A program made the position numbers and the translations under genes. Source: Terriglobia bacterium (lineage in GTDB: Bacteria; Acidobacteriota; Terriglobia; 20CM-2-55-15). From it: 64,000 nucleotides of DNA. The notes beneath the pieces are model-generated. The model was not told the DNA's origin. It searched no databases and saw only the letters and a program-made list of their open reading frames with translations. The stretch lies in assembly GCA_963664115.2 (NCBI GenBank), contig CAXWPJ010000012.1, forward strand, positions 448,001 through 512,000, read 5' to 3'. This document shows positions 1-64,000 of this stretch, in pieces (within the stretch, counting starts at the first letter, position 1; every line of letters begins with the position of its first letter).

Positions 1-594
1 GATCGGGTTCACACCCTCGGGAACGCGAAGCGAGTCCATCAGGTCGAGGACACCGTCGTCGGCGAAGCCGGACACGGGTCGTCCGGTGGCCGCATCAAGG
101 GCGATCAAGCGATAGCCGGGAGTGATGTAATAAATTCGCGCTTCGTTCCCGTTACCGCCATCCCAATATGCGACGCCGCGTCCGGAGTTGATCCGAGGCG
201 CGAGCGCTCCCCGTTCACCCTCGTCTGTCCGATAAACCCATAGCGTCTCTCCCGTCGCGGCCTCGATTGCCACGATGGCCCTGCGGGAGCCCGCAGTAGC
301 ATAGAGGACGCCACCGACCATGATGGGCGTGGTTCGGTAGTTGTTTTCGGGTACAGGACCGAAGTTACGGGCGGACCACTGCCAGGCGATTTCAAGCTCA
401 CCCACGTTGGAAGCATCGATCTGATCCAGGGGAGAGTATCGGGTACTGCCCAGGTCCCCTCCATACACCGGCCATTCACCTCGGGCGGGACCGACTTGCG
501 CACCAGAGTGAACCGCGGCCGCGAAGAGAAACAGAAACAGGACGATGCAATGCGTTGCAACGCGGCTTCGGTATTTGAGAGAAACTATCGTCAT
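1..594 (-). CDS. PQQ-dependent (glucose) dehydrogenase family quinoprotein, N-terminal part, runs off the window
   Basis: Translated by hand (not in ORF track): MTIVSLK..signal peptide..GEWPVYGGDLGSTRYSPLDQIDASNVGELEIAW..TTPIMVGGVLYATAG..IVAIEAATGETLW, typical PQQ-GDH N-terminus. Confidence 0.85.
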   Translation of the reverse strand, partial: MTIVSLKYRSRVATHCIVLFLFLFAAAVHSGAQVGPARGEWPVYGGDLGSTRYSPLDQIDASNVGELEIAWQWSARNFGPVPENNYRTTPIMVGGVLYATAGSRRAIVAIEAATGETLWVYRTDEGERGALAPRINSGRGVAYWDGGNGNEARIYYITPGYRLIALDAATGRPVSGFADDGVLDLMDSLRVPEGVNPI

Positions 595-725
595 AATTTG
601 CCCATAATAAGTTGAATATCTGATCACAACGGAAGTGATTACCATTCGCTGCTAACCGTACTCGATCGATCTGTAAGCGCTTGAACCTCTAGTCCGGACT
701 CCGTGCCATCGGGACAGTTCTTTCC

Positions 726-1673
726 CTATCGAAGCATACCCGAAAGGTCGTAAGCCGCCACTCTGTTCTCCTGCATGTGCGGCACGATCGCGAGTCCCGA
801 ATCTGCAATGAAACCGAGGTCCGCGGTTCCGGGTCCCAATTCGGCCAGGTCCCGCACGCTGCCGTCACTGTAAACCTGCATGACCTTTCCGGCCAGAAAG
901 TCGGTAATCACATACCCGCCCTGCCCATCGCTCTCGACACCATCAATATTTGCAAACGGCAAGGGAGTGATCAGGGTCTTTTCTTTCGTGGTCAGATCCA
1001 GCGCATAGAGCCGGCCCGGAACCTCTGTGCTGAAATCGGGGCCGGGTTCCCCCCAGCCACCCACGATCAGGCGATTGCCTTCGACGAGCAGGCCGTTCGG
1101 ATACTCGAGTTCTACGCCTTCGGCAAAGATTTCGACTGCACCGTCCCGGACCGCGTAAATGCTGCTCGCAGCCATGTCCGATACGTAAACAGTCCCGTCG
1201 TCTCCAATCGCAACATCGTTCAGGAACTGGGCGCTCTCCACGCTCAGGCGTGAAACAATCGCAGCGGTTTCGATGTCGATCCCGATGATCTCGTCGAGGT
1301 CCGCCGTCCAGAGGACTCCCTCGTGGCTCCTCAAGCCCTTCGGCGCATTCAACCCCGTGACCCAGGACTCTGACACCACATCCCCACCGAGGCTGAGCTG
1401 AACAATGCGTCCGTTTCCATCGCGCTGGGCCGGATCCCCGGCAATCTGGGATGAGAAGATGAAGCCCGAGTCCACGTCAACGTAAACGCTTTCGGGATTT
1501 TCAATGCCCGCAGTGGCTTCCCAGACGGGGATCAACCCAGAGGCAGTCGCAAGCGAATCGGGTTCGTCGACGGTCGGATCTTCACTCTCCGGTGCCGGCG
1601 CGCAGGCCGCCAGCAGGAGAATCAAACTGCTCAGGGTCAGATAGCGCACCCAGTACTCTGTTTTCAACACCAC
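726..1673 (-). CDS. SMP-30/gluconolactonase-like beta-propeller lipoprotein
   Basis: Lipobox LAAC; motifs NPESV, GLNAPKG, FLNDVA, YPNGL, NIDGVE. Confidence 0.75.
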   Translation of the reverse strand: MVLKTEYWVRYLTLSSLILLLAACAPAPESEDPTVDEPDSLATASGLIPVWEATAGIENPESVYVDVDSGFIFSSQIAGDPAQRDGNGRIVQLSLGGDVVSESWVTGLNAPKGLRSHEGVLWTADLDEIIGIDIETAAIVSRLSVESAQFLNDVAIGDDGTVYVSDMAASSIYAVRDGAVEIFAEGVELEYPNGLLVEGNRLIVGGWGEPGPDFSTEVPGRLYALDLTTKEKTLITPLPFANIDGVESDGQGGYVITDFLAGKVMQVYSDGSVRDLAELGPGTADLGFIADSGLAIVPHMQENRVAAYDLSGMLR

Positions 1674-1741
1674 AGTATCTCCTCTTTATTCAATCGTAGG
1701 CACTCACAGCGGGAACGCGACGCGAAGAATGCATTCTTCGT

Positions 1742-2557
1742 CTACTGATCCCCCTCGTAAGGGGCAGCCACTCCGACCAGTCCCGCACGCTCGATTGAAG
1801 ACATGACGAATCCCGAGGCTTGAATTTCAGAGACAAACTCTTCGACCGCCGCCCGCTTCGCCGCATCGCCTTTAGCGACGACAAACGACTGCTCGACCTC
1901 CATGAAACTGTCATCGAGAACCCTCAACTGGGAACCCGAAGCCGCCTCGGCATCGAGTGAACGCTGCCGATTGATCGCGAAAGCGTCCACCTCCCCGCTG
2001 GTCAAGAGCACCTCCAGCTCGGCCTGGGACGGAACAGTTTCAAAATAGCTGATCTCGGCGTCGTTCAACTGGCTGCTCACAAACAACTCCTGGGACTGCC
2101 CCCTAACGGCGCCTACCTTCACACCGGCGCGGTCGACGTCCGCGCTTGTTTCAAAGGCTGAGTCCACGGGCACCAGATAGCTGCTGAACATGACCAGGTA
2201 GGCCCCGGCATAATCCACTTCAAGTGCCCGGCTATCGTTATAGGCTAGAAACCCGATGTCGGCCTCACCACTCTCCATCGTGTCCATGAGGCCCCGAGCG
2301 TTTGGTGCGGAAATCATTCTGTAGGGCACGTCGAGTCTGTCTGCCAGTTCCTGAACCAGATCGGGCACCGTGCCTGTGGCGACTCCGGTTTGTGCGTCCG
2401 TCCGGCTCTGGACGGGATTGCTGCCAAGGTAAACCGCACGGAGTGTCCCCGTGGGCGCCAGGACCGGCAATGGTGTCTCTGTCTCGGCTGCCATACACCC
2501 GGCGGTCACAAGGCCTGAGAGCAGCCAGATTGCGGTGAGTTTGTTTGCATATCGCAT
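1742..2557 (-). CDS. ABC-type substrate-binding protein (family 3, amino-acid type)
   Basis: TAGC lipobox; LAPTGTLRA, GEADIGF, VGAVRG PBP2-type motifs. Confidence 0.75.
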   Translation of the reverse strand: MRYANKLTAIWLLSGLVTAGCMAAETETPLPVLAPTGTLRAVYLGSNPVQSRTDAQTGVATGTVPDLVQELADRLDVPYRMISAPNARGLMDTMESGEADIGFLAYNDSRALEVDYAGAYLVMFSSYLVPVDSAFETSADVDRAGVKVGAVRGQSQELFVSSQLNDAEISYFETVPSQAELEVLLTSGEVDAFAINRQRSLDAEAASGSQLRVLDDSFMEVEQSFVVAKGDAAKRAAVEEFVSEIQASGFVMSSIERAGLVGVAAPYEGDQ

Positions 2558-2794
2558 AATGAGATTATTCTACCGCATGCCTGTCGAATGCCCGCGGCAT
2601 CTATGTGTGGATCAAATATTTCTTTAGCTTTTGATGGGATACAGTACCGGACGGCGCGGCCCACATACGATGACTTTGCCGGGCGGGGCTCGAAGAACGC
2701 CTCAGAACCTCTGTGAGTTTCGATTCGCGTCTCATGTCGCAGTATCAGCAGTCGGGGGAAGGGAATGTCGGAGGGGAAAGGGAAAGAGCCGGGA

Positions 2795-3067
2795 CTACTT
2801 GCCGCTCTGGTCTGTTTCTTTCAGGACCTTGTGCTTGTACTTCGTGTCCTCGATCTGCTTGTCGAGGCCGACCTTCATACCCTTTTTTCGGGCGGCTTTA
2901 TAGTTCGCATCCCGAATACCCTCTGAACTCACAGCGAAACGCGACAGCGTCCGTTCAAGCTTCTCACTATTACACGACGGACACGTGGGAGCGTCTTTAG
3001 CCGGGGGGAGCACCAGGAACTCAAACTGGTTACCACACCCCTGACACTCGTATTCGTAGATCGGCAT
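2795..3067 (-). CDS. FmdB-family zinc-ribbon protein
   Basis: MPIYEYECQGCG..CPSCNS; start moved to ATG at 3067. Confidence 0.85.
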   Translation of the reverse strand: MPIYEYECQGCGNQFEFLVLPPAKDAPTCPSCNSEKLERTLSRFAVSSEGIRDANYKAARKKGMKVGLDKQIEDTKYKHKVLKETDQSGK

Positions 3068-3232
3068 CGCTTCACAATACATGCCGCCGGGGGGACCTTC
3101 AACACCCTGCTGTGGTCCCGGCGCCCGGCCTCTCAAGTCGAGAGCCAGGCGCAACCGGCGATCATACAGTTAAATTATATCTATTTTAAATACAATCATT
3201 TAATTTGTTATTCTAAAAGTTACACTTTATAT

Positions 3233-4591
3233 TTATTGATTAGGACTTGTAGCGAAATATCCGGGTATGCCGGCTTTTGTCGCCCGGAGTATTTCTATGA
3301 TGGCCTGTCTGTCTTCGGGCGACAGCCGGTCATATTTCGGGTCATCATCCATGCCGGAGAGCACCTGCCAGAGCCGCGCGTAGATGGCATTTCTGGCTTC
3401 CACAGGAAGGCCATCAAACACATGGGTATAGATCATGTAGCTGAGCGGGTAGCGCATCAACCGCCGCCCGAGGTCAAACTGACGCAGAGATCGGCCCAGA
3501 CTGTCCCGGGGACCCCGGTTTTCGAACTGTACTGAAAATCCGGAACTCCCGGTAACGGGAAACTGGAGCTCGGCTTCATCAACGAACAACATGTAGTCCA
3601 CCACCTCATCCAGCGCATCCTCCAGATCGATCAGGTTGAGAACGCTCGAGGCCCGATCCCCTGCCACAGCGCTTCGCAAGGTATAGCGTACTTCCCAGCC
3701 ATAACGCGTCAAGAGGTTGATCATGTGCATCTGATGTTCGAAAACCATTAGCGCAACGATGTCGCTGGAGGGAACCAGATAGGCCCCGTCATCGACACGC
3801 CCCGCGATGGAACCCAGCGTCAGTTCCTGATTGTCGCGGATGGATTCTTCATTCTGCGGGTCGGTAATCACACCATTCCCGAGATGGCGTACGCCGCCGT
3901 GGCGCCCCGTAACGTAAAATCCGCCCCATCGCTCTTCGAAGGGGCTCTCATGGTTGATCAGAAAATTGCCGAGCTGGGGATTGATTCTCCCGTCCGGTGA
4001 CGGCATGACGCTGCGGACGAGCATTCCCGGAACGCCGAGGCTGTTAATGGAATCGTGGCATCTCAGACAGAGCTGATCCTGTCTGGAGAAAGCGGGAACC
4101 TGCGGCGGTCTCTGCTGCTCAATCGTGTAGAAGATCACGCCCTTCTCCGAATCCACCGAAGCCACCTCGAGCAGCGGTGCGCCCCGGATCGCAGCCACGA
4201 CGACGGTGTCACTGAAGTACACCAGGCGGGGGTTGTCGGGCTGTATATAGGGACTCTGGAGGCTGTTCTTCGAAAACAACGCCACCGGGGATTCTATGGC
4301 GATGTCCAGGGCTTCCAGGACCGACTCAAGATAGCCCAGGGGTCCGTTGGACCGCAGCGCGACAGCCCCGTCCCGGAGATTGAGGTTCAGTTCTGCCACC
4401 GGATCTGCGGGCTGACCGTAATAGTCAATTACCGGGTGACTGGCTCGGGGAGAGAACATAGTCCGGTCGAGTTGAGCCGTGAACGCAGCCGAAACGGCGG
4501 CAACGATAGTCACCACGGCCACCACGATCACGCAGGCAACTCGGGCAGGGCTGATCACAGTCCGATAATTCCCTCTCAGGTTTCGTGTCAT
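3233..4591 (-). CDS. Secreted monoheme cytochrome c domain protein
   Basis: N-terminal hydrophobic helix, single CLRCH, conserved RWGGFYVTG and SLRQFDL segments. Confidence 0.6.
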   Translation of the reverse strand: MTRNLRGNYRTVISPARVACVIVVAVVTIVAAVSAAFTAQLDRTMFSPRASHPVIDYYGQPADPVAELNLNLRDGAVALRSNGPLGYLESVLEALDIAIESPVALFSKNSLQSPYIQPDNPRLVYFSDTVVVAAIRGAPLLEVASVDSEKGVIFYTIEQQRPPQVPAFSRQDQLCLRCHDSINSLGVPGMLVRSVMPSPDGRINPQLGNFLINHESPFEERWGGFYVTGRHGGVRHLGNGVITDPQNEESIRDNQELTLGSIAGRVDDGAYLVPSSDIVALMVFEHQMHMINLLTRYGWEVRYTLRSAVAGDRASSVLNLIDLEDALDEVVDYMLFVDEAELQFPVTGSSGFSVQFENRGPRDSLGRSLRQFDLGRRLMRYPLSYMIYTHVFDGLPVEARNAIYARLWQVLSGMDDDPKYDRLSPEDRQAIIEILRATKAGIPGYFATSPNQ

Positions 4592-4660
4592 TAATGTTGC
4601 CGCTGGGACCTCAACCGCAATATCCTATCCGAACTCAAGCAATCCAAGGAGCCCAGCACA

Positions 4661-5551
4661 ATGCATCCAACTTTTACGAATCGCCTCTTCACGACAATGC
4701 AAGTACTCGCGCTGGCGTATATGCTCGGTCCGAGTGCGCTGGCACAGGACCTTCCCGAACACAAAGACATTGTATACGGGACGGTAGACGGCAAGGAACT
4801 CGGACTGGACATCTACCTGCCTTCAAACGTGAGCTCGCCTCCGCTCGTGGTCTGGGTGCACGGTGGGCGGTGGATGAATGGCTCCAAGGAGCGCGGCGTT
4901 CCGATGCAGTTCGTCGACGCCGGTTTCGCTGTTGCGGGCCTGGATTTCCGGCAATCGACGGAAGCGCGGTTTCCGGCGATGGTTCACGACATCAAGGGTG
5001 CGGTCCGATTTCTTCGGGCACACAGCGATGCCTACGGTTATAACAGCGACCGGATCGCCATTGCCGGGTCGTCTTCAGGAGCGCACCTGGCAACACTGGT
5101 TGGCGTCACGAACGACCACAGCGAGCTGGAAGGTACGGTGGGGGGCAATGAGAGCACGTCCTCCAACGTTCAGGCCATCATCAGCTACTACGGTGCTTCC
5201 GATCTGACGACGATTCTCGAGCAATCGACGCCGTATGGCGTTGGCGTGCGTGAACCCGCTCTCGAAGTGCTGCTGGGCGCGGTTCCCGAAGCGGCCCCCA
5301 AATTGGCCGAACTGGCAAGCCCCGTCACTCACGTCGACCGCGCCGATCCCCCGCTGCTCCTACTGCACGGCGACAGGGACCCCCAGATGCCTATCAACCA
5401 GGCGCATCAGCTTGAGGGCGTCTACGAAGCACTGGGTCTGGACGTCTATTTCGATGTCGTCCATGGATCGGCGCACGGCGGCCCTGGATTCTATACGCCC
5501 GAGCATCTGGATCGCGCGATTGCCTTTCTGGAACGCACGATTGGTCACTAG
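4661..5551 (+). CDS. Alpha/beta hydrolase (esterase/lipase)
   Basis: HGG, GSSSG nucleophile elbow, HGDRD, signal peptide; the TAG stop lies in the IS target site. Confidence 0.85.
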   Translation: MHPTFTNRLFTTMQVLALAYMLGPSALAQDLPEHKDIVYGTVDGKELGLDIYLPSNVSSPPLVVWVHGGRWMNGSKERGVPMQFVDAGFAVAGLDFRQSTEARFPAMVHDIKGAVRFLRAHSDAYGYNSDRIAIAGSSSGAHLATLVGVTNDHSELEGTVGGNESTSSNVQAIISYYGASDLTTILEQSTPYGVGVREPALEVLLGAVPEAAPKLAELASPVTHVDRADPPLLLLHGDRDPQMPINQAHQLEGVYEALGLDVYFDVVHGSAHGGPGFYTPEHLDRAIAFLERTIGH

Positions 5552-5552
5552 T

Positions 5553-7399
5553 CCCAAAACAAGCGCATAACCAGTCCGCCGAGGCCCAGTTCGCGCCGAT
5601 AGAATTCGAGGCATAGAATCCCGTTCCCGGATGGCCTGTTCCAGGTATCGAGTTTCTGTTGAATCTGTTTCAGTTCAGCCTCGCTGGTGTTGGACGGTTG
5701 ACAGAAACCGGGACCTCGATCGCCCGGGCTCAGAGTCATGATCGGGTCAACATCGCAGAGGCTGACGCAACACATCCACCCCGCGGAACAAGACCGGCAA
5801 CCACCGGTTCCAGGCCAGGATCCGGAACAGAATGCGCCGCCCGGTGCGCACGAGTTGGCACGGCACAAGCATGAAAGCGTTCAAGAAGGTTTTGAACTCC
5901 ATGCGCAGCACGGTTTGCTTCTCAGCCTGATATTTTTGGCCCCAACGTCCGGTTTCGGGAAGCAGCAATGCAAACCACGCTTTCAGTGTCCAGGCCAGTG
6001 ACGCGATCACCATGTAGGCCCAGTTGCTGGTCTGATCTCCGACCGGCATCCGCAACGCCTGAACGCCGTTCTTCAACTGCTCAATGAGATTCTCCTGATT
6101 GCACCGTTGATTGGCACGCATCACAATCTGGTCGGCCGGATCCGAACGGTTGGTAATGTAGAAGAAGTACCGGATGTCGTCAAACAACACCTGCTCTCCT
6201 TTGGCCACCGACAGATTCTTCCGCACCACGACGACACGGTAGTCCCGATCGCAGGCTCCGGGTCGATACCGAAACTCGGCCACATCCTCACCCTGCAAGC
6301 GGATATTGTCGAAACCGCGCTGCCGAACGATCTCTTCCTTCACGTTGTCGGGACGTTGGCGCGGTTCGGTCGCCACGTCGTATTTCGCGGGCCGTTCCAG
6401 GCGCTTCCACTGGCGCGGCTCCAGTTCATCGGCCCGGGCCTTCAGGTTCGCCATCGCGTCAATCCCGAATATGAAACCCACCTGCTGGTCGTCCCATCCG
6501 TCCAGATGCCGGGTCTGGCTGAAGTCCGTGTCCCCGCGCAGCAGGATCTGGCGAAACCCCGCATGCCGGCACAATGCGATGGCTTGGTCGAACCGGACCG
6601 CGGCTCCTTCATGCGACGGCCGGTTGCCGCTACGATTGACCAGATACAGCGGTTCGGCGGTGTTGGCCAGCGAGATCATCAGCGGGTGATATCCCCACGT
6701 CCCGTCGTAGGCCACGTCCATCCCTTGCTTGCATTCCCCCGTGGTTTCGGCCAGTGTCCCGTCCGCGTCCAACACCGCTTCTTCGAAAAACGCCGCCGGT
6801 TGCTGTCGCCAGACTCCGAGCCGGACTTGATTGGTTGCCTCCATCAGACACTCCACGTCGTCGGCCTCGAATCTCCGGCAGAAGTCTCCCGCCGTCGTCG
6901 GATCCGGAATCCGTTGCGCTCCCAGCGCATCCAGATACACCGCATCGTTGCGCCGCAGTTCGATGTCTTCCAGGCACGTTCCTCCGCTCAAGGCGTTGTA
7001 GGCGATGTTCAGCACGTGATCCGACTCGTGATACGGCAGGTGCCGCTTCAACACATGCACGCCCTTGTCGATGGCTTCGATCAGCCCGGTCCGCCGCGCC
7101 ACCAGTTGCATCGTCCCGATACCACCAACCGATGTGCCCCGCGTCCGCTCTCCCATCTCGTACTGAATGTTGCTCGCCGAAAACATCGGCTCTACCTGAT
7201 CCGTCCAATGCCGGTCCCCAAGCCGACGTTCGATTCGCCGCTTGCGGTTCCTCATGTTCTTGCGCGTATAATCGTTCATCTGAAATGCCTCCTTTTCCGA
7301 AGAATCTGTTCAAGGTTTTTTTCGCACGGAGAGGGGGCATTTCGGGTACTTCCGCTCTTATTGCACTATCATTTCCTCGTCAATCACGCTTGTTCAGGG
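5553..7399 (-). mobile_element. IS1380-family insertion sequence, copy 1 (1847 bp)
   Basis: Terminal IRs CCCAAAACAAGCG / CGCTTGTTCAGGG; 6-bp duplication ACTAGT at 5547-5552 and 7400-7405; matches the copy at 50146. Confidence 0.9.
5747..7279 (-). CDS. IS1380-family DDE transposase
   Basis: 510 aa; LDADGT, YHPL, LRGDTDF, ENLIEQLK motifs. Confidence 0.9.
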   Translation of the reverse strand: MNDYTRKNMRNRKRRIERRLGDRHWTDQVEPMFSASNIQYEMGERTRGTSVGGIGTMQLVARRTGLIEAIDKGVHVLKRHLPYHESDHVLNIAYNALSGGTCLEDIELRRNDAVYLDALGAQRIPDPTTAGDFCRRFEADDVECLMEATNQVRLGVWRQQPAAFFEEAVLDADGTLAETTGECKQGMDVAYDGTWGYHPLMISLANTAEPLYLVNRSGNRPSHEGAAVRFDQAIALCRHAGFRQILLRGDTDFSQTRHLDGWDDQQVGFIFGIDAMANLKARADELEPRQWKRLERPAKYDVATEPRQRPDNVKEEIVRQRGFDNIRLQGEDVAEFRYRPGACDRDYRVVVVRKNLSVAKGEQVLFDDIRYFFYITNRSDPADQIVMRANQRCNQENLIEQLKNGVQALRMPVGDQTSNWAYMVIASLAWTLKAWFALLLPETGRWGQKYQAEKQTVLRMEFKTFLNAFMLVPCQLVRTGRRILFRILAWNRWLPVLFRGVDVLRQPLRC

Positions 7400-7475
7400 A
7401 CTAGTGAGACCCAAGCCCGAAAACCCATCGTTGCGGTTTGGAACCGGGCGCTAAGCCATAGCAGCAGGAGGCAAG

Positions 7476-8450
7476 ATGCGAGTCTGGGGTTACGGTGTGT
7501 TTGCGGTTTTTTTGTTAATCCTTGCCGGTTGCGCCGCTGCGCCAGTGGAAGAAGCACCGCTTGCGGCCCAACCCGCTGACGAAGCACCGGCAATGCCCGG
7601 GTTGGCCGCACGCGGGCTCACCGGAGATGAATTTCCCCGCGTCCGTGAACTGGCCGAAAATGTTTACGTTTATGAAACTCTTGGAAGGAACTACGGAACC
7701 AACAGCCTCATCGTCGTTACCTCCGACGGGGTACTTGTTGCGGACGGACTGGGCAACCCCTCGGCTGTAACGGGACTGGTTGAAGCGATCGAGGGACTGA
7801 CGGACCAGGCGGTCCGCTACGTTGTTGTGGCATCGGAACACGGCGATCACACGGGCGGCAATTCCGCGTTTCCGGACGGGACCACCTTCATCGCCCATCC
7901 GAACTCCCAGGCCGCCCTCGAGGCCCAGGCTGATTCTCCGGACCGGGATGGGGACGCCCCACCCATCATCGTGCCGACAGAAGCAGTCTCCGACAGCCGG
8001 ACCCTCAGGCTCGGAGACACCGAAATCCAGATCCTCCACCTTGGACGCGCTCACACCGGTTGCGACTTGATGGTTTATCTACCCGCAACCGGCGTACTGT
8101 TCATGAGTGAGTCGTTCTTCAGCGGACAGTTTCCCGCCCTCAGGACCGGATTTGCGGCGGAGTGGATAGCAGCGCTCGAACAGGCCGAAGCCATGGATGT
8201 GAGCTACTACGTTCCCGGTCACGGTTTTGTCGACGACGCCGAAACACTGGCCGACGATGTGCCTGAGTTCAGAATGGCGATTGAAGCGGTCCTGGCCGAA
8301 GCAACCCGGCTCTACGACCCTGAAGGAACGGCGGAGGCTGCCTTTGGGGAAGCGGACTTCGGCGACGCAGCCGAGCGTGGAACGTTCGGCCTGTTCGCTC
8401 CACTGGCCTTTGCCCGCGTATGGGAAGAGGTCGCCGGAAACATTGATTGA
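7476..8450 (+). CDS. MBL-fold metallo-hydrolase lipoprotein (cyclase-like)
   Basis: LAGC lipobox; SEHGDHTGGN, AHTGCD, VPGHG. Confidence 0.8.
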   Translation: MRVWGYGVFAVFLLILAGCAAAPVEEAPLAAQPADEAPAMPGLAARGLTGDEFPRVRELAENVYVYETLGRNYGTNSLIVVTSDGVLVADGLGNPSAVTGLVEAIEGLTDQAVRYVVVASEHGDHTGGNSAFPDGTTFIAHPNSQAALEAQADSPDRDGDAPPIIVPTEAVSDSRTLRLGDTEIQILHLGRAHTGCDLMVYLPATGVLFMSESFFSGQFPALRTGFAAEWIAALEQAEAMDVSYYVPGHGFVDDAETLADDVPEFRMAIEAVLAEATRLYDPEGTAEAAFGEADFGDAAERGTFGLFAPLAFARVWEEVAGNID

Positions 8451-8474
8451 TCCTAAACTTCAGTGGCGCGCAAT

Positions 8475-9221
8475 CTAACGCGGCAAGATTTCAGGAGGCA
8501 GGTTGGTCTCCGGCAAAGCGTTTCCCCGGTGGCAGGTCCAGCAGGACAGCACACCGACCCTCCCCAGGTACTCGCTTTCCAAGCCCTCTTGAATTTCGAA
8601 CATCCGGCGCGAAAGCAACTTCATCAACTTGGCATCGTCGGCCCAGTCACCCTGAACATGACAATAGTCACAGCCCACGCCCAGGTCGCGGCTATAAGCT
8701 TCCATGATCTGGCGAAGCCCATTGGCCGGGACATCCCTGTAGTTTCGAATGTCGCCATAGACTTCCCCCGATAAACGACTCTCGCTTGAAAACTGCGCCC
8801 CGCCTACCGCCGGGATGACTGGAAGGGGCCCAATCGCGGGTTCAGTTTCTGGTGTCGGCGAACCCCGATGGCAAGTCCAGCAGCTCGGCGCTTCCAGTAC
8901 CTCGAAATAGCTCTCGCTTGCGCCCACGACCATACGGATCATTTCCCGGGCAACTCCCTTCAGGGGATTGGCGTCCGAAGCCCGGTCAACCGGGTCGTGA
9001 CAGTATTCGCACCCGACGCCGAGAGAGACACTCATGGCCTCCATGATCTGTTGCAATTGCTCGGGTGGGGCATCCATGAGGATCTGAACGTTCTGATACC
9101 CCGACTCCCCAAGGATCGGTCCCTGCTGCCCGAAGCTTGCTCGAGGACCCTCGGCGACAACCAGGACCACGGAAAAAGCAATGACAACAGCTGTGGGCCA
9201 GAAGAGCTTTCTTAATTGCAT
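8475..9221 (-). CDS. Tetraheme cytochrome c, reaction-centre cytochrome (PufC)-like
   Basis: Four CxxCH motifs (CEYCH, CWTCH, CDYCH, CWTCH) in two repeats with YQNVQIL and M..SLGVGC. Confidence 0.8.
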   Translation of the reverse strand: MQLRKLFWPTAVVIAFSVVLVVAEGPRASFGQQGPILGESGYQNVQILMDAPPEQLQQIMEAMSVSLGVGCEYCHDPVDRASDANPLKGVAREMIRMVVGASESYFEVLEAPSCWTCHRGSPTPETEPAIGPLPVIPAVGGAQFSSESRLSGEVYGDIRNYRDVPANGLRQIMEAYSRDLGVGCDYCHVQGDWADDAKLMKLLSRRMFEIQEGLESEYLGRVGVLSCWTCHRGNALPETNLPPEILPR

Positions 9222-9260
9222 ACAACCCGTTGGAATCGACCCGGCACTGAAAACACCGTG

Positions 9261-10103
9261 TTACTGCTCCATCGCATGTAGCTTCCACAGGGACCACGGG
9301 CGCTCGTAGCCCAGACCTTCGCCCGCTTCATCCAGAAAGGCCTCGGTTTCCTCCATATTGATATACGTGATATCGCCTCCCAGGCTCATGGCCTGCGTTT
9401 GCAATCGCGCATTGATTTCCAGATAAATGCTCCGACCTACGGCAAACTTCACGTTGACACCCACAACGGAGACTCCGTGTCCTCGCATGAGGACTGCAGG
9501 CCGGTCAGCCAGAGTCTCGGCCAGGGCGCGACCGCGCATCTGATCGCTCACCAACATATGCGTCCCACCGAAAATGTCGCGAATGTCGAACACCGGAATG
9601 CCTTCACCGATAAATGAACTCATGTGATAGATCGGACGAAGCGGCACCGAGCTCACACTGAAAGGAACGACAGCGGGCGAGTGATTGTGTGAAATCGCCT
9701 GCACTTCAGGCCGGGCCTTGTAAATCTCGGAATGAATAAAGCGCTCCAGATACTGCCCGGATTCGCCCAGGTTGATAGGATTCGCTTCGAGATCGTATTC
9801 AACGATGTCATCGGCTGTCACAAGCTCGGGCGCAACCCCCCCCGCGAGCAAAAACCGTTCGGGGTTTGCGTTATGCCGGACGCTGACATGACCGAAGCCA
9901 TCAACGATCCCTTCCTGCGAGAGAATTCGATTGGCCAGGACCAAATCCTCAAGAAGTACGGGATCGGGTGGTCCTGCCGAAACCGGCTCCTGTGCGGCCT
10001 CTGTCCGGAATAAGGCACCCAGAGCAGTCAGTGCCAGAATTAAAATCAATCCACTTAGAACCCATCGTGTTGTCGTCTCGTTGCCCGTCGAGTTGTCTTT
10101 CAT
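9261..10103 (-). CDS. Class II aldolase/adducin family protein
   Basis: GHVSVR, ERFIHSEIY, HNHS, LMRGHG. Confidence 0.85.
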   Translation of the reverse strand: MKDNSTGNETTTRWVLSGLILILALTALGALFRTEAAQEPVSAGPPDPVLLEDLVLANRILSQEGIVDGFGHVSVRHNANPERFLLAGGVAPELVTADDIVEYDLEANPINLGESGQYLERFIHSEIYKARPEVQAISHNHSPAVVPFSVSSVPLRPIYHMSSFIGEGIPVFDIRDIFGGTHMLVSDQMRGRALAETLADRPAVLMRGHGVSVVGVNVKFAVGRSIYLEINARLQTQAMSLGGDITYINMEETEAFLDEAGEGLGYERPWSLWKLHAMEQ

Positions 10104-10636
10104 TGTTTCTCATCTCCAATCTGTACCCATGCATCGAACAGATGCCGCAACTGCGCAGTGCCGGGTTCACCAGAAACAGCTCAGCTCAGGGGGAAACTAT
10201 ACTGCAAGACGAACCCCGATTCCGCCGCTTTTCCGGCCGGAACCGCACGCGGACAAATAAGAGATAGACGCCTCCGTCGGATGTCGCCCACCTCGGTGAT
10301 CACAGGTAGCGACTTCGGGACAGCGCACTCCCAAATATCATGATCCCGAACAGAGATGAAATAATTCCAAACACGAATTAAGAATCGACACGCGCCCCAC
10401 TATCGCCGTCGCTGGTATGTTTCTGCCATGACCCGCATGACGGGTCCTCGGGCATCGAGATACTTTCTGCGTGTTTGAGCAGGATACTCATCAAGCTTGA
10501 CACTTCAACTTGACCGCAAACGACAGTTACAGAGCCTTCCCTTTCTTCATTAACAGTCGGAGAGTTTTAACTTATGCATTCCCTAAGAATGCACTATGAT
10601 TCATTCGAGACCGGGTGGATTTGGAGGGAATGCATC

Positions 10637-10876
10637 GTGAAGCGCTTTGGGCCGGGCATCGCAACTCTGGCAGGCATCGCCTTTCTGGTAGTCAGTTGGG
10701 AACAGCCTGCCTACGCCTATCTTGATCCGGGAGCCGGCAGTCTCCTTCTCCAGGTTTTGATGGGAGGCCTGGCCGGGGCTGCCGTTGTCGTCAAAGTTTA
10801 TTGGAACAGCCTGATGGCGAGATTTGGACGCGGCGACGACACCAGGAGAGCCGATCCGGGTGAATCTGACACCTAG
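10637..10876 (+). CDS. Small membrane protein with AYLDPG-x-GS motif
   Basis: GTG start after GGAGGG; signal-like segment, YLDPGAGSLLLQ, second hydrophobic helix. Confidence 0.7.
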   Translation: MKRFGPGIATLAGIAFLVVSWEQPAYAYLDPGAGSLLLQVLMGGLAGAAVVVKVYWNSLMARFGRGDDTRRADPGESDT

Positions 10877-12281
10877 ATTGGAATCCGCGCGAATAGAAGG
10901 CTCCTTCCGAGATCCCGCGGGACAGATCTTCCAAAAAGACGGCCATATTTACCGAACCATCAACGCCATTGCCGTCGATGACTTTGTCTTCGTTCAGAAC
11001 ACCAACTTCTACCCGAAAGCCGTCAGCGAAAAGCGTCTTATCTCTGCTGAACAAGTTCCGCCCGAAATCCTGAGCAGCCGGAAAGCAGAGGCCTCCTATG
11101 TGATCGAACACCCACGCCTGCCTTTCGTGTCCTATCCCTATGAGTGGACGTTCCAAATGCTCAAAACTGCCGCGCTGTTCCACCTCAACTTCCATCTTGA
11201 CGCTCTGAGAGACGGCATAACGCTGATTGATGCCTCGGCATATAACGTGCAGTTCATAGGTGCATCGCCGATCTTCATCGACACGCTGTCCTTGCGGAGA
11301 TATAAACCCGGATCGCTGTGGGCTGGTTACAAACAATTCTGCGACCAGTTTCTCAATCCCCTTCTCCTGAGATCCTACGTTGGACTGCACCATAACGCCT
11401 GGTATCGGGGAAACCAGGAAGGCATAAACGCCAGCGAGATCCGGAAATTACTGCCCGCCCGTCGTAAGCTATCTCGGAGGGTTTTCACACACGTCACGCT
11501 CCAGGATTCGCTTCAGAAGACCGCGCGTAAAGGTTCCGGCCCGAATCTTGGAGCGTTGCAGGAAATAGGACTCCCACTGGCAACGTTCAGAAAAACGCTC
11601 ACTGACCTGCGGGATTGGATTATGGGACTCGAAGCGAAAAAGACCGAACGCAGCGTATGGAGCGACTACGCAAAATCGAACAGCTATGCGCTACAAGAAG
11701 AAATCTTCAAGCACGACTTCGTAGACGACTTCGTCCGCCGCAGAAAACTCTCACAGGTCTGGGACCTTGGCTGCAATAGTGGCGAATACGCAGCAGTTGC
11801 GCTCAAAGCCGGAGCAGACTATGTCGTCGGGTTCGATGCGGACCACGGCGCGTTGGATTTGGCTTTTCGCCGCGCGCAAGAGGAAGGTTTACGTTTTCTT
11901 CCTCTTTATCTGGACATCGCAAATCCTCCGCCCTCTCAGGGATGGGCGCAACAGGAACGGTATGGACTTAGGGAACGCGCCAGTGCGGACGGCTTGATTG
12001 CCCTGGCACTGATCCATCACATATCGATCGGAGGGAACGTACCTCTTGGCGATGCGGTTGCCTGGTTGGTCGGCCTGGGACCCAGAGGCGTAATCGAATT
12101 CGTGCCCAAAGAGGATCCCATGGTCCAGGAGTTACTTCGGTTCCGGGAGGATATATTTCCGAATTACACACTCGAAAACTTTCTTGGAGAGCTTCGAAAA
12201 CATGCGTCCGTCGATCGGACGGAACCGAGTTCATCGACCGGGCGTTTACTGGTGGAGTTTTCGCGCAAACCACAAGCCTGA
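10860..12281 (+). CDS. NoeA-like protein: kinase-like N-terminal domain plus class I SAM methyltransferase
   Basis: GTG at 10860 after AGGAG; GSFRDPAG, SYPYEW, DASAYN..FID; C-terminal WDLGCNSG SAM motif. Confidence 0.75.
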   Translation: MNLTPRLESARIEGSFRDPAGQIFQKDGHIYRTINAIAVDDFVFVQNTNFYPKAVSEKRLISAEQVPPEILSSRKAEASYVIEHPRLPFVSYPYEWTFQMLKTAALFHLNFHLDALRDGITLIDASAYNVQFIGASPIFIDTLSLRRYKPGSLWAGYKQFCDQFLNPLLLRSYVGLHHNAWYRGNQEGINASEIRKLLPARRKLSRRVFTHVTLQDSLQKTARKGSGPNLGALQEIGLPLATFRKTLTDLRDWIMGLEAKKTERSVWSDYAKSNSYALQEEIFKHDFVDDFVRRRKLSQVWDLGCNSGEYAAVALKAGADYVVGFDADHGALDLAFRRAQEEGLRFLPLYLDIANPPPSQGWAQQERYGLRERASADGLIALALIHHISIGGNVPLGDAVAWLVGLGPRGVIEFVPKEDPMVQELLRFREDIFPNYTLENFLGELRKHASVDRTEPSSSTGRLLVEFSRKPQA

Positions 12282-12420
12282 ACGATAAGCGAGATGGACC
12301 CGCTCTGTAATTCGCCCAGTGCTCCCCCAACGGCTTTTCAAGAGACCTAGAGTCTACATAACATGACTCACGGCTTTTCAAATCATAACGTTTATCACTG
12401 GCAGCCTGCACGTTCTTGTT

Positions 12421-14931
12421 TTGTTTAGTATCGCCCTAGCCCAACCTTTGTTCAGCTTGCTTTCCCGCTATGCTGAGTTCTTTGTGGCAAGACAGACCGA
12501 GCCGGTGGATTTGATCCTTCTGACTCTGATCGTCTGCCTGGGCCTTCCATTACTCCTGATCCTTCTTGAAGGACTCGCGGGTGCCATGGGGACTGGATTC
12601 TACAAGTATGCACACATGGGCTTGGTTACCGTCCTGGTGGCTACTATCATCCTTCAATTACTCAAGAAAATTCCGGGAGTACCCGGAATCGCGTTAGTGA
12701 TCGCGGCAGTCCTGTCAGCCATTATGTATTCGCTGGCTTATGTTCGTTTTGATCTCGTTCGGACATACTTGACGTTTCTCTCTCCGGTCATCCTCTTGTT
12801 TCCCGGCTTATTTCTTTTCAATTCCGAAATCTCAAAAATCGTTTTTCCCGAACAGGTCCAGCTTCAGCTGGGCAACGTCGAGGCTGAGACTCCGGTGGTG
12901 ATGGTGGTTTTGGATGAATTGCCGCTGACTTCCTTGATGGATGAACAACGTCAGATCGATCCAATTCGATTCCCAAATTTTTCCCGTTTGGCCAGCGAAT
13001 CTCATTGGTTCCGGAACGCGACAACGGTCAGTGATTCCACGCTCTTGTCGGTGCCGGCGATTGTGAGCGGTCTGTCACCAAAATTGCAGGAACCGCGAAT
13101 ACCGACGACAGCGGATTATCCTGACACCCTCTTCACCCTCTTGGGTGGATCCTATCGTCTCGAGATATTCGAGAACGTCACTCAACTTTCTCCCGCTTCA
13201 AGCGCTACAGTCGAACAGGCGGTCGCACAACGGATGCGCAGTCTGCTGACCGACCTGACCATCGTGTATGGCCACATGCTGCTTCCAATTGATCTGGCTT
13301 CAGGCTTACCTCCGGTCAACCAATCTTGGAATAACTTCAGATTGACTACACCGGAATCCGCAGAAATTCAGGGTGGTACTAGTGATTTTCAGACGCTTGT
13401 TGACTTTCTAACCGACGAAGACGACCGTGCCGGTAAGTTCCGAGAATTTATCGACTCGATTCAGGTCAGTGCGCAACCCACGCTATTTTTCTTGCACTCC
13501 ATGCTGCCCCACTCGCCCTGGCAGTATCTACCGAGCGGAAGACAATATTCACTGACACCGTCATCCATTCCGGGTATGACGACATCTTTCGTCGATAGCG
13601 AAGGAAACTTGCCCACGTGGGGAAACGACGCGTCACTGGTGAACCAGGGCTACCAGCGCCATCTTCTTCAGGTTGCTTTTCTGGACACGCTGGTGGGAGA
13701 CCTTATTGACAAATTGGAAGAAGTCGGCCTGTACGACCGATCCCTCATCGTCGTCACTGCCGATCATGGTACGAGCTTCCGAACAAACGATTTGTGGAGG
13801 CGGGCAAGTGAGACCAACCATCCCGACATAATGTGGATTCCTCTGTTCCTCAAGGCGCCGTACCAAGAAGAGGGCGTCGTGAACGATCGCAATGTCGAAA
13901 CCATCGATATCCTCCCAACGGTAGCCGATGCTCTGGGAATCGAAGTGCCATGGGAAACGGACGGCCGTTCGGCATTCGATCAAACCGTACCAGAACGGTC
14001 AGCGAAAACGATTCTTGCTGGCAGGACACAGGAAATTGTGGCCAATCCAAACTTGAATTCACACGATGAAAGCCTCAAAAGAAAGCTTGAGCTCTTCGGT
14101 TCGGGAGCCTGGGACTCCTTCTTCGCCAGTGGCCCGTATGGTCATCTGTTAGGAGAACGGGTAAACCAGATCGGGGTTGGCGAGACGGACATCGGCGTGG
14201 AACTTGACGGGGAGGCATTTTTCGCGAACGTCAATTTTGATTCTACATTTTTACTCACTCATATTACCGGACACATTCTGGCTGGCCCCAGGAGATATCC
14301 CTCGGGCCATCTGGCCATTGCCGTAAACGACACGGTGCAGTCGGTGACTGAGCTCGCCGGTTCCGGAGACTTCTCGGCCTTGGTTGCAGAAAGCGCGTTC
14401 ATGCCGGGACAAAACGACGTGGAAGCTTTTTTAGTGGTAGATGCCGGCGGAGGAACGCGTCTTGAACATCTCTCTAAAACCTCCCGCCCCTACTATTCCA
14501 TAGTCCCCTCAAGGGAGGAGCAGACAGAATCTCTACAGAGATCGGATGGTGAACGCGTCCCGATTGTTCCGGGGGACGCTCTTGGATATTCAAGGGCCAA
14601 AATTAACGAAGAAACTGGAACGGTCTCCATCACGGGCTGGGCAGCGAGCGTTGAACAACCCCAATTGGGCGTGACGATTCTGATCTTTCGAAACCAAGAT
14701 CTTGTGCACACCGGAACTCCTCGCATCTCTCGGCGCGACGTCACAGCAGTCTATCCGGAATGGGACGCGCTGACACCCGGGTTTAGTTTCGAGTTGCCGC
14801 TCGACAGTTTTGGAAATCTGGACCAGACCGAGGTTCGCGTGTTCGCGCTGACGTCACAGGGTCCTGTTTCGGAATTGGGCTATATCAGAGACACTTGGGA
14901 CTTCGCTATCCGTTCACCAACGACCGACTGA
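12421..14931 (+). CDS. Membrane-anchored alkaline-phosphatase-superfamily (sulfatase-like/LtaS-like) transferase
   Basis: About 5 N-terminal TM helices; VVLDELP, PHSPW, TADHG, IPLFLK, DILPTV; true start uncertain. Confidence 0.75.
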   Translation: MFSIALAQPLFSLLSRYAEFFVARQTEPVDLILLTLIVCLGLPLLLILLEGLAGAMGTGFYKYAHMGLVTVLVATIILQLLKKIPGVPGIALVIAAVLSAIMYSLAYVRFDLVRTYLTFLSPVILLFPGLFLFNSEISKIVFPEQVQLQLGNVEAETPVVMVVLDELPLTSLMDEQRQIDPIRFPNFSRLASESHWFRNATTVSDSTLLSVPAIVSGLSPKLQEPRIPTTADYPDTLFTLLGGSYRLEIFENVTQLSPASSATVEQAVAQRMRSLLTDLTIVYGHMLLPIDLASGLPPVNQSWNNFRLTTPESAEIQGGTSDFQTLVDFLTDEDDRAGKFREFIDSIQVSAQPTLFFLHSMLPHSPWQYLPSGRQYSLTPSSIPGMTTSFVDSEGNLPTWGNDASLVNQGYQRHLLQVAFLDTLVGDLIDKLEEVGLYDRSLIVVTADHGTSFRTNDLWRRASETNHPDIMWIPLFLKAPYQEEGVVNDRNVETIDILPTVADALGIEVPWETDGRSAFDQTVPERSAKTILAGRTQEIVANPNLNSHDESLKRKLELFGSGAWDSFFASGPYGHLLGERVNQIGVGETDIGVELDGEAFFANVNFDSTFLLTHITGHILAGPRRYPSGHLAIAVNDTVQSVTELAGSGDFSALVAESAFMPGQNDVEAFLVVDAGGGTRLEHLSKTSRPYYSIVPSREEQTESLQRSDGERVPIVPGDALGYSRAKINEETGTVSITGWAASVEQPQLGVTILIFRNQDLVHTGTPRISRRDVTAVYPEWDALTPGFSFELPLDSFGNLDQTEVRVFALTSQGPVSELGYIRDTWDFAIRSPTTD

Positions 14932-15030
14932 CCACGCGATTCCACGACCTATCTGCTCGCTCGAGACGTAATAGGTGGGATCGGAGAGCGATCTCTGAAA
15001 TTTGGTCTCCGTCGCCCAAATAATCTTGAT

Positions 15031-15375
15031 TCAGCTGAACACGCGGCGATAGGTAGCTTCGTCGAATCCGACGATCAATGTCCTTCCCTTTCGAAGCGCA
15101 GGGGCTCGAAGCTTCCCGTTGCGGCACACGGCCTTCAGGAGTTCTTCTGACCCGGGCTTCTGTTTTTTGAGATCGAAAAAGACAACCTTCTTACCGACAC
15201 AGGCATAGATTTTGTCGACCTGGTTCATCAGGTCCAGGACTTCCACTTCGGGAACTGCCACTTTGCGGGCGTTCACTTCTACTTTGATTGCAACATCGTT
15301 CTGCGCAAGAAACTCCTGCGTCCGCCCGCAGGTCTTTCAAGCGGGCCGATGGTAACTCCAGTCCACTCGTGCCAT
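15031..15375 (-). CDS. ArsC/Spx-like thioredoxin-fold selenoprotein (U-x-x-C)
   Basis: AGGAG RBS, ATG 15375, MARVDWSYHRPA-TGA(15337-39)-KTCGRTQEFL continues in frame into ORF 15031..15276 (LRAP, LIVGF); hairpin directly after the UGA. Confidence 0.85.
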
Positions 15376-15386
15376 CGTTGCTACTC

Positions 15387-16709
15387 CTATATGTTTGGGG
15401 CGAAACCGTCGCGCGGCAGTTCGATCATGCCGCAGGCAAGCGTGTCGTGATTGGACGGATCGATCAGGATGAACGCGCCGGTTTCCCGGTTGCTTCGATA
15501 TGCGTCGCAGACCAGGTCTTGGTAGGTTTTTATCTGGACACGACCAATGGCGTTTTTTTCGAAGGGGCGCTCGCCCGAGTCGGTCGTCAGAGTATTGACG
15601 TCAATCAGGTGATCAATATTGGAAACCACGGCCTTGGTCGTCCGGCAGTTGTGCTTGAGCAAATACTTCGCCCCTTTCTTCAAGGGAGTGTCTGACATCC
15701 AGCACACGGTCGCGGCAAACTCAGAAGTGATTTTGGGATCGTCACCATGCCCTACAATCAAATCCCCACGTGATATATCGATATCGTCTTCCAGAGTCAC
15801 CGTTGCAGATCGAGGCGCCTCCACACTGTCGAACTCGCCATCGAAGCTGACAATACTCTGGACTTTGCTCGTCAACCCTGAAGGCAGAACCTGGATCGTG
15901 TCTCCAACCGCAATGCGCCCCGATACCAGACGCCCCATATACCCCCTGAAATCGGGCAGATCTTTCGTCTGCGGGCGGGATATCATCTGGACTGGAAAGC
16001 GGAGGCCTGACGTGGACACATCCGTTGCGGGTTCGACAGACTCGAGCAACTCGAGCAAGGTCTGGGACCTATACCAGGGCATCCGATCTCCACGGACCGC
16101 AACCATATCGCCATGGACCGCAGACATCGGGACATACCAGGTATTGTGTGCACGTGCATGACGCACACCCAGCCGTTCGAAGAAGTCAACAAACTGCTCT
16201 CGAACCTCCGAGTAAACGGACTCGGAATAGTCCACAAGATCCATTTTGTTGATGGCTATAACGAAATCGGTGATTCCAAGCAGGTGAGCGATACAAATAT
16301 GACGACGTGACTGGGTCACCATGCCGTTTCTCGCGTCCACAAGAATCAATGCCAACTCTGCAGTACTCGCACCGGTAACCATGTTGCGTGTGTACTGTTC
16401 GTGCCCCGGAGTGTCGGCAATAATGAACCGTCGTTTCGGCGTGGCAAAGTAACGATATGCTACATCGATGGTAATACCTTGCTCCCGCTCCGCCCGCAGC
16501 CCGTCGGTCAGCAGCGCCAGATCAATGCCCCGCCCACCCCGCTGTTCGTTATAGTCACGGGCCGCCGCAATCTGATCTTCGAACGCGCCCTTCGTGTCCA
16601 CCAGAAGACGGCCGATCAACGTCGACTTACCATCATCCACACTACCGGCCGTGGTCAGCCGCAGCAGTTTGGCTTGATCGATACCCACAGGAGTCACCGT
16701 AGTGTTCAA
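15387..16709 (-). CDS. cysN: Sulfate adenylyltransferase subunit 1 (GTPase), no CysC domain
   Basis: [30 protein letters not shown]. Confidence 0.95.
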
Positions 16710-17614
16710 AAATAGCCTTCCTTCTTTTTGTCTTCCATCGTGTTCGAGCCGTGGTCGATCACGCGGGTCTCGCGCTCGCTTCGGATAGCCGCGTCCGCTT
16801 CGATGGCGATCTCATCCAGCGTTGTGGCCTCGGAGGCCACGGCCCCCGTGCAGGGAGCACAACCGAGCGTCCGAAATCGGACACACATCGTCGTCGGCTC
16901 TTCACCGTCCTTAAGATTCCCAACGTCATCCGCTGGAATGAGGTTGACGCCTCGACGCACCACCGCCCGTTCCTTGGCGAAATACAGCGGCACGATAGGG
17001 ATGTCTTCTCTTTGGATGTAGTGCCAGATGTCGGATTCTGTCCAGTTCGAAAGGGGAAACACGCGCATGCTCTCTCCCTCGAAAACACGGGTATTGAACA
17101 GATGCCACAACTCCGGACGCTGATTTTTGGGATCCCATTGACCAAAGGAATCCCGAAACGAAAACACACGCTCCTTCGCCCGCGAACGTTCTTCATCACG
17201 CCGGGCACCGCCGATTGCTGCATCAAAGTCATGCTGTTCCAGGGCTTCCAGCAGCGCAGCCGTCTTTAGCTGTCCGCAGCATCGCGCCACACCCAGTTTC
17301 AGGGGGTGGGCCCCGGCTGCTATCGCCTCTTCGTTGCGGTGCACGATCAAACGGGCTCCAATCTCAACAGCAAAACGATCGCGAAACGCTATCATCTCCT
17401 TGAACTTGTAGCCCGTATCGATGTGGAGCAGGGGAAACGGTATCGGCGCGGGATAAAACGCTTTCCGGGCAAGGTGAACGAGAACGCTGGAATCCTTGCC
17501 GATCGAATACAGGATGACAGGCTTCCTGAATTCCGCAGCGACCTCACGGAGGATGAAGATGGCCTCGTCTTCAAGAACGTCAAGGTGGTTCAAATGCGCT
17601 TTCACATTCAACAT
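16706..17614 (-). CDS. cysD: Sulfate adenylyltransferase subunit 2
   Basis: [40 protein letters not shown]. Confidence 0.95.
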
Positions 17615-18328
17615 TTAAGATGATTTGGCCGTGTGCAGGCCGCACTCCTTGGAATCGGCGCTCTCCCACCACCAGCGACCGGAACGGATATCCTCCGCGG
17701 GTTTGATCGCGCGCGTGCATGGAGCACAGCCGATGCTGGGATAACCTGCATCATGGAGAATGTTGTATGGGACCTTGTTCTCGTGGATATACGTCCAAAC
17801 CTCATCCACACTCCATTCCAAAAGAGGATTGAACTTGTACAGGCCCTGGGCGTCGTCCCAAACCCTGACATCGAGGTTTTCACGGGTGGGCGACTGATCC
17901 CGCCTCAGGCCCGTTACCCAGGACTTTTTCCCATCCAACGCCCGACCCAAAGGCTCCACCTTCCGAATGTGGCAGCACTCACGCCGCTGTGCGACGCTCT
18001 GATAGAACGCGTCCGGACCGTTCCCCTCGACATAGGTTTGCAAAACAGTAGTTTCGGGGCAATACACACGTACAGGAACAGGGTAACGGTCCCGCACCTT
18101 GGATATCAGGCGATAGGTCTCTTCCGGAAGCCTGCCTGTGTCGAGCGTGAACACTTCTATCTCTCGCGCATGACTGGCAATCAGGTCGAGAAGCACCATG
18201 TCTTCGGCGCCGAAACTGGACGCAAACGCGGCAGGAGATGACGACGCGACAATCTCTCCGAGAACGGCCACGACATCTGCCGTCCGCTGAGACATCACGT
18301 CTTCGGAAACACCTGGATTTATCATCAT
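17615..18328 (-). CDS. cysH: APS reductase ([4Fe-4S] CysH type)
   Basis: LDTGRL, ECCHIRK, SIGCAPCT, KECGLH. Confidence 0.93.
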   Translation of the reverse strand: MMINPGVSEDVMSQRTADVVAVLGEIVASSSPAAFASSFGAEDMVLLDLIASHAREIEVFTLDTGRLPEETYRLISKVRDRYPVPVRVYCPETTVLQTYVEGNGPDAFYQSVAQRRECCHIRKVEPLGRALDGKKSWVTGLRRDQSPTRENLDVRVWDDAQGLYKFNPLLEWSVDEVWTYIHENKVPYNILHDAGYPSIGCAPCTRAIKPAEDIRSGRWWWESADSKECGLHTAKSS

Positions 18329-18329
18329 G

Positions 18330-19100
18330 TCAGAAAATGCACATCAAACCGGCAGCCACAAGGACCGTGGCCAACGCGGCTCGCAATACCGGTTCCGGAA
18401 CACGCCCCGTTAATGAGCTGCCCAGATAGATTCCAGGGAGTGAACCGATCAGCAACGCTCCCAGGAGTCCGAAATCGACCGTCCCCAGGGTCCAGTGTCC
18501 GGCGCCAGCGATCAGTGCCAGCGGTAAGGCGTGCGCCAGATTCGTACCGACGATCCGCTTAGCCTCCATCGAGGGCCGGCCGATCATGAGCACCGCAACT
18601 CCAAGTGCGCCCGCTCCGACAGAGGACAGCGTTACAAGGCACCCCAGGAGCGCCCCTGAAAAAACTATCCAGCCGGGCCCGATCAGACCCGCTCGCCCGG
18701 CTGATCGCGCGGCAATTGCCGCGATGCGACCGCGCAAAGCTACAACCAGCGCAGTCAGCAACAGGGCGCCCCCAAGAACCGGCAGGACTGCTGCGTTCAA
18801 GCCATCGAGCGACGAAAGACGGTTCAAAATAACAATTGAGATCATCGTCGCAGGGATACTTCCGTATGCCAGAAGGCGCATGGCAGGCCAGTCGATGTTT
18901 CCCGCTACTCGATGCGCGTAAACCCCGATCGATTTCGTAAGGCCAGCAAAGATCAGATCCGTGCCGACGGCGACGACAGGGGTGACCCCGAGTCCGAATA
19001 TCAAGGCAGGCGTCATGAGCGCTCCGCCACCCACACCGGTCATCCCCACAATAACGCCGACCCCGAATCCGGCAAGCGGTAGTAGAATATTGAATTCCAA
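18330..19100 (-). CDS. TauE/SafE (TSUP) family sulfite exporter
   Basis: GMTGVGGG, AVGTDL, SSVGAGA, multiple TM helices. Confidence 0.88.
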   Translation of the reverse strand: MEFNILLPLAGFGVGVIVGMTGVGGGALMTPALIFGLGVTPVVAVGTDLIFAGLTKSIGVYAHRVAGNIDWPAMRLLAYGSIPATMISIVILNRLSSLDGLNAAVLPVLGGALLLTALVVALRGRIAAIAARSAGRAGLIGPGWIVFSGALLGCLVTLSSVGAGALGVAVLMIGRPSMEAKRIVGTNLAHALPLALIAGAGHWTLGTVDFGLLGALLIGSLPGIYLGSSLTGRVPEPVLRAALATVLVAAGLMCIF

Positions 19101-19177
19101 GACTGTGTGATCCTCGATCGCGACCGATTGTTGAGTCAGACATCCTAAGCCTCTTCAAGTCGCACGATCGACCTTCG

Positions 19178-19207
19178 ATTCTATAGGTACTTTATAAAGT
19201 TAGTCAA
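19178..19207 (-). promoter_or_regulatory. Sigma70-type promoter for the tauE-cysHDN operon
   Basis: TTGACT-18 bp-TAGAAT on the minus strand; the spacer holds the perfect palindrome ACTTTATAAAGT. Confidence 0.6.
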
Positions 19208-19404
19208 GATTACAATCACCATGGACCCAGACTTGTCCGATCGCGAAACTTCAATTATTTATCAGTTGTTTATGGGCAAACATGGCGTGCAGAGTTCCTC
19301 TCCACCGCTCTCAATTTGGAGGCTCGCCTAGGGTAATTATGGATATACTGAATTGAGTTAGTATAGAATAGTCGGCCAAATCGCAAACAAACGGAGCAGC
19401 CCCC

Positions 19405-21570
19405 ATGGCGACAAGCGAAATTCCAGTCGAAGCCCCGAATCCGCACGATCGGTGGGCCCATCTTCCCGAAGACGTACGCTACGAAATCGATGTCTTCGAG
19501 ACCCAACTCAAGCGCGTCCAGACCGGACAGATGTCGGAAAAGGTTTTCCTTGAGTTCCGACTGCGGCACGGTGTCTACGGTCAGCGTCAGGAAGGCGTTC
19601 AGATGCAGCGGATCAAGATACCGCTCGGCATGCTCACTGCGAAACAGATGGTCCAACTGGCTAATTTGTCCGAGGAATATGCCGACGGAATCAGTCACGT
19701 CACAACACGACAGGATATTCAGTACCATTTCGTGGACATCGACGATACGCCGAACTTGATGCGGAGATTAGCCGAGGTGGGGATCACAACGCGCGAAGCC
19801 TGTGGCAATGTCGTTCGTAACGTTACCGGGTGCCCCGAAGCGGGTGTGTGCTTGAGTGAAGAATTCGATCCGACGCCCCACGCCCTTGCAATGGCGAACT
19901 TCCTCCTTCGACATCCCGACGCACAGAACTTTGGGCGGAAGTTCAAGATCGCCTACTCCGGATGCGCGGACAAACCCTGCGGCCTGGCAAAGATGCATGA
20001 CATCGGCGCAGTGGCCACCGTTCGCGAAGATGGCCGCCAGAAAATCCATGGATTCAAGGTTTATGTCGGCGGCGGACTGGGCGCAATCCCCCATCAGGCC
20101 AAACTTTATAGCGAGTTCATTCCTGCCGATGAGATGCTGCCTCTGGCCCAGGCGATGTCCCGGGTGTTTGCGCGCCTCGGTGAAAAAGACGACAGGAACA
20201 GGGCGCGAATGAAGTTCCTGCTGCACAAACTCGGAATCGACGAGTTCCGCCGGCTGGTTGAGGAAGAACGGAGAAAGCTGCCCGTCGACCCGGAGTGGGA
20301 AACCGCGATCGCAACGGCCTCCACCCGAATCGAAGTACCCCTGAAACCGGGCTCTGTGCTCGCGGGAGGGGACGGGGCCCCCGATCGGGGGACAGGGGCT
20401 GAATTCGGCCGTTGGTACGACACGAACGTTCGCCCGCAGGCCCAGGATGGCTACTCGATGGTTGAAGTGTTTCTTCCTCTGGGGGATATCACCGCGGACC
20501 AGCTGAGGGAACTGGCCGGGGTTTGCCAAAAATACATCCGCGATACGGTTCGTACGACCGTGACCCAGAACCTGCTTCTTCGCTGGGTCTCCAACCACGA
20601 CCTGCCTGCTTTGTTCGAGGACCTCAAACGAATCGGATTGAACCGGGCCGGTTCGGGCCGCCTCGCCGATATCACGGCGTGTCCCGGCACCGATTCCTGC
20701 AAGCTCGGCATTACCTCATCCCGGGGCCTGGCCGCAGTTTTCGATGAACAGTTCAACAATGGTAAAGACGGAATGGAGGAGGAGTCCCGCCGGGAAGATA
20801 TCAAGATCAAGATCAGCGGCTGTTTCAACTCATGCGGTCAGCACCATATTGCCGATATTGGATTCCTGGGTTCGGTGCAGCGCAAGGGGGCCTTCACGGC
20901 CCCGGTCTTTCAGGTCATACTCGGCGGCACCACCGACCAAAATGCGGACTCCTATGGACTCGTCACGGCCAAGGTCCCCGCGAGGAACGCGCCCCGTGTC
21001 GTCGAACGCCTGACGACCCTGTACTCCGCGGACAAACAGGATGGAGAGACCTTCTCCCAATTCGTCGGACGGTGGGGCAAAGCCCGTTTAAAGTCGGAGA
21101 TCGAAGATCTCACGCTGACCACATACGAAGAGGCACCTGAGCTTTACATCGACAACCGGCAAAGCTGGGAGTACCACAAGGAAACCGGTGTCGGCGAGTG
21201 TGCGGGAGCGATGGTCGATCAAGCGGAGTTCATGCTCGAAGAAGCTGACAGGCTTGTTTTCGAAGCCACACTGGCATTGGATGATGCACGTTACAAGGAG
21301 GCGGCCGAAAGCGCGATCGAAGCGACAACGAAAGCGGCCGATGCGCTGCTTTCGACCGAGGGCCTGCTGCTGTCGGATAACTACGACTGCGTCACTGAGT
21401 TTCGAAAAAGATTCTATGAGACGGGCCGGTTCCACAAGCCATTTGCTGAAAACTTCTTCAGGGCCGCCGAGGGAAACGGCGCCGAATTCACCGCCGATGA
21501 TTCCAGGCGCCGGGTCGAGGAAGCCGCACTCTTCCTCGAACAGGCTCAAAACACCTACACGAAAGCCTGA
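19405..21570 (+). CDS. sir: Siroheme nitrite/sulfite reductase with extra C-terminal domain
   Basis: GVYGQRQ, TTRQDIQ, CPGTDSC and GCFNSCG Fe-S/siroheme ligands; cys gene context. Confidence 0.85.
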   Translation: MATSEIPVEAPNPHDRWAHLPEDVRYEIDVFETQLKRVQTGQMSEKVFLEFRLRHGVYGQRQEGVQMQRIKIPLGMLTAKQMVQLANLSEEYADGISHVTTRQDIQYHFVDIDDTPNLMRRLAEVGITTREACGNVVRNVTGCPEAGVCLSEEFDPTPHALAMANFLLRHPDAQNFGRKFKIAYSGCADKPCGLAKMHDIGAVATVREDGRQKIHGFKVYVGGGLGAIPHQAKLYSEFIPADEMLPLAQAMSRVFARLGEKDDRNRARMKFLLHKLGIDEFRRLVEEERRKLPVDPEWETAIATASTRIEVPLKPGSVLAGGDGAPDRGTGAEFGRWYDTNVRPQAQDGYSMVEVFLPLGDITADQLRELAGVCQKYIRDTVRTTVTQNLLLRWVSNHDLPALFEDLKRIGLNRAGSGRLADITACPGTDSCKLGITSSRGLAAVFDEQFNNGKDGMEEESRREDIKIKISGCFNSCGQHHIADIGFLGSVQRKGAFTAPVFQVILGGTTDQNADSYGLVTAKVPARNAPRVVERLTTLYSADKQDGETFSQFVGRWGKARLKSEIEDLTLTTYEEAPELYIDNRQSWEYHKETGVGECAGAMVDQAEFMLEEADRLVFEATLALDDARYKEAAESAIEATTKAADALLSTEGLLLSDNYDCVTEFRKRFYETGRFHKPFAENFFRAAEGNGAEFTADDSRRRVEEAALFLEQAQNTYTKA

Positions 21571-21578
21571 GACGCGAC

Positions 21579-22166
21579 ATGGAACTGCAAAGAATTAACG
21601 TCAAACTGTTCACCGACGCCGGCGGGAAAATTGCACTCGACCCCTTCCTGGATATTTTTTCGCGCTGGCGGGAAGACAGCGCTCACCCCAGCCGGTGGGT
21701 CGACCTGGCCGACTATGCACACGTAGCCAAGGGGCCGGGCGTGATGATGATAGGCAAACAAGGAAATCTCGGCCTCGATCTGGCCGATCCGGGCCCGGGC
21801 ATCCTATACGCCAACAAGCAGGACCTAGAAGGGACGACGGAGGATCGCCTGGTGGAAACTTTCAGACGTTGCCTGGCCCTGACCGGGGCACTCATTAAGG
21901 AACCGGAATATCCCCGGGATCTCAAGCCCCGGCCTGGATTCTGGGAACTGTCTTTCAACGACAGACTGGAAACACCCAATACGGATGAGACCGATCGCCA
22001 GCTCCGACCCGCGATAGAGGCCACCATTCGAAGACTGTTCGGCTCGGATCACACACTGATTCGCGAAGCCGATCCGAAACGCCGCTACGGCTTCGTCATT
22101 CACGCGGAAAGCATCCCCACTCTGGAAACAATTGCTCCGAGACTCCAGGTCGATTCTCTCCGCTGA
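21579..22166 (+). CDS. Hypothetical protein coupled to sulfite reductase
   Basis: Starts 8 bp after the sir stop; VDLADYAHV..GPG motif. Confidence 0.7.
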   Translation: MELQRINVKLFTDAGGKIALDPFLDIFSRWREDSAHPSRWVDLADYAHVAKGPGVMMIGKQGNLGLDLADPGPGILYANKQDLEGTTEDRLVETFRRCLALTGALIKEPEYPRDLKPRPGFWELSFNDRLETPNTDETDRQLRPAIEATIRRLFGSDHTLIREADPKRRYGFVIHAESIPTLETIAPRLQVDSLR

Positions 22167-22181
22167 CACCAGGAACGAAAC

Positions 22182-23795
22182 GTGTTCAATCGCCGGCAAT
22201 TCATTCTTTCCACCGTGCTTGGTAGTGCAGCGATCGCGACTGGCTGCGGGGTTCGGGAGCCGGCAAACCGGGTCGCTCCGAACACCCGCCAGATCCCCGA
22301 TTTCGAACTGGACGAACTCTCCGTGGCGGAACTCACAGCCAACATGGAGTCCGGCGCGATGAGCTCGGCCTCGATCACCGAACTCTATTTGAACCGAATT
22401 GCTGGGCTCGACACGATGGGACCCGAACTACGGACCGTTATCGAAACGAACCCCGACGCGCTGGAAACAGCTCGGGCCCTCGATCGAGAGCGCCGCACGA
22501 CGGGACCGCGGGGACCACTCCATGGCATTCCCGTCCTCCTGAAGGACAACATCAACACAGCGGACAGGATGACGACAACCGCAGGGTCATTGGCCCTCGA
22601 AGGGTCTATCCCTCCCCGGGATGCCTTCGTCACCCGGCAATTGCGCGCTGCCGGCGCCGTCATTCTCGGAAAGGCCAATCTGAGTGAGTGGGCCAACTTC
22701 AGGTCACGCGGCTCCTCCAGTGGCTGGAGCGCCCGCGGAGGACAGTGCCGCAACCCCTACGTACTCGACTACAACCCCTGTGGTTCCAGCTCGGGTTCTG
22801 CGGTCGCCGTCTCTGCAAACCTCGCCCCGTTGGCCATCGGAACCGAAACGAACGGGTCCATCATGTGCCCGTCTTCGCGAAACGGAATCGTCGGTGTCAA
22901 ACCAACGGTGGGACTCCTCAGCCGATCGGGGATCATCCCGATCTCAGAGAGCCAGGACACAGCAGGACCGATGACGCGAACGGTAGCGGATGCTGCCCTG
23001 GTTCTGGGAGCATTGACCGGTGTGGATCCCAACGATCAGGCCACCTCTGCGAGTGACGGCCGCTCTGAAACCGACTACCTGCAGTTTCTCGACACGGGAA
23101 GACTCGAGGGCGCCCGTATCGGAGTGGCCCGCAACTTCAACTTTGCTTCAGCGGTCTGGGATGTGTTTGAACCGGAAATCCAGCTGATGCGGGACGCCGG
23201 AGCCGAGATCCTAGACTCCGCCGATGTTCCGAACATAGACCGGTATGGCGACACGAGTTTTGAAGTCATGCTCTACGAGTTCAAATCGGGTCTGAACCAT
23301 TATCTGGAATCGCTGGGGCCGGACGCCCCCGTAAAAAGCCTGGCTGAAATTATTGAATTCAATGCGGCAAACCCCGAACGTGAACTGCCCTACTTTGGTC
23401 AGGACATTCTGATTGAAGCCCAACGAATGGGACCAACGAGCGAGCCGGATTATGTGGACGCTCTCGAAAACAACCGCCGCTTTTCACGGCGCGAAGGCAT
23501 CGACCAGGTCATGACCGCATACGACCTGGACGCAATCGTCGTTCCCACCGGGGGCCCTGCCTGGGTGACCGACCACGTCAACGGCAACCAGGGAACGGGT
23601 TCCAGTAGCCGGCCGGCTGCTGTCGCGGGCTATCCAAGCGTCACTGTTCCGATGGGGTTTGCGGGAGAGCTGCCCCTCGGCATCTCGTTTATCGGGCGCG
23701 CATGGACCGAACCCGTTATTCTGGGACTGGCTTTCGCTTATGAGCAGGCAAGCGGTCACCGGCGGCCGCCACAATTCCTGAATTCACCGGTTTGA
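22182..23795 (+). CDS. Amidase-signature family amidase, Tat-exported
   Basis: NRRQFI Tat motif; GPLHGIPVLLKDN, GSSSGS, GTETNGSI. Confidence 0.9.
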   Translation: MFNRRQFILSTVLGSAAIATGCGVREPANRVAPNTRQIPDFELDELSVAELTANMESGAMSSASITELYLNRIAGLDTMGPELRTVIETNPDALETARALDRERRTTGPRGPLHGIPVLLKDNINTADRMTTTAGSLALEGSIPPRDAFVTRQLRAAGAVILGKANLSEWANFRSRGSSSGWSARGGQCRNPYVLDYNPCGSSSGSAVAVSANLAPLAIGTETNGSIMCPSSRNGIVGVKPTVGLLSRSGIIPISESQDTAGPMTRTVADAALVLGALTGVDPNDQATSASDGRSETDYLQFLDTGRLEGARIGVARNFNFASAVWDVFEPEIQLMRDAGAEILDSADVPNIDRYGDTSFEVMLYEFKSGLNHYLESLGPDAPVKSLAEIIEFNAANPERELPYFGQDILIEAQRMGPTSEPDYVDALENNRRFSRREGIDQVMTAYDLDAIVVPTGGPAWVTDHVNGNQGTGSSSRPAAVAGYPSVTVPMGFAGELPLGISFIGRAWTEPVILGLAFAYEQASGHRRPPQFLNSPV

Positions 23796-23802
23796 TGGAA
23801 TC

Positions 23803-24042
23803 ATGATCCTGATCAACATCGTCGATCTTTACTCGCTCGTCGTCTTCGTTGCCGTCATTCTCTCGTGGGTTAAGCTCCCGCCCGACAACCCCGTAGCCGG
23901 GTTCGTCAACAGCATGACCGAACCCGTACTGAGTCGCATCCGCCAGGCGCTTCCGCCCATGGGCGGCCTGGATTTCTCGCCGATGATCCTTCTCGTTGGA
24001 CTTCAAATGTTAAAAGCTTTCTTGATCGGATCCTTACGCTGA
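23803..24042 (+). CDS. yggT: YggT family membrane protein
   Basis: ILSWV..NP..MTEPVL..IR..LPPMGGLDFSP. Confidence 0.9.
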   Translation: MILINIVDLYSLVVFVAVILSWVKLPPDNPVAGFVNSMTEPVLSRIRQALPPMGGLDFSPMILLVGLQMLKAFLIGSLR

Positions 24043-24180
24043 CACAGCCGGCCCCCAAACCAAGTCTCACAGTGCATAATTTTGAGTGGAACTCTTCCGG
24101 ATTCCGTGGACCACTCTTGTCTATACTCCCGATAGCATGGACTCGAATCACTGTTAAACCGGAGCGGTCGTCGACCAGGA

Positions 24181-25344
24181 ATGTACACCGTCAGACGTGC
24201 CGCCCGAACAAAAGACACACTGCTCGGAGGGCGTTTACAACCGGTGCCAACGATCTTCGATAAGCAGGATTCCCTACCCCGCCCGGTCCGGCTCGGACTG
24301 CTTCTGCTGTTGATGTATGCCTTCTTCCTGAGCATCACCTTGATGGGCGACTCGTTTCAGTTCTTCGGACGAGGATTTGCCGAACAGTTGCTCTCAACAA
24401 CCTCCAATCCCTTCATCGGAATCTTCATCGGCATCCTGGCAACGAGCCTTGTCCAGAGCTCATCGACCACAACGTCGATGGCCGTGGGGCTGGTCGCAGG
24501 AGGCGCACTGACGGTTGCTGGAGCCATACCTATTATTATCGGGGCCAATATCGGCACCAGCGTCACGAACACCCTGGTATCGTTGGGCCACGTTTCGCGC
24601 CCCGCAGAGTTCCGGCGGGCTTTCGCGGCGGCCACAGTTCACGATTTCTTCAATGTTATGGCCGTAGTCATCCTGTTCCCTCTCCAGCTTTCGACAAATT
24701 TTCTGGGACGGTTGTCCACCGTTCTTGAGGGCTGGCTCCGGAACTCCGGGGGCTTTACCCTGGTCAACCCGATCAAACTGATTGTGGATCCCGTGGCAGC
24801 GTTGATCGCCAGGACCACGGGCGAGTCCGGCACGATCATGTTGCTGATATCGATCGCTCTCCTGTTTATCGCGCTCCGCTACATCATCATCAACTTGAAA
24901 ATATTGGTCGTCGAGCGCGTCGAGGCATTTTTCGATACGATACTCTTCAAGACCGCGCCGCGCGCGTTTCTGTTCGGCGTAGTCCTGACGATCATGGTTC
25001 AGAGCAGTTCAATTACGACATCCTTTGCCGTACCCTTGGCGGGTGCAGGTATCCTGACTCTCCGCCAGATATTCCCGATGACGTTGGGCGCGAATCTGGG
25101 AACAACGATTACTGCAATGCTTGCCGCACTGGTCACAGGGAACTCGGCCGCCGTGACCGTCGCTTTCGCCCACATTCTATTCAATGTCTTTGGCATCGCG
25201 ATTATCTGGCCCCTACGACAGTTCCCGATCTATTGCGCAAATGCGATGGCGGACCTGGCGACGCGGTCGCGACTGGTTCCGTTTGTCTACGTGACGACAT
25301 TATTTTTTCTGATCCCGCTGACTCTAATCTATCTGATGGGGTGA
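24181..25344 (+). CDS. Na+/phosphate cotransporter (NptA family)
   Basis: Two VQSSS repeats with GANIGT / GANLGT; start may be GTG 24244. Confidence 0.9.
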   Translation: MYTVRRAARTKDTLLGGRLQPVPTIFDKQDSLPRPVRLGLLLLLMYAFFLSITLMGDSFQFFGRGFAEQLLSTTSNPFIGIFIGILATSLVQSSSTTTSMAVGLVAGGALTVAGAIPIIIGANIGTSVTNTLVSLGHVSRPAEFRRAFAAATVHDFFNVMAVVILFPLQLSTNFLGRLSTVLEGWLRNSGGFTLVNPIKLIVDPVAALIARTTGESGTIMLLISIALLFIALRYIIINLKILVVERVEAFFDTILFKTAPRAFLFGVVLTIMVQSSSITTSFAVPLAGAGILTLRQIFPMTLGANLGTTITAMLAALVTGNSAAVTVAFAHILFNVFGIAIIWPLRQFPIYCANAMADLATRSRLVPFVYVTTLFFLIPLTLIYLMG

Positions 25345-25351
25345 CCTGGAA

Positions 25352-26035
25352 ATGATCCGATTCAAAGAACTGATTGAACTGTGGCGTACAGCAAATTCGC
25401 TCACACGGGCGTTTGAGGATTCCCACGTGATGCTGGAGATCACGAGACAGATGTTTACCGTCTCGGTCCAATCATTGCGCCAGAGCGATTCCGCCGAAGT
25501 CGGCGTGGAAATTTATGCGATGGACCAGAAAATCAACCAGTATGAACAGGACGTTCGACGCAATGTATTGAAACACCTGGCAATCACCGGTGGTGCGAAT
25601 ATCATTCCCGGTCTGATCCTGACCAGCATCGTGATCGACATCGAACGGATCGGAGACTACACCAAAAACATCAAGGACCTCGCCGCCGGTCACCCGACAC
25701 GCCTCACGGGTGGTCGCTACAATGAAGACCTGATAAATCTTGAAACGGGTGTCGGAGAGGTCTATGAAAAAATACTGCCGATGCTCAAATCTTCAGATTC
25801 GGCGGGAGCACGAAAGCTGATGAAGGGCCATTGGTGGATACTTCAAAAGTGCGACGAGATCGTCAAAGAGCTGATTGCCTCGCCGGACCCGGAGATCACC
25901 GCGACGGACGCCGTCGCAACCGCCCTGTACACCCGCTATCTCAAACGCATCGCGGCACATCTCATGAACATTGCTTCCAGTATTTTCAATCCCTTCGAGC
26001 GTATCGGATTTCGTGCAGAAGAAGATGATGAGTAG
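25352..26035 (+). CDS. PhoU-domain phosphate uptake regulator
   Basis: DQKINQYEQDVRR, DIERIGDY, RYLKRIAAH; follows the Na/Pi transporter. Confidence 0.85.
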   Translation: MIRFKELIELWRTANSLTRAFEDSHVMLEITRQMFTVSVQSLRQSDSAEVGVEIYAMDQKINQYEQDVRRNVLKHLAITGGANIIPGLILTSIVIDIERIGDYTKNIKDLAAGHPTRLTGGRYNEDLINLETGVGEVYEKILPMLKSSDSAGARKLMKGHWWILQKCDEIVKELIASPDPEITATDAVATALYTRYLKRIAAHLMNIASSIFNPFERIGFRAEEDDE

Positions 26036-26189
26036 ACACGAATTGAACCCCTAGCCAGGCTCGAATCGCGGCGCCCAACTCCTGTTAAAGCATGCGTTTA
26101 CGATCACCCTTCACGTCTTCACCAACACGCGGCCCGACAGTCGAGGCTCATGTGTTCACAGTATGGAATGCGCAGTCTGAAAACATCAG

Positions 26190-26219
26190 TTGACGCGGTC
26201 GCTGGCGCCGCGCTATCCT
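26190..26219 (+). promoter_or_regulatory. Sigma70-type promoter of the riboswitch leader
   Basis: TTGACG-18 bp-TATCCT about 18 bp before riboswitch 1. Confidence 0.55.
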
Positions 26220-26236
26220 TTCCGGGCTGGTTATAG

Positions 26237-26284
26237 ACGTGGTGATTTACTTAAATTGCTCCACGTTAAAGATGTGCTAAACAG
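26237..26284 (+). ncRNA. SAM-II (SAM-alpha type) riboswitch 1
   Basis: ACGTGG-TGATTT-..-ATTGC-T-CCACGT-TAAA-..-GCTAAA matches the SAM-II consensus as recalled; P1 ACGTGG/CCACGT. Confidence 0.8.
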
Positions 26285-26300
26285 CTCAGGTGTCCCGCGA

Positions 26301-26337
26301 AGCCCTGCGCCCGTTTGGTGTAGGGTTTTTGTATTTT
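26301..26337 (+). terminator. Intrinsic terminator after riboswitch 1
   Basis: AGCCCTGCGCC-cgttt-GGTGTAGGGTT stem (with G-U pairs) followed by a T-rich tract. Confidence 0.7.
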
Positions 26338-26342
26338 GGGCA

Positions 26343-26391
26343 GCGTGGCGATTTAAGACAAATTGCTCCACGTTAAAGATGTGCTAAACAG
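26343..26391 (+). ncRNA. SAM-II riboswitch 2
   Basis: GCGTGG-CGATTT-..-AAATTGCTCCACGTTAAAGATGTGCTAAACAG; the last 32 nt are identical to copy 1. Confidence 0.8.
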
Positions 26392-26407
26392 TCCGGCGGA
26401 TTTCGGA

Positions 26408-26442
26408 AAGAACCCCGCGCTGTATGGCGCGGGGTTCTTTTT
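26408..26442 (+). terminator. Intrinsic terminator after riboswitch 2
   Basis: AAGAACCCCGCGC-tgtatg-GCGCGGGGTTCTT then TTT. Confidence 0.85.
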
Positions 26443-26502
26443 GGTTCACTCCCCGTTTTCAAGGGCGAACCCCCCGTCACGCCGGAACGAGGAGAGATCG
26501 AC

Positions 26503-27741
26503 ATGAGTTTTGTTACAGGGTTGAGCTGCCGCGAATGCGGTCGTCAATACCCGAAACGTCTGATTGCAGGATGCCAGGAATGCTTCGCACCTCTCAAGGT
26601 CGAGTACGACTACGAGGCGATCGGCAAAGTGCTGACTCGTGACGTCATTCGATCACGCGACAACTCGATCTGGCGTTATCGCGAACTGCTGCCAATCGAC
26701 GGTGATCCCCAGATCGGACTCGATACCGGGGGCACCCCGCTGGTTCGAGCCGAACGATTGGGCAACGCTATCGGCATCGATGAACTTTATATCAAGAATG
26801 ACAGTGTGAACTTTCCGACCCTTTCCTTCAAAGACCGCGTGACGGCCGTCGCAATCAACAAGGCCCTGGAATTTGGTCTCCAGGCTGTCGGATGTGCCTC
26901 CACCGGAAACCTCGCAAATTCTGTGGCAGCCAATGCGGCTGCGGCTGGACTGCCGGCATGGATATTGATTCCGGACAATCTGGAAGCGGCGAAAGTCAAC
27001 GCGACCTCCGTCTACGGTTCACACGTAATCGCCGTTCGCGGCAACTATGACGACGTCAACCGCCTGTGCAGCCAGATCGCCGACCACTACGGCTGGGGAT
27101 TCGTCAACGTCAACCTGCGTCCCTATTACGGCGACGGATCTAAATCCTTCGGATATGAAATCGCCGAGCAGCTCGGCTGGCGTGCGCCCGACGCGATCGT
27201 TGTACCCATGGCTGGCGGATCCTTGATCACGAAAACGCATTTCGGAATGAAAGAATTCGAAAGCCTCGGATTGCTCGACGAACCGGTCCGGACCAAGATA
27301 TTCGGCGCCCAAGCGACCGGTTGTAACCCCATCACCGCGGCAGTCAAGAGTGGTACCCGCAAGATTCGGCCCGTTAAACCATCGACCATCGCCAAGTCGC
27401 TGGCCATTGGCTCGCCGGCCGATGGCTACTACGCAGTGGAAGTCATTACGGAATCCGGCGGATGGGGCGAAGACGTCACGGACGAAGAAATTGCCGAAAA
27501 CATCCAGTTACTGGCAGAGACGGAAGGCATCTACACTGAAACTGCCGGCGGCGTTGCTCTGGGCGTCACTCGAAAACTGGTGGCACAAGGCAGGATCAAG
27601 CGGCAGGACGTCACGGTGATCGCGAATACCGGAAACGGCCTGAAAACACAGGATGCCCTGACTCTTCAACCCCCCAGAACAATTGAAGCCAAGCTTGCAG
27701 AGTTCGACGCAGCCGTCCACGAGCTCAGCGTGACAGCCTAG
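26503..27741 (+). CDS. thrC: Threonine synthase-family PLP enzyme, probably an O-phosphohomoserine sulfhydrylase
   Basis: N-terminal CxxC..CxxC; PTLSFKDR, ASTGN, PMAGG, TGNGLK; SAM riboswitch and sulfur-carrier context. Confidence 0.8.
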   Translation: MSFVTGLSCRECGRQYPKRLIAGCQECFAPLKVEYDYEAIGKVLTRDVIRSRDNSIWRYRELLPIDGDPQIGLDTGGTPLVRAERLGNAIGIDELYIKNDSVNFPTLSFKDRVTAVAINKALEFGLQAVGCASTGNLANSVAANAAAAGLPAWILIPDNLEAAKVNATSVYGSHVIAVRGNYDDVNRLCSQIADHYGWGFVNVNLRPYYGDGSKSFGYEIAEQLGWRAPDAIVVPMAGGSLITKTHFGMKEFESLGLLDEPVRTKIFGAQATGCNPITAAVKSGTRKIRPVKPSTIAKSLAIGSPADGYYAVEVITESGGWGEDVTDEEIAENIQLLAETEGIYTETAGGVALGVTRKLVAQGRIKRQDVTVIANTGNGLKTQDALTLQPPRTIEAKLAEFDAAVHELSVTA

Positions 27742-27772
27742 TGGCAGCTACCAGCCATATCGGAGGCATTCG

Positions 27773-28054
27773 ATGACTACTCGAGTCACCATTCCTACAC
27801 CGCTTCGGCGATTCACTGCAGAAGACGCCGAAATTGATGTCGAAGCCGACACGATTTCAGAGATCCTGAATGAGCTGGATCAGAAGTATCCGGGTCTGAA
27901 AGCCCGCCTCTGCGAGGAAAACGGGGAGTTGCGACGCTTCTTCAACATTTACGTCGACGAAGAAGACGTGCGCTTCCTGGATGACCTACAGACGAAGGTT
28001 CCGGCTGGAGCGGAAGTCTCGATTATCCCTGCTATCTCCGGCGGACGGTTCTAG
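27773..28054 (+). CDS. MoaD/ThiS/CysO-type ubiquitin-like sulfur carrier protein
   Basis: IPTPLR, NIYVDEED, IIPAISGG-RF C-terminus. Confidence 0.9.
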   Translation: MTTRVTIPTPLRRFTAEDAEIDVEADTISEILNELDQKYPGLKARLCEENGELRRFFNIYVDEEDVRFLDDLQTKVPAGAEVSIIPAISGGRF

Positions 28055-28256
28055 CAACCCAAATGCTCTCTCGCCATGTAGGATTTCGCTCGGTCGTTCA
28101 TTCGGACATCCGGTCCCAGTAAGACCTGCACCGGTCCGACGGTGCGGGTGGCCAACGAGGCGGCAGCCGAGGCGGCAGAGTAAGAAGATGCTCCGATCGC
28201 TTTAAAACGAAACTCTCTGGCACCACCCCTCGAAGCAAGCACACCAAAACCGCACC

Positions 28257-29675
28257 TTACCCTAATTCTTTCCCACCACCCATCGCCGCACGAATCCGGG
28301 CAAGCCGTTCTCTCTCTCCCACAGTCACCCCGAAAACGATCACCGCCGGTGATAGGATTCCGTTCGACAGTTCTTCGATGTTCTCCAGGGTTCCGACACG
28401 CACATCCTGTTCTGTCCATGTCCCCCGCGATATCACGGCGGCTGGTGTCTCGCTGTGGCAACCGGCCTGGCTGAGGCGACGCACGATGACATCCAGACGG
28501 GACAGCCCCATCAGCACGACAACCGTCCCGCCTCCGGCGACGACACTCCGAGCGCCGACCCACTCCTCCGGACTCGCGTCGTCGGCTCGGGAGCCCGTCA
28601 TCACCATGAACGAATGTGCCACGTCACGGTGTGTGACCGGTATGCCGGCAGCCGCCGGCGCGGAGATCGCGCTGGTCACGCCGGGAATAATTTCAAAGGG
28701 AATGTCCGCCTCAGTCAACGCGCGCGCTTCTTCCCCACCCCGCCCGAACACGAATGGGTCGCCCCCTTTCAGACGACACACGCTCAGGCCTCGTTTCGCC
28801 CGCTCGACCATTGTTTCTTGAATAAAATCCTGCATGCGGCCACCGTCCCCGACCTGTTTGCCGACATCGATCACTTCGGCTCCCGCACGTGCTTCCTCCA
28901 AAAGGCGAGTATCGATGAGGCGATCGTGCAAGATCACATCAGCCATGCGAAGCAAGTCCAGCCCTCGTGATGTGATCAGTCCGGGGTCTCCGGGTCCTGA
29001 GCCAACGATATATACACAGCCGGATGCCCGGGGAGAGCCCTTCGAAGCATCCCGGATGATCGCGTCAATCCGTAATTCGATTGTCTCCAGATCCGATTCA
29101 AGAATCCTGTGGAGGATGTTCGAATCCACAATCCGATAGTGCAGTTGCCGGCGTTCTTCTTCGTCCGACACGGACTCTTTCACGCGCGAACGAATTCGGC
29201 TCAACACCTCGAGGAGCTTCTCGTATTCAGGTCCCACGATCGACGCTATGCGTCGCCTCAATCGAGCCGCCAAGGCCGGACTCGCACCCCCGGTTGAAAT
29301 CGCTATCGTTAAATCGCCACGCCGCACGAGGGCGGGCATGATGAAATCGCATTTCGACGGATCGTCGGCAACGTTGATCGGGATTTTCCCCTCACGCGAT
29401 TCATGCCAGGCGGCTGCATTGACTTTCGGATCATCGCTTGCCGTCAACACCACCCAGGAGTCGGTCAGATCTCCAGACTCATAAGCGCGCAGATGCACGC
29501 TGATCTTGCCGGCTTCGGAGAGCGATTCGAGTATCGATGTCACTTCAGGACTGATCACCGTCACGCGCGCATCGCACTCAAGAAGCGCCTGAACCCGTTG
29601 CTCGGCGACATGACCGCCACCGATGACCGTCACGCGGCGGTCTTTTACGTTGAGCGAAATCGGGAAATATTTCAT
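28257..29675 (-). CDS. cysG: Siroheme synthase (CysG-B plus CysG-A)
   Basis: IGGGHVA, ISTGGASP, VGSGPGDPGLIT, RLKGGDPFVFGRGGEE. Confidence 0.93.
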   Translation of the reverse strand: MKYFPISLNVKDRRVTVIGGGHVAEQRVQALLECDARVTVISPEVTSILESLSEAGKISVHLRAYESGDLTDSWVVLTASDDPKVNAAAWHESREGKIPINVADDPSKCDFIMPALVRRGDLTIAISTGGASPALAARLRRRIASIVGPEYEKLLEVLSRIRSRVKESVSDEEERRQLHYRIVDSNILHRILESDLETIELRIDAIIRDASKGSPRASGCVYIVGSGPGDPGLITSRGLDLLRMADVILHDRLIDTRLLEEARAGAEVIDVGKQVGDGGRMQDFIQETMVERAKRGLSVCRLKGGDPFVFGRGGEEARALTEADIPFEIIPGVTSAISAPAAAGIPVTHRDVAHSFMVMTGSRADDASPEEWVGARSVVAGGGTVVVLMGLSRLDVIVRRLSQAGCHSETPAAVISRGTWTEQDVRVGTLENIEELSNGILSPAVIVFGVTVGERERLARIRAAMGGGKELG

Positions 29676-30492
29676 CGCTCGGTGTGCTCGAAATACGTCG
29701 CAATCGCGTCTGCGAGGGGAGCCATCTTTGGCGCCGTCGGCAGAATCCGCGCCGTGATCCGACGGCTGACCAATGCCCGTCCGGTTACCTCACCGACCAC
29801 CGCAACAGAAATCCTGTCGTTAAAAGCACGCCACAGTTCTTCCAATCGACCGGCCGTTCCGGCCGTTTGAAAAAGCGATTCAATCTGGGGCGCACTCGTA
29901 AAGGTGATCGCGTCCACCCCGCCCGAGAGCAGCGTTTCGATAAAGTCGAGCACCCGTCTCGTGTCGGAGGCCGGACCGTAGTTATATACTTGTACGATGG
30001 ATACTCGTGCACCGAGATCTTCCAGACCCGAAACGAAATCTGGATTCGGACTCCCGTAGAGCTGGACTCCAATGCGTTTTCCTTCGAGTTGCTCCTTCCG
30101 GAACAGCTCGAGCAAACCCTCAGAAGTCGCTTTTTCTGGCGCCAGATCGACGCTCAAACCCAACTTTCTCATCGCTGCTCGAGGTTTCGGGCCGCGGGCA
30201 ACGACCTTCATTCTTTTCAAAGCTTCTTTGAATGCATCCGATCGGCCCATAGCCGCGGCTTCCTCTCCAATGAACCGCGCGCCGACTCCGGTAAAAAACA
30301 CCACAAAATCGAAATCTTCTTCGATGATCCCCTCGATGAAGACACGCAACTGGGCGCGGTTCCGAACGGGCCTCTCTTCTAATAAAGGACAAGAAATAAC
30401 CGTGGCCCCGTGCCGCTCGATCAACGACAGAGGTGGACCCCATACGTTGGACAGCTTGGCAGCCAATTTAAGGTGGATTCCGCGGTTCATGT

Positions 30493-31341
30493 TTATGCTG
30501 CCGAGGTCAGTGGCCGTGTTCCCGCGTAGGCTTCGCTCGGCGTGAGATCGTCGAGTTTGGAATGCGGGCGGTCGTTATTGTAATAGTTCATCCAGACACC
30601 TATGTGGTGCCGGGCATCTTTGAAGTCACTGAAGGCGTTTAGATAAACGCATTCGTATTTGATCGAGCGCCATAGGCGTTCGATGAAAACGTTGTCGATC
30701 CATTGCCCCTTGCCGTCCATGGAGATCCGGATACCTCGTTCTTTAAGTCGGTCGGTCCAGGCCTTGCTGGTGAACTGGCTGCCCTGATCGGTGTTGAAGA
30801 TTTCCGGACTGCCGTATTCCTCGATCGCCTCGTCGAGGGCTTCAAGGCAAAACGTCGTGTCCTGGGTGTTGGACAGCCGCCAGGACAACACCTTCCGCGT
30901 ATGCCAGTCCATGATCGCGACCAGATATAAGAATCCGTGCGCCATCGGGATATACGTCACGTCGGTAGACCACGCTTGATTCGCCCGCTCCACGGCAATG
31001 TCGTTGAGTAGATATGGGTACACCGGATGAGCCGGGTTTCTCCGGGACGTCTGCGGTGCCACCGAGCGCAGCCCCATCAACCGCATTAGTCGGCGTACCC
31101 GCTTCCGGCCCACATCGTAGCCGAGACGTTTCAGATGACGCGTCATCTGCCTGGACCCATACCAGGGCATCTTCAGATACGCCTCGTCGATCACGCGCAT
31201 CAGGTCCAGATTGCGATCACTCTCACCCCGTGGCCGATAGTACCAACTCGAACGGCTCAACCCGATCAAGTCGCATTGCCGGACCACACTGAGCTGCTCA
31301 TGGCCCGGTTCGACCACCTCGCGCCTTCGACCCAAGCTCAT
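30493..31341 (-). CDS. IS3 OrfB DDE transposase
   Basis: WSTDVTYI, NTDQGSQF, DNVFIERLWRSIKYE. Confidence 0.92.
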   Translation of the reverse strand: MSLGRRREVVEPGHEQLSVVRQCDLIGLSRSSWYYRPRGESDRNLDLMRVIDEAYLKMPWYGSRQMTRHLKRLGYDVGRKRVRRLMRLMGLRSVAPQTSRRNPAHPVYPYLLNDIAVERANQAWSTDVTYIPMAHGFLYLVAIMDWHTRKVLSWRLSNTQDTTFCLEALDEAIEEYGSPEIFNTDQGSQFTSKAWTDRLKERGIRISMDGKGQWIDNVFIERLWRSIKYECVYLNAFSDFKDARHHIGVWMNYYNNDRPHSKLDDLTPSEAYAGTRPLTSAA

Positions 31342-31619
31342 CGATTGAAGGCTCGTGCTAAAAAATCCCGTTCCACGACCAGTTCACCGATCTTGGCCTG
31401 CAGGTCTTTGATCTCGTCCTCGTGGTTCCGGGCCGATGGATCCCGGCCTCGCTGGAATCCTTCTTTAACGCTATCAAGCGCATCACGCTTCCACTTCGTG
31501 ATCATGTTCGGATGGATCTTGTACCGCGCCGCCAATTCGGCCATCGTGCCGTCGCCACGCATCGCGGCCAGCGCTACCTTCGCTTTGAAATCTGCTGAAA
31601 AATTCCGTCGTTTCGCCAT
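31338..31619 (-). CDS. IS3 OrfA HTH protein
   Basis: RRNFSADFKAKVAL..IHPNMITKWK; ATGA overlap with orfB. Confidence 0.9.
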   Translation of the reverse strand: MAKRRNFSADFKAKVALAAMRGDGTMAELAARYKIHPNMITKWKRDALDSVKEGFQRGRDPSARNHEDEIKDLQAKIGELVVERDFLARAFNR

Positions 31620-32072
31620 CGTCGTTAGGTCCTCTCATCTATGCAGAGTCCACCTTATAACGCTGTCCTAATTTTGGGGGCCACTTCTGACATCAGTTCT
31701 TTATCGTATCGATGCTCTGTGATTGCAATCGTGCGGTTTTCTAAAGCCTTTGACATCACCGTATTCGCTCCACTTCGCGTATCTGCCCGACAAGCCCTTT
31801 CAATTGTACCGATAGCCTGGTCGAAAGTCAGCGTAGCTCAAGCACCGCCGGCGCCCCGATTTGAAAACACGGTGGGCATCCGATTGAACGAAAGAGCGCA
31901 GTCCCCGGGGCGGGGGAAAACTGAAACTGAAGTCTCGCCCCGGAGACAGCGCTATGTTTCAGACTGGGCCGATTGCGGATGTTTGACCGAGATCCATCAC
32001 TTTGTATAAGCTTTGACGATCCGGGTGGTTCAGATCCTATTCACCCACACCGCCCGGGAGAGAGGTTTCCGA

Positions 32073-32402
32073 ATGGAATGGCATGATCTGGAACACATGA
32101 CCGTAGTAAAGCTTCGTGAGACAGCTCAGGAGAAGGGACTCACATCAGTCAGCGGAAAGAACAAGGCCGAACTGATTGAAGAACTGGCCGGCGTCCTGGG
32201 TATTGAAAAACCTCACGAAGAGTTGACCGATACGACCGTCCAATCAAAGAGCGATCTTAAACGCCAGCTTCGCGAACTCAAGTCGCAACGCACCCAGTTG
32301 ATAGAAGCTCACGACCATAAAGGATTGAAGGCAGTGCGGCGGAAGGCCCATGGCCTCAGACGCCAGATCAAAAAAATTCACCTGGTAGCCCAAGCGAAGT
32401 AG
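32073..32402 (+). CDS. Small basic protein with Rho N-terminal-like domain
   Basis: LEHMTVVKLRETAQEKGLTSVSGKNKAELIEEL; ATG after GAGG. Confidence 0.65.
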   Translation: MEWHDLEHMTVVKLRETAQEKGLTSVSGKNKAELIEELAGVLGIEKPHEELTDTTVQSKSDLKRQLRELKSQRTQLIEAHDHKGLKAVRRKAHGLRRQIKKIHLVAQAK

Positions 32403-32464
32403 CCCCTGGCTTGACTTGCATCGTCGCCCTGACGTCTGGCGCTTCCCTGCGCTGCGCTAAGTTC

Positions 32465-34141
32465 TTAAAACATATTCGGAAAGAGAACGTAGGAAAAGAG
32501 CAGGCCGATCGTCCCCGCGACCACGAGATAGTAAATCATCGGGAGGATCGTCTTGCGAATTAAAGCTCCTTCCTTCCCGACCAGACCGACCGTCGCACTG
32601 GCCGCAACGACGTTGTGGACACAGATCATGTTGCCGGCCGCTCCACCGACCGCTTGGAGCCCCAGGATCACAATGCGCGAAGTTCCGATATTGTCGGCCA
32701 CGCCGTACTGAAACAGAGCAAACATCAGATCACTGACCGTATTACTTCCCGCAACAAATGCACCCATCGCGCCAATCATGGGGGCAAAGAAAGGCCAGGT
32801 ACCTCGTGCGATTCCAGCAACGTATTCAGCCAGAACAAGAGGCATGCTCTCCAAGCCCGATATGTTGGTGTTGGAATCGATGAACACCCGAACCAGACCG
32901 ACTGCGAAGACCAGAGCCAGGGCGGGACCGGCCATCTTGCGGGCCGCGTCAGTCCAGGCAAAGCTCGCTTCTTTTCGCGTCATCTTGTGGAGCACTATGG
33001 TCGCTAAAGCGACCAGCATAAAAATCGTGCCCGGAGAGTAGAGCGGTTCGACGCTCTGAGACAAGGTCGTCCCGAGAATGTTCGACCAGGTCCAGCTGAC
33101 CGAACTCAGGTAGCTCTGCAGTGGCAGGAACGGCAAGCGAGTCACCACGAGCAGAGCCGCCACCAGCAAATAGGGCACCCAGGCCAGCAATAGTGTCATG
33201 TGACGCCGCTCTTCCCCCGCATCGGCCACGATGTTGCCGATCCAACTTGCGTCCCACTGGGCTCTGGGTGGAAAGTCCCAGGGCTCACCTTTCGGAATGA
33301 ATAATCCGGCTCGCGCACCGCTGACCACGATTGCCATGCCGATCAGTGCGCCGAGAAGACTCGGAAACTCCGGACCCAGAAACACCGCCACCAGTGCATA
33401 AGGAACGACGAAGCTCAGGCCGGCGAACAGGGCAAACTTCCAGGCACCCAAGCCCTCGCGAAAGGATCGGTTCTGGCCGAAGTATCGCGTGGTCATGCAA
33501 ACGATGATGAGCGGGATGAACATTCCCGCAATCGCATGGGGGATCGCGGTAAACACGCCCAGGCTATGCAGAAAATCCGCGTAGCTGATTCCCTGTGCAG
33601 CCAGCGCGTCCTCCACGAGCGGAACGTTAAGCGACTGGCCCATTCCCACCATGATCGGAGTGCCCACAGCACCAAAGCTGACGGGGGTGCTCTGTATGAT
33701 GAGCGTGGCCATAACTGCAGCCAACGCGGGAAAGCCCAATGCGAGGAGTAGTGGCGACGCCACCGCAGCCGGTGTACCAAAGCCGGCCGCTCCTTCGATG
33801 AAGGAACCGAAAAGCCATGCCACGATGATGAGCTGAACGCGCCTGTCCTTGGATACGCCCATGAATCCCCGTCGGATCGTAGTGACGGCACCGCTCTCTC
33901 GCAAGGTGAAAAGCAGCAGGATTGCGCCGAAGATAATCCAGAGAAGCGTGAAAGCGATCATAGCGCCCCGAAGCGTCGCACCGATTACATGCAGCACCGG
34001 CACACCCCACACCCACAGCGCCATCACGACCGTAAACACATAGGCGAGGGGCATCGCCTTGGTTGCCGGCCAACGCAAAACCACCAGGAAAAACATCACA
34101 GCCAGAACCGGCACAAGGGCTGCTAGGGCGTACAGGGCCAT
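32465..34141 (-). CDS. lctP: L-lactate permease
   Basis: [32 protein letters not shown]. Confidence 0.9.
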
Positions 34142-34220
34142 TCATACCTCCATCGACTGAAAAAGGTCTGACGCACTTTAGCTGCTGCCGATATTGCAGT
34201 CAACGCTCGCGGCGATCGTC

Positions 34221-35561
34221 TCACGACTCTTTGGTGATCCGTTTGTGCTCGCGGAAAATCACGACAGCGATCCCAAGCCACACAACGCAGAAAAGGGTAT
34301 TCGCCAGCGCGAAGTTGCGGATGCCGAATCCCAGCTGAATTCCGACGAAGACGACGCCCGCCTGGAGCATGTCGCCCAGGCGAACGAAGAACGTGTCGAT
34401 GGCCTGCTTGGCTTTATATTTGACCTCGCGGCTCGTGGGCAAATACAGGGCAGCGCGAATCGTGTTCATCAGCGAATAGTCGGTGCTGTTTTCGGCGATC
34501 TTCACGATGCGTACGATCTGCAGCATCGGTAAGGCTATGAGCAAGCCGTAGCCGCCGATGGCGATACACGGCAGAACGAACAATGCCCCGCGAACCCCGA
34601 TGAACCGGAATATTCTGGACACGAGAAACGTCTGTATCAACAGGCCCAGTAAATTGACCCATGCATAAACACCGGCGAGGTACTCTCCGATAAAGGCCTG
34701 GCGCTCGGCACCAATCGCAATTGTGCCCGCCGCAACCTGAGCATCTGAAGCCGATTCCACAAGGCTGTTCAACAGATAGCCTCCAGTGCTGTTGACCACG
34801 TTCAGCAGGAGAATCAGGATGGCGATGGCCATCAGGTAGCGGCTACTCAATACGAGCCCGAAACCGCCCTCCTTACCCAGAGGCTGTTGTGCCTTTTGCG
34901 CCTCAGCAACCCCGCCACGCGCAGTTTCGCGGCGGTTGATCCAGAGGGTGATTAAGACACAGACGACCAGCAAACCGGCCCCGATCACCATGGGCAAGTA
35001 CGCCCCGAGCCTCTCGAAGATCCGTTCGATCACCGACGAACCGACCCATGCACCCAGGGAGGCTCCTACGGCTATGATCGGAAACAAACGCTTACCTTGC
35101 TCTTCGCTATAGATATCGTTCGCAAAAGCCCAGAACTGGGCCACTACAAAAACATTGAAAATGCCCAACCAGAGGTAAAACGGAATGCCAATCCGATATC
35201 CAGCGCTTCCAAGGAGAAAGAAAATGATCAGGTGCGAAACAAAGAACAAGGTCGCCCCCGACACCAGGCGGATCCGGTTCACTTTGGCAGCCAAAAACCC
35301 ATAGGCAGGCACGACGAGCAGCAAGAGCAAGGCCTGGCCGGCCGCCGAATAGCTGGCCGCGGCCGCACCCGACTCGTCAAGAATGAGGGTATCCCGAACG
35401 ATTTTGAGGAAGTAGTAAGCGGCAAGGAGCAAGAAGACATTGAGGGTCAACAAAATCGCGCTGCCACCCTCACCGCTTTTGACCACGCTGAAAAGCGAAA
35501 GGATCTGTTCGAGAAGATTTTTGCCCTGGGGCGGCGGCGCCGTCGTGTTCGAGGTCGTCAT
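34221..35561 (-). CDS. Npt1/Npt2 (TLC) family nucleotide transporter-like protein
   Basis: AYYFLKIVRD, QFWAFANDIY..GKRLF, KYKAKQAIDTFFVRLGD. Confidence 0.8.
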   Translation of the reverse strand: MTTSNTTAPPPQGKNLLEQILSLFSVVKSGEGGSAILLTLNVFLLLAAYYFLKIVRDTLILDESGAAAASYSAAGQALLLLLVVPAYGFLAAKVNRIRLVSGATLFFVSHLIIFFLLGSAGYRIGIPFYLWLGIFNVFVVAQFWAFANDIYSEEQGKRLFPIIAVGASLGAWVGSSVIERIFERLGAYLPMVIGAGLLVVCVLITLWINRRETARGGVAEAQKAQQPLGKEGGFGLVLSSRYLMAIAILILLLNVVNSTGGYLLNSLVESASDAQVAAGTIAIGAERQAFIGEYLAGVYAWVNLLGLLIQTFLVSRIFRFIGVRGALFVLPCIAIGGYGLLIALPMLQIVRIVKIAENSTDYSLMNTIRAALYLPTSREVKYKAKQAIDTFFVRLGDMLQAGVVFVGIQLGFGIRNFALANTLFCVVWLGIAVVIFREHKRITKES

Positions 35562-35760
35562 ATTACACCTGAGCAGGAACCGCCGACCGCCACAATCTGA
35601 TCACACGAAAATTGTTTTTCTGGAACCCACAGTAAAAGTGGAACGGAAGGCAGGTGTGTCTATCGATGCGGCAGGGGGGGCAGACTCCGGCGTGGGCGGC
35701 ATTCCGGGTCGGGACCAGAGACATGACTGTGACCACGGATGGCCGTGGTCTTCGGACACA

Positions 35761-36192
35761 TTAACCGCCGATCCCGTCCGCTGAGATGTAGGCTTCCAGA
35801 GAGTCCAGTTCCTGAGTCAGATGCTCCACCTTTTCAGTCAGGAGGTGCCGGATTGAGATCATGCCTTCGACGTCGCCCGTATCGTTGACGAGCGGAAGGT
35901 GCCGGATGTGCTTTTCCTGCATCAGCTTTAAGACGTCATCGGGTTCCTTATCCTTTGCAATTGTGAGAACGGGCGAAGTCATCACGTCGGTCACTGGGGT
36001 CGACCCGGGATTCTTGTTCTTCAGCACGACACGCATCATAAGGTCACGCTCGGTGAATACTCCGTTCAACTGAGCTCCGTCAATGATGAGGATGGCGCCT
36101 ACCTTCGCTTTCTCCATTTCCTGCAAGGCATCCATCACCGTCGCCGAAGAGTCGATCACTACCGGATTCTTGCCAACTTTAAGAAGGTTCAT
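35761..36192 (-). CDS. CBS-domain protein
   Basis: GVFTERDL, VMTSPV, IRHLP; ATG 36192 after AAGGAG. Confidence 0.85.
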   Translation of the reverse strand: MNLLKVGKNPVVIDSSATVMDALQEMEKAKVGAILIIDGAQLNGVFTERDLMMRVVLKNKNPGSTPVTDVMTSPVLTIAKDKEPDDVLKLMQEKHIRHLPLVNDTGDVEGMISIRHLLTEKVEHLTQELDSLEAYISADGIGG

Positions 36193-36564
36193 CGGTCGCT
36201 CCTTGTCCGAACCGCCGCTTCGGGCGATTCGCATACTTTGCTCCGCCAACACCAATAGTCGAACAACAGGACTCAATCCAGCTGGGGCATTTGCTTCAAC
36301 AAAGGGTGCCGGACGGGCGAGGCGGTATCAGGATACATTTTCCCACCTAGGCAGTCCAGTGAAACAAAGCGAAACAGCACGTAACTCCCTTATAATCTGT
36401 TCCTTACAATTGATCGGGGCTGGAGCAGCGCAATCCCGAATGCGTCCCTCCCATTGGCAGATCTGGGAAACAACGCGCTCAATCCCGGCTGAGGATCGTA
36501 AAAGCGAAGGCCAGAGGCCCGAAACTAGTTGAAATTGCAGCATGTTCGGTTGTTCAATAAGCGA

Positions 36565-37926
36565 ATGCTTTCTACCGTTCTGATCAGTTTTCTTCTCGCG
36601 TCCGCTCAGTCCGAGCCCATTGATCTGAGCCTCGTCACGTTCCCGTCGGGTTCGAACGTGGACGTGTCCTTGACGCCCAATGGTCAGGTGGAGGTTCGCC
36701 GGGGAGAGACCCTGAGCCGCGTCAAGGTCGAAATTGATCGCATTGAATCGCTCTCGACGCTGGATCCAATGCTGCGCGCTTTCATCGTGTGGGCCGTATC
36801 GCCAGAAGGCGAGTTCGAGAACCTCGGCGAGCTGGAGGTGGATGGCCGTGAGGCAGAACTGGAAACCACCACTGCCCTGCAGCGCTTCGGAATAATCGTA
36901 ACCGCCGAACCACATTTCATGGTGGACACTCCCAATCAAACCATCGGCTTTCGGAGCGGACCACCGCGAGATGACGACATCCGTGTTGAACCTTTCAGTA
37001 TAGAAGTCGGCTCCCAGGACTACTCGACGATCTCCCTGCCACCGCAAGGCAACCTGCCGGCCCGAATCACCGAAGCCCGGATGGCCTTCCTGGTTGCAGA
37101 GTCTGCGGGCGCGGGCGAATTCGCTGAGACGGATCTCCGAAAGGCACGTGTCGCCTTGGGTTCGATGGAAGAACTGCTGCGTCGCAATATGCCAATGGAC
37201 GTGCTCATGCCTTACGTGAACGACTCGATTCGCCTGTCGGCCCTGGCCGCACGCTCAGCCCGTGCGCAAGTGATTCAAAATGAACTCGACCGAGAGACGC
37301 GGCGCGCCGAACTACTCGAACAACAGAACCGGCAGCTGCAACAGGAACTGCAGCGGCTCGATCTGAGGCAGGAAGACTCCGAAGAGCGGCTGAGCGAGTT
37401 GAGGTCATCACTGCAAACAGCGCAGAGCGAAAACCGCTCATTGGAACTTGAGATGGAAGAAGCGGCCCGGGGAATTCGATCACTGGAAAACGAAGTATCG
37501 AATCTCAGTGATCCCTGGCCACCCCTTCGGGATGCTTTGATGTTCGGCGCCGGAGCCCGCGAAACCGCACGAGGACTGACCCTCACCCTGGCTGGGGCCA
37601 CCTTCGAATCGAATAGCGGCACGCTGGGGCCAGAAGGCCGGGAAATGCTTTCGCGCCTTGCCGGAGTCCTGGGCATCGATGAAACACCGGAGATTCTGAT
37701 TGAAGGCCATACCCAGGATTCAGGTCCCGCTTCAAGAAACCTCACGCTGTCTGAAGAACGAGCCGAGGCCGTGAGAGCCTATCTCCTCGAACTGGGCGTC
37801 TCCGAAGACAACCTTCAGGCAGAAGGCCTTGGCACAACGCGGCCCATCACTGGAAACGAGGATGCTGAAACAAGGGCACTCAATGAAAGGGTCGAAATAG
37901 TCTTCAGGGAAATCCGAAACCCATGA
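36565..37926 (+). CDS. OmpA-family protein with N-terminal beta domain and coiled coil
   Basis: Signal peptide; C-terminal IEGHT, NLTLSEERAEAV, NERVEI. Confidence 0.85.
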   Translation: MLSTVLISFLLASAQSEPIDLSLVTFPSGSNVDVSLTPNGQVEVRRGETLSRVKVEIDRIESLSTLDPMLRAFIVWAVSPEGEFENLGELEVDGREAELETTTALQRFGIIVTAEPHFMVDTPNQTIGFRSGPPRDDDIRVEPFSIEVGSQDYSTISLPPQGNLPARITEARMAFLVAESAGAGEFAETDLRKARVALGSMEELLRRNMPMDVLMPYVNDSIRLSALAARSARAQVIQNELDRETRRAELLEQQNRQLQQELQRLDLRQEDSEERLSELRSSLQTAQSENRSLELEMEEAARGIRSLENEVSNLSDPWPPLRDALMFGAGARETARGLTLTLAGATFESNSGTLGPEGREMLSRLAGVLGIDETPEILIEGHTQDSGPASRNLTLSEERAEAVRAYLLELGVSEDNLQAEGLGTTRPITGNEDAETRALNERVEIVFREIRNP

Positions 37927-37974
37927 TCCTTTCTGGAGCGCTTCCGACGAAGCCTTTCCTCCGACAATCCGTTT

Positions 37975-38118
37975 ATGCACTTTGAGCAGTTCTATCTCGG
38001 ATGTCTGGCCCACGCGTCCTACCTGGTCGGTTCCGCCGGCCGCGCCGCGGTCATCGACCCGCAAAGAGAGGTTGAACTTTACCTGGAAGCTGCGCATGGA
38101 TATCAAGGCTTGAGGTAA
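37975..38118 (+). pseudogene. N-terminal remnant of an MBL-fold/rhodanese (persulfide dioxygenase-like) protein
   Basis: MHFEQFYLGCLAHASYLVGSAGRAAVIDPQREVELYL, ends after 47 codons before the HxHxDH motif. Confidence 0.7.
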
Positions 38119-38196
38119 AGCACGCCGCCTTGGCGAGCCGGACTCGTTTTCCTTTTGCCAGGTCCCGTCCCTCCGGTTTATCCTGCATGAAACCTC

Positions 38197-38802
38197 ATGA
38201 AATTAAGCGTTTCGTCCCTCACGTTTGTTCTGGCTGTTTCTCTCTTCACGCTACCCGCATTTACACAGGAACGAGAAGACAGAAGCGAGCGCGAGCCAGA
38301 CAGGCAAGAACAGCGGCAGCGGAACGAACGGAACCGACAGGAACGAGCGAGCCAGATGTTCATCCAGCAGATGACGCTGGACGCGATGTGGGAGGACTTC
38401 CAGGCGAATCGGGGAGGGGCCCAGTACCGTTCCGAGCTGCTTGTAAGAACAACGGAAGAACTTGCCGAGAATATTGAAGAACTCTATAGGGTTGTTACGT
38501 TAGAGAATTCCACTGGTAGCGAGTTGGAAGAACGATCCGAAGAGATTGAGTAAACGAGCAGCCGCATAACCGAACTCGTCAATTACGGAACTGAAGCACC
38601 TCAGATTAACGTTGCTGAGTTGCCCGATGAAGGCCTCGACGTGCGATTACAGCGCCTGGTAAATTTGAGCCGACGTTTGATTCCGAACCTTCTCTTTCTC
38701 GTGGGTTCTGATGCAGTCAATCTGAATCTGCTGAATCAGATTCGAGATGACCTTGCGATCACCGGGGCCCTGACCCGGGCATTGCCCGGGTCAGGGTTCT
38801 AA
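38197..38802 (+). pseudogene. Secreted helical protein with one internal stop
   Basis: ORFs 38197..38553 and 38620..38802 are in one frame, separated only by TAA at 38551-53. Confidence 0.6.
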
Positions 38803-38875
38803 CCTTGCTTGCTTCTTTTCCTGGTTTAATTCCGCCCAAGACAGAAGATGGTGCTGCTTCGGCGGCTTCACAATA

Positions 38876-38910
38876 CTCGACATCCGGCACGATGACCTGT
38901 CAGGATTTGA
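38876..38910. repeat. Degenerate copy of the array palindrome
   Basis: CTCGACATCCGGCACGATGACCTGTCAGGATTTGA resembles CTCAATGTCCGACACGATGATTTATCAGGACTTGA at 62687. Confidence 0.55.
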
Positions 38911-39025
38911 AAACGGCGAAGGCACTTCTCCCGATATCCGGTTAGAACTAAGCCGCAGGCGCTCGGAGTCGGCGTACAGCAGATAGAGTCTGTCCCATAA
39001 AGTAGCGGTCATAAGGAGGTGTCTT

Positions 39026-39907
39026 ATGACCCAACTACGAGAACGGATGCTGGAGGAACTCCAGCGACGGAACTATTCCCCGGCCACGAGTCGTGGCTAC
39101 ATTCTGGCAGTCGAACAATTCGCGAATTACTTCGGCAAGTCTCCGGCCTTGATGGGAGCCGAGGAGGTACGGCGTTTTCAGCTGTACTTACTGACCGAAA
39201 AGAAGCTGGCGGCGAGTACGGTCGGGATGCGGACCTCGGCGATACGATTCCTTTACAAGAAGGTGCTGCTGCGACGTGCGGATCTGGAACTGGATGATCT
39301 GCCCATGCCCAAGAGTGCGCGGAAACTACCCACGATCCTGGGTCCGTCTGAAGTCCGCCGGTTGATCCAAGCCGCATTGAGTCCGATGCACCGGGCCATC
39401 CTGATGGTGCTCTACGGGACCGGGATGCGACGGGCCGAAGCCGCCGTGTTGAAGGTGGCCGACATCGACAGTGAACGGATGCTGGTGCATATCCGCGACG
39501 GGAAAGGGCGTCGGGACCGGGATGTCCCGTTGAGTCGCAATCTGCTTGAAGCGTTACGGGGGTACTGGTTATTGAAAAAGCCCGAGGTCTATCTGTTTCA
39601 CAGCAGTGCAGGACACCGGGGCACGGATGCTCCGATCTCGGACAAGGTGGTCTGGCATGCCGTTCATGGGGCCGCCCAGCGTGCGGGTCTGACCCAGAGG
39701 ATCGGTCCGCACACGCTACGGCACAGCTTCGCGACCCACCTGCTAGAGTCCGGGACCGACTTGCGCACGATCCAGCTCTTGATGGGACACAGTCGGCTCA
39801 GCGATACCACGCTCTACCTGCAACTGTCCCGGCGCCATCTTCGAACCGCGCGCAATCCTCTGGATCAGTTGAAGCTTTCACCTGTGGTTAAGGATCCAAA
39901 GAAGTGA
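39026..39907 (+). CDS. Tyrosine recombinase/integrase
   Basis: GTGMRRAE, GKGRRDR, HTLRHSFATHL, MGHS..TTLY. Confidence 0.92.
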   Translation: MTQLRERMLEELQRRNYSPATSRGYILAVEQFANYFGKSPALMGAEEVRRFQLYLLTEKKLAASTVGMRTSAIRFLYKKVLLRRADLELDDLPMPKSARKLPTILGPSEVRRLIQAALSPMHRAILMVLYGTGMRRAEAAVLKVADIDSERMLVHIRDGKGRRDRDVPLSRNLLEALRGYWLLKKPEVYLFHSSAGHRGTDAPISDKVVWHAVHGAAQRAGLTQRIGPHTLRHSFATHLLESGTDLRTIQLLMGHSRLSDTTLYLQLSRRHLRTARNPLDQLKLSPVVKDPKK

Positions 39908-41088
39908 GCCGGCCACCCTTTGAGGTGGCTGACGTGATTCGCATCGTCGGAGACCGATTCCGACAACGGTATTTGAAAGCGCTGGCCTGGCCCCAGGTCA
40001 AGGTCCTCAACGCGATTACCCATTGCCGGACCGCCGCACTGGGCGGGAACCGGAAACGATGCGACCACTGTGGCCACCAAACGCTGGTCTACCACTCGTG
40101 CCGGAACCGCCACTGCCCGAAGTGCCAGACCAATGCGCGGAACACCTGGGTCGAGAAACGGCAACAGGAACTGCTACCGATCGGATACTTCCATCTGGTC
40201 TTCAGCCTGCCCCATCAGTTGATCCCATTGATCTGGCAGAACAAGAAGGTGCTCTATGCGCTTCTGTTCCGAACCAGTGCGGCGGCGCTGATCGAAGTGG
40301 CCCGAAACCCCAGGTATCTGGGCGGCGAGATCGGATTCCTCAGCATCCTGCATACCTGGGGACAAACCCTGCAACGCCATCCCCATATCCACTGTGTGGT
40401 TCCCGGTGGCGGACTGTCCCCGGATCACGACCGGTGGATCCACTCCTCCCGGACCGACTTCTTCCTCCCGGTCCAGAAGCTCAGCTACGTTTTCAGAGAA
40501 AAGTTTCTCGACGGTTTAGCCGAAGCCTTCGGAAACAAGACGCTCGTTTTCCATGGGGAGTGTCTGGAACTGGCCACCGAATCCACCTTCGAGCGGTTCC
40601 TCGACGATCTGAAGGATCGGAACTGGGTGGTGTACGCCAAAGAACCATTCGGCGGACCCCAACACGTCCTTCAGTACCTGGCCCGCTATACCCATCGGGT
40701 GGCCATCTCGAATCATCGCATCCTCGATGTCAACCAATCCGGCGTTACATTCCGCTGGAAGGACTATCGCCACAATGGCCGTCCACGAACAATGACACTC
40801 CAACCCGAAGAGTTCCTCCGTCGATTCCTCCTGCATGTCTTACCGAAAGGCTTTCCCCGCATCCGGTACTACGGATGGATGGCAAATCGGAAACGCAAGA
40901 CGATGCTGGAACTCTGTCGGCACCTCTTAGGTCAGGAGTCCATCACCGAGCCGGAGTCCGAGGCGGGTGCTACCCCACCGGCACCGTGTCCGATCTGCCG
41001 GGGACCGATGCGTCTGGTCGAGCGATTAACCGCGGCACAGCTCGCCGCTCTCGAATCAAAGGAGGTTCCAATTCAGGATAGTGCGTAG
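39904..41088 (+). CDS. IS91-family transposase (Zn-binding plus Y2 domain)
   Basis: SCRNRHCPKC, HPHIH, YLARY. Confidence 0.92.
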   Translation: MSRPPFEVADVIRIVGDRFRQRYLKALAWPQVKVLNAITHCRTAALGGNRKRCDHCGHQTLVYHSCRNRHCPKCQTNARNTWVEKRQQELLPIGYFHLVFSLPHQLIPLIWQNKKVLYALLFRTSAAALIEVARNPRYLGGEIGFLSILHTWGQTLQRHPHIHCVVPGGGLSPDHDRWIHSSRTDFFLPVQKLSYVFREKFLDGLAEAFGNKTLVFHGECLELATESTFERFLDDLKDRNWVVYAKEPFGGPQHVLQYLARYTHRVAISNHRILDVNQSGVTFRWKDYRHNGRPRTMTLQPEEFLRRFLLHVLPKGFPRIRYYGWMANRKRKTMLELCRHLLGQESITEPESEAGATPPAPCPICRGPMRLVERLTAAQLAALESKEVPIQDSA

Positions 41089-41128
41089 CCATCGACACTC
41101 AACAATTCCAGCCCAACGCGGTCGTCCA

Positions 41129-41423
41129 GACTGCATCGCCGAAGTGTGTCCAGACGCCAAAAACACGCGTGCTCAAGTGCCCTTTCGCTATATCCAACCC
41201 ACCCCACTCGGGCGATCGACAGTGATTTTCCGCTACAACCACCCCCCACCATCACTGCGTCTCCCCGATTCAGCCCGACTGCATCGCCGAAGTGTGTCCA
41301 GACGCCAAAAACACGCGTGCTCAAGTGCCCTTTCGCTATATCCAACCCACCCCACTCGGGCGATCGACAGTGATTTTCCGCTACAACCACCCCCCACCAT
41401 CACTGCGTCTCCCCGATTCAGCC
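41129..41423. repeat. Tandem duplication, period 148 bp, two copies
   Basis: GACTGCATCGCCGAAG..GATTCAGCC starts at 41129 and 41277. Confidence 0.9.
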
Positions 41424-41751
41424 TCCAATCCATGGATTGAAAACCCATAGGTCTTCTCGTTCCCGGCCGCGCCTGCGCCTCACTTCAAACCATTCTATCC
41501 GACATGCCCCGGCATCATTTTTTGTCACTGTCGGTGCCGGACCATCTCCGATACAAAACTGACGTTTTGCGGACAGATGACTGTTTGGTTGACCTCAAGC
41601 CCCACCTGTAGTTCGTTGTAGCACCCCAAATTCCACGCATTGGCAAGTGCGCTAGTCCGAGTTTCATCGAGACTCGAGACAATGTTAAAAGCTTGGTCTC
41701 CAGACTCACTTAAGCCATAGTTGTGAGAATCTGGAAATCAGGAGGTGCATC

Positions 41752-42159
41752 ATGAGCATTAAACGAAGTGTTGCTACCGTCGTTTTTCCCCTGGTGTTTG
41801 TGATGCTGGGCGGGGTGGTTTTCTCAGCCCACCACTCCCGGACCGGCTACGAGAACGAACGCACCGTTACCCTCACAGGATTCGTGACGGAATTCAGGTG
41901 GAGAAATCCCCACACCTTTCTTGTCTGGACGGTGACCGACGAAAACGGAAAAGCAGTGGAGTGGGCAGGTGAAATGCTGTCCATCCAGACCGTGACCAGT
42001 TGGGGATTGACCCGTAACTCATTCCAGCCGGGAGACGAAGTGACCGTGACCGCCTTTCCCGCTACGCGGGGTGCGCCTGTCAGCATAATCCAGAAAGTCG
42101 TGATGACTGCGGATGGCAGCGTCGTGGTGGATCAAACTCGAGACGAAGCCTTTCGATAG
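41752..42159 (+). CDS. DUF6152-like secreted protein
   Basis: Signal-AHHS, WRNPH, W..E, PGDEVTV. Confidence 0.75.
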   Translation: MSIKRSVATVVFPLVFVMLGGVVFSAHHSRTGYENERTVTLTGFVTEFRWRNPHTFLVWTVTDENGKAVEWAGEMLSIQTVTSWGLTRNSFQPGDEVTVTAFPATRGAPVSIIQKVVMTADGSVVVDQTRDEAFR

Positions 42160-42268
42160 GTATCCGGCCGGACTGGGATCGATGCAACTCCGCAAGCGCC
42201 AAATCGCATGGCGAGAACGGTTCAAGTGGCGCATCACTGAGTCTTCGAGCATTGGGGAGATACGACAG

Positions 42269-43114
42269 ATGCAAAAGCAAATTGTTATCTCGATAACCTT
42301 GATGGTTGTACTACTGGCTGCGTCCCCGGTCGCGTTCGCTCAGACCTCGCAACCGCCTACCTGGCTGCCGTGTCCGCAGTGCATGAGCAACGAGGCGACG
42401 GCCGAAGCGCGCGCAGAGGCAGCCGACCTGTCCTTTGACGCTCGAGACCTGTCCGGCGTTTGGGGCCCGAAGCCCCGGACCGACCGGCAGCTGAGTGTAC
42501 CGCCACCCCCTTTCACACCCTTGGGACAAGAGAAGTACGATGCGAGCCGATCCGACGAAACGCCGGACGGGGAATCGATTTCCAATTCGAATGACCCGAT
42601 TCTGATCTGCGATCCGATGGGCTGGCCGCGCTTGTTCACATATAACTACGGTTTCGAGTTCGTCCAGATGCCTGACCGGATGTTCCAGTTCTTCGAGTGG
42701 GGCCATTCCTGGCGCACCGTGTGGACGGATGGGCGGGCACTTCTCGATGATCCGGATCCGCGGTGGTTGGGATATTCCGTGGGCCGGTGGGAGGGAGACG
42801 CCTTCGTTGTCGAGTCGAACGGCTTCGACGAGAGATCATGGGTCACTGAAGACCGGCAAGATCGTCGATTCGGGTATCCGCATACCGAAGATATGCGGCT
42901 AGAAGAACGTTACCGGCGGGTGAGCCATAACGAGATCGAGGCCACCCTGACCGTCATCGACCCCGAGACGTACACCGAGCCCTGGGTAACTACGAGCAGT
43001 ATCTTCCTGACCCCGGGGAGTGAGATCGGGGAGTATTTCTGCGTGCCATCCGATTCGCAATATTACAACAACCGGATATTGCTGCCCTCGCACGGCCTTC
43101 CTTCCGAGAATTAA
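42269..43114 (+). CDS. Secreted hypothetical protein next to a DUF6152-like gene
   Basis: Signal peptide; DLSGVW, DPILICDPMGWPR, GYSVGRWEGD, PHT. Confidence 0.7.
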   Translation: MQKQIVISITLMVVLLAASPVAFAQTSQPPTWLPCPQCMSNEATAEARAEAADLSFDARDLSGVWGPKPRTDRQLSVPPPPFTPLGQEKYDASRSDETPDGESISNSNDPILICDPMGWPRLFTYNYGFEFVQMPDRMFQFFEWGHSWRTVWTDGRALLDDPDPRWLGYSVGRWEGDAFVVESNGFDERSWVTEDRQDRRFGYPHTEDMRLEERYRRVSHNEIEATLTVIDPETYTEPWVTTSSIFLTPGSEIGEYFCVPSDSQYYNNRILLPSHGLPSEN

Positions 43115-43173
43115 AACGCGGCGTACCCGTTCGACATCAACATCCCCCGCGTTGGTGGCCGGCGCACGTCAGT

Positions 43174-44553
43174 TTATTCTGGCGCCGGGTCCCTCCAGCG
43201 TGCTCTCAAGGCGGCGCGGTCGACTCTCATCCCACGGATGTAGACGTCGGCGATTCGGCGTGTATTGGTGATGTCGTCGAGCGGGTTCGCGTCGAGCACT
43301 ATGAAGGACGCGCTCTTGCCCACGGCCAGGGTGCCGTGATCGGTCAGTCCCAGGATTTCGGCCGAGCTCTGCGTCGCGGCGACAATGACCTCGGCCGGGG
43401 TCAACCCGGCCACCACCAGGTCCTCCATCTCGATGTGTGCGGTCCAACCCACAGCGCTGTCGGTCCCAAAGCCAATTCGTACTCCCTCCGCTTTGAGCCT
43501 CCTTAGATTGGCAGCCTGGATGGCGAAAGGCTCCAGGGGTCTTGCGCGGTTGAAAGCCAGCGCCGACGTTCCGGTGTTGACTTCCTCCAGTATTCGTTCG
43601 AACGCTTCGGGCGGGTGAGCGTCTCTGATCCACGAAAGGTCCGGCATGACGCCTCAAGGCGGGAGGTTCGGTGTGAGGAATACTTCCGGCCGCTCCGTGA
43701 TCAACGCGACAAATTCATCATCAATCTCCTGGTCCCGCGCTCCGTGCGCCAACCCGTGGAGGCCCGCTCGCAGGAGTCCTTTCGCATCCGCCAGGTACCG
43801 GAGGTGGGCTAAGACGCGGAGACCGCGCCTGTCTGCCTCATCAATGATCGCTCCATACAGGGCTGGTGTCAGCGTCTCGCGGTCCCCCTCCCCGCCGCTG
43901 TCCACATAGATTTTTATCATGTCGACCTGTGCGGCGGCGTGCTCCTCGACGGCCCTTCGCACTTCCGCTTCGGTCGTGACGGAGGTACCCCGGATACCCC
44001 ATCCACCATCGCGATACAGTGCGGCACCCGGGACCGGGTTGTTCCGCATCTCGGATGACAGATCGCTTTCACCCGCTATTTGCAAGATTGCGCCCACGCC
44101 GAAGTAGGCCTGCCGCAGCAGCCCGTCGACAACAGATTCGCGCGTGACCCTGCGATCATCCGTTGCTGGTTGAGACTCCTCGAACGTCACCACGCCTCGC
44201 TGGAGATGCGTGAGGAGATGCACGTGGAGGTCGACGAGCGTGGGCATTACGGTCTTGCCGCTCAGGTCGACTCGAGCGGCTTCCGCCGGGACTTGCAGCT
44301 CCCCTCTTCGGCCCATCTCGGTGAAGCGATCATTTGCGACGATAAAAGCGGCGTCTTCGATGGCTTCGCTGCCATCCCCCACAATAAGCCGGGCTCCTTC
44401 GAACACAGTTACACTCGTGGTCTGGGCCGGGGGGCTTTCTACTTGCGGTGAACATGCCGTAACCAAGAGCAAACCAGCGACAAGCAGCAAGCGGAGCTCG
44501 ATCTTCGCCAATCGCTTCCAGAAGGATTCTCGCTTAGCGTTATGTTTTTTCAT
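43174..44553 (-). pseudogene. Amidohydrolase (imidazolonepropionase-like) lipoprotein with internal TGA
   Basis: DLHVH, FGTDS, GKSASF; the two ORFs join in frame as PNLPP-TGA(43654-56)-GVMPDLSW. Confidence 0.75.
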
Positions 44554-44701
44554 CGTCGGATCTCCCTCAACCAGAACGTCGGATGCGGTCGCCTGGGGGC
44601 TAAATGCTACCCCCACTCTTCTACGCAACGCAATACCGTAAAAACCCATAAGCAGGCAGGTGCTGCGTTCGACTCTCAACTTCAGATAATCTGATTTTCC
44701 T

Positions 44702-45625
44702 CTACAAGATGCTCTGTCCGAAGGAAGATAAAATCAGATCGACCGCAAGTTCTCCCGTCGTATTGTGATTATCTATGATGGGATTGAGTTCGACCATTTC
44801 CAGGCTCACCATGCGGCCGTCATCCGCAATCATTTCCATCAAAGTGTGCGCTTCACGAAAGTTGATTCCACCTCGGACGGGTGTGCCCACGCCAGGGGCA
44901 ATTTCCGGGTCGAGTCCGTCAAGATCAAAAGAAAGATGAAAGCCAGCTGTCCCATCATTGACGATGTCCAATACCTCCCGCATGACCTCGCCAATACCCC
45001 GTTCGTCGATTTCACGCATGGTAAATACGTGAATTCCCGATTGTTTGATGACTTCGCGTTCCTTGGGGTCAATCGCGCGGATACCGATCAATGCGGTGTT
45101 TTCTTTTTTTACTTTGGGAGAGAAACCATGGATGCCGGTGAGTTCCTGGGGACCGATCCCCAGCAATGCCGCCAAGGGCATGCCATGGATATTGCCGCTT
45201 GGTGATGTGTCTGGCGTATTCATGTCACCGTGGGCATCGATGTAAATAAGTCCTATGTTTTGATTTTTCTTCCGATAATGATTGGATATTCCACTGACCG
45301 TTCCTATGGCAATCGAATGGTCACCGCCCAACACAATCGGGAACGCGTTGGCGTCGATGATTGTTTCTACACGTTGAGCTAAAGAGTTACAGACCTTCAC
45401 AACTTCACGCTGGAATTTTAATCCCCGGCCGGGTGTTTTCGCCTCTGGAATTGGAACCGAAATATTGCCTTCGTAATTCACGTTGTTCCCTAGTCTGCGA
45501 AGGCCGGCGGCAAGGCCGGCGAAGCGAATGGCGGATGGGCCCATGTCGACGCCGCGACGTCCGGCGCCCAAATCCATAGGGACCCCTAAAATTCGTACTT
45601 CGTGATTTGTCGTGGTATTACTCAT
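44702..45625 (-). CDS. rocF: Arginase
   Basis: [37 protein letters not shown]. Confidence 0.92.
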
Positions 45626-45658
45626 GATCAATACATCACCCGCTACCAAGTTGAAGCT

Positions 45659-45743
45659 TGATTTGTCGCTACCTTGAACTCGAACATCATGGCACCAGCA
45701 CCCGTTCCCTCAGTTCTTCAAACCTGTTCAGGATGACATCGAT
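45659..45743 (-). repeat. Array unit: kinase 3' stub plus degenerate half palindrome
   Basis: IDVILNRFEELRERVLVP* (stop 45687-89). Confidence 0.75.
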
Positions 45744-45909
45744 CTAAACGGCTTAGCAATCTTCACCGAGCGAACCCCTGGGAGGATGCCGGGAGTGCTG
45801 ACCGAAACCCGCTGCCGCTTACCCTCGAGAGTGAGCAGGCAGGAGCCGGCCATCCAGACCCGCTTCTCCCACGATGAAATCAGGATTCGAATAGACCTGT
45901 TGACGCAGC

Positions 45910-46668
45910 TCATCCACACCCGGGCGGCAGGATCTCGGCGTCGCCCAGATGGTGCAGGCGGTAGATGTCGCTCGCCGACGCCCACCTCAGACGGCAGATT
46001 TCCTCGGCGCGGTTCACGGCGCGGGCTTCGAGCTCGGGGGTGTCGAGGTATTTCGAAGCCAGTTCGATCTGGCGTTGGGAGTGTTCCTGGTCGGCCGCTT
46101 CGTGGGCAACGAAGAATTCGATGGCTGGCGAGTCCCTGTCAAAACCGTAATGGGTCGTCAAGGCGGGAATGGTGATCTCGGCGTTGAGTTGGGGCTGCTG
46201 CCCTTCCTGGGTGAACATGGCGGCAAGCGCCACGCCGATGGCTTCGAACTCGGCCATGTAACGGTAGAACAGGGTCCGCGCCCACCACGCCGGGGTCAGC
46301 TCCGTGGCGTCGATTTCCTCGCGCGTCATTCCGGCGGCGAGGCAGAAATTGTGCAGCATATCCATATGCTCATGGGGATCGTTGCCGATCTTGTCCATCA
46401 TGATAAGGCCCTCTTCTTCGGCCAGGTTTTCGATGCACATCTTTTTCACTTCCATCGGTCCGCGGGCATAAAGAAGGCCAAAGCTTTCAAGGGCCAGGAC
46501 GACAAACTTGGCGTGACAGGCCTGATGAATCGCAAGTGTCTTTATATCGAGCTTGCCTTCCGCGAGGGTGGTGAACAGCGGGTGCTGCTTGGTGTGCCAC
46601 TTGTCGCGGATGGCGATAATTCGATCGCCCACCGTTTTGCGGGCGTCGCCCGCCGTGTCCGGCCTCAT
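45910..46668 (-). CDS. TenA/PqqC/CADD heme-oxygenase-like diiron protein
   Basis: QHPLF, ENLAEEEG, HEH, FFVAHEAADQEH. Confidence 0.75.
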   Translation of the reverse strand: MRPDTAGDARKTVGDRIIAIRDKWHTKQHPLFTTLAEGKLDIKTLAIHQACHAKFVVLALESFGLLYARGPMEVKKMCIENLAEEEGLIMMDKIGNDPHEHMDMLHNFCLAAGMTREEIDATELTPAWWARTLFYRYMAEFEAIGVALAAMFTQEGQQPQLNAEITIPALTTHYGFDRDSPAIEFFVAHEAADQEHSQRQIELASKYLDTPELEARAVNRAEEICRLRWASASDIYRLHHLGDAEILPPGCG

Positions 46669-47144
46669 GATGACGATAACCTCCCCTACCCGATGGTCTG
46701 CCGATGCCGTCTACCGTGCTTATTCGATTTCACGCTCAAGGCACCCTATATACACATAATTCGGCGTCAACTATACCCTCTTCGCCGCCCCTGACCGTCC
46801 TGCTAAACCCCGCCAGCTGGCGCAGATCGTTCCGCCGGAATTCTTCGAGTCGCTCCTACGACGCCAGCAGCCCTGCCAGGGCCACTCATGAATTGATGCG
46901 GTACGGGAACCCGTCGACAAACGATATCGGTCTCACGGACATAAACGAGTCCTTTGAATTTGATGTATGCACCGCAGTTTTCATGTCATACGATTCCGTC
47001 GGAGTTTCGTGCCGGATTCCATATTCAAAGTGTGCAATTAAGGACGCTATGTAAATTTAGCTAATCGGTACAAGAGGTGAGGGTTATTGGCAAGAAAATC
47101 GTCGATGACAGACCTGCGACCATTTCTCAAGGTCCGACAAGATG

Positions 47145-48392
47145 ATTCAGATCAACCGGTCGATGCAACACCTGCGTTTAATGTCTCTGCCGGATTAGCG
47201 AAGTCCAGCGTCTCACGAGGTCGCCCGTTGAGCTTCCTTGCGATCATATCCAAATGCTCCTGTGAGTGAACCGACAAGTCCGTACCTTTAGGGAATACTG
47301 TCGGAGCAAACCGTTCGTGTTTTCGTTCGAACCCCGTTGCCAGGGACTCCTCGGATCGCAAAAGTAAACGGCAATGTCGGTGGCCAGAGTGAACCGTTTG
47401 TGATTGGCCATTTCCAATCCGCGATCCCAGGTCAGTGTTTTATAGAGTTCGGTCGGGAGTTTGTCTGCGTGTTCGATCAGCGCGTTGATGACGGTTTCGG
47501 TTTCCTTATTCGGAACCTTCACCCGCATCACGTACCGGGAGAAACGTTCGACCAATGTCGCAATGTAGGTGTTGTTCGAACCCGCTATGAGATCCCCTTC
47601 CCAGTGTCCGGGGACCGCGCGATCTTCAACCGAAGCCGGGCGCTCACGGATCGATATCAGATCCGGGATCTGCCCGCCACCCCGGCCTTTGCGACTGGCA
47701 TGCCGGGACCGGCGAATCGTGCGTTTGGTCCGTAGATGCTGTGTCAGTTCTTTCTTCAGAGCCCCGCGGGCCTGGATGAAAAGGCTGCGATAGATCGTTT
47801 CGTGTGACACGTAAAGTGACTCGTCGTCTGGATATTCGCGTTTCAGCCAACCCGCAATCTGTCGCGGTGCCCAATCCTCCCGGAGCTTCTCTTCGACGAT
47901 CCCGCGTAAGCTGGGATAGCGGATCAGTCGACATCTCTTCGGGCGGTGAGCCCGTTCCCATGCGCGTTCATCCGCCTCCAACGCTCGATAGTTATCATAG
48001 CCCCCATTGCGACCGATCTCCCGACTGACTGTGGAGGGTGCACGCGACAGCGAGGCGGCAATTGAACGGATCGATCCCTTGGCGGCAATGCCTCGGGAAA
48101 TCTCTTCACGCTCGGCGAGGGTCAGCGCCCGCTTAGAGCGGCATCGTGTCCTGGGACAGATTCCACCATACGGTGCGATCTGACCATAAACCGAAGAGCC
48201 CTCCTTTCCGAACACACGTCCGATCGCTTTTAGACTCTCTCCCCGCTGCCAGCGAATCCACACCTCGTCTATATCGGCGAGTGTGTAGCCTCGCCGCACC
48301 CGGTCTTTACTCTGTTTCTTCCGTCGTTTCTTACGCATACACTCCACCTCCTCCTTTTAGGTACAGTGTTGCATCGATCTGTTGAGACCACC
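47145..48392 (-). mobile_element. IS30-family insertion sequence
   Basis: Subterminal IRs TCAACCGGTCGATGCAACAC / GTGTTGCATCGATCTGTTGA; duplication TG (or TGATT). Confidence 0.8.
47152..48347 (-). pseudogene. IS30 transposase with a 1-bp frameshift near the C-terminus
   Basis: [30 protein letters not shown], then FPKGTDL continues in another frame near 47295. Confidence 0.8.
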
Positions 48393-48553
48393 TGATTTGT
48401 CGGAACTTGAACTCGAAAATCACGGGACCGGCACCCGTTCCTTCAGTTCTTCAATCAAATTCAGGACGATGTTGATTTGGGGTGTCGTTGGATCAGCAAA
48501 TATGCAAGCCGTGTTAGGATGCATTGAACGAAAACAAAGTTTCGGAGAAGACG

Positions 48554-49084
48554 ATGCACCACGTTTTTCTGTTGATTGCCGCTTTGGTGATCGCTGCTTC
48601 GCCCGCAAAGGGCGCAGCCCAATGGCAGGAATATGTTTATCCAGAAGACCGCTTCGCGATTCAGTTTCAATCCGAGCCGAGCCTACGGACCGCCCCTTAC
48701 GAAACGACGATCACTTCGGACCTCTCGGCAAAAGTCTACTCGCTCGAATTCGAGAACATTCTGTTCGAAGCGACGGTGGTCGAACTCGACGGCCTGATAG
48801 AAAACGGCGCAAACTTCGTTAGCGAAGTAGCTTACAATCTTCAGCGCGCGGGCGATGTCATCTCCAACGATTTTCCGCGCGTGGGCTTTCAGGGGAACCC
48901 GACCTTTGGGATGACCATTGTGGTAGACACCGAAGACGGGCGGCGGATTCGTTCATCCTCCTACGTTGCGAATGGCAGGTTCTACAAGATAGACGCGATT
49001 GTGCTCCCTGCGCGCGGCGACAAAGATCAGGCCGTGCCGTCTCGCTTCGATCAAACGCTGCGATTTGACGTCGAGCGTCCTTAG
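48554..49084 (+). CDS. Secreted hypothetical protein
   Basis: ATG after GGAG; signal peptide then QWQEYVYPEDRFAIQF; resembles 60241. Confidence 0.7.
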   Translation: MHHVFLLIAALVIAASPAKGAAQWQEYVYPEDRFAIQFQSEPSLRTAPYETTITSDLSAKVYSLEFENILFEATVVELDGLIENGANFVSEVAYNLQRAGDVISNDFPRVGFQGNPTFGMTIVVDTEDGRRIRSSSYVANGRFYKIDAIVLPARGDKDQAVPSRFDQTLRFDVERP

Positions 49085-49476
49085 CCGCAACCACGGTTTG
49101 AGCATACTTCGCGCCCATCGGGGAGCGTCGCACTCATGAGCTGCCCGCCGCGCGAGCCGTCCCTCATCGGGCGAAACCCCACGGTAATTTCTGTGCCTGG
49201 CTGGAAATCATCCCGGCTCCAGCCCAGTCGCGCCAATTGAATGATGCTTCCGCCCTCGAACGCCCATGTCGTCACGTTGCCATTCTCGTCGGTGAAGTCG
49301 ACATGCAGCCAGGCATGCGGATTGATCCACTCGAATTCGTTTACCTTTCCCGTTTGCAAGGTCAGTTGAGTTTGGTCGAATAGTCGGGTCGAATGATGCG
49401 CAAGAACGGGGAATGTAAGCAAAAGAATACAAGCGATGGCGCCAATGGCGGTGCGACGATATGTTTCCATATTCAT
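49081..49476 (-). CDS. DUF6152-like secreted protein
   Basis: Signal-AHHS, WINPH, WAFEG, PGTEITV. Confidence 0.75.
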   Translation of the reverse strand: MNMETYRRTAIGAIACILLLTFPVLAHHSTRLFDQTQLTLQTGKVNEFEWINPHAWLHVDFTDENGNVTTWAFEGGSIIQLARLGWSRDDFQPGTEITVGFRPMRDGSRGGQLMSATLPDGREVCSNRGCG

Positions 49477-49978
49477 TCCTCCAAAGCTAATTCATACTAT
49501 CTCGAACCGTAAGTTTTTGCGAATCTGTTGCGCTGATTGGCGACGGAATGACTTCCGTCTTCCTCTGGTCGCACAAATAAAGGCCAAACCGCAACTAACC
49601 TGTTGGAACCCAAACTCAATGATCAAACTTATTTGAGCGAGTGATAAAACTTGCGATGGAAGGCAACATGGTGGCAGTGAAAGGACTCTTGAACGTATGG
49701 ATGGCAGCGTTGAGAACACTGTCGAGCAGATTTTCCGGCTTGTCATATGACAGGTAGCGAACGACTCCCGGGCTAAGGTGCCATTTCGGCCATACCCTAC
49801 GCCGAAGCCAGCCAATGCCCGGGACTGAACCCTCTCGAAATCCAGCGATTTCGCGGAAAACTGACAGGCCATCAGTGAATTCAAGCGATTTGATCTTTGT
49901 GGAATCAATCATTAACAGGTTGCGCCGTCGTCGCGCCATGCAAAAGTGAACTCAGGAGGAAAGAAGGAAGCAGTTGCT

Positions 49979-50012
49979 TTATGGAACCGGCACCCGTTCC
50001 TTCAGTTCTTCA
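49979..50012 (-). repeat. Isolated kinase 3' stub
   Basis: EELKERVPVP*. Confidence 0.7.
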
Positions 50013-50145
50013 ACACATCAGAGAACGACTGGCCTACTTTTAAGGGGTAAAATCGCGACGGTTTTGTTCGACCGTCATCAACTCAAAGCTAAAGACTTCT
50101 TGATCCTCCGGATCTACTGTCACACGGATCCAGTGCGTGTCTAGA

Positions 50146-51992
50146 CCCAAAACAAGCGCATAACCAGTCCGCCGAGGCCCAGTTCGCGCCGATAGAATTC
50201 GAGGCATAGAATCCCGTTCCCGGATGGCCTGTTCCAGGTATCGAGTTTCTGTTGAATCTGTTTCAGTTCAGCCTCGCTGGTGTTGGACGGTTGACAGAAA
50301 CCGGGACCTCGATCGCCCGGGCTCAGAGTCATGATCGGGTCAACATCGCAGAGGCTGACGCAACACATCCACCCCGCGGAACAAGACCGGCAACCACCGG
50401 TTCCAGGCCAGGATCCGGAACAGAATGCGCCGCCCGGTGCGCACGAGTTGGCACGGCACAAGCATGAAAGCGTTCAAGAAGGTTTTGAACTCCATGCGCA
50501 GCACGGTTTGCTTCTCAGCCTGATATTTTTGGCCCCAACGTCCGGTTTCGGGAAGCAGCAATGCAAACCACGCTTTCAGTGTCCAGGCCAGTGACGCGAT
50601 CACCATGTAGGCCCAGTTGCTGGTCTGATCTCCGACCGGCATCCGCAACGCCTGAACGCCGTTCTTCAACTGCTCAATGAGATTCTCCTGATTGCACCGT
50701 TGATTGGCACGCATCACAATCTGGTCGGCCGGATCCGAACGGTTGGTAATGTAGAAGAAGTACCGGATGTCGTCAAACAACACCTGCTCTCCTTTGGCCA
50801 CCGACAGATTCTTCCGCACCACGACGACACGGTAGTCCCGATCGCAGGCTCCGGGTCGATACCGAAACTCGGCCACATCCTCACCCTGCAAGCGGATATT
50901 GTCGAAACCGCGCTGCCGAACGATCTCTTCCTTCACGTTGTCGGGACGTTGGCGCGGTTCGGTCGCCACGTCGTATTTCGCGGGCCGTTCCAGGCGCTTC
51001 CACTGGCGCGGCTCCAGTTCATCGGCCCGGGCCTTCAGGTTCGCCATCGCGTCAATCCCGAATATGAAACCCACCTGCTGGTCGTCCCATCCGTCCAGAT
51101 GCCGGGTCTGGCTGAAGTCCGTGTCCCCGCGCAGCAGGATCTGGCGAAACCCCGCATGCCGGCACAATGCGATGGCTTGGTCGAACCGGACCGCGGCTCC
51201 TTCATGCGACGGCCGGTTGCCGCTACGATTGACCAGATACAGCGGTTCGGCGGTGTTGGCCAGCGAGATCATCAGCGGGTGATATCCCCACGTCCCGTCG
51301 TAGGCCACGTCCATCCCTTGCTTGCATTCCCCCGTGGTTTCGGCCAGTGTCCCGTCCGCGTCCAACACCGCTTCTTCGAAAAACGCCGCCGGTTGCTGTC
51401 GCCAGACTCCGAGCCGGACTTGATTGGTTGCCTCCATCAGACACTCCACGTCGTCGGCCTCGAATCTCCGGCAGAAGTCTCCCGCCGTCGTCGGATCCGG
51501 AATCCGTTGCGCTCCCAGCGCATCCAGATACACCGCATCGTTGCGCCGCAGTTCGATGTCTTCCAGGCACGTTCCTCCGCTCAAGGCGTTGTAGGCGATG
51601 TTCAGCACGTGATCCGACTCGTGATACGGCAGGTGCCGCTTCAACACATGCACGCCCTTGTCGATGGCTTCGATCAGCCCGGTCCGCCGCGCCACCAGTT
51701 GCATCGTCCCGATACCACCAACCGATGTGCCCCGCGTCCGCTCTCCCATCTCGTACTGAATGTTGCTCGCCGAAAACATCGGCTCTACCTGATCCGTCCA
51801 ATGCCGGTCCCCAAGCCGACGTTCGATTCGCCGCTTGCGGTTCCTCATGTTCTTGCGCGTATAATCGTTCATCTGAAATGCCTCCTTTTCCGAAGAATCT
51901 GTTCAAGGTTTTTTTCGCACGGAGAGGGGGCATTTCGGGTACTTCCGCTCTTATTGCACTATCATTTCCTCGTCAATCACGCTTGTTCAGGG
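50146..51992 (-). mobile_element. IS1380-family insertion sequence, copy 2
   Basis: Same IRs and length as copy 1; duplication TCTAGA at 50140-45 and 51993-98. Confidence 0.9.
50340..51872 (-). CDS. IS1380-family DDE transposase
   Basis: Protein identical to 5747..7279. Confidence 0.9.
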   Translation of the reverse strand: MNDYTRKNMRNRKRRIERRLGDRHWTDQVEPMFSASNIQYEMGERTRGTSVGGIGTMQLVARRTGLIEAIDKGVHVLKRHLPYHESDHVLNIAYNALSGGTCLEDIELRRNDAVYLDALGAQRIPDPTTAGDFCRRFEADDVECLMEATNQVRLGVWRQQPAAFFEEAVLDADGTLAETTGECKQGMDVAYDGTWGYHPLMISLANTAEPLYLVNRSGNRPSHEGAAVRFDQAIALCRHAGFRQILLRGDTDFSQTRHLDGWDDQQVGFIFGIDAMANLKARADELEPRQWKRLERPAKYDVATEPRQRPDNVKEEIVRQRGFDNIRLQGEDVAEFRYRPGACDRDYRVVVVRKNLSVAKGEQVLFDDIRYFFYITNRSDPADQIVMRANQRCNQENLIEQLKNGVQALRMPVGDQTSNWAYMVIASLAWTLKAWFALLLPETGRWGQKYQAEKQTVLRMEFKTFLNAFMLVPCQLVRTGRRILFRILAWNRWLPVLFRGVDVLRQPLRC

Positions 51993-52100
51993 TCTAGAGC
52001 CCCAAAGGTCTCAACGCGAGTGAAATTTTCCACGGTCCGGCTTGCGCCGCCAGTCTGCGATGACAGCGGCTGGTCGACGCGTCGCGCGGCTCACGAGCAA

Positions 52101-53132
52101 CTACCCGATAGCCAGCTTCAGGAGCCGCTCCGCGTTCTTGTACAGGATCAACTCTTTCTCGGCTTCGCTGGTATTGGAAAGAGCCACAGCGTTCAAATTC
52201 CTCCAATGTGTGGAGCCCGCAGTGGTCGCATCCGCCCGTTCTGTTTCAAGTGCTGCGATGTCGTAGGGATTCAAACGTGTCCAGTTCGCGCCGAACAGAA
52301 CTCTGTCCGGTCCCATATACTTCACCGCCGCATCTATGAGCTCCACGGGAGCCCGACCGATTTCCAGATGTAGATTCCGATACGAACCGCTCAAGACGAC
52401 GGCGTCCCATCCTCCCCCGTGGGCATAATCCGCGCCCCCAGCGTCCCCGATGATCATGTTCACTCTGGGAAACTTGGCGGCGAGTATCCCAACGTTCCCG
52501 ATCTCCCGTTCAGCGCCGGGCCCGGCTCTCGTCCCAAAGAAGACAGGGACATCCAACGATTCCGCTACCTCCATCGTGGGGTAGTACTCTTCCAAGTTCA
52601 CCTCGTTACGCAAACCAGTGACATTCAGTTCCCCGATTCCCTTTGCCCCCGCTTGCAGTCTGCTGTGCACCTGCTCAGCCGCTCTCTGCGGATCCGAAAA
52701 GTCATAGCCGTCCGGCGGGGTCCACATGAACAGCCGATCTGGAGGCAATCCGGCAATCGTTCGAAGGTCATCTTCATACGAGATCCCATTCCGCACGGAC
52801 GCCTTGGACTTCGCGAGCATCGCCCTTCCGATTCCGTGAATGTTCATGGAGCGAATCAAGTTTTCAGCCCGCTCCGGCCCTGGGCGACTGCCGATATGAC
52901 AGTGGATGTCAATGACCTTTCGCTCGATCACCGCGCGCAACCTTTGCCATGGCCCGACAAACAACTGGACCAAATCCTCTCTGGTAATTTGGGGTACTGC
53001 GCCAGGCTGCGGAACACTGCCAGGATATTGAGCCCATGCGGAAGATTCGAAGGCAGCAAGACCCAGGGTTCCTAGACATGAAATGCTTCCCGCTTTCTTC
53101 AGGAAGTCTCTGCGCATTAGTTCGTTACCCAT
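52101..53132 (-). CDS. Amidohydrolase_2 family metallohydrolase, Tat-exported
   Basis: MRRDFLK Tat motif, IDIHCH, KGIGEL, DRVLFGAN. Confidence 0.75.
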   Translation of the reverse strand: MGNELMRRDFLKKAGSISCLGTLGLAAFESSAWAQYPGSVPQPGAVPQITREDLVQLFVGPWQRLRAVIERKVIDIHCHIGSRPGPERAENLIRSMNIHGIGRAMLAKSKASVRNGISYEDDLRTIAGLPPDRLFMWTPPDGYDFSDPQRAAEQVHSRLQAGAKGIGELNVTGLRNEVNLEEYYPTMEVAESLDVPVFFGTRAGPGAEREIGNVGILAAKFPRVNMIIGDAGGADYAHGGGWDAVVLSGSYRNLHLEIGRAPVELIDAAVKYMGPDRVLFGANWTRLNPYDIAALETERADATTAGSTHWRNLNAVALSNTSEAEKELILYKNAERLLKLAIG

Positions 53133-53264
53133 GGTGATAATCCTCTCTTAGCTAGGCCGGAATTTTTATTGTGATCTTCATCTTCACACGGAAACCTGTG
53201 CCTCAGACCCTGTCGATCTCGCACCGGCAGAAGCGTGTCCGAAGCTAGAGAATATCCGAACCAC

Positions 53265-53392
53265 CAATCGGTCAGGAAGTGATACATGCCGAGGACGTTC
53301 TCGTCGATCCAATCGCAGTCCCCCCAGTGACTGTACTCTTCCATCTTGATGTTTCGTAGCATGTCCTCCAGCGTCTGGCCCGAAGCAATGCC
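53265..53392 (-). pseudogene. C-terminal remnant, probably of an MBL-fold hydrolase
   Basis: GIASGQTLEDMLRNIKMEEYSHW..DWIDENVLGMYHFLTD resembles cyclase-type MBL C-termini. Confidence 0.45.
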
Positions 53393-53459
53393 ATAGTCGT
53401 CAGCCCCTGCTTATATCGCTTTTCCGCCCGGAACTATGCCATGGCAGGTTTAGTCAGGT

Positions 53460-54350
53460 CTAGGCCAGGGCCGTATCGAAAAGAACGAGCAAGCGGCTCC
53501 ACGCCCGTTCTGCCTGGGTCTCGTTGTACACGGCCGAATCAGGCGGACACCAGCCATGCAACGCGCCTTCATAAACCTCGATTTCTGCCGGGAGTTCGGC
53601 GCGATCGTAGGTTTCCCGAAGCACATTCTTTGCTTCCGGATCGCTTTCGTCATCATTCTCAGCGATCGCGAAGAGAAATTGCGCGTTCATATCAGGAACC
53701 AGCAGGTGCGGGCTGTCAGGCGCATCAGTCACCAACCCGCCACCGTGAAACGATGCACCGGCCCCAACACGCTCTGGTGCTGCGGCTGCGGTGCGCATTG
53801 TGATCGGACCGCCCATGCAGTAACCCATGGTGCCGATCTTCCGGTTCGTGTCGACGACCGCCTGCTGGTCCAGGAACGTCACAAAAGCCCTGGCGTCGGA
53901 CATGTGGGTTCCGGCATTTAGCGTACCCGCGAGTGGTAAAACGACATTGCGCGTCTCTTCGTCCTGGAATCTTGCGCCTTCGGGAACAATCGGAGCGCCT
54001 CTGTCCCGGTAATAAGGATTGACAACCAGCACCGAATAGCCCGATTCGGCGAGCCGCCGGCCCATCATCCTGAAGGCAGGGCGCAGACCGAGTATGTCCG
54101 GCCAGATAATCACACCAGGAAAGTCGCCACCCGCCGGATGCACGAAATAGCAGTCTGCGGTTCCATCAGGTGTCGGAACATCGACGTCCGATTCCGTCAC
54201 CGCTTGCGCATTGGCAGCCCGTGGCAAGAGCATTGTCAACGCGACGCCGGCCGATAGTGTGCCGAATTCGCGCCGTGTCAGATTACTGGAGCGGCGCAGG
54301 TGTCTATTCGCATCCTTGACTGTCTTCTCGTCGCACATGATTTTCTCCAT
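53460..54350 (-). CDS. Dienelactone hydrolase family protein, Tat-exported
   Basis: TRREF, WPDILGLRP, GYCMGG, HGW; start may be 54338. Confidence 0.88.
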   Translation of the reverse strand: MEKIMCDEKTVKDANRHLRRSSNLTRREFGTLSAGVALTMLLPRAANAQAVTESDVDVPTPDGTADCYFVHPAGGDFPGVIIWPDILGLRPAFRMMGRRLAESGYSVLVVNPYYRDRGAPIVPEGARFQDEETRNVVLPLAGTLNAGTHMSDARAFVTFLDQQAVVDTNRKIGTMGYCMGGPITMRTAAAAPERVGAGASFHGGGLVTDAPDSPHLLVPDMNAQFLFAIAENDDESDPEAKNVLRETYDRAELPAEIEVYEGALHGWCPPDSAVYNETQAERAWSRLLVLFDTALA

Positions 54351-54367
54351 TGAGCTTAGAAACTTGT

Positions 54368-54820
54368 TTAGGACACCGGCACCCGTTCTTTCAGTTCTTC
54401 AAATCAGAGCGCCCGGATCTGTTGCTGGCCGCGTTGTGCGCCGGATTCCATGACTTAGTGTGTCGCCAATAGGGACAGCGAAATTTTGGTAAGTCTATCT
54501 ACATGGGAGGGTTATTGGCAAGAAAAGCGTCGATGCCCGACTTCCGGCCATATTTCAACGTCCGACAAGATGATTTATCGGGCGTTGAGAATCGTTTTCA
54601 GTCGGGGACCAGCAACAGCCTGCGCTACGGCACGGTCGCAGCCGTGAGAAAATCGTGCTGACGTTGAGTCGCGTTGGTCACATAGCGATCCACCAGCACT
54701 TGCGTGGCCTGTCCAGGGACAAAGCCGTCTCCGACTGGCACCGGGACGCTCATCAGTTGGTCGTCGGGTGATCGGCAGAATAATTCGCGAGCATCTCTCG
54801 ACCAGGCGAGGCTAATAGTC
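54368..54820 (-). repeat. Array unit: propeller remnant, palindrome 54555-88, promoter, 84-bp collapsed kinase gene
   Basis: AWSRDARELFCRS..LMSVPV remnant; MESGA..*FEELKERVPVS* in one frame at 54368..54451. Confidence 0.8.
54492..54521 (-). promoter_or_regulatory. Sigma70-type promoter inside the array unit
   Basis: TTGCCA-18 bp-TAGACT; near-identical at 56236..56265. Confidence 0.55.
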
Positions 54821-54853
54821 ATTTAAAGGGCTATGTTGCCACCTAACCCATTA

Positions 54854-55927
54854 CTAGGGATGTATCGGCATGGTCCGCCTTCCGTCCACGATAGGCGGAA
54901 AATCCTTCGCCTCGTCATACACCTCGGTGATGAAGCGATCCTTGCTCTGCTGCGTGTCGCCCTGGGTCGTCGTGTCATACGGCGCGGTCAGGTCGGCGGC
55001 CAGAACTTCCTTCAGCGACTTACCCTGGTTGCGCAGCGCCGTTACCTTTGCCAGGATGTCAACCAGCATGGCCCGATACGGCAGGAGAGCCTCCCTATGG
55101 ATGAGCTTGCCATGGCCGGGGATAAGCCACGTGTCGGGGCCGGCAATCTCCTGGAAGAGATCAACCGCCTCGATCATGCCCCTGATCGAGCCGCCACTGG
55201 TCTGAGCGGCGAAGGGATAGCCGAAGTTGCGGTAGAAATCCTCGATGTAGATCACATTGGCCTTGCGGAAGCGCACGACGGTGTCGCCAGCGGTGTGGGA
55301 CGGCATCATCGGAATGAAATCCACCGTTTCGCCGTTCATGTTCAAGGTAACGGCGGGCTCGCCAGCCGCGGCGGGGTCATAGCGATAGGTCACCATCGGA
55401 ATGGCGGCCATATCGAGCGCCGGGGCCGGCTGGCCGTTGCGGCGCCGCGGATTGATCATGTCAAGGCGGAGATTTTCCTGCGCGAAGATCAACGCCCCCT
55501 GCTTGGAGAAGAAGGCATTGGCGCCGGTATGGTCGCCATGAATATGCGTGTTGACCAAGACCTTGATGGGCGCGTCAGTAAATGACCGTATCGCCGCCAG
55601 TGTCTTTTCGGCCACTTGTCTGTTCTCGGTATCCACCATCAGAACGCCATCCGGTCCGAAAAGCACCATGGCCCTGCCGCCAGACGCGTCGGGGTGTGCC
55701 GGATCAAGGCCTTTCGAACCGTGCAGAACAAATAGATTCGGCGACATTTTTTCTGTCACCATAATCTGAATCTTGTCCCAGGGCCTCTGGTAGCCCTCCG
55801 GAAACGTGTACGGGCCCTCGCCCGTCGGGATCACGATGATGGGATATTCCACTCCCTGTGCCCAAACCATCGAGGGAACAGCGACCATCGCGGCCACACC
55901 CAATAACAACACTGCGCATTTCTTCAT
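54854..55927 (-). CDS. MBL-fold metallo-hydrolase (cyclase-like), secreted
   Basis: NTHIHGDHTGAN, SHTAGD, IPGHG. Confidence 0.85.
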   Translation of the reverse strand: MKKCAVLLLGVAAMVAVPSMVWAQGVEYPIIVIPTGEGPYTFPEGYQRPWDKIQIMVTEKMSPNLFVLHGSKGLDPAHPDASGGRAMVLFGPDGVLMVDTENRQVAEKTLAAIRSFTDAPIKVLVNTHIHGDHTGANAFFSKQGALIFAQENLRLDMINPRRRNGQPAPALDMAAIPMVTYRYDPAAAGEPAVTLNMNGETVDFIPMMPSHTAGDTVVRFRKANVIYIEDFYRNFGYPFAAQTSGGSIRGMIEAVDLFQEIAGPDTWLIPGHGKLIHREALLPYRAMLVDILAKVTALRNQGKSLKEVLAADLTAPYDTTTQGDTQQSKDRFITEVYDEAKDFPPIVDGRRTMPIHP

Positions 55928-56113
55928 TGCCCCGCTCCTTGTCTCGTGTTTCGACTTACCTGGCGATGCCCCACAACTGTTGCAATTCGCAGCGGCGGCG
56001 CCTCACTGCCTCGTGATCCACGCGCGGTCATCAAACCTGAGGTGAAAAGCCTCACAGAGAAGAAGCCGCCATGCAGTCGCAGTCTGGCACACCCGTGGTC
56101 TCGATTTTGTGCG

Positions 56114-56720
56114 TTATCGACCGACTTCACCCATCCCACCCTTACCAAGGAGTGTCCCGATCTCGTTATTGCCTAGTTTGATGCCGGATTCCATGTTTAC
56201 TGTGTGTCGCCACGTGGAGCAGCCAAATTCTGGTAAGTCTATCTACATGGGAGTGTTATTGGCAAGGAAAGGGTCAACGCCTGAATTTTGGCCAATTCTC
56301 AACGTCCGAAAAGATGATTTAACAGGACTTGAACTCGAAAAACTACGGCACCGGCACCCGTTCCTTCAGTTATTCAAACCTGTTCAGACGACGTTCAGTT
56401 GCGTAAATTTCGCGCCGGTGTCCTGGACCGTAAGGAAGCGTTGGCCGTCTGGCGAAACATCGTAGTTGGCTCCCTGCGCGCCGGAGACCAGGCGCAAGCC
56501 TTGCTCCAGGACCACGCGGGGAGTTCCAGGCTGGAAGGTCGGTTGCGTCGTGATGTCCACAGCCATGAGCTCCCCGTTAATTCTGCTGGCATAAAAAAGT
56601 TCGCGGCCGTCCCGCCCCCAGAACGGCGCCAAGCCCCCTTCGGTAGAAATCTGAAACTGCCCGCCGGGGCCGGGGAATGCACGCACGTAAATCTCGCTCC
56701 TCCCGGCCCAGACGGTCATG
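56114..56720 (-). repeat. Most complete array unit: ~125-codon propeller 3' remnant, palindrome 56299-332, promoter, 26-aa kinase 5' stub
   Basis: EIYVRAFPGPGG..ISTEGG..DGRELFY..YDVSPDGQRFL..LKERVPVP*; MESGIKLGNNEIGTLLGKGGMGEVGR*. Confidence 0.85.
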
Positions 56721-56979
56721 GGACTATTCTGGCGTCGTTTTTTAGTCCTTTTCTTCACTCCGATGCCATGCCCGCACCCCATCCCTATCTCTCCTACCTC
56801 GCAGAGGTCGCTTATTTCGCCTATACTCCCTCTTCGTTGAATCAACCAAACATTGGTGAAGAAAGGCACTCCCCGCCAAGTCATTCTGACGACGTACAGT
56901 CACGGCCGGCAACGTGTTATTAAAGATGAGAATAAATGTGGGTACGAGTATGAGAGGTTCGTCATATTCGGATGTGCAT

Positions 56980-59202
56980 ATGAGGAGGCTCCCGCAAATA
57001 CTCGCTGCGTTTTTCGCATTTTTCTTCACCGCCTGGCCTGCCTATTCCCAGGAGTCGGCGGAGCCTCCAATCGACTACGCAACGGCCTACCTGGACCGGC
57101 AGGTCACCGCTGTCCGGATTGCGGAAGAAATCACGCTCGACGGTCTCCTCAATGAAGCTTCATGGAGTCTTGCCCAGCCAGCCACAGACTTCATCCGGTG
57201 GCGGCCCAATCCCGGCGAGCCAGCCATCGAAACCACGGAAGTCTATTTCCTGTACGACGACGACAATCTCTACATCGGCTTCATCTGTCACGATTCCGAA
57301 CCTGACAACATCCGGATCAACGACCTGAGAGAAGATTACAGCTTCTTCGGAAACGATGGCGTCGCGATACTGATCGACAGCTTGAACGACGATCGTTCGG
57401 GTTTTATATTCGGGACCAATCCAGTGGGCGCCAAACGCGACGCCCAGGTAACCAACGACAGCGCCTACAACTGGGATTGGGACGGGGTATGGAACGTCCG
57501 GTCGAGCCGGAACGACGCGGGATGGATCGCGGAGATCGCGATTCCTTTCAAGACCCTCCGGTTTTCAGGCGCGTCGATCCAGGAATGGGGGCTCAACATT
57601 AACCGGCATATTCTGCGCGCCAGCGAAGAGGCTCAGTGGTCCCCGCTTCCCCTCCGATATTCGTTCAGCAGAGTGTCGCTGGCGGGGTCACTGCGCGGGC
57701 TCGAGAATATCCGTCAGGGCCGGAACCTCAAGGTCAAGCCTTATGTGATCACGAGCTTTGCACAATCCCGAAGCCGCAACTTTGAGTGGCAGGATCACTA
57801 TGACGGTGGTGTGGACCTTAAATATGGCCTGACGCCTTCCCTGACGTTAGACGCGACGTACAATACCGATTTCGCGCAGGTTGAAGCCGACCAGCAGCAA
57901 GTCAACCTCACACGATTCAATCTCTTTTTTCCGGAGAAAAGAGATTTCTTTCTTGAGAATGCCGGGACATTCTCCTTTGGCAGTGCCGGATTCGGGCCTG
58001 GCGGCTCGCTTGTGCCGTTCTTCAGCCGGCGGATTGGTTTGAGTAGGCGTCTGACACCGGTTCCTATCCTCGGTGGTGTCCGCGTTTCAGGCCAGACCGG
58101 CCGTTACGATATCGGCTTTCTCACGATGAAGGCCGATAAACTGGACCCGTTGGAGGATCCAAACATCGAGGCTCTCGCCGCGACGCCATCGAACAACTTC
58201 TTCGTGGGGCGCATCAAGCGGAACCTGCTGACGAATTCATGGATTGGCGGCCTCGTGACTCACCGCGACTCTACCGATGACGGCGACTATAACCGTGTGT
58301 ACGGCGCGGATGCCCGATTTCAGTTCTTCGGCCGTCTGAACTTCGATGCCTACATGCTCAAATCCACAACGCCGGGGATGTCCGGAGAGGACCAGGCCCG
58401 CCGGTTCGGAACGTCATGGGTTGACGACGAAGTTGCCGTGTCGGCAGGTTATCTCACGATTCAGCCCAACTTCAATCCCGAGCTCGGCTTCGTGCGGCGG
58501 GACAATATGACTCAGCACGACGGATCATTCGCCTGGAGGCCGCTGATCAGATCCGGCGCTGCGATTCGAAACCTTCAATTTCAGACCGATGTGACTTACA
58601 TTCAAGGCGCCGGTTCCGGAGAAATCGAGACGCGAGACCACGCAATCATAACCGGACTCGAGTTTTGGAACGGGGGTCATATCCGTTATACGTCGACGGA
58701 GCGGTTCGAGCGGTTGAACAGTCCGTTTTCGATTCGGTCGGGGACCACGATCCCGGGTGGGGATTACAGTTTCCGTGAACACTCCGTCAGCGCCGCGAGT
58801 GATCCGAGCCGAACGATCAGTGGTAACGGCAGTGTCAATTGGGGCGATTTTTGGGATGGGGACCGTACGGCGTTTTCGGGTGCCCTCAGCCTGAAACCCA
58901 ACTATCGATGGGGACTCGACTTCAACTACATTCGGAACCGCGTCACCCTTCCAGATGGGAGCTTCACGACCGACCTTATGGGAGCGCGGCTCATCTACGG
59001 CTTCAACCCGTTTGCATTCTTCAACGCCTTTATCCAGTACGACGCTGAAGCGAACCGCGTCAGCTCGAACATCCGGTTCAATTGGACGCACAGCCCGCTG
59101 AGCGACCTCTATATCGTATACAACGACACGCGCGACACCGCCCGGGGCGAACTTGTCGATCGGGCTTTCATAGTCAAGTTCACGAACTTGTTCAATTTCT
59201 AA
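56980..59202 (+). CDS. CBM9-like plus DUF5916-like outer-membrane protein
   Basis: ITLDGLLNEASW, LYDDDNLYI, WDGVW, AEIAIPFKTLRF, NTDFAQVEAD, FPEKRDFFLE, terminal F. Confidence 0.8.
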   Translation: MRRLPQILAAFFAFFFTAWPAYSQESAEPPIDYATAYLDRQVTAVRIAEEITLDGLLNEASWSLAQPATDFIRWRPNPGEPAIETTEVYFLYDDDNLYIGFICHDSEPDNIRINDLREDYSFFGNDGVAILIDSLNDDRSGFIFGTNPVGAKRDAQVTNDSAYNWDWDGVWNVRSSRNDAGWIAEIAIPFKTLRFSGASIQEWGLNINRHILRASEEAQWSPLPLRYSFSRVSLAGSLRGLENIRQGRNLKVKPYVITSFAQSRSRNFEWQDHYDGGVDLKYGLTPSLTLDATYNTDFAQVEADQQQVNLTRFNLFFPEKRDFFLENAGTFSFGSAGFGPGGSLVPFFSRRIGLSRRLTPVPILGGVRVSGQTGRYDIGFLTMKADKLDPLEDPNIEALAATPSNNFFVGRIKRNLLTNSWIGGLVTHRDSTDDGDYNRVYGADARFQFFGRLNFDAYMLKSTTPGMSGEDQARRFGTSWVDDEVAVSAGYLTIQPNFNPELGFVRRDNMTQHDGSFAWRPLIRSGAAIRNLQFQTDVTYIQGAGSGEIETRDHAIITGLEFWNGGHIRYTSTERFERLNSPFSIRSGTTIPGGDYSFREHSVSAASDPSRTISGNGSVNWGDFWDGDRTAFSGALSLKPNYRWGLDFNYIRNRVTLPDGSFTTDLMGARLIYGFNPFAFFNAFIQYDAEANRVSSNIRFNWTHSPLSDLYIVYNDTRDTARGELVDRAFIVKFTNLFNF

Positions 59203-59768
59203 AACGCCCATCTGCTCCGGACAAGCGAACGCGGATACGCTGCTTCTGATCTTTCTGAACCACCCTGAATCGTAGTTGTGACTGCCGGCGGGGCAGAAGC
59301 GATTGCTCCCCAATCAGGTTCCTTCATCAAGATCGCCGCTAACGTCTCCGACACGTCCTGAGCCTGGAATGCCAATTTTCCAGTCAGCATTTCGTAGAGG
59401 ACCGCACCGAGAGCCCAGATGTCCGTCCTCTTATCTACGGAAAGGTCTTTAGCCTGCTCGGGCGACATATACGCTGCCGTCGCAAGAATCATTCCCTGCT
59501 GTGTGGCTGCCATGCTCAAGGTTGGAGAATTGGACACGCTCGGGTCAGCAGCGCCGGCTTCAAACGCTTTCGCCAAAATCAAATCCAGAACTTTCACCTT
59601 CCCGTCATGTGTGACCTTGATATTCGCTGGCTTGAGATCTCTGTGAATGACGCCCTTTTCATGCGCTGCTTCCCAGGCTTCTGTAATCTGTGGGGCGAGC
59701 GTCAGGGATTCTTCGACAGGGATCGCACCACGCTTCAACCGATCAGCAAGCGTGTCGCCGCATTCCAT
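59199..59768 (-). pseudogene. Internal fragment of a Ser/Thr protein kinase
   Basis: HRDLKPANIK, DFG degenerated to DLI, YMSPEQ, DIWALG; lacks N-lobe and propeller. Confidence 0.85.
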
Positions 59769-59943
59769 TGAAACAATGGGAGATACAGCCAGTTGGAGGC
59801 CATTCGCGGAACGGCAGGCGAGAGGAGAGTTTCCGTTCGCTGAAATTCTAAATGTCCGCGAAATTGATTTATCAGGACTTGACCTCGAAAATCAGGGAAC
59901 CGGCATCCGTTCCTTCAGTTCTTCAGTCCAGTTCAGGGCGACT
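59769..59943 (-). repeat. Array unit (spacer variant B, palindrome 59849-82, 3' stub)
   Basis: VALNWTEELKERMPVP*; spacer similar to 61785-61915. Confidence 0.8.
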
Positions 59944-59973
59944 GCCTGAAACAACCCATTCTCGTGAAAATTA

Positions 59974-60150
59974 ATGTCACCCGTCGCCGAACTTATAGAG
60001 GAGATCGTATCGGATGACGTGCTGGACCGGGCGTATGCGTGGATGTGCGAAGGCCGGACCGGGCGTAATGTGCGAAGGCCGGAAAGACTATTCCGCCAAC
60101 AGCGATGTGTGGGATGTCTGGTGGAAATGGCACGACATCAAGCCAGCACA
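59974..60150 (+). pseudogene. Possible reverse-transcriptase N-terminal remnant
   Basis: IVSDDVLDRAYAWMCEGR-KDYSANSDVWD, frameshifted by a 25-bp duplication; family recalled from memory. Confidence 0.45.
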
Positions 60151-60240
60151 CATGGACATATACAGAAAAGCTTGTCTCCGGGCTTTCTCCGTGTCACGAT
60201 TCGGTTTCACCCGACTTGGGAGCCTTAGGGGGACACGTTC

Positions 60241-60897
60241 ATGCGTCTGATTCCATTCATAATGGGGGCGGCTCTGCTGGTCGCAGAGTCCGCCACCGCC
60301 CAGGGCTGGATTCGGTTCTCCAGCCAGGAGGACTTCTTCAGTGTCAACATCCCGAACGAACCGACGGTGGCGCCTACCACCTACACTTCCGCGCAGGGAG
60401 CACCGCTGCCCGGCCGCGTTTACTCCGCCGAGCAAGGCCAGAGACGCTTCTCGGTGACGGTCGTGGATTACTCGCCCATTGAGGCAGTCATGCTGGAGCT
60501 GAGGAAGGAGTGCGATCCTGAAGCCCACAGCGCATGCGTGGGAGATACCGGCGATGGTGCGACCGGGCCCGGTTACGCGAAGCTGGACAAGGCCGGGGCC
60601 GTCGATTTCGCGACGTGGAACATCATCAAACGGGGCTCTGAGATCACCTACTTCGCGTGGAGTTTTCTCGACTTTATCGGCGGACGCTGGATGCACCTTA
60701 CCAACCCGGACGGGTCCCGCACATACTACGCAATTACCATGCACCAGGACCGGCTCTATATTTTTGAGGCGACGGTGCCCAAGGGAGAACCCGAGCCGGG
60801 AATATTTCACCAATCCGTGCGGTTCATCGACGATCAGGGAGAACCCGTGAGGTACGACTACCTCTATCACAACGGTTACGGGAGGCCGACCAACTAA
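60241..60897 (+). CDS. Secreted hypothetical protein
   Basis: Signal peptide then QGWIRFSSQEDFFSVNIP; resembles 48554. Confidence 0.7.
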   Translation: MRLIPFIMGAALLVAESATAQGWIRFSSQEDFFSVNIPNEPTVAPTTYTSAQGAPLPGRVYSAEQGQRRFSVTVVDYSPIEAVMLELRKECDPEAHSACVGDTGDGATGPGYAKLDKAGAVDFATWNIIKRGSEITYFAWSFLDFIGGRWMHLTNPDGSRTYYAITMHQDRLYIFEATVPKGEPEPGIFHQSVRFIDDQGEPVRYDYLYHNGYGRPTN

Positions 60898-60913
60898 TCC
60901 TGACATCCGGAGA

Positions 60914-61306
60914 GTGAACATGTTCAGGTATATGGCTCTTGCAGTTGTCTGTGGCGCGTCGTTCGGAATGTCGGCGTGGGGGCACCATTCTCACAACAAC
61001 TACGTGATTGATTTTATGACGGTGGAGGGCACGGTCACCGAAGTCCACCCTCTCAACCCGCACTCCTGGGTCTATATCGAAATCAACGGCGAGAACGATG
61101 AACCGATGCTGTGGGCGCTGGAAGCAACCAGCCTCAGCGGGCTCGAAAGGAACGGCATCACGCCCGAAACCATCCAGGTAGGCGACAGGATCCGGGCACG
61201 GTGCCACCAACTCAAAGACGGAGCCAACGGCTGCTTGCTGGGGTTCCTGACGCCGATGCATGGCGACCTCGCGCGAGGCCACGGCATCGAAATAGAGTGG
61301 GATTGA
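60914..61306 (+). CDS. DUF6152-like secreted protein
   Basis: Signal-GHHSH, LNPH, WALE, VGDRI. Confidence 0.75.
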   Translation: MNMFRYMALAVVCGASFGMSAWGHHSHNNYVIDFMTVEGTVTEVHPLNPHSWVYIEINGENDEPMLWALEATSLSGLERNGITPETIQVGDRIRARCHQLKDGANGCLLGFLTPMHGDLARGHGIEIEWD

Positions 61307-61426
61307 CGACGATCGCATGCACCGCGCGACGGCCTGCGGCCGCGCGCGGATTGATATAACACCCATACGACGACACTGTTGGCGCTGCCATAGTCGTCAG
61401 ACCCTGCTTATATCGCTTATCCGCTT

Positions 61427-61978
61427 TGGGTGATTCAGCGAAGCAAGTAGTTTGGCTTCACGCTCAAACCGGGCGAGACGGTCGGCGTCTCTGGCGAACT
61501 CTTCAGGAAGTGTCTTAATCGCAACTTCACGTCTCAACTTGATGTCACGCGCACGCCATACCTCTCCCATTCCGCCCTTACCTAAGAGCGTTGAGATCTC
61601 GTAATGGCCGAGTTTTGTGCCGGATTCCATCGTTATAGCGTGTCGTTAATTGAACCGAGAAAAACTCTGCAAAGAATACTAAGGCGGGGAGTTAGGCGCT
61701 ATCAAATTCTCAGGTCAAATTCTCAGGTCCTGAGAAACGACATTCTCGGAAAGTGAGAATTGGAGTGCATCGAGTGACACAGTAATCCATTGGAATAATG
61801 GTAGATATAGCCCATTGAAGGCAAATCCAAGAACGGCAGGCGAGAGGAGGGATTTCGTTCGCTGAAATTCTCAATGTCCGCGAAGATGATTTCTCAGGAC
61901 TTGAACTCAGAAATCAGGGCACCGGCACCCGTTCCTTCAGTTCTTCATACCAGTTCAGGACGATGTTGATTTGGCTCG
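61427..61978 (-). repeat. Array unit: 3' stub, palindrome 61871-904, long spacer, 68-aa kinase 5' fragment
   Basis: QINIVLNWYEELKERVPVP*; MESGTKLGHYEISTLLGKGGMGEVWRARD..VAIK..LASLNHP. Confidence 0.85.
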
Positions 61979-62169
61979 ACACAGGATCGAGAAGCTTAGG
62001 ACTGGAGTGGTATTACTTGAAATTCGTCTCTTAGAACAACAGTGTTTCTGTGCGAATTACTTTTACGACGCACACCTCTCCGACATCGGATGGACGGCCT
62101 TCTCTACCTTTCGGACAAGCCTGACGCCTCGCCCGTGGAATTCGAGACCTTGCCCGCGATGCAAGACTA

Positions 62170-62583
62170 CTATTCTAAATTCGGGGGTGAGTCGTTGCTA
62201 AAGTCGAGGACCCTTCCCGTCGACAGGATCGTGACGTCGCCGGCTAGGAGGGCCTTGGCGCCTTTCCGACGCGAGGGAGCTCCGTCCACGCTGACCCGCA
62301 TGCCCGGTGTCAGTGTGTCGTCGGTCCAACCCGCCCGAATCATGGCGCTCGCGTTTTTTGCGCCGGTTACATACCAATCGGATTTCTCACCATTGGGGCC
62401 GGTGACCTCCACAACAATTTGGACGTGTGGATTGATAATATGCACCTCTTTCAGAACGCCTTCAATGGATGCCGATTGATCCGTGAGCCAAAAGGACCTC
62501 TGCGAATGGTGCGCCTCGAGTGGGAGCGGCACCATTAGCAGCAAACCCGCCAACACAAATGACACATAGAGTCGCATGCTCAT
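62170..62583 (-). CDS. DUF6152-like secreted protein
   Basis: Signal-AHHS, INPH, PGMRVSV. Confidence 0.72.
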   Translation of the reverse strand: MSMRLYVSFVLAGLLLMVPLPLEAHHSQRSFWLTDQSASIEGVLKEVHIINPHVQIVVEVTGPNGEKSDWYVTGAKNASAMIRAGWTDDTLTPGMRVSVDGAPSRRKGAKALLAGDVTILSTGRVLDFSNDSPPNLE

Positions 62584-62687
62584 GTTCCTCCGATCAATTC
62601 TTGCTAGGTTACCTGCAACATATTACTCGCGATACGTTCAACTTAACGGAGTTTTCGGAATGGTGCCCACGGATCAGTGCGCGGTTC

Positions 62688-62845
62688 TCAATGTCCGACA
62701 CGATGATTTATCAGGACTTGACCTCGGAAATCAGGGAACCGGGACCCGTTCGTTGAGTTCCTCAAACCAGTTCAGGACGATGTTAATTAGGTCTGGCTCT
62801 GCCTCGCTGGCTGTGATCGCGGCGTCCCGGGCCTCACGAATCGTT
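62688..62845 (-). repeat. Array unit: palindrome 62688-721 plus 3' stub
   Basis: EPDLINIVLNWFEELNERVPVP* (stop 62731-33). Confidence 0.8.
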
Positions 62846-63119
62846 CGCCGTTCGCTGTCACATCATGGAGGGCACCCCACACCGAGCGATCGTGCCTTCG
62901 GCTAATCATGACACCACACGTTACGCATTCGACAAACCGGTTCCGTCACAGCAAGCCGAAATTCAGTAGGTTTTAAAATTCAGGGATCGATGAATGTGGA
63001 GATCATAATTACTGACAAACCGATCGGTGAGGATGGATACTTCATGGAACGGCCCTCCCGAAGGGCATGGACCGACAACTTTATCGGGCGGACTGGTGTG
63101 CAAGCCGAAGGAGTTCCAT

Positions 63120-64000
63120 ATGGAAAATGAAGAAATCCGAGGCGAGGGGAAACGCCTTGAGGCGAAAGACCTGTCTCCGGAAGTCATGAGGTTCGTCGAC
63201 AATTACATTCACGGCTTCATCGATCGCCGCGCGTTTCTTGACGGCGTAGGGAAGCTGGCGTTGGCCGGTTTGACCGCTCTAGCGATACTCGATGCGTTTA
63301 CCCCAAACTATGCTGCGGGTCAAATTACCGCGGCAAACGACCCGCGAGTTTGGACCGAGTATTTGCAGTTTGCTTCCCCCGAGGGCCACCGGGGGATGGG
63401 CGGGTATTTCGCACGACCTGCAGATGCTCCGGCCCCGCTGCCGGGCGTCGTCTGTATCCATGGCGGCCAAGGCCTCTACGCGCATCACGAAGACATCGCC
63501 CGACGCGCAGCACTCGAGGGTTTCGTGGCCTTCGCACCGGACGCGATAGCTCCACTTGGGGGACATCCCGGTACGCGTGAGGGGGCGCAGGCGCTGATGG
63601 CTCAGTTGGATCCCGATAAGAGAACCGAGGACTTCATCGCCGCCGTGAATTTCTTAAGGAATCATTCGGCGACGACTAATAGAATCGGAGTCGTGGGCTT
63701 CTGTTGGGGCGGAGGCATGGTGAACAGTCTCGCTGTACGGATGCCGGACCTCGATGCGGCCGTGTCTTACTATGGCGTGCAGCCCGAGGCGACAGAGGTT
63801 TCGAAGATCAGAACTCCCTTGTTGCTTCACTATGCCGGACTGGATGAACGTGTAAACGCGGGATGGCCGGTGTACGAGGCTGCTCTCCGAGCGGCGGGAA
63901 CAGACTACAGGGCCTACATGTATGAAGGTGCCCAACATAACTTCAACGGCGATACGGACGACCTCCGCTACAACAAGGCGGCGGCGGATCTCGCCTGGCA
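63120..64000 (+). CDS. Dienelactone hydrolase (YghX-like), runs off the window
   Basis: Translated by hand: AAGGAG RBS; YIHGFIDRRAFL, GVVGFCWGGG, LHYAGLDERVN. Confidence 0.85.
   Translation, partial: MENEEIRGEGKRLEAKDLSPEVMRFVDNYIHGFIDRRAFLDGVGKLALAGLTALAILDAFTPNYAAGQITAANDPRVWTEYLQFASPEGHRGMGGYFARPADAPAPLPGVVCIHGGQGLYAHHEDIARRAALEGFVAFAPDAIAPLGGHPGTREGAQALMAQLDPDKRTEDFIAAVNFLRNHSATTNRIGVVGFCWGGGMVNSLAVRMPDLDAAVSYYGVQPEATEVSKIRTPLLLHYAGLDERVNAGWPVYEAALRAAGTDYRAYMYEGAQHNFNGDTDDLRYNKAAADLAW

Follow-up and report, generated by a model that had tools for sequence, protein, structure and literature searches.

The conserved junctions of decaying tandem kinase arrays are, as we tentatively read them, portable homology for RecA-type recombination and at the same time landing sites for insertion sequences, which together may reshuffle gene modules within and between related genomes, an explanation that we prefer while holding it with somewhat less than even confidence. 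The resemblance to integrons is one of outcome rather than of shown mechanism. The starting point would have been a tandem kinase array with genes that were dispensable and already expressed; new modules would arise through illegitimate joints and deletions next to insertion sequences or MITE insertions inside the kinase genes, and existing modules would spread by crossovers in near-identical junction blocks of 40-100 nt. At 40 nt, a block has close to the minimum length for RecA-type exchange. The evidence for exchange is genome comparison, no crossover having been directly observed.

Each junction is built, in this order, of a kinase 3' stub, the stop codon, an imperfect palindrome of about 40 nt (the core), a promoter-like leader, and a kinase 5' stub. 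A repeat search over the window, the whole stretch of 64,000 nucleotides that was analyzed, found eight copies of the 3' stub family (45691-45739, 48424-48472, 49983-50031, 54372-54420, 56347-56395, 59896-59944, 61918-61966, and 62735-62783), and in combination with alignment it recovered all eight stub ends listed in the initial annotation of this DNA. The aligned 3' stubs read ..NIVLNWFEELKERVPVP*, with conserved sequence continuing 3' of the stop codon. The four 5' stub starts of that annotation (47022, 54451, 56194, and 61630) were found again, and, as it had stated, no intact kinase lies within 44-64 kb. Its palindrome of some 34 bp is also present, but it spans about 40 nt, is imperfect, and folds no better than shuffled sequences. 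The stubs vary at the third bases of kinase codons, which identifies them as recent or gene-converted kinase ends. Their inner ends vary, from about 13 to 60 nt in the 3' stubs and from 5 to 206 codons in the 5' stubs, a pattern more in keeping with illegitimate joints and deletions than with crossover at one fixed point.

The window's features lie on the minus strand unless stated otherwise. An arginase-family gene (44702-45649; Pfam 1.2e-78), whose module 44692-45628 is common to the congeneric genomes G003 and G004, is followed by junction copy 1 (45641-45747; repeat search, alignment, and nhmmer), in which the 3' stub ending at 45687 precedes a degenerate core, and by a TenA/haem-oxygenase-like gene (45910-46668; Pfam PF14518, 1e-13). 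An IS30-like insertion sequence (47147-48392; HTH_38 and rve in Pfam) lies in the centre of a core, with both junctions read: on one side are the 3' half of the split core (47146-47125), leader A, and a 7-codon kinase 5' stub with its ATG at 47022 (together 47002-47146; sequence and repeat families), and on the other is junction copy 2 (48393-48480; repeat search and alignment), the 3' stub ending at 48420 and then the 5' half of the core. This junction of element and core is common to at least five genome copies. Beyond a DUF6152 gene (49081-49476; Pfam 2.2e-28), junction copy 3 (49979-50031; repeat search and alignment) comprises a 3' stub only, its post-stop sequence not being core, and a DDE-transposase insertion sequence (about 50141-51998; Pfam) of high copy number in G000, the soil acidobacterial genome containing the window, and its congener G001 comes next. 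The amidohydrolase_2 module (52032-53392; Pfam; 94% identity to G002 and G004) has its 5' end cut short, and at the truncation point stands a 39-nt piece of a 103-nt MITE-like repeat (53389-53427; repeat search). After a dienelactone-hydrolase (DLH) gene (53460-54350; Pfam 1e-35), an empty frame (54368-54451; alignment and repeat families) fuses the kinase 5' start to the last ~12 codons without body or cargo; a core with a second linker type (54614-54548) and leader A with a TTGCCA-18-TAGACT match fill 54458-54614 (repeat search and nhmmer). The MBL-hydrolase module (54627-55968; Pfam), which has identical limits in G002 and G004, holds the gene at 54854-55927 and an open 65-codon frame ending ..ATVP* (54628-54822); the initial annotation had read a propeller remnant here, and BLASTP of the frame against an intact kinase gave a nonsignificant E of 0.33.

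Further along, a 26-codon kinase 5' stub (56117-56194; repeat families) adjoins junction copy 5 (56202-56402; repeat search and alignment), which contains the 3' stub ending at 56343, a core, and leader A. The DUF5916/CBM9 gene (about 56890-59202; Pfam), part of a module common to G001 and G004, had been described as minus-strand cargo and is actually on the plus strand, antiparallel to the array. The kinase catalytic fragment reported beside it (about 59199-59891) was borne out by a Pfam Pkinase match of 1.9e-25 covering profile positions 82-212 only, without the first ~80. Junction copy 6 (59846-59952; 3' stub ending at 59892, then core; repeat search and alignment) is followed by two overlapping ORFs of 180 and 277 aa (60088-61366), formerly called a gene pair, which have no Pfam match. 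The complete 103-nt MITE-like repeat (61322-61424), with sharp ends and about 25 genome copies, marks the edge at which kinase homology ends; next to it are a 68-codon kinase 5' stub (61427-61630; Pkinase profile positions 1-59) and leader B with a TTGATA-18-TAGTAT match and a variant core in inverted orientation at 61733-61773 (together 61631-61773). Junction copy 7 (61868-61974; 3' stub ending at 61914, then a perfect core), a DUF6152 gene (62170-62583; Pfam 3.7e-15), and junction copy 8 (62685-62791; 3' stub ending at 62731, then core) follow, both copies resting on repeat search and alignment; at copy 8, homology to G002 (97%) begins exactly at the 3' edge of the core. A dienelactone-hydrolase gene on the plus strand (63027-64000; Pfam 1.9e-41) runs past the window end. 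Three mobile elements of this array, the IS30-like element, the DDE insertion sequence, and the 103-nt MITE-like repeat, had gone unmentioned in the initial annotation.

The profile scan that had been proposed was run on the genome, and the nhmmer profile returned 275 junction copies in G000, a phenomenon far larger than the window. A reversed-pattern control gave 0 matches in all 41 genomes searched, so the junction repeat is not a product of chance. Most copies (241 of 275) fall in 28 mostly co-oriented arrays that together cover 501,677 bp (0.50 Mb); 188 of 218 neighbouring pairs are co-oriented, the median spacing is 1,536 nt, and the longest ORF of an inter-junction segment is co-oriented with the junction in 110 of 169 cases and on the opposite strand in 59. 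Across the 28 arrays, most kinase bodies have been deleted from between the junctions or swapped for unrelated genes: kinase tail-motif matches lie in frames of at least 150 codons in 7 of 52 cases, and 35 of 38 head-motif matches are open for 5-206 codons. Few intact kinases of this subfamily are present in G000, with 4 full-length uninterrupted matches among the matches listed versus 18 in G007. The sister genera, represented by G007, G013, and G017, carry mostly intact kinases in tandem; in these three genomes the stop of one kinase overlaps the start of the next (..CCATGATCGG..), and the palindrome is absent between the overlapping genes. We infer that a tandem kinase array was ancestral.

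Comparison with the four congeners (G001-G004) indicates that the junctions delimit exchanged modules. Five window modules (MBL, amidohydrolase, arginase, DUF5916, and DLH) recur as single occurrences at unlinked sites in congeners with 85-97% identity, and modules of two other arrays are likewise displaced in G002, where neighbours in G000 lie on different contigs, and the reverse also holds. Synteny with all four congeners extends as far as window position 37,930, at the array edge, past which each congener differs; at that site G002 has other modules and 6 junction copies, and G001 and G004 have no junction copy in 20 kb. The initial annotation had proposed that the junctions serve as homology arms or recombination sites for gene exchange; this is partly supported, in that the junctions delimit exchanged modules, and dedicated machinery found no support. 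Misassembly, which it had raised as an alternative, is countered by metagenome contigs from two studies, one run of which may be the source sample, that span the junctions at 45687, 56343, and 62731 with 0-1 differences, and hence misassembly confined to this record does not account for these three joins. On exchange the joints of those contigs are uninformative, since the contigs break off at the repeats and the joint sides measure 32 nt at most.

Where two copies share one flank, their homology mostly runs as far as an edge of the conserved junction and no further. Among upstream-homologous pairs, 23 of 52 part at the 3' edge of the core; among downstream-homologous pairs, 35 of 66 do so at its 5' edge and ~17 of 66 at the stub start. 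A break inside an identical block cannot be placed by homology mapping of flanks, for which reason these divergence points fit site-specific recombination equally well. Between genomes, module limits fall at the stop codon, the 5' edge of the core, its 3' edge, and once its centre, with no single point in common, and the core travels with the downstream module in four of six comparisons. The MITE-like repeat stands exactly where two modules are cut, and this, together with the variable stub lengths and the empty frame at 54368-54451, points to illegitimate joints.

Minimal mobile elements are cassettes that are swapped through homologous recombination within their conserved flanks. By analogy, we think that the arrays may work like those of Neisseria, different genes lying between conserved sequences and moving through general recombination, no dedicated enzyme being involved; the term occurs in PMC3787668 and PMC3082526. 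The flanks differ in being a junction of 100-300 nt repeated ~275 times rather than two single-copy genes, so that any slot can exchange with any other, and in being both ends of one gutted gene family.

The best-conserved part of the junction is the palindrome. In G000, 127 copies match a 34-nt pattern, 78 of them perfectly, with variation limited to four positions and the other 30 nearly invariant. The consensus is identical in three species; the four congeners have 88, 42, 10, and 0 copies, two genomes of a sister genus carry the core once each, and G007 has a perfect core beside a decayed stub. Imperfect inverted arms of 15 nt (CTCAAGTCC(T)GAGAA / TTCTCGGAC(N)TTGAG) flank an asymmetric 6-nt centre, ATCATC, which is as invariant as the arms. 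The constrained part of the array is this attC-like palindrome, not the kinase stubs, and such a near-invariant core exceeds the constraint expected of mere homology arms, which counts against a reading by homology only. The initial annotation had spoken of an integron-like array without attC sites; the outcome is indeed integron-like, whereas the mechanism is unsupported and the attC-like palindrome is there. Since the core is conserved by sequence and not by fold (no better than shuffles, with no covariation seen), we take it to be a candidate protein-binding site.

One function that would follow this description is regulatory. The palindrome would serve the following promoter as operator or upstream activating site, the kinase tail would be a weak terminator, the arrays decaying paralogues, and the shuffling a by-product of a very high insertion-sequence load; we consider this possible, if unlikely. 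Sequence conservation in every copy and between species, the retention of the core with the downstream module, and the ~70 copies of one DDE insertion sequence in G000 are in keeping with it. Leader B has its own variant core ~100 nt upstream of the ATG, and the distance from core to start is 100-139 nt in 14 of the 23 strict cores that precede a kinase-type start by no more than 400 nt; these 23 are, however, a minority of 127, and the next long ORF lies at widely varying distances. Conserved sigma-70-like matches occur in both leaders, and the stub tail with TGATTTT scores terminator-like, observations that we count for the preferred explanation as well; promoter-like matches in the region (7), however, do not exceed those in shuffles (4.1, sd 2.3). 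No regulator was identified, and regulation alone leaves the repeated place of cargo between kinase ends unexplained.

Rather unlikely, in our judgment, is that an unrecognised site-specific recombinase, host-encoded or unlinked to the arrays, uses the palindrome for crossover, which would make the arrays true gene-cassette arrays. The layout is lox/dif-like, flanks are swapped at the core, neighbours are largely co-oriented, copy number differs sharply among congeners, and direct repeats of an asymmetric site would permit circle excision and re-insertion. Against this stand the several module limits, the variable stubs, and the 59 segments with their longest ORF on the other strand, as does the search for machinery, which found no recombinase linked to the arrays. 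The integron integrase IntI of G000 is at least 190 kb from any junction copy, has GTTAGGC-type sites unlike the core, and gave no hit in G003 and G004, both of which bear the repeat; one tyrosine recombinase is flanked by cores (C5:52192-53154) and was not found in G002-G004. CALINs are clusters of attC sites without an integrase, and known attC sites measure ~57-141 nt. Like integron cassette arrays and CALINs, the present arrays have co-oriented modules of ~1.5 kb, between them an imperfect palindrome that is lineage-specific and leaves one base unpaired in each arm, diverse cargo, content varying between relatives, and a palindrome targeted by insertion sequences. They differ in having no adjacent integrase, the real IntI of this genome using other sites; in a 40-nt site that does not keep the AAC/GTT triplets; in modules with their own promoter-like leaders and incomplete co-orientation; and in module ends that carry kinase-gene remnants of variable length. 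The sites of pdif modules alternate in orientation, whereas those found here are chromosomal, direct, 36-40 nt long, and unlike the dif consensus. The two have in common discrete accessory modules bounded by short sites, two arms around a 6-bp centre, shuffling between replicons, targeting by insertion sequences, and the lack of a module-borne recombinase. The pdif modules of Acinetobacter are plasmid-borne and use XerC/XerD sites, as reported (PMC6449649, PMC13141974, and PMC10132070). Insertion sequences of at least four kinds sit at fixed points in or beside the core, which also speaks for a recombination site, attC and pdif sites being reported as insertion-sequence targets (PMC10132070).

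Very improbable is a selfish REP/REPIN- or MITE-type repeat multiplied by transposition (for example by a RAYT-type Y1 transposase) and favouring the space after kinase genes: the core does resemble REP/BIME/REPIN elements as a short imperfect palindrome just 3' of stop codons, genus-specific, present in hundreds of copies with occasional inverted pairs (e.g., 61733-61773 with 61868-61905) and a hot spot for insertion sequences, but its copies are clustered in the arrays and co-oriented rather than scattered both ways, tied to the 3' end of one gene family, without fold stability beyond shuffles or a linked RAYT, and variable at four positions only rather than throughout as in decaying copies. 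REP elements have a GTAG or CGTC head motif, and by eye the core has neither. Two Y1_Tnp genes occur in G000, one with a degenerate core ~180 nt upstream, and a core pair flanks neither (0 of 2).

To the left of the arginase-family gene, a weak copy of the core on the minus strand (38869-38915; nhmmer profile positions 92-138, 18 bits) lies just outside the left end of an IS91-family insertion sequence on the plus strand (38931-41566; Pfam), which has 6 near-identical genome copies and comprises a tyrosine recombinase (38987-39904), a Y2 transposase (39892-41085), and a 148-bp tandem repeat (41126-41421), as identified by Pfam and repeat search.

In the window, a repeat search recovered an eight-copy family of kinase 3' ends at 45691, 48424, 49983, 54372, 56347, 59896, 61918 and 62735, which places the stubs, the leftover ends of kinase genes, where the initial annotation had put them; further repeat families corresponded to the kinase 5' end and to its upstream sequence. 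Aligned on the minus strand, the eight copies shared a common ..ATCAACATCGTCCTGAACTGGTTTGAAGAACTGAAGGAACGGGTGCCGGTGCCC TGA, and the post-stop sequence TTTTCGAG-GTCAAGTCCTGAnAAATCATCTTCnCGGACnTTGAGAA was kept in six of them, with the copies at 49979 and 54368 diverging after the stop. Pfam returned only pieces of kinase, at 61400-61630 (positions 1-59 of the Pkinase profile) and 59202-59891 (positions 82-212), in agreement with the earlier statement that no intact kinase is present. The cargo was likewise borne out by Pfam, namely an arginase, a TenA/haem-oxygenase-like gene, an amidohydrolase_2, two dienelactone hydrolases (DLH), an MBL hydrolase, a DUF5916/CBM9 gene and two DUF6152 genes forming single-gene modules (49081-49476 and 62170-62583). 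A third DUF6152 gene lies outside the array at 41689-42156 (Pfam), making three within 21 kb of the window. The DUF5916 gene had been assigned to the minus strand, which was wrong, as it is encoded on the plus strand. Although the open frame of 65 codons that had been called a propeller remnant does exist (54628-54822, ending in ..ATVP and a stop), its similarity to an intact kinase was not significant (E 0.33).

The repeated unit, here called the junction, comprises a kinase 3' stub with its stop codon, a palindromic core, a leader and a kinase 5' stub. Two rounds of nhmmer with a 221-nt unit detected 275 copies in the source genome (an assembly of 4.89 Mb in 12 contigs, of which the window covers C12:448001-512000), 241 of which fall into 28 arrays of at least three copies that span 501,677 bp, about 10% of the genome. 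Neighbouring copies were co-oriented in 188 of 218 pairs, with a median spacing of 1,536 nt, and the longest ORF ran in the direction of the junction in 110 of 169 inter-junction segments. The loci of singleton copies outside the arrays were likewise mosaic, and none of them offered a clean empty site. The core consensus, CTCAAGTCC(T)GAGAA-ATCATC-TTCTCGGAC(N)TTGAG, consists of an asymmetric 6-nt centre between two imperfect inverted arms of 15 nt, each arm having a single unpaired base, and a TGA lies 9 nt upstream of it in both linker types. A fuzzy scan with the first half of the post-stop sequence gave 185 copies in the source genome, and a kinase stub stood directly upstream in 83 of them among the matches listed, so that more than half follow another upstream sequence. 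Downstream, several sequence families start directly after TTGA(GAA). The commonest, leader A, is about 100 nt long, ends at the kinase ATG and contains a TTGCCA-18-TAGACT match, while leader B combines a TTGATA-18-TAGTAT match with an inverted variant core of its own roughly 100 nt upstream of the ATG. A sigma-54 promoter was considered for the leader and dropped, as the GG-N10-GC spacing did not fit by eye. The last codons of the stub together with TGATTTT scored as terminator-like by consensus match. Combined with the leader matches, this gives the complete junction the order terminator-like tail, core, promoter-like leader and start codon.

The stubs matched intact members of a family of Ser/Thr kinases with a C-terminal beta-propeller, both in the N-terminal kinase domain and in the conserved tail at the C-terminus. 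The tail ..LNWFEELKERVPVP, followed by the stop, ends two intact genes of 889 and 883 aa in the source genome as well as kinases of the congener G002 and of the sister-genus genomes G007, G013 and G017. In six-frame translation, the tail motif occurred 52 times in the source genome, seven of them in frames of at least 150 codons, and the head motif (MESGTKLGHYEI..) occurred 38 times, 35 of them open for merely 5-206 codons. A protein search with the 889-aa member gave, among the matches listed, four full-length uninterrupted matches in the source genome and 18 in G007, with 266 more matches beyond those listed. In the source genome, the intact kinases are found within these arrays as well, bounded by junctions of the same kind. 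Within the stubs, the variable sites are third codon positions in the kinase frame, which argues against an independent DNA signal and for stubs that are the ends, either recent or gene-converted, of kinases that once functioned. An antisense ORF of 27 codons across the stub and half of the core was rejected, the variation at its second codon positions being that at the third positions of the kinase frame.

Kinases of the three sister-genus genomes were mostly intact. At four of the 14 readable 3' ends the next kinase followed directly, its ATG overlapping the stop (..CCATGATCGG..) and no core separating the two genes; this overlap (ATGA) between tandem kinases, at loci L025, L026, L034 and L039, implies translational coupling of what would be long kinase operons. 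At L032, in G007, a duplicated 66-nt tail stub lies between two kinases. In our small sample of uncultured Terriglobia assemblies, the unit of stub plus core was matched in all four congeners, whereas other genera of the family matched the coding stub only. The left flank of the window's array (22,001-37,930) is syntenic in the four congeners, and beyond the OmpA-family gene every genome differs: G002 carries another module set with six junction copies, and no junction copy occurs within 20 kb in G001 and G004. Cargo modules of the window reappear in the congeners, each alone and at an unlinked site, as observed for the MBL module (54627-55968; 91% in G002, 90% in G004), the amidohydrolase module (52032-53392; 94% in both G002 and G004), the arginase module (44692-45628; 88% in G003, 87% in G004) and the DUF5916 module (57030-59210; 89% in G001, 85% in G004). 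In the segment with core and DLH gene (62685-64000; 97% in G002), homology begins exactly at the edge of the core. In all three genomes the MBL module retains the 65-codon remnant with its ..VP tail, and the linker and core that follow differ. Two other arrays of the source genome behaved in the same manner against G002, some neighbours being on different G002 contigs. Where two copies in the source genome have one flank in common, their homology mostly ends at the borders of conserved junction blocks, according to a homology-break mapping of paralogous copies that places breaks at block edges only, homologous and site-specific exchange being inseparable inside the blocks. The repeat makes short-read assemblies of the lineage break every 1-2 kb; metagenome short-read contigs break at it, joints with sides of 32 nt or less are uninformative about exchange, and uncovered parts are not evidence. 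As a separate observation, 25 nt at window position 60043 were absent from all four metagenome runs compared, reflecting either a strain difference or an assembly error.

Our leading interpretation, to which we give slightly less than even confidence, is that these are gutted arrays of tandem kinases in which the surviving ends and the core serve as blocks for general recombination that moves modules. The starting point would have been tandem kinase genes as in the sister genera, which in this genus came to be separated by a palindromic site and a promoter leader. Dispensable yet expressed, the kinases would then have been gutted repeatedly, either by deletion, a possible example being 54368-54451, where a kinase 5' start is fused to the last ~12 codons with neither body nor cargo, or by illegitimate insertion of other genes, in some cases next to insertion-sequence (IS) or MITE insertions. 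The surviving ends and the constrained core would form near-identical blocks of 40-100 nt in hundreds of copies, between which general recombination could move modules among slots and, after DNA transfer, between species. The arrays appear to work most like Neisseria minimal mobile elements; they differ in repeating one junction genome-wide, those elements having unique flanks. Across the arrays, one expanded gene family now forms frames (promoter, start, tail and palindrome) around unrelated hydrolases and secreted proteins, and in sister species the same modules are placed elsewhere. In soil, Acidobacteria rank with the most abundant bacteria and, to our knowledge, their gain and rearrangement of accessory genes are poorly known. 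Should the junctions provide homology only, they would show unusually clearly how paralogues of one family can serve as a platform for exchange throughout a genome; a palindrome that truly is a site of recombination would make the arrays a cassette system of a new type. In both cases the repeat can be used in practice to find the flexible genes of this lineage.

The core itself is constrained. A strict 34-nt pattern (30 fixed letters, up to three mismatches), scanned across 41 genomes with some counts resting on the matches listed, gave 127 matches in the source genome, 78 of them perfect, and 88, 42, 10 and 0 in G002, G003, G001 and G004, respectively. Outside the genus, single copies were found in G007 and G017 (two genomes of genus g4), that of G007 being a perfect core after a clearly decayed stub, and none in the other 34 relatives; the reversed-pattern control had no match in any genome. 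Public genome contigs and public metagenome contigs held the pattern at eight loci each, a number too small to reveal an associated gene, and a literature search on the tail peptide and on kinase, repeat or cassette elements of Acidobacteria found no paper describing the repeat. Variation was confined to four positions (12, 23, 24 and 30 of the 34-nt pattern), at the unpaired base and a mismatched stem position, and the same consensus was kept across species whose syntenic core-genome DNA is merely 70-87% identical to that of the source genome. The core folded no better than shuffles as DNA or RNA (z -0.25 to -1.75; -0.7 to -1.75 for DNA), which led us to reject a stable hairpin or terminator at this site. 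The only variable stem pair (columns 25/36) showed no covariation (GC 47, GG 32, UC 30, CC 20, UG 11, CG 9), 1,889 of 2,000 shuffles pairing as well, and a compensatory inner-stem change (GAGAA/TTCTC versus GACAA/TTGTC) that had seemed real by eye failed when counted. A known RNA family was rejected too, Rfam giving no match at the gathering threshold across the whole window. This constraint on sequence, with no fold, covariation or Rfam match, suggests that the core is a sequence-specific protein site.

Such a site could be purely regulatory, with shuffling as a by-product of the IS load, an explanation that we regard as unlikely but deserving some weight; a regulatory role of the core is in any case compatible with the recombining kinase arrays that we favour.

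At least four kinds of IS use the core, three of which insert inside it. One palindrome is interrupted precisely at its ATCATC centre by an IS30-like element (47147-48392), which joins immediately after ..AAATCA in at least five copies in the source genome; like members of the IS30 family, the element encodes an HTH_38 plus rve (DDE) transposase by Pfam, and it has inverted ends (GGTGGTCTCAAC.. and ..GTTGATCTGA) with 3-4 nt of the core repeated at the joints. A second, related IS joins after ..AAATC in at least six copies and a third after ..ATCTTCT in at least three. An IS91-family element (38931-41566), encoding a Y2 transposase with a tyrosine recombinase upstream, is present in six near-identical copies in the source genome, four of which have a core 20-45 nt outside the left end, usually inverted, and a fifth a degenerate core; the window copy also contains an internal 148-bp tandem duplication (41126-41421). 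Additionally, a DDE IS of 1.87 kb (~50141-51998) is present in about 70 copies in the source genome and in dozens of copies in G001; so high a load is unusual and must account for much of the rearrangement between congeners.

A dedicated site-specific system acting at the core seems rather improbable to us, although the core has the two arms and 6-bp centre of an arm-centre-arm layout. We give similarly little credence to its fullest form, in which crossovers at the palindrome would be the work of a hitherto undescribed recombination system that can do without an integron integrase, and about a tenth of the genome would be a second kind of gene-cassette store made from tandem kinase genes; were it true, each cassette would bring or inherit its promoter and its terminator from what is left of the kinase. 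The earlier designation as an integron-like array holds for the outcome, which resembles that of integron arrays and CALINs, but not for the defining features tested. No IntI-type tyrosine recombinase adjoins an array in the source genome. The attC consensus boxes are RYYYAAC ... GTTRRRY, and the consensus of 157 distinct core copies, compared by eye, agreed at five of seven (TCTCAAG) and six of seven (NTTGAGA) positions, the AAC/GTT triplet not being kept (N = G 80, A 46, C 31). A bottom-strand hairpin had no support from the DNA fold beyond that of shuffles, and the modules are not promoterless co-oriented cassettes, given the 110 of 169 co-oriented ORFs and the conserved promoter-like matches of the leaders. 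The source genome does encode one true integron integrase (C9:714608-715549; ~5400-10760 of locus L001), the sole TIGR02249 match above the cut-off (440 versus 265 bits), beside a short run of minus-strand ORFs separated by GTTAGGC/CTAAC-type sites. This integron is unrelated to the kinase-junction arrays, and its integrase was rejected as their enzyme: it lies on another contig than the window, its nearest junction copy on C9 is 191,895 nt away, its sites are of the GTTAGGC type, and the family was not found in G003 or G004, both of which contain the repeat. A lone tyrosine recombinase of 321 aa (C5:52192-53154, within C5:51856-53474) is bracketed by inverted repeats of 243 nt that are 88% identical, each composed of kinase start, leader B and variant core, a structure that looks invertible or transposon-like. 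Its homologues (54-63% identity) occurred in four of 25 other genomes searched; among the congeners it was found in one of four, broken there, and not in G002-G004, and it was rejected for the arrays as well. Acinetobacter dif modules resemble the arrays in site layout and in IS targeting but differ in orientation, replicon and, judged against the general dif consensus, to which the core bore no likeness, in sequence. Neighbouring pdif sites alternate in orientation, whereas 188 of 218 neighbouring junction pairs are direct.

That the core is a selfish repeat of the REP or MITE type is highly improbable. It is extragenic, lineage-specific and high in copy number as REP sequences are, with neither the stable hairpin with compensatory changes nor the Y1 (RAYT) gene flanked by inverted repeat copies of REP/REPIN systems. 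A RAYT mobiliser was rejected, neither of the two PF01797 (Y1) matches, both on contig C10, being flanked by cores; one has a single degenerate core ~180 nt upstream with no partner, and the other has none. A distinct MITE-like repeat of 103 nt (61322-61424), sharply bounded and with termini that look inverted (GCGGATAAGCGATATAA .. TTATATCAATCCGC), occurs about 25 times in the genome. It sits exactly where the 68-codon kinase 5' stub stops, and at 53389-53427 a piece of it coincides with the point at which the amidohydrolase module is cut short (53392); the repeat may be a MITE that gives rise to deletions next to it.
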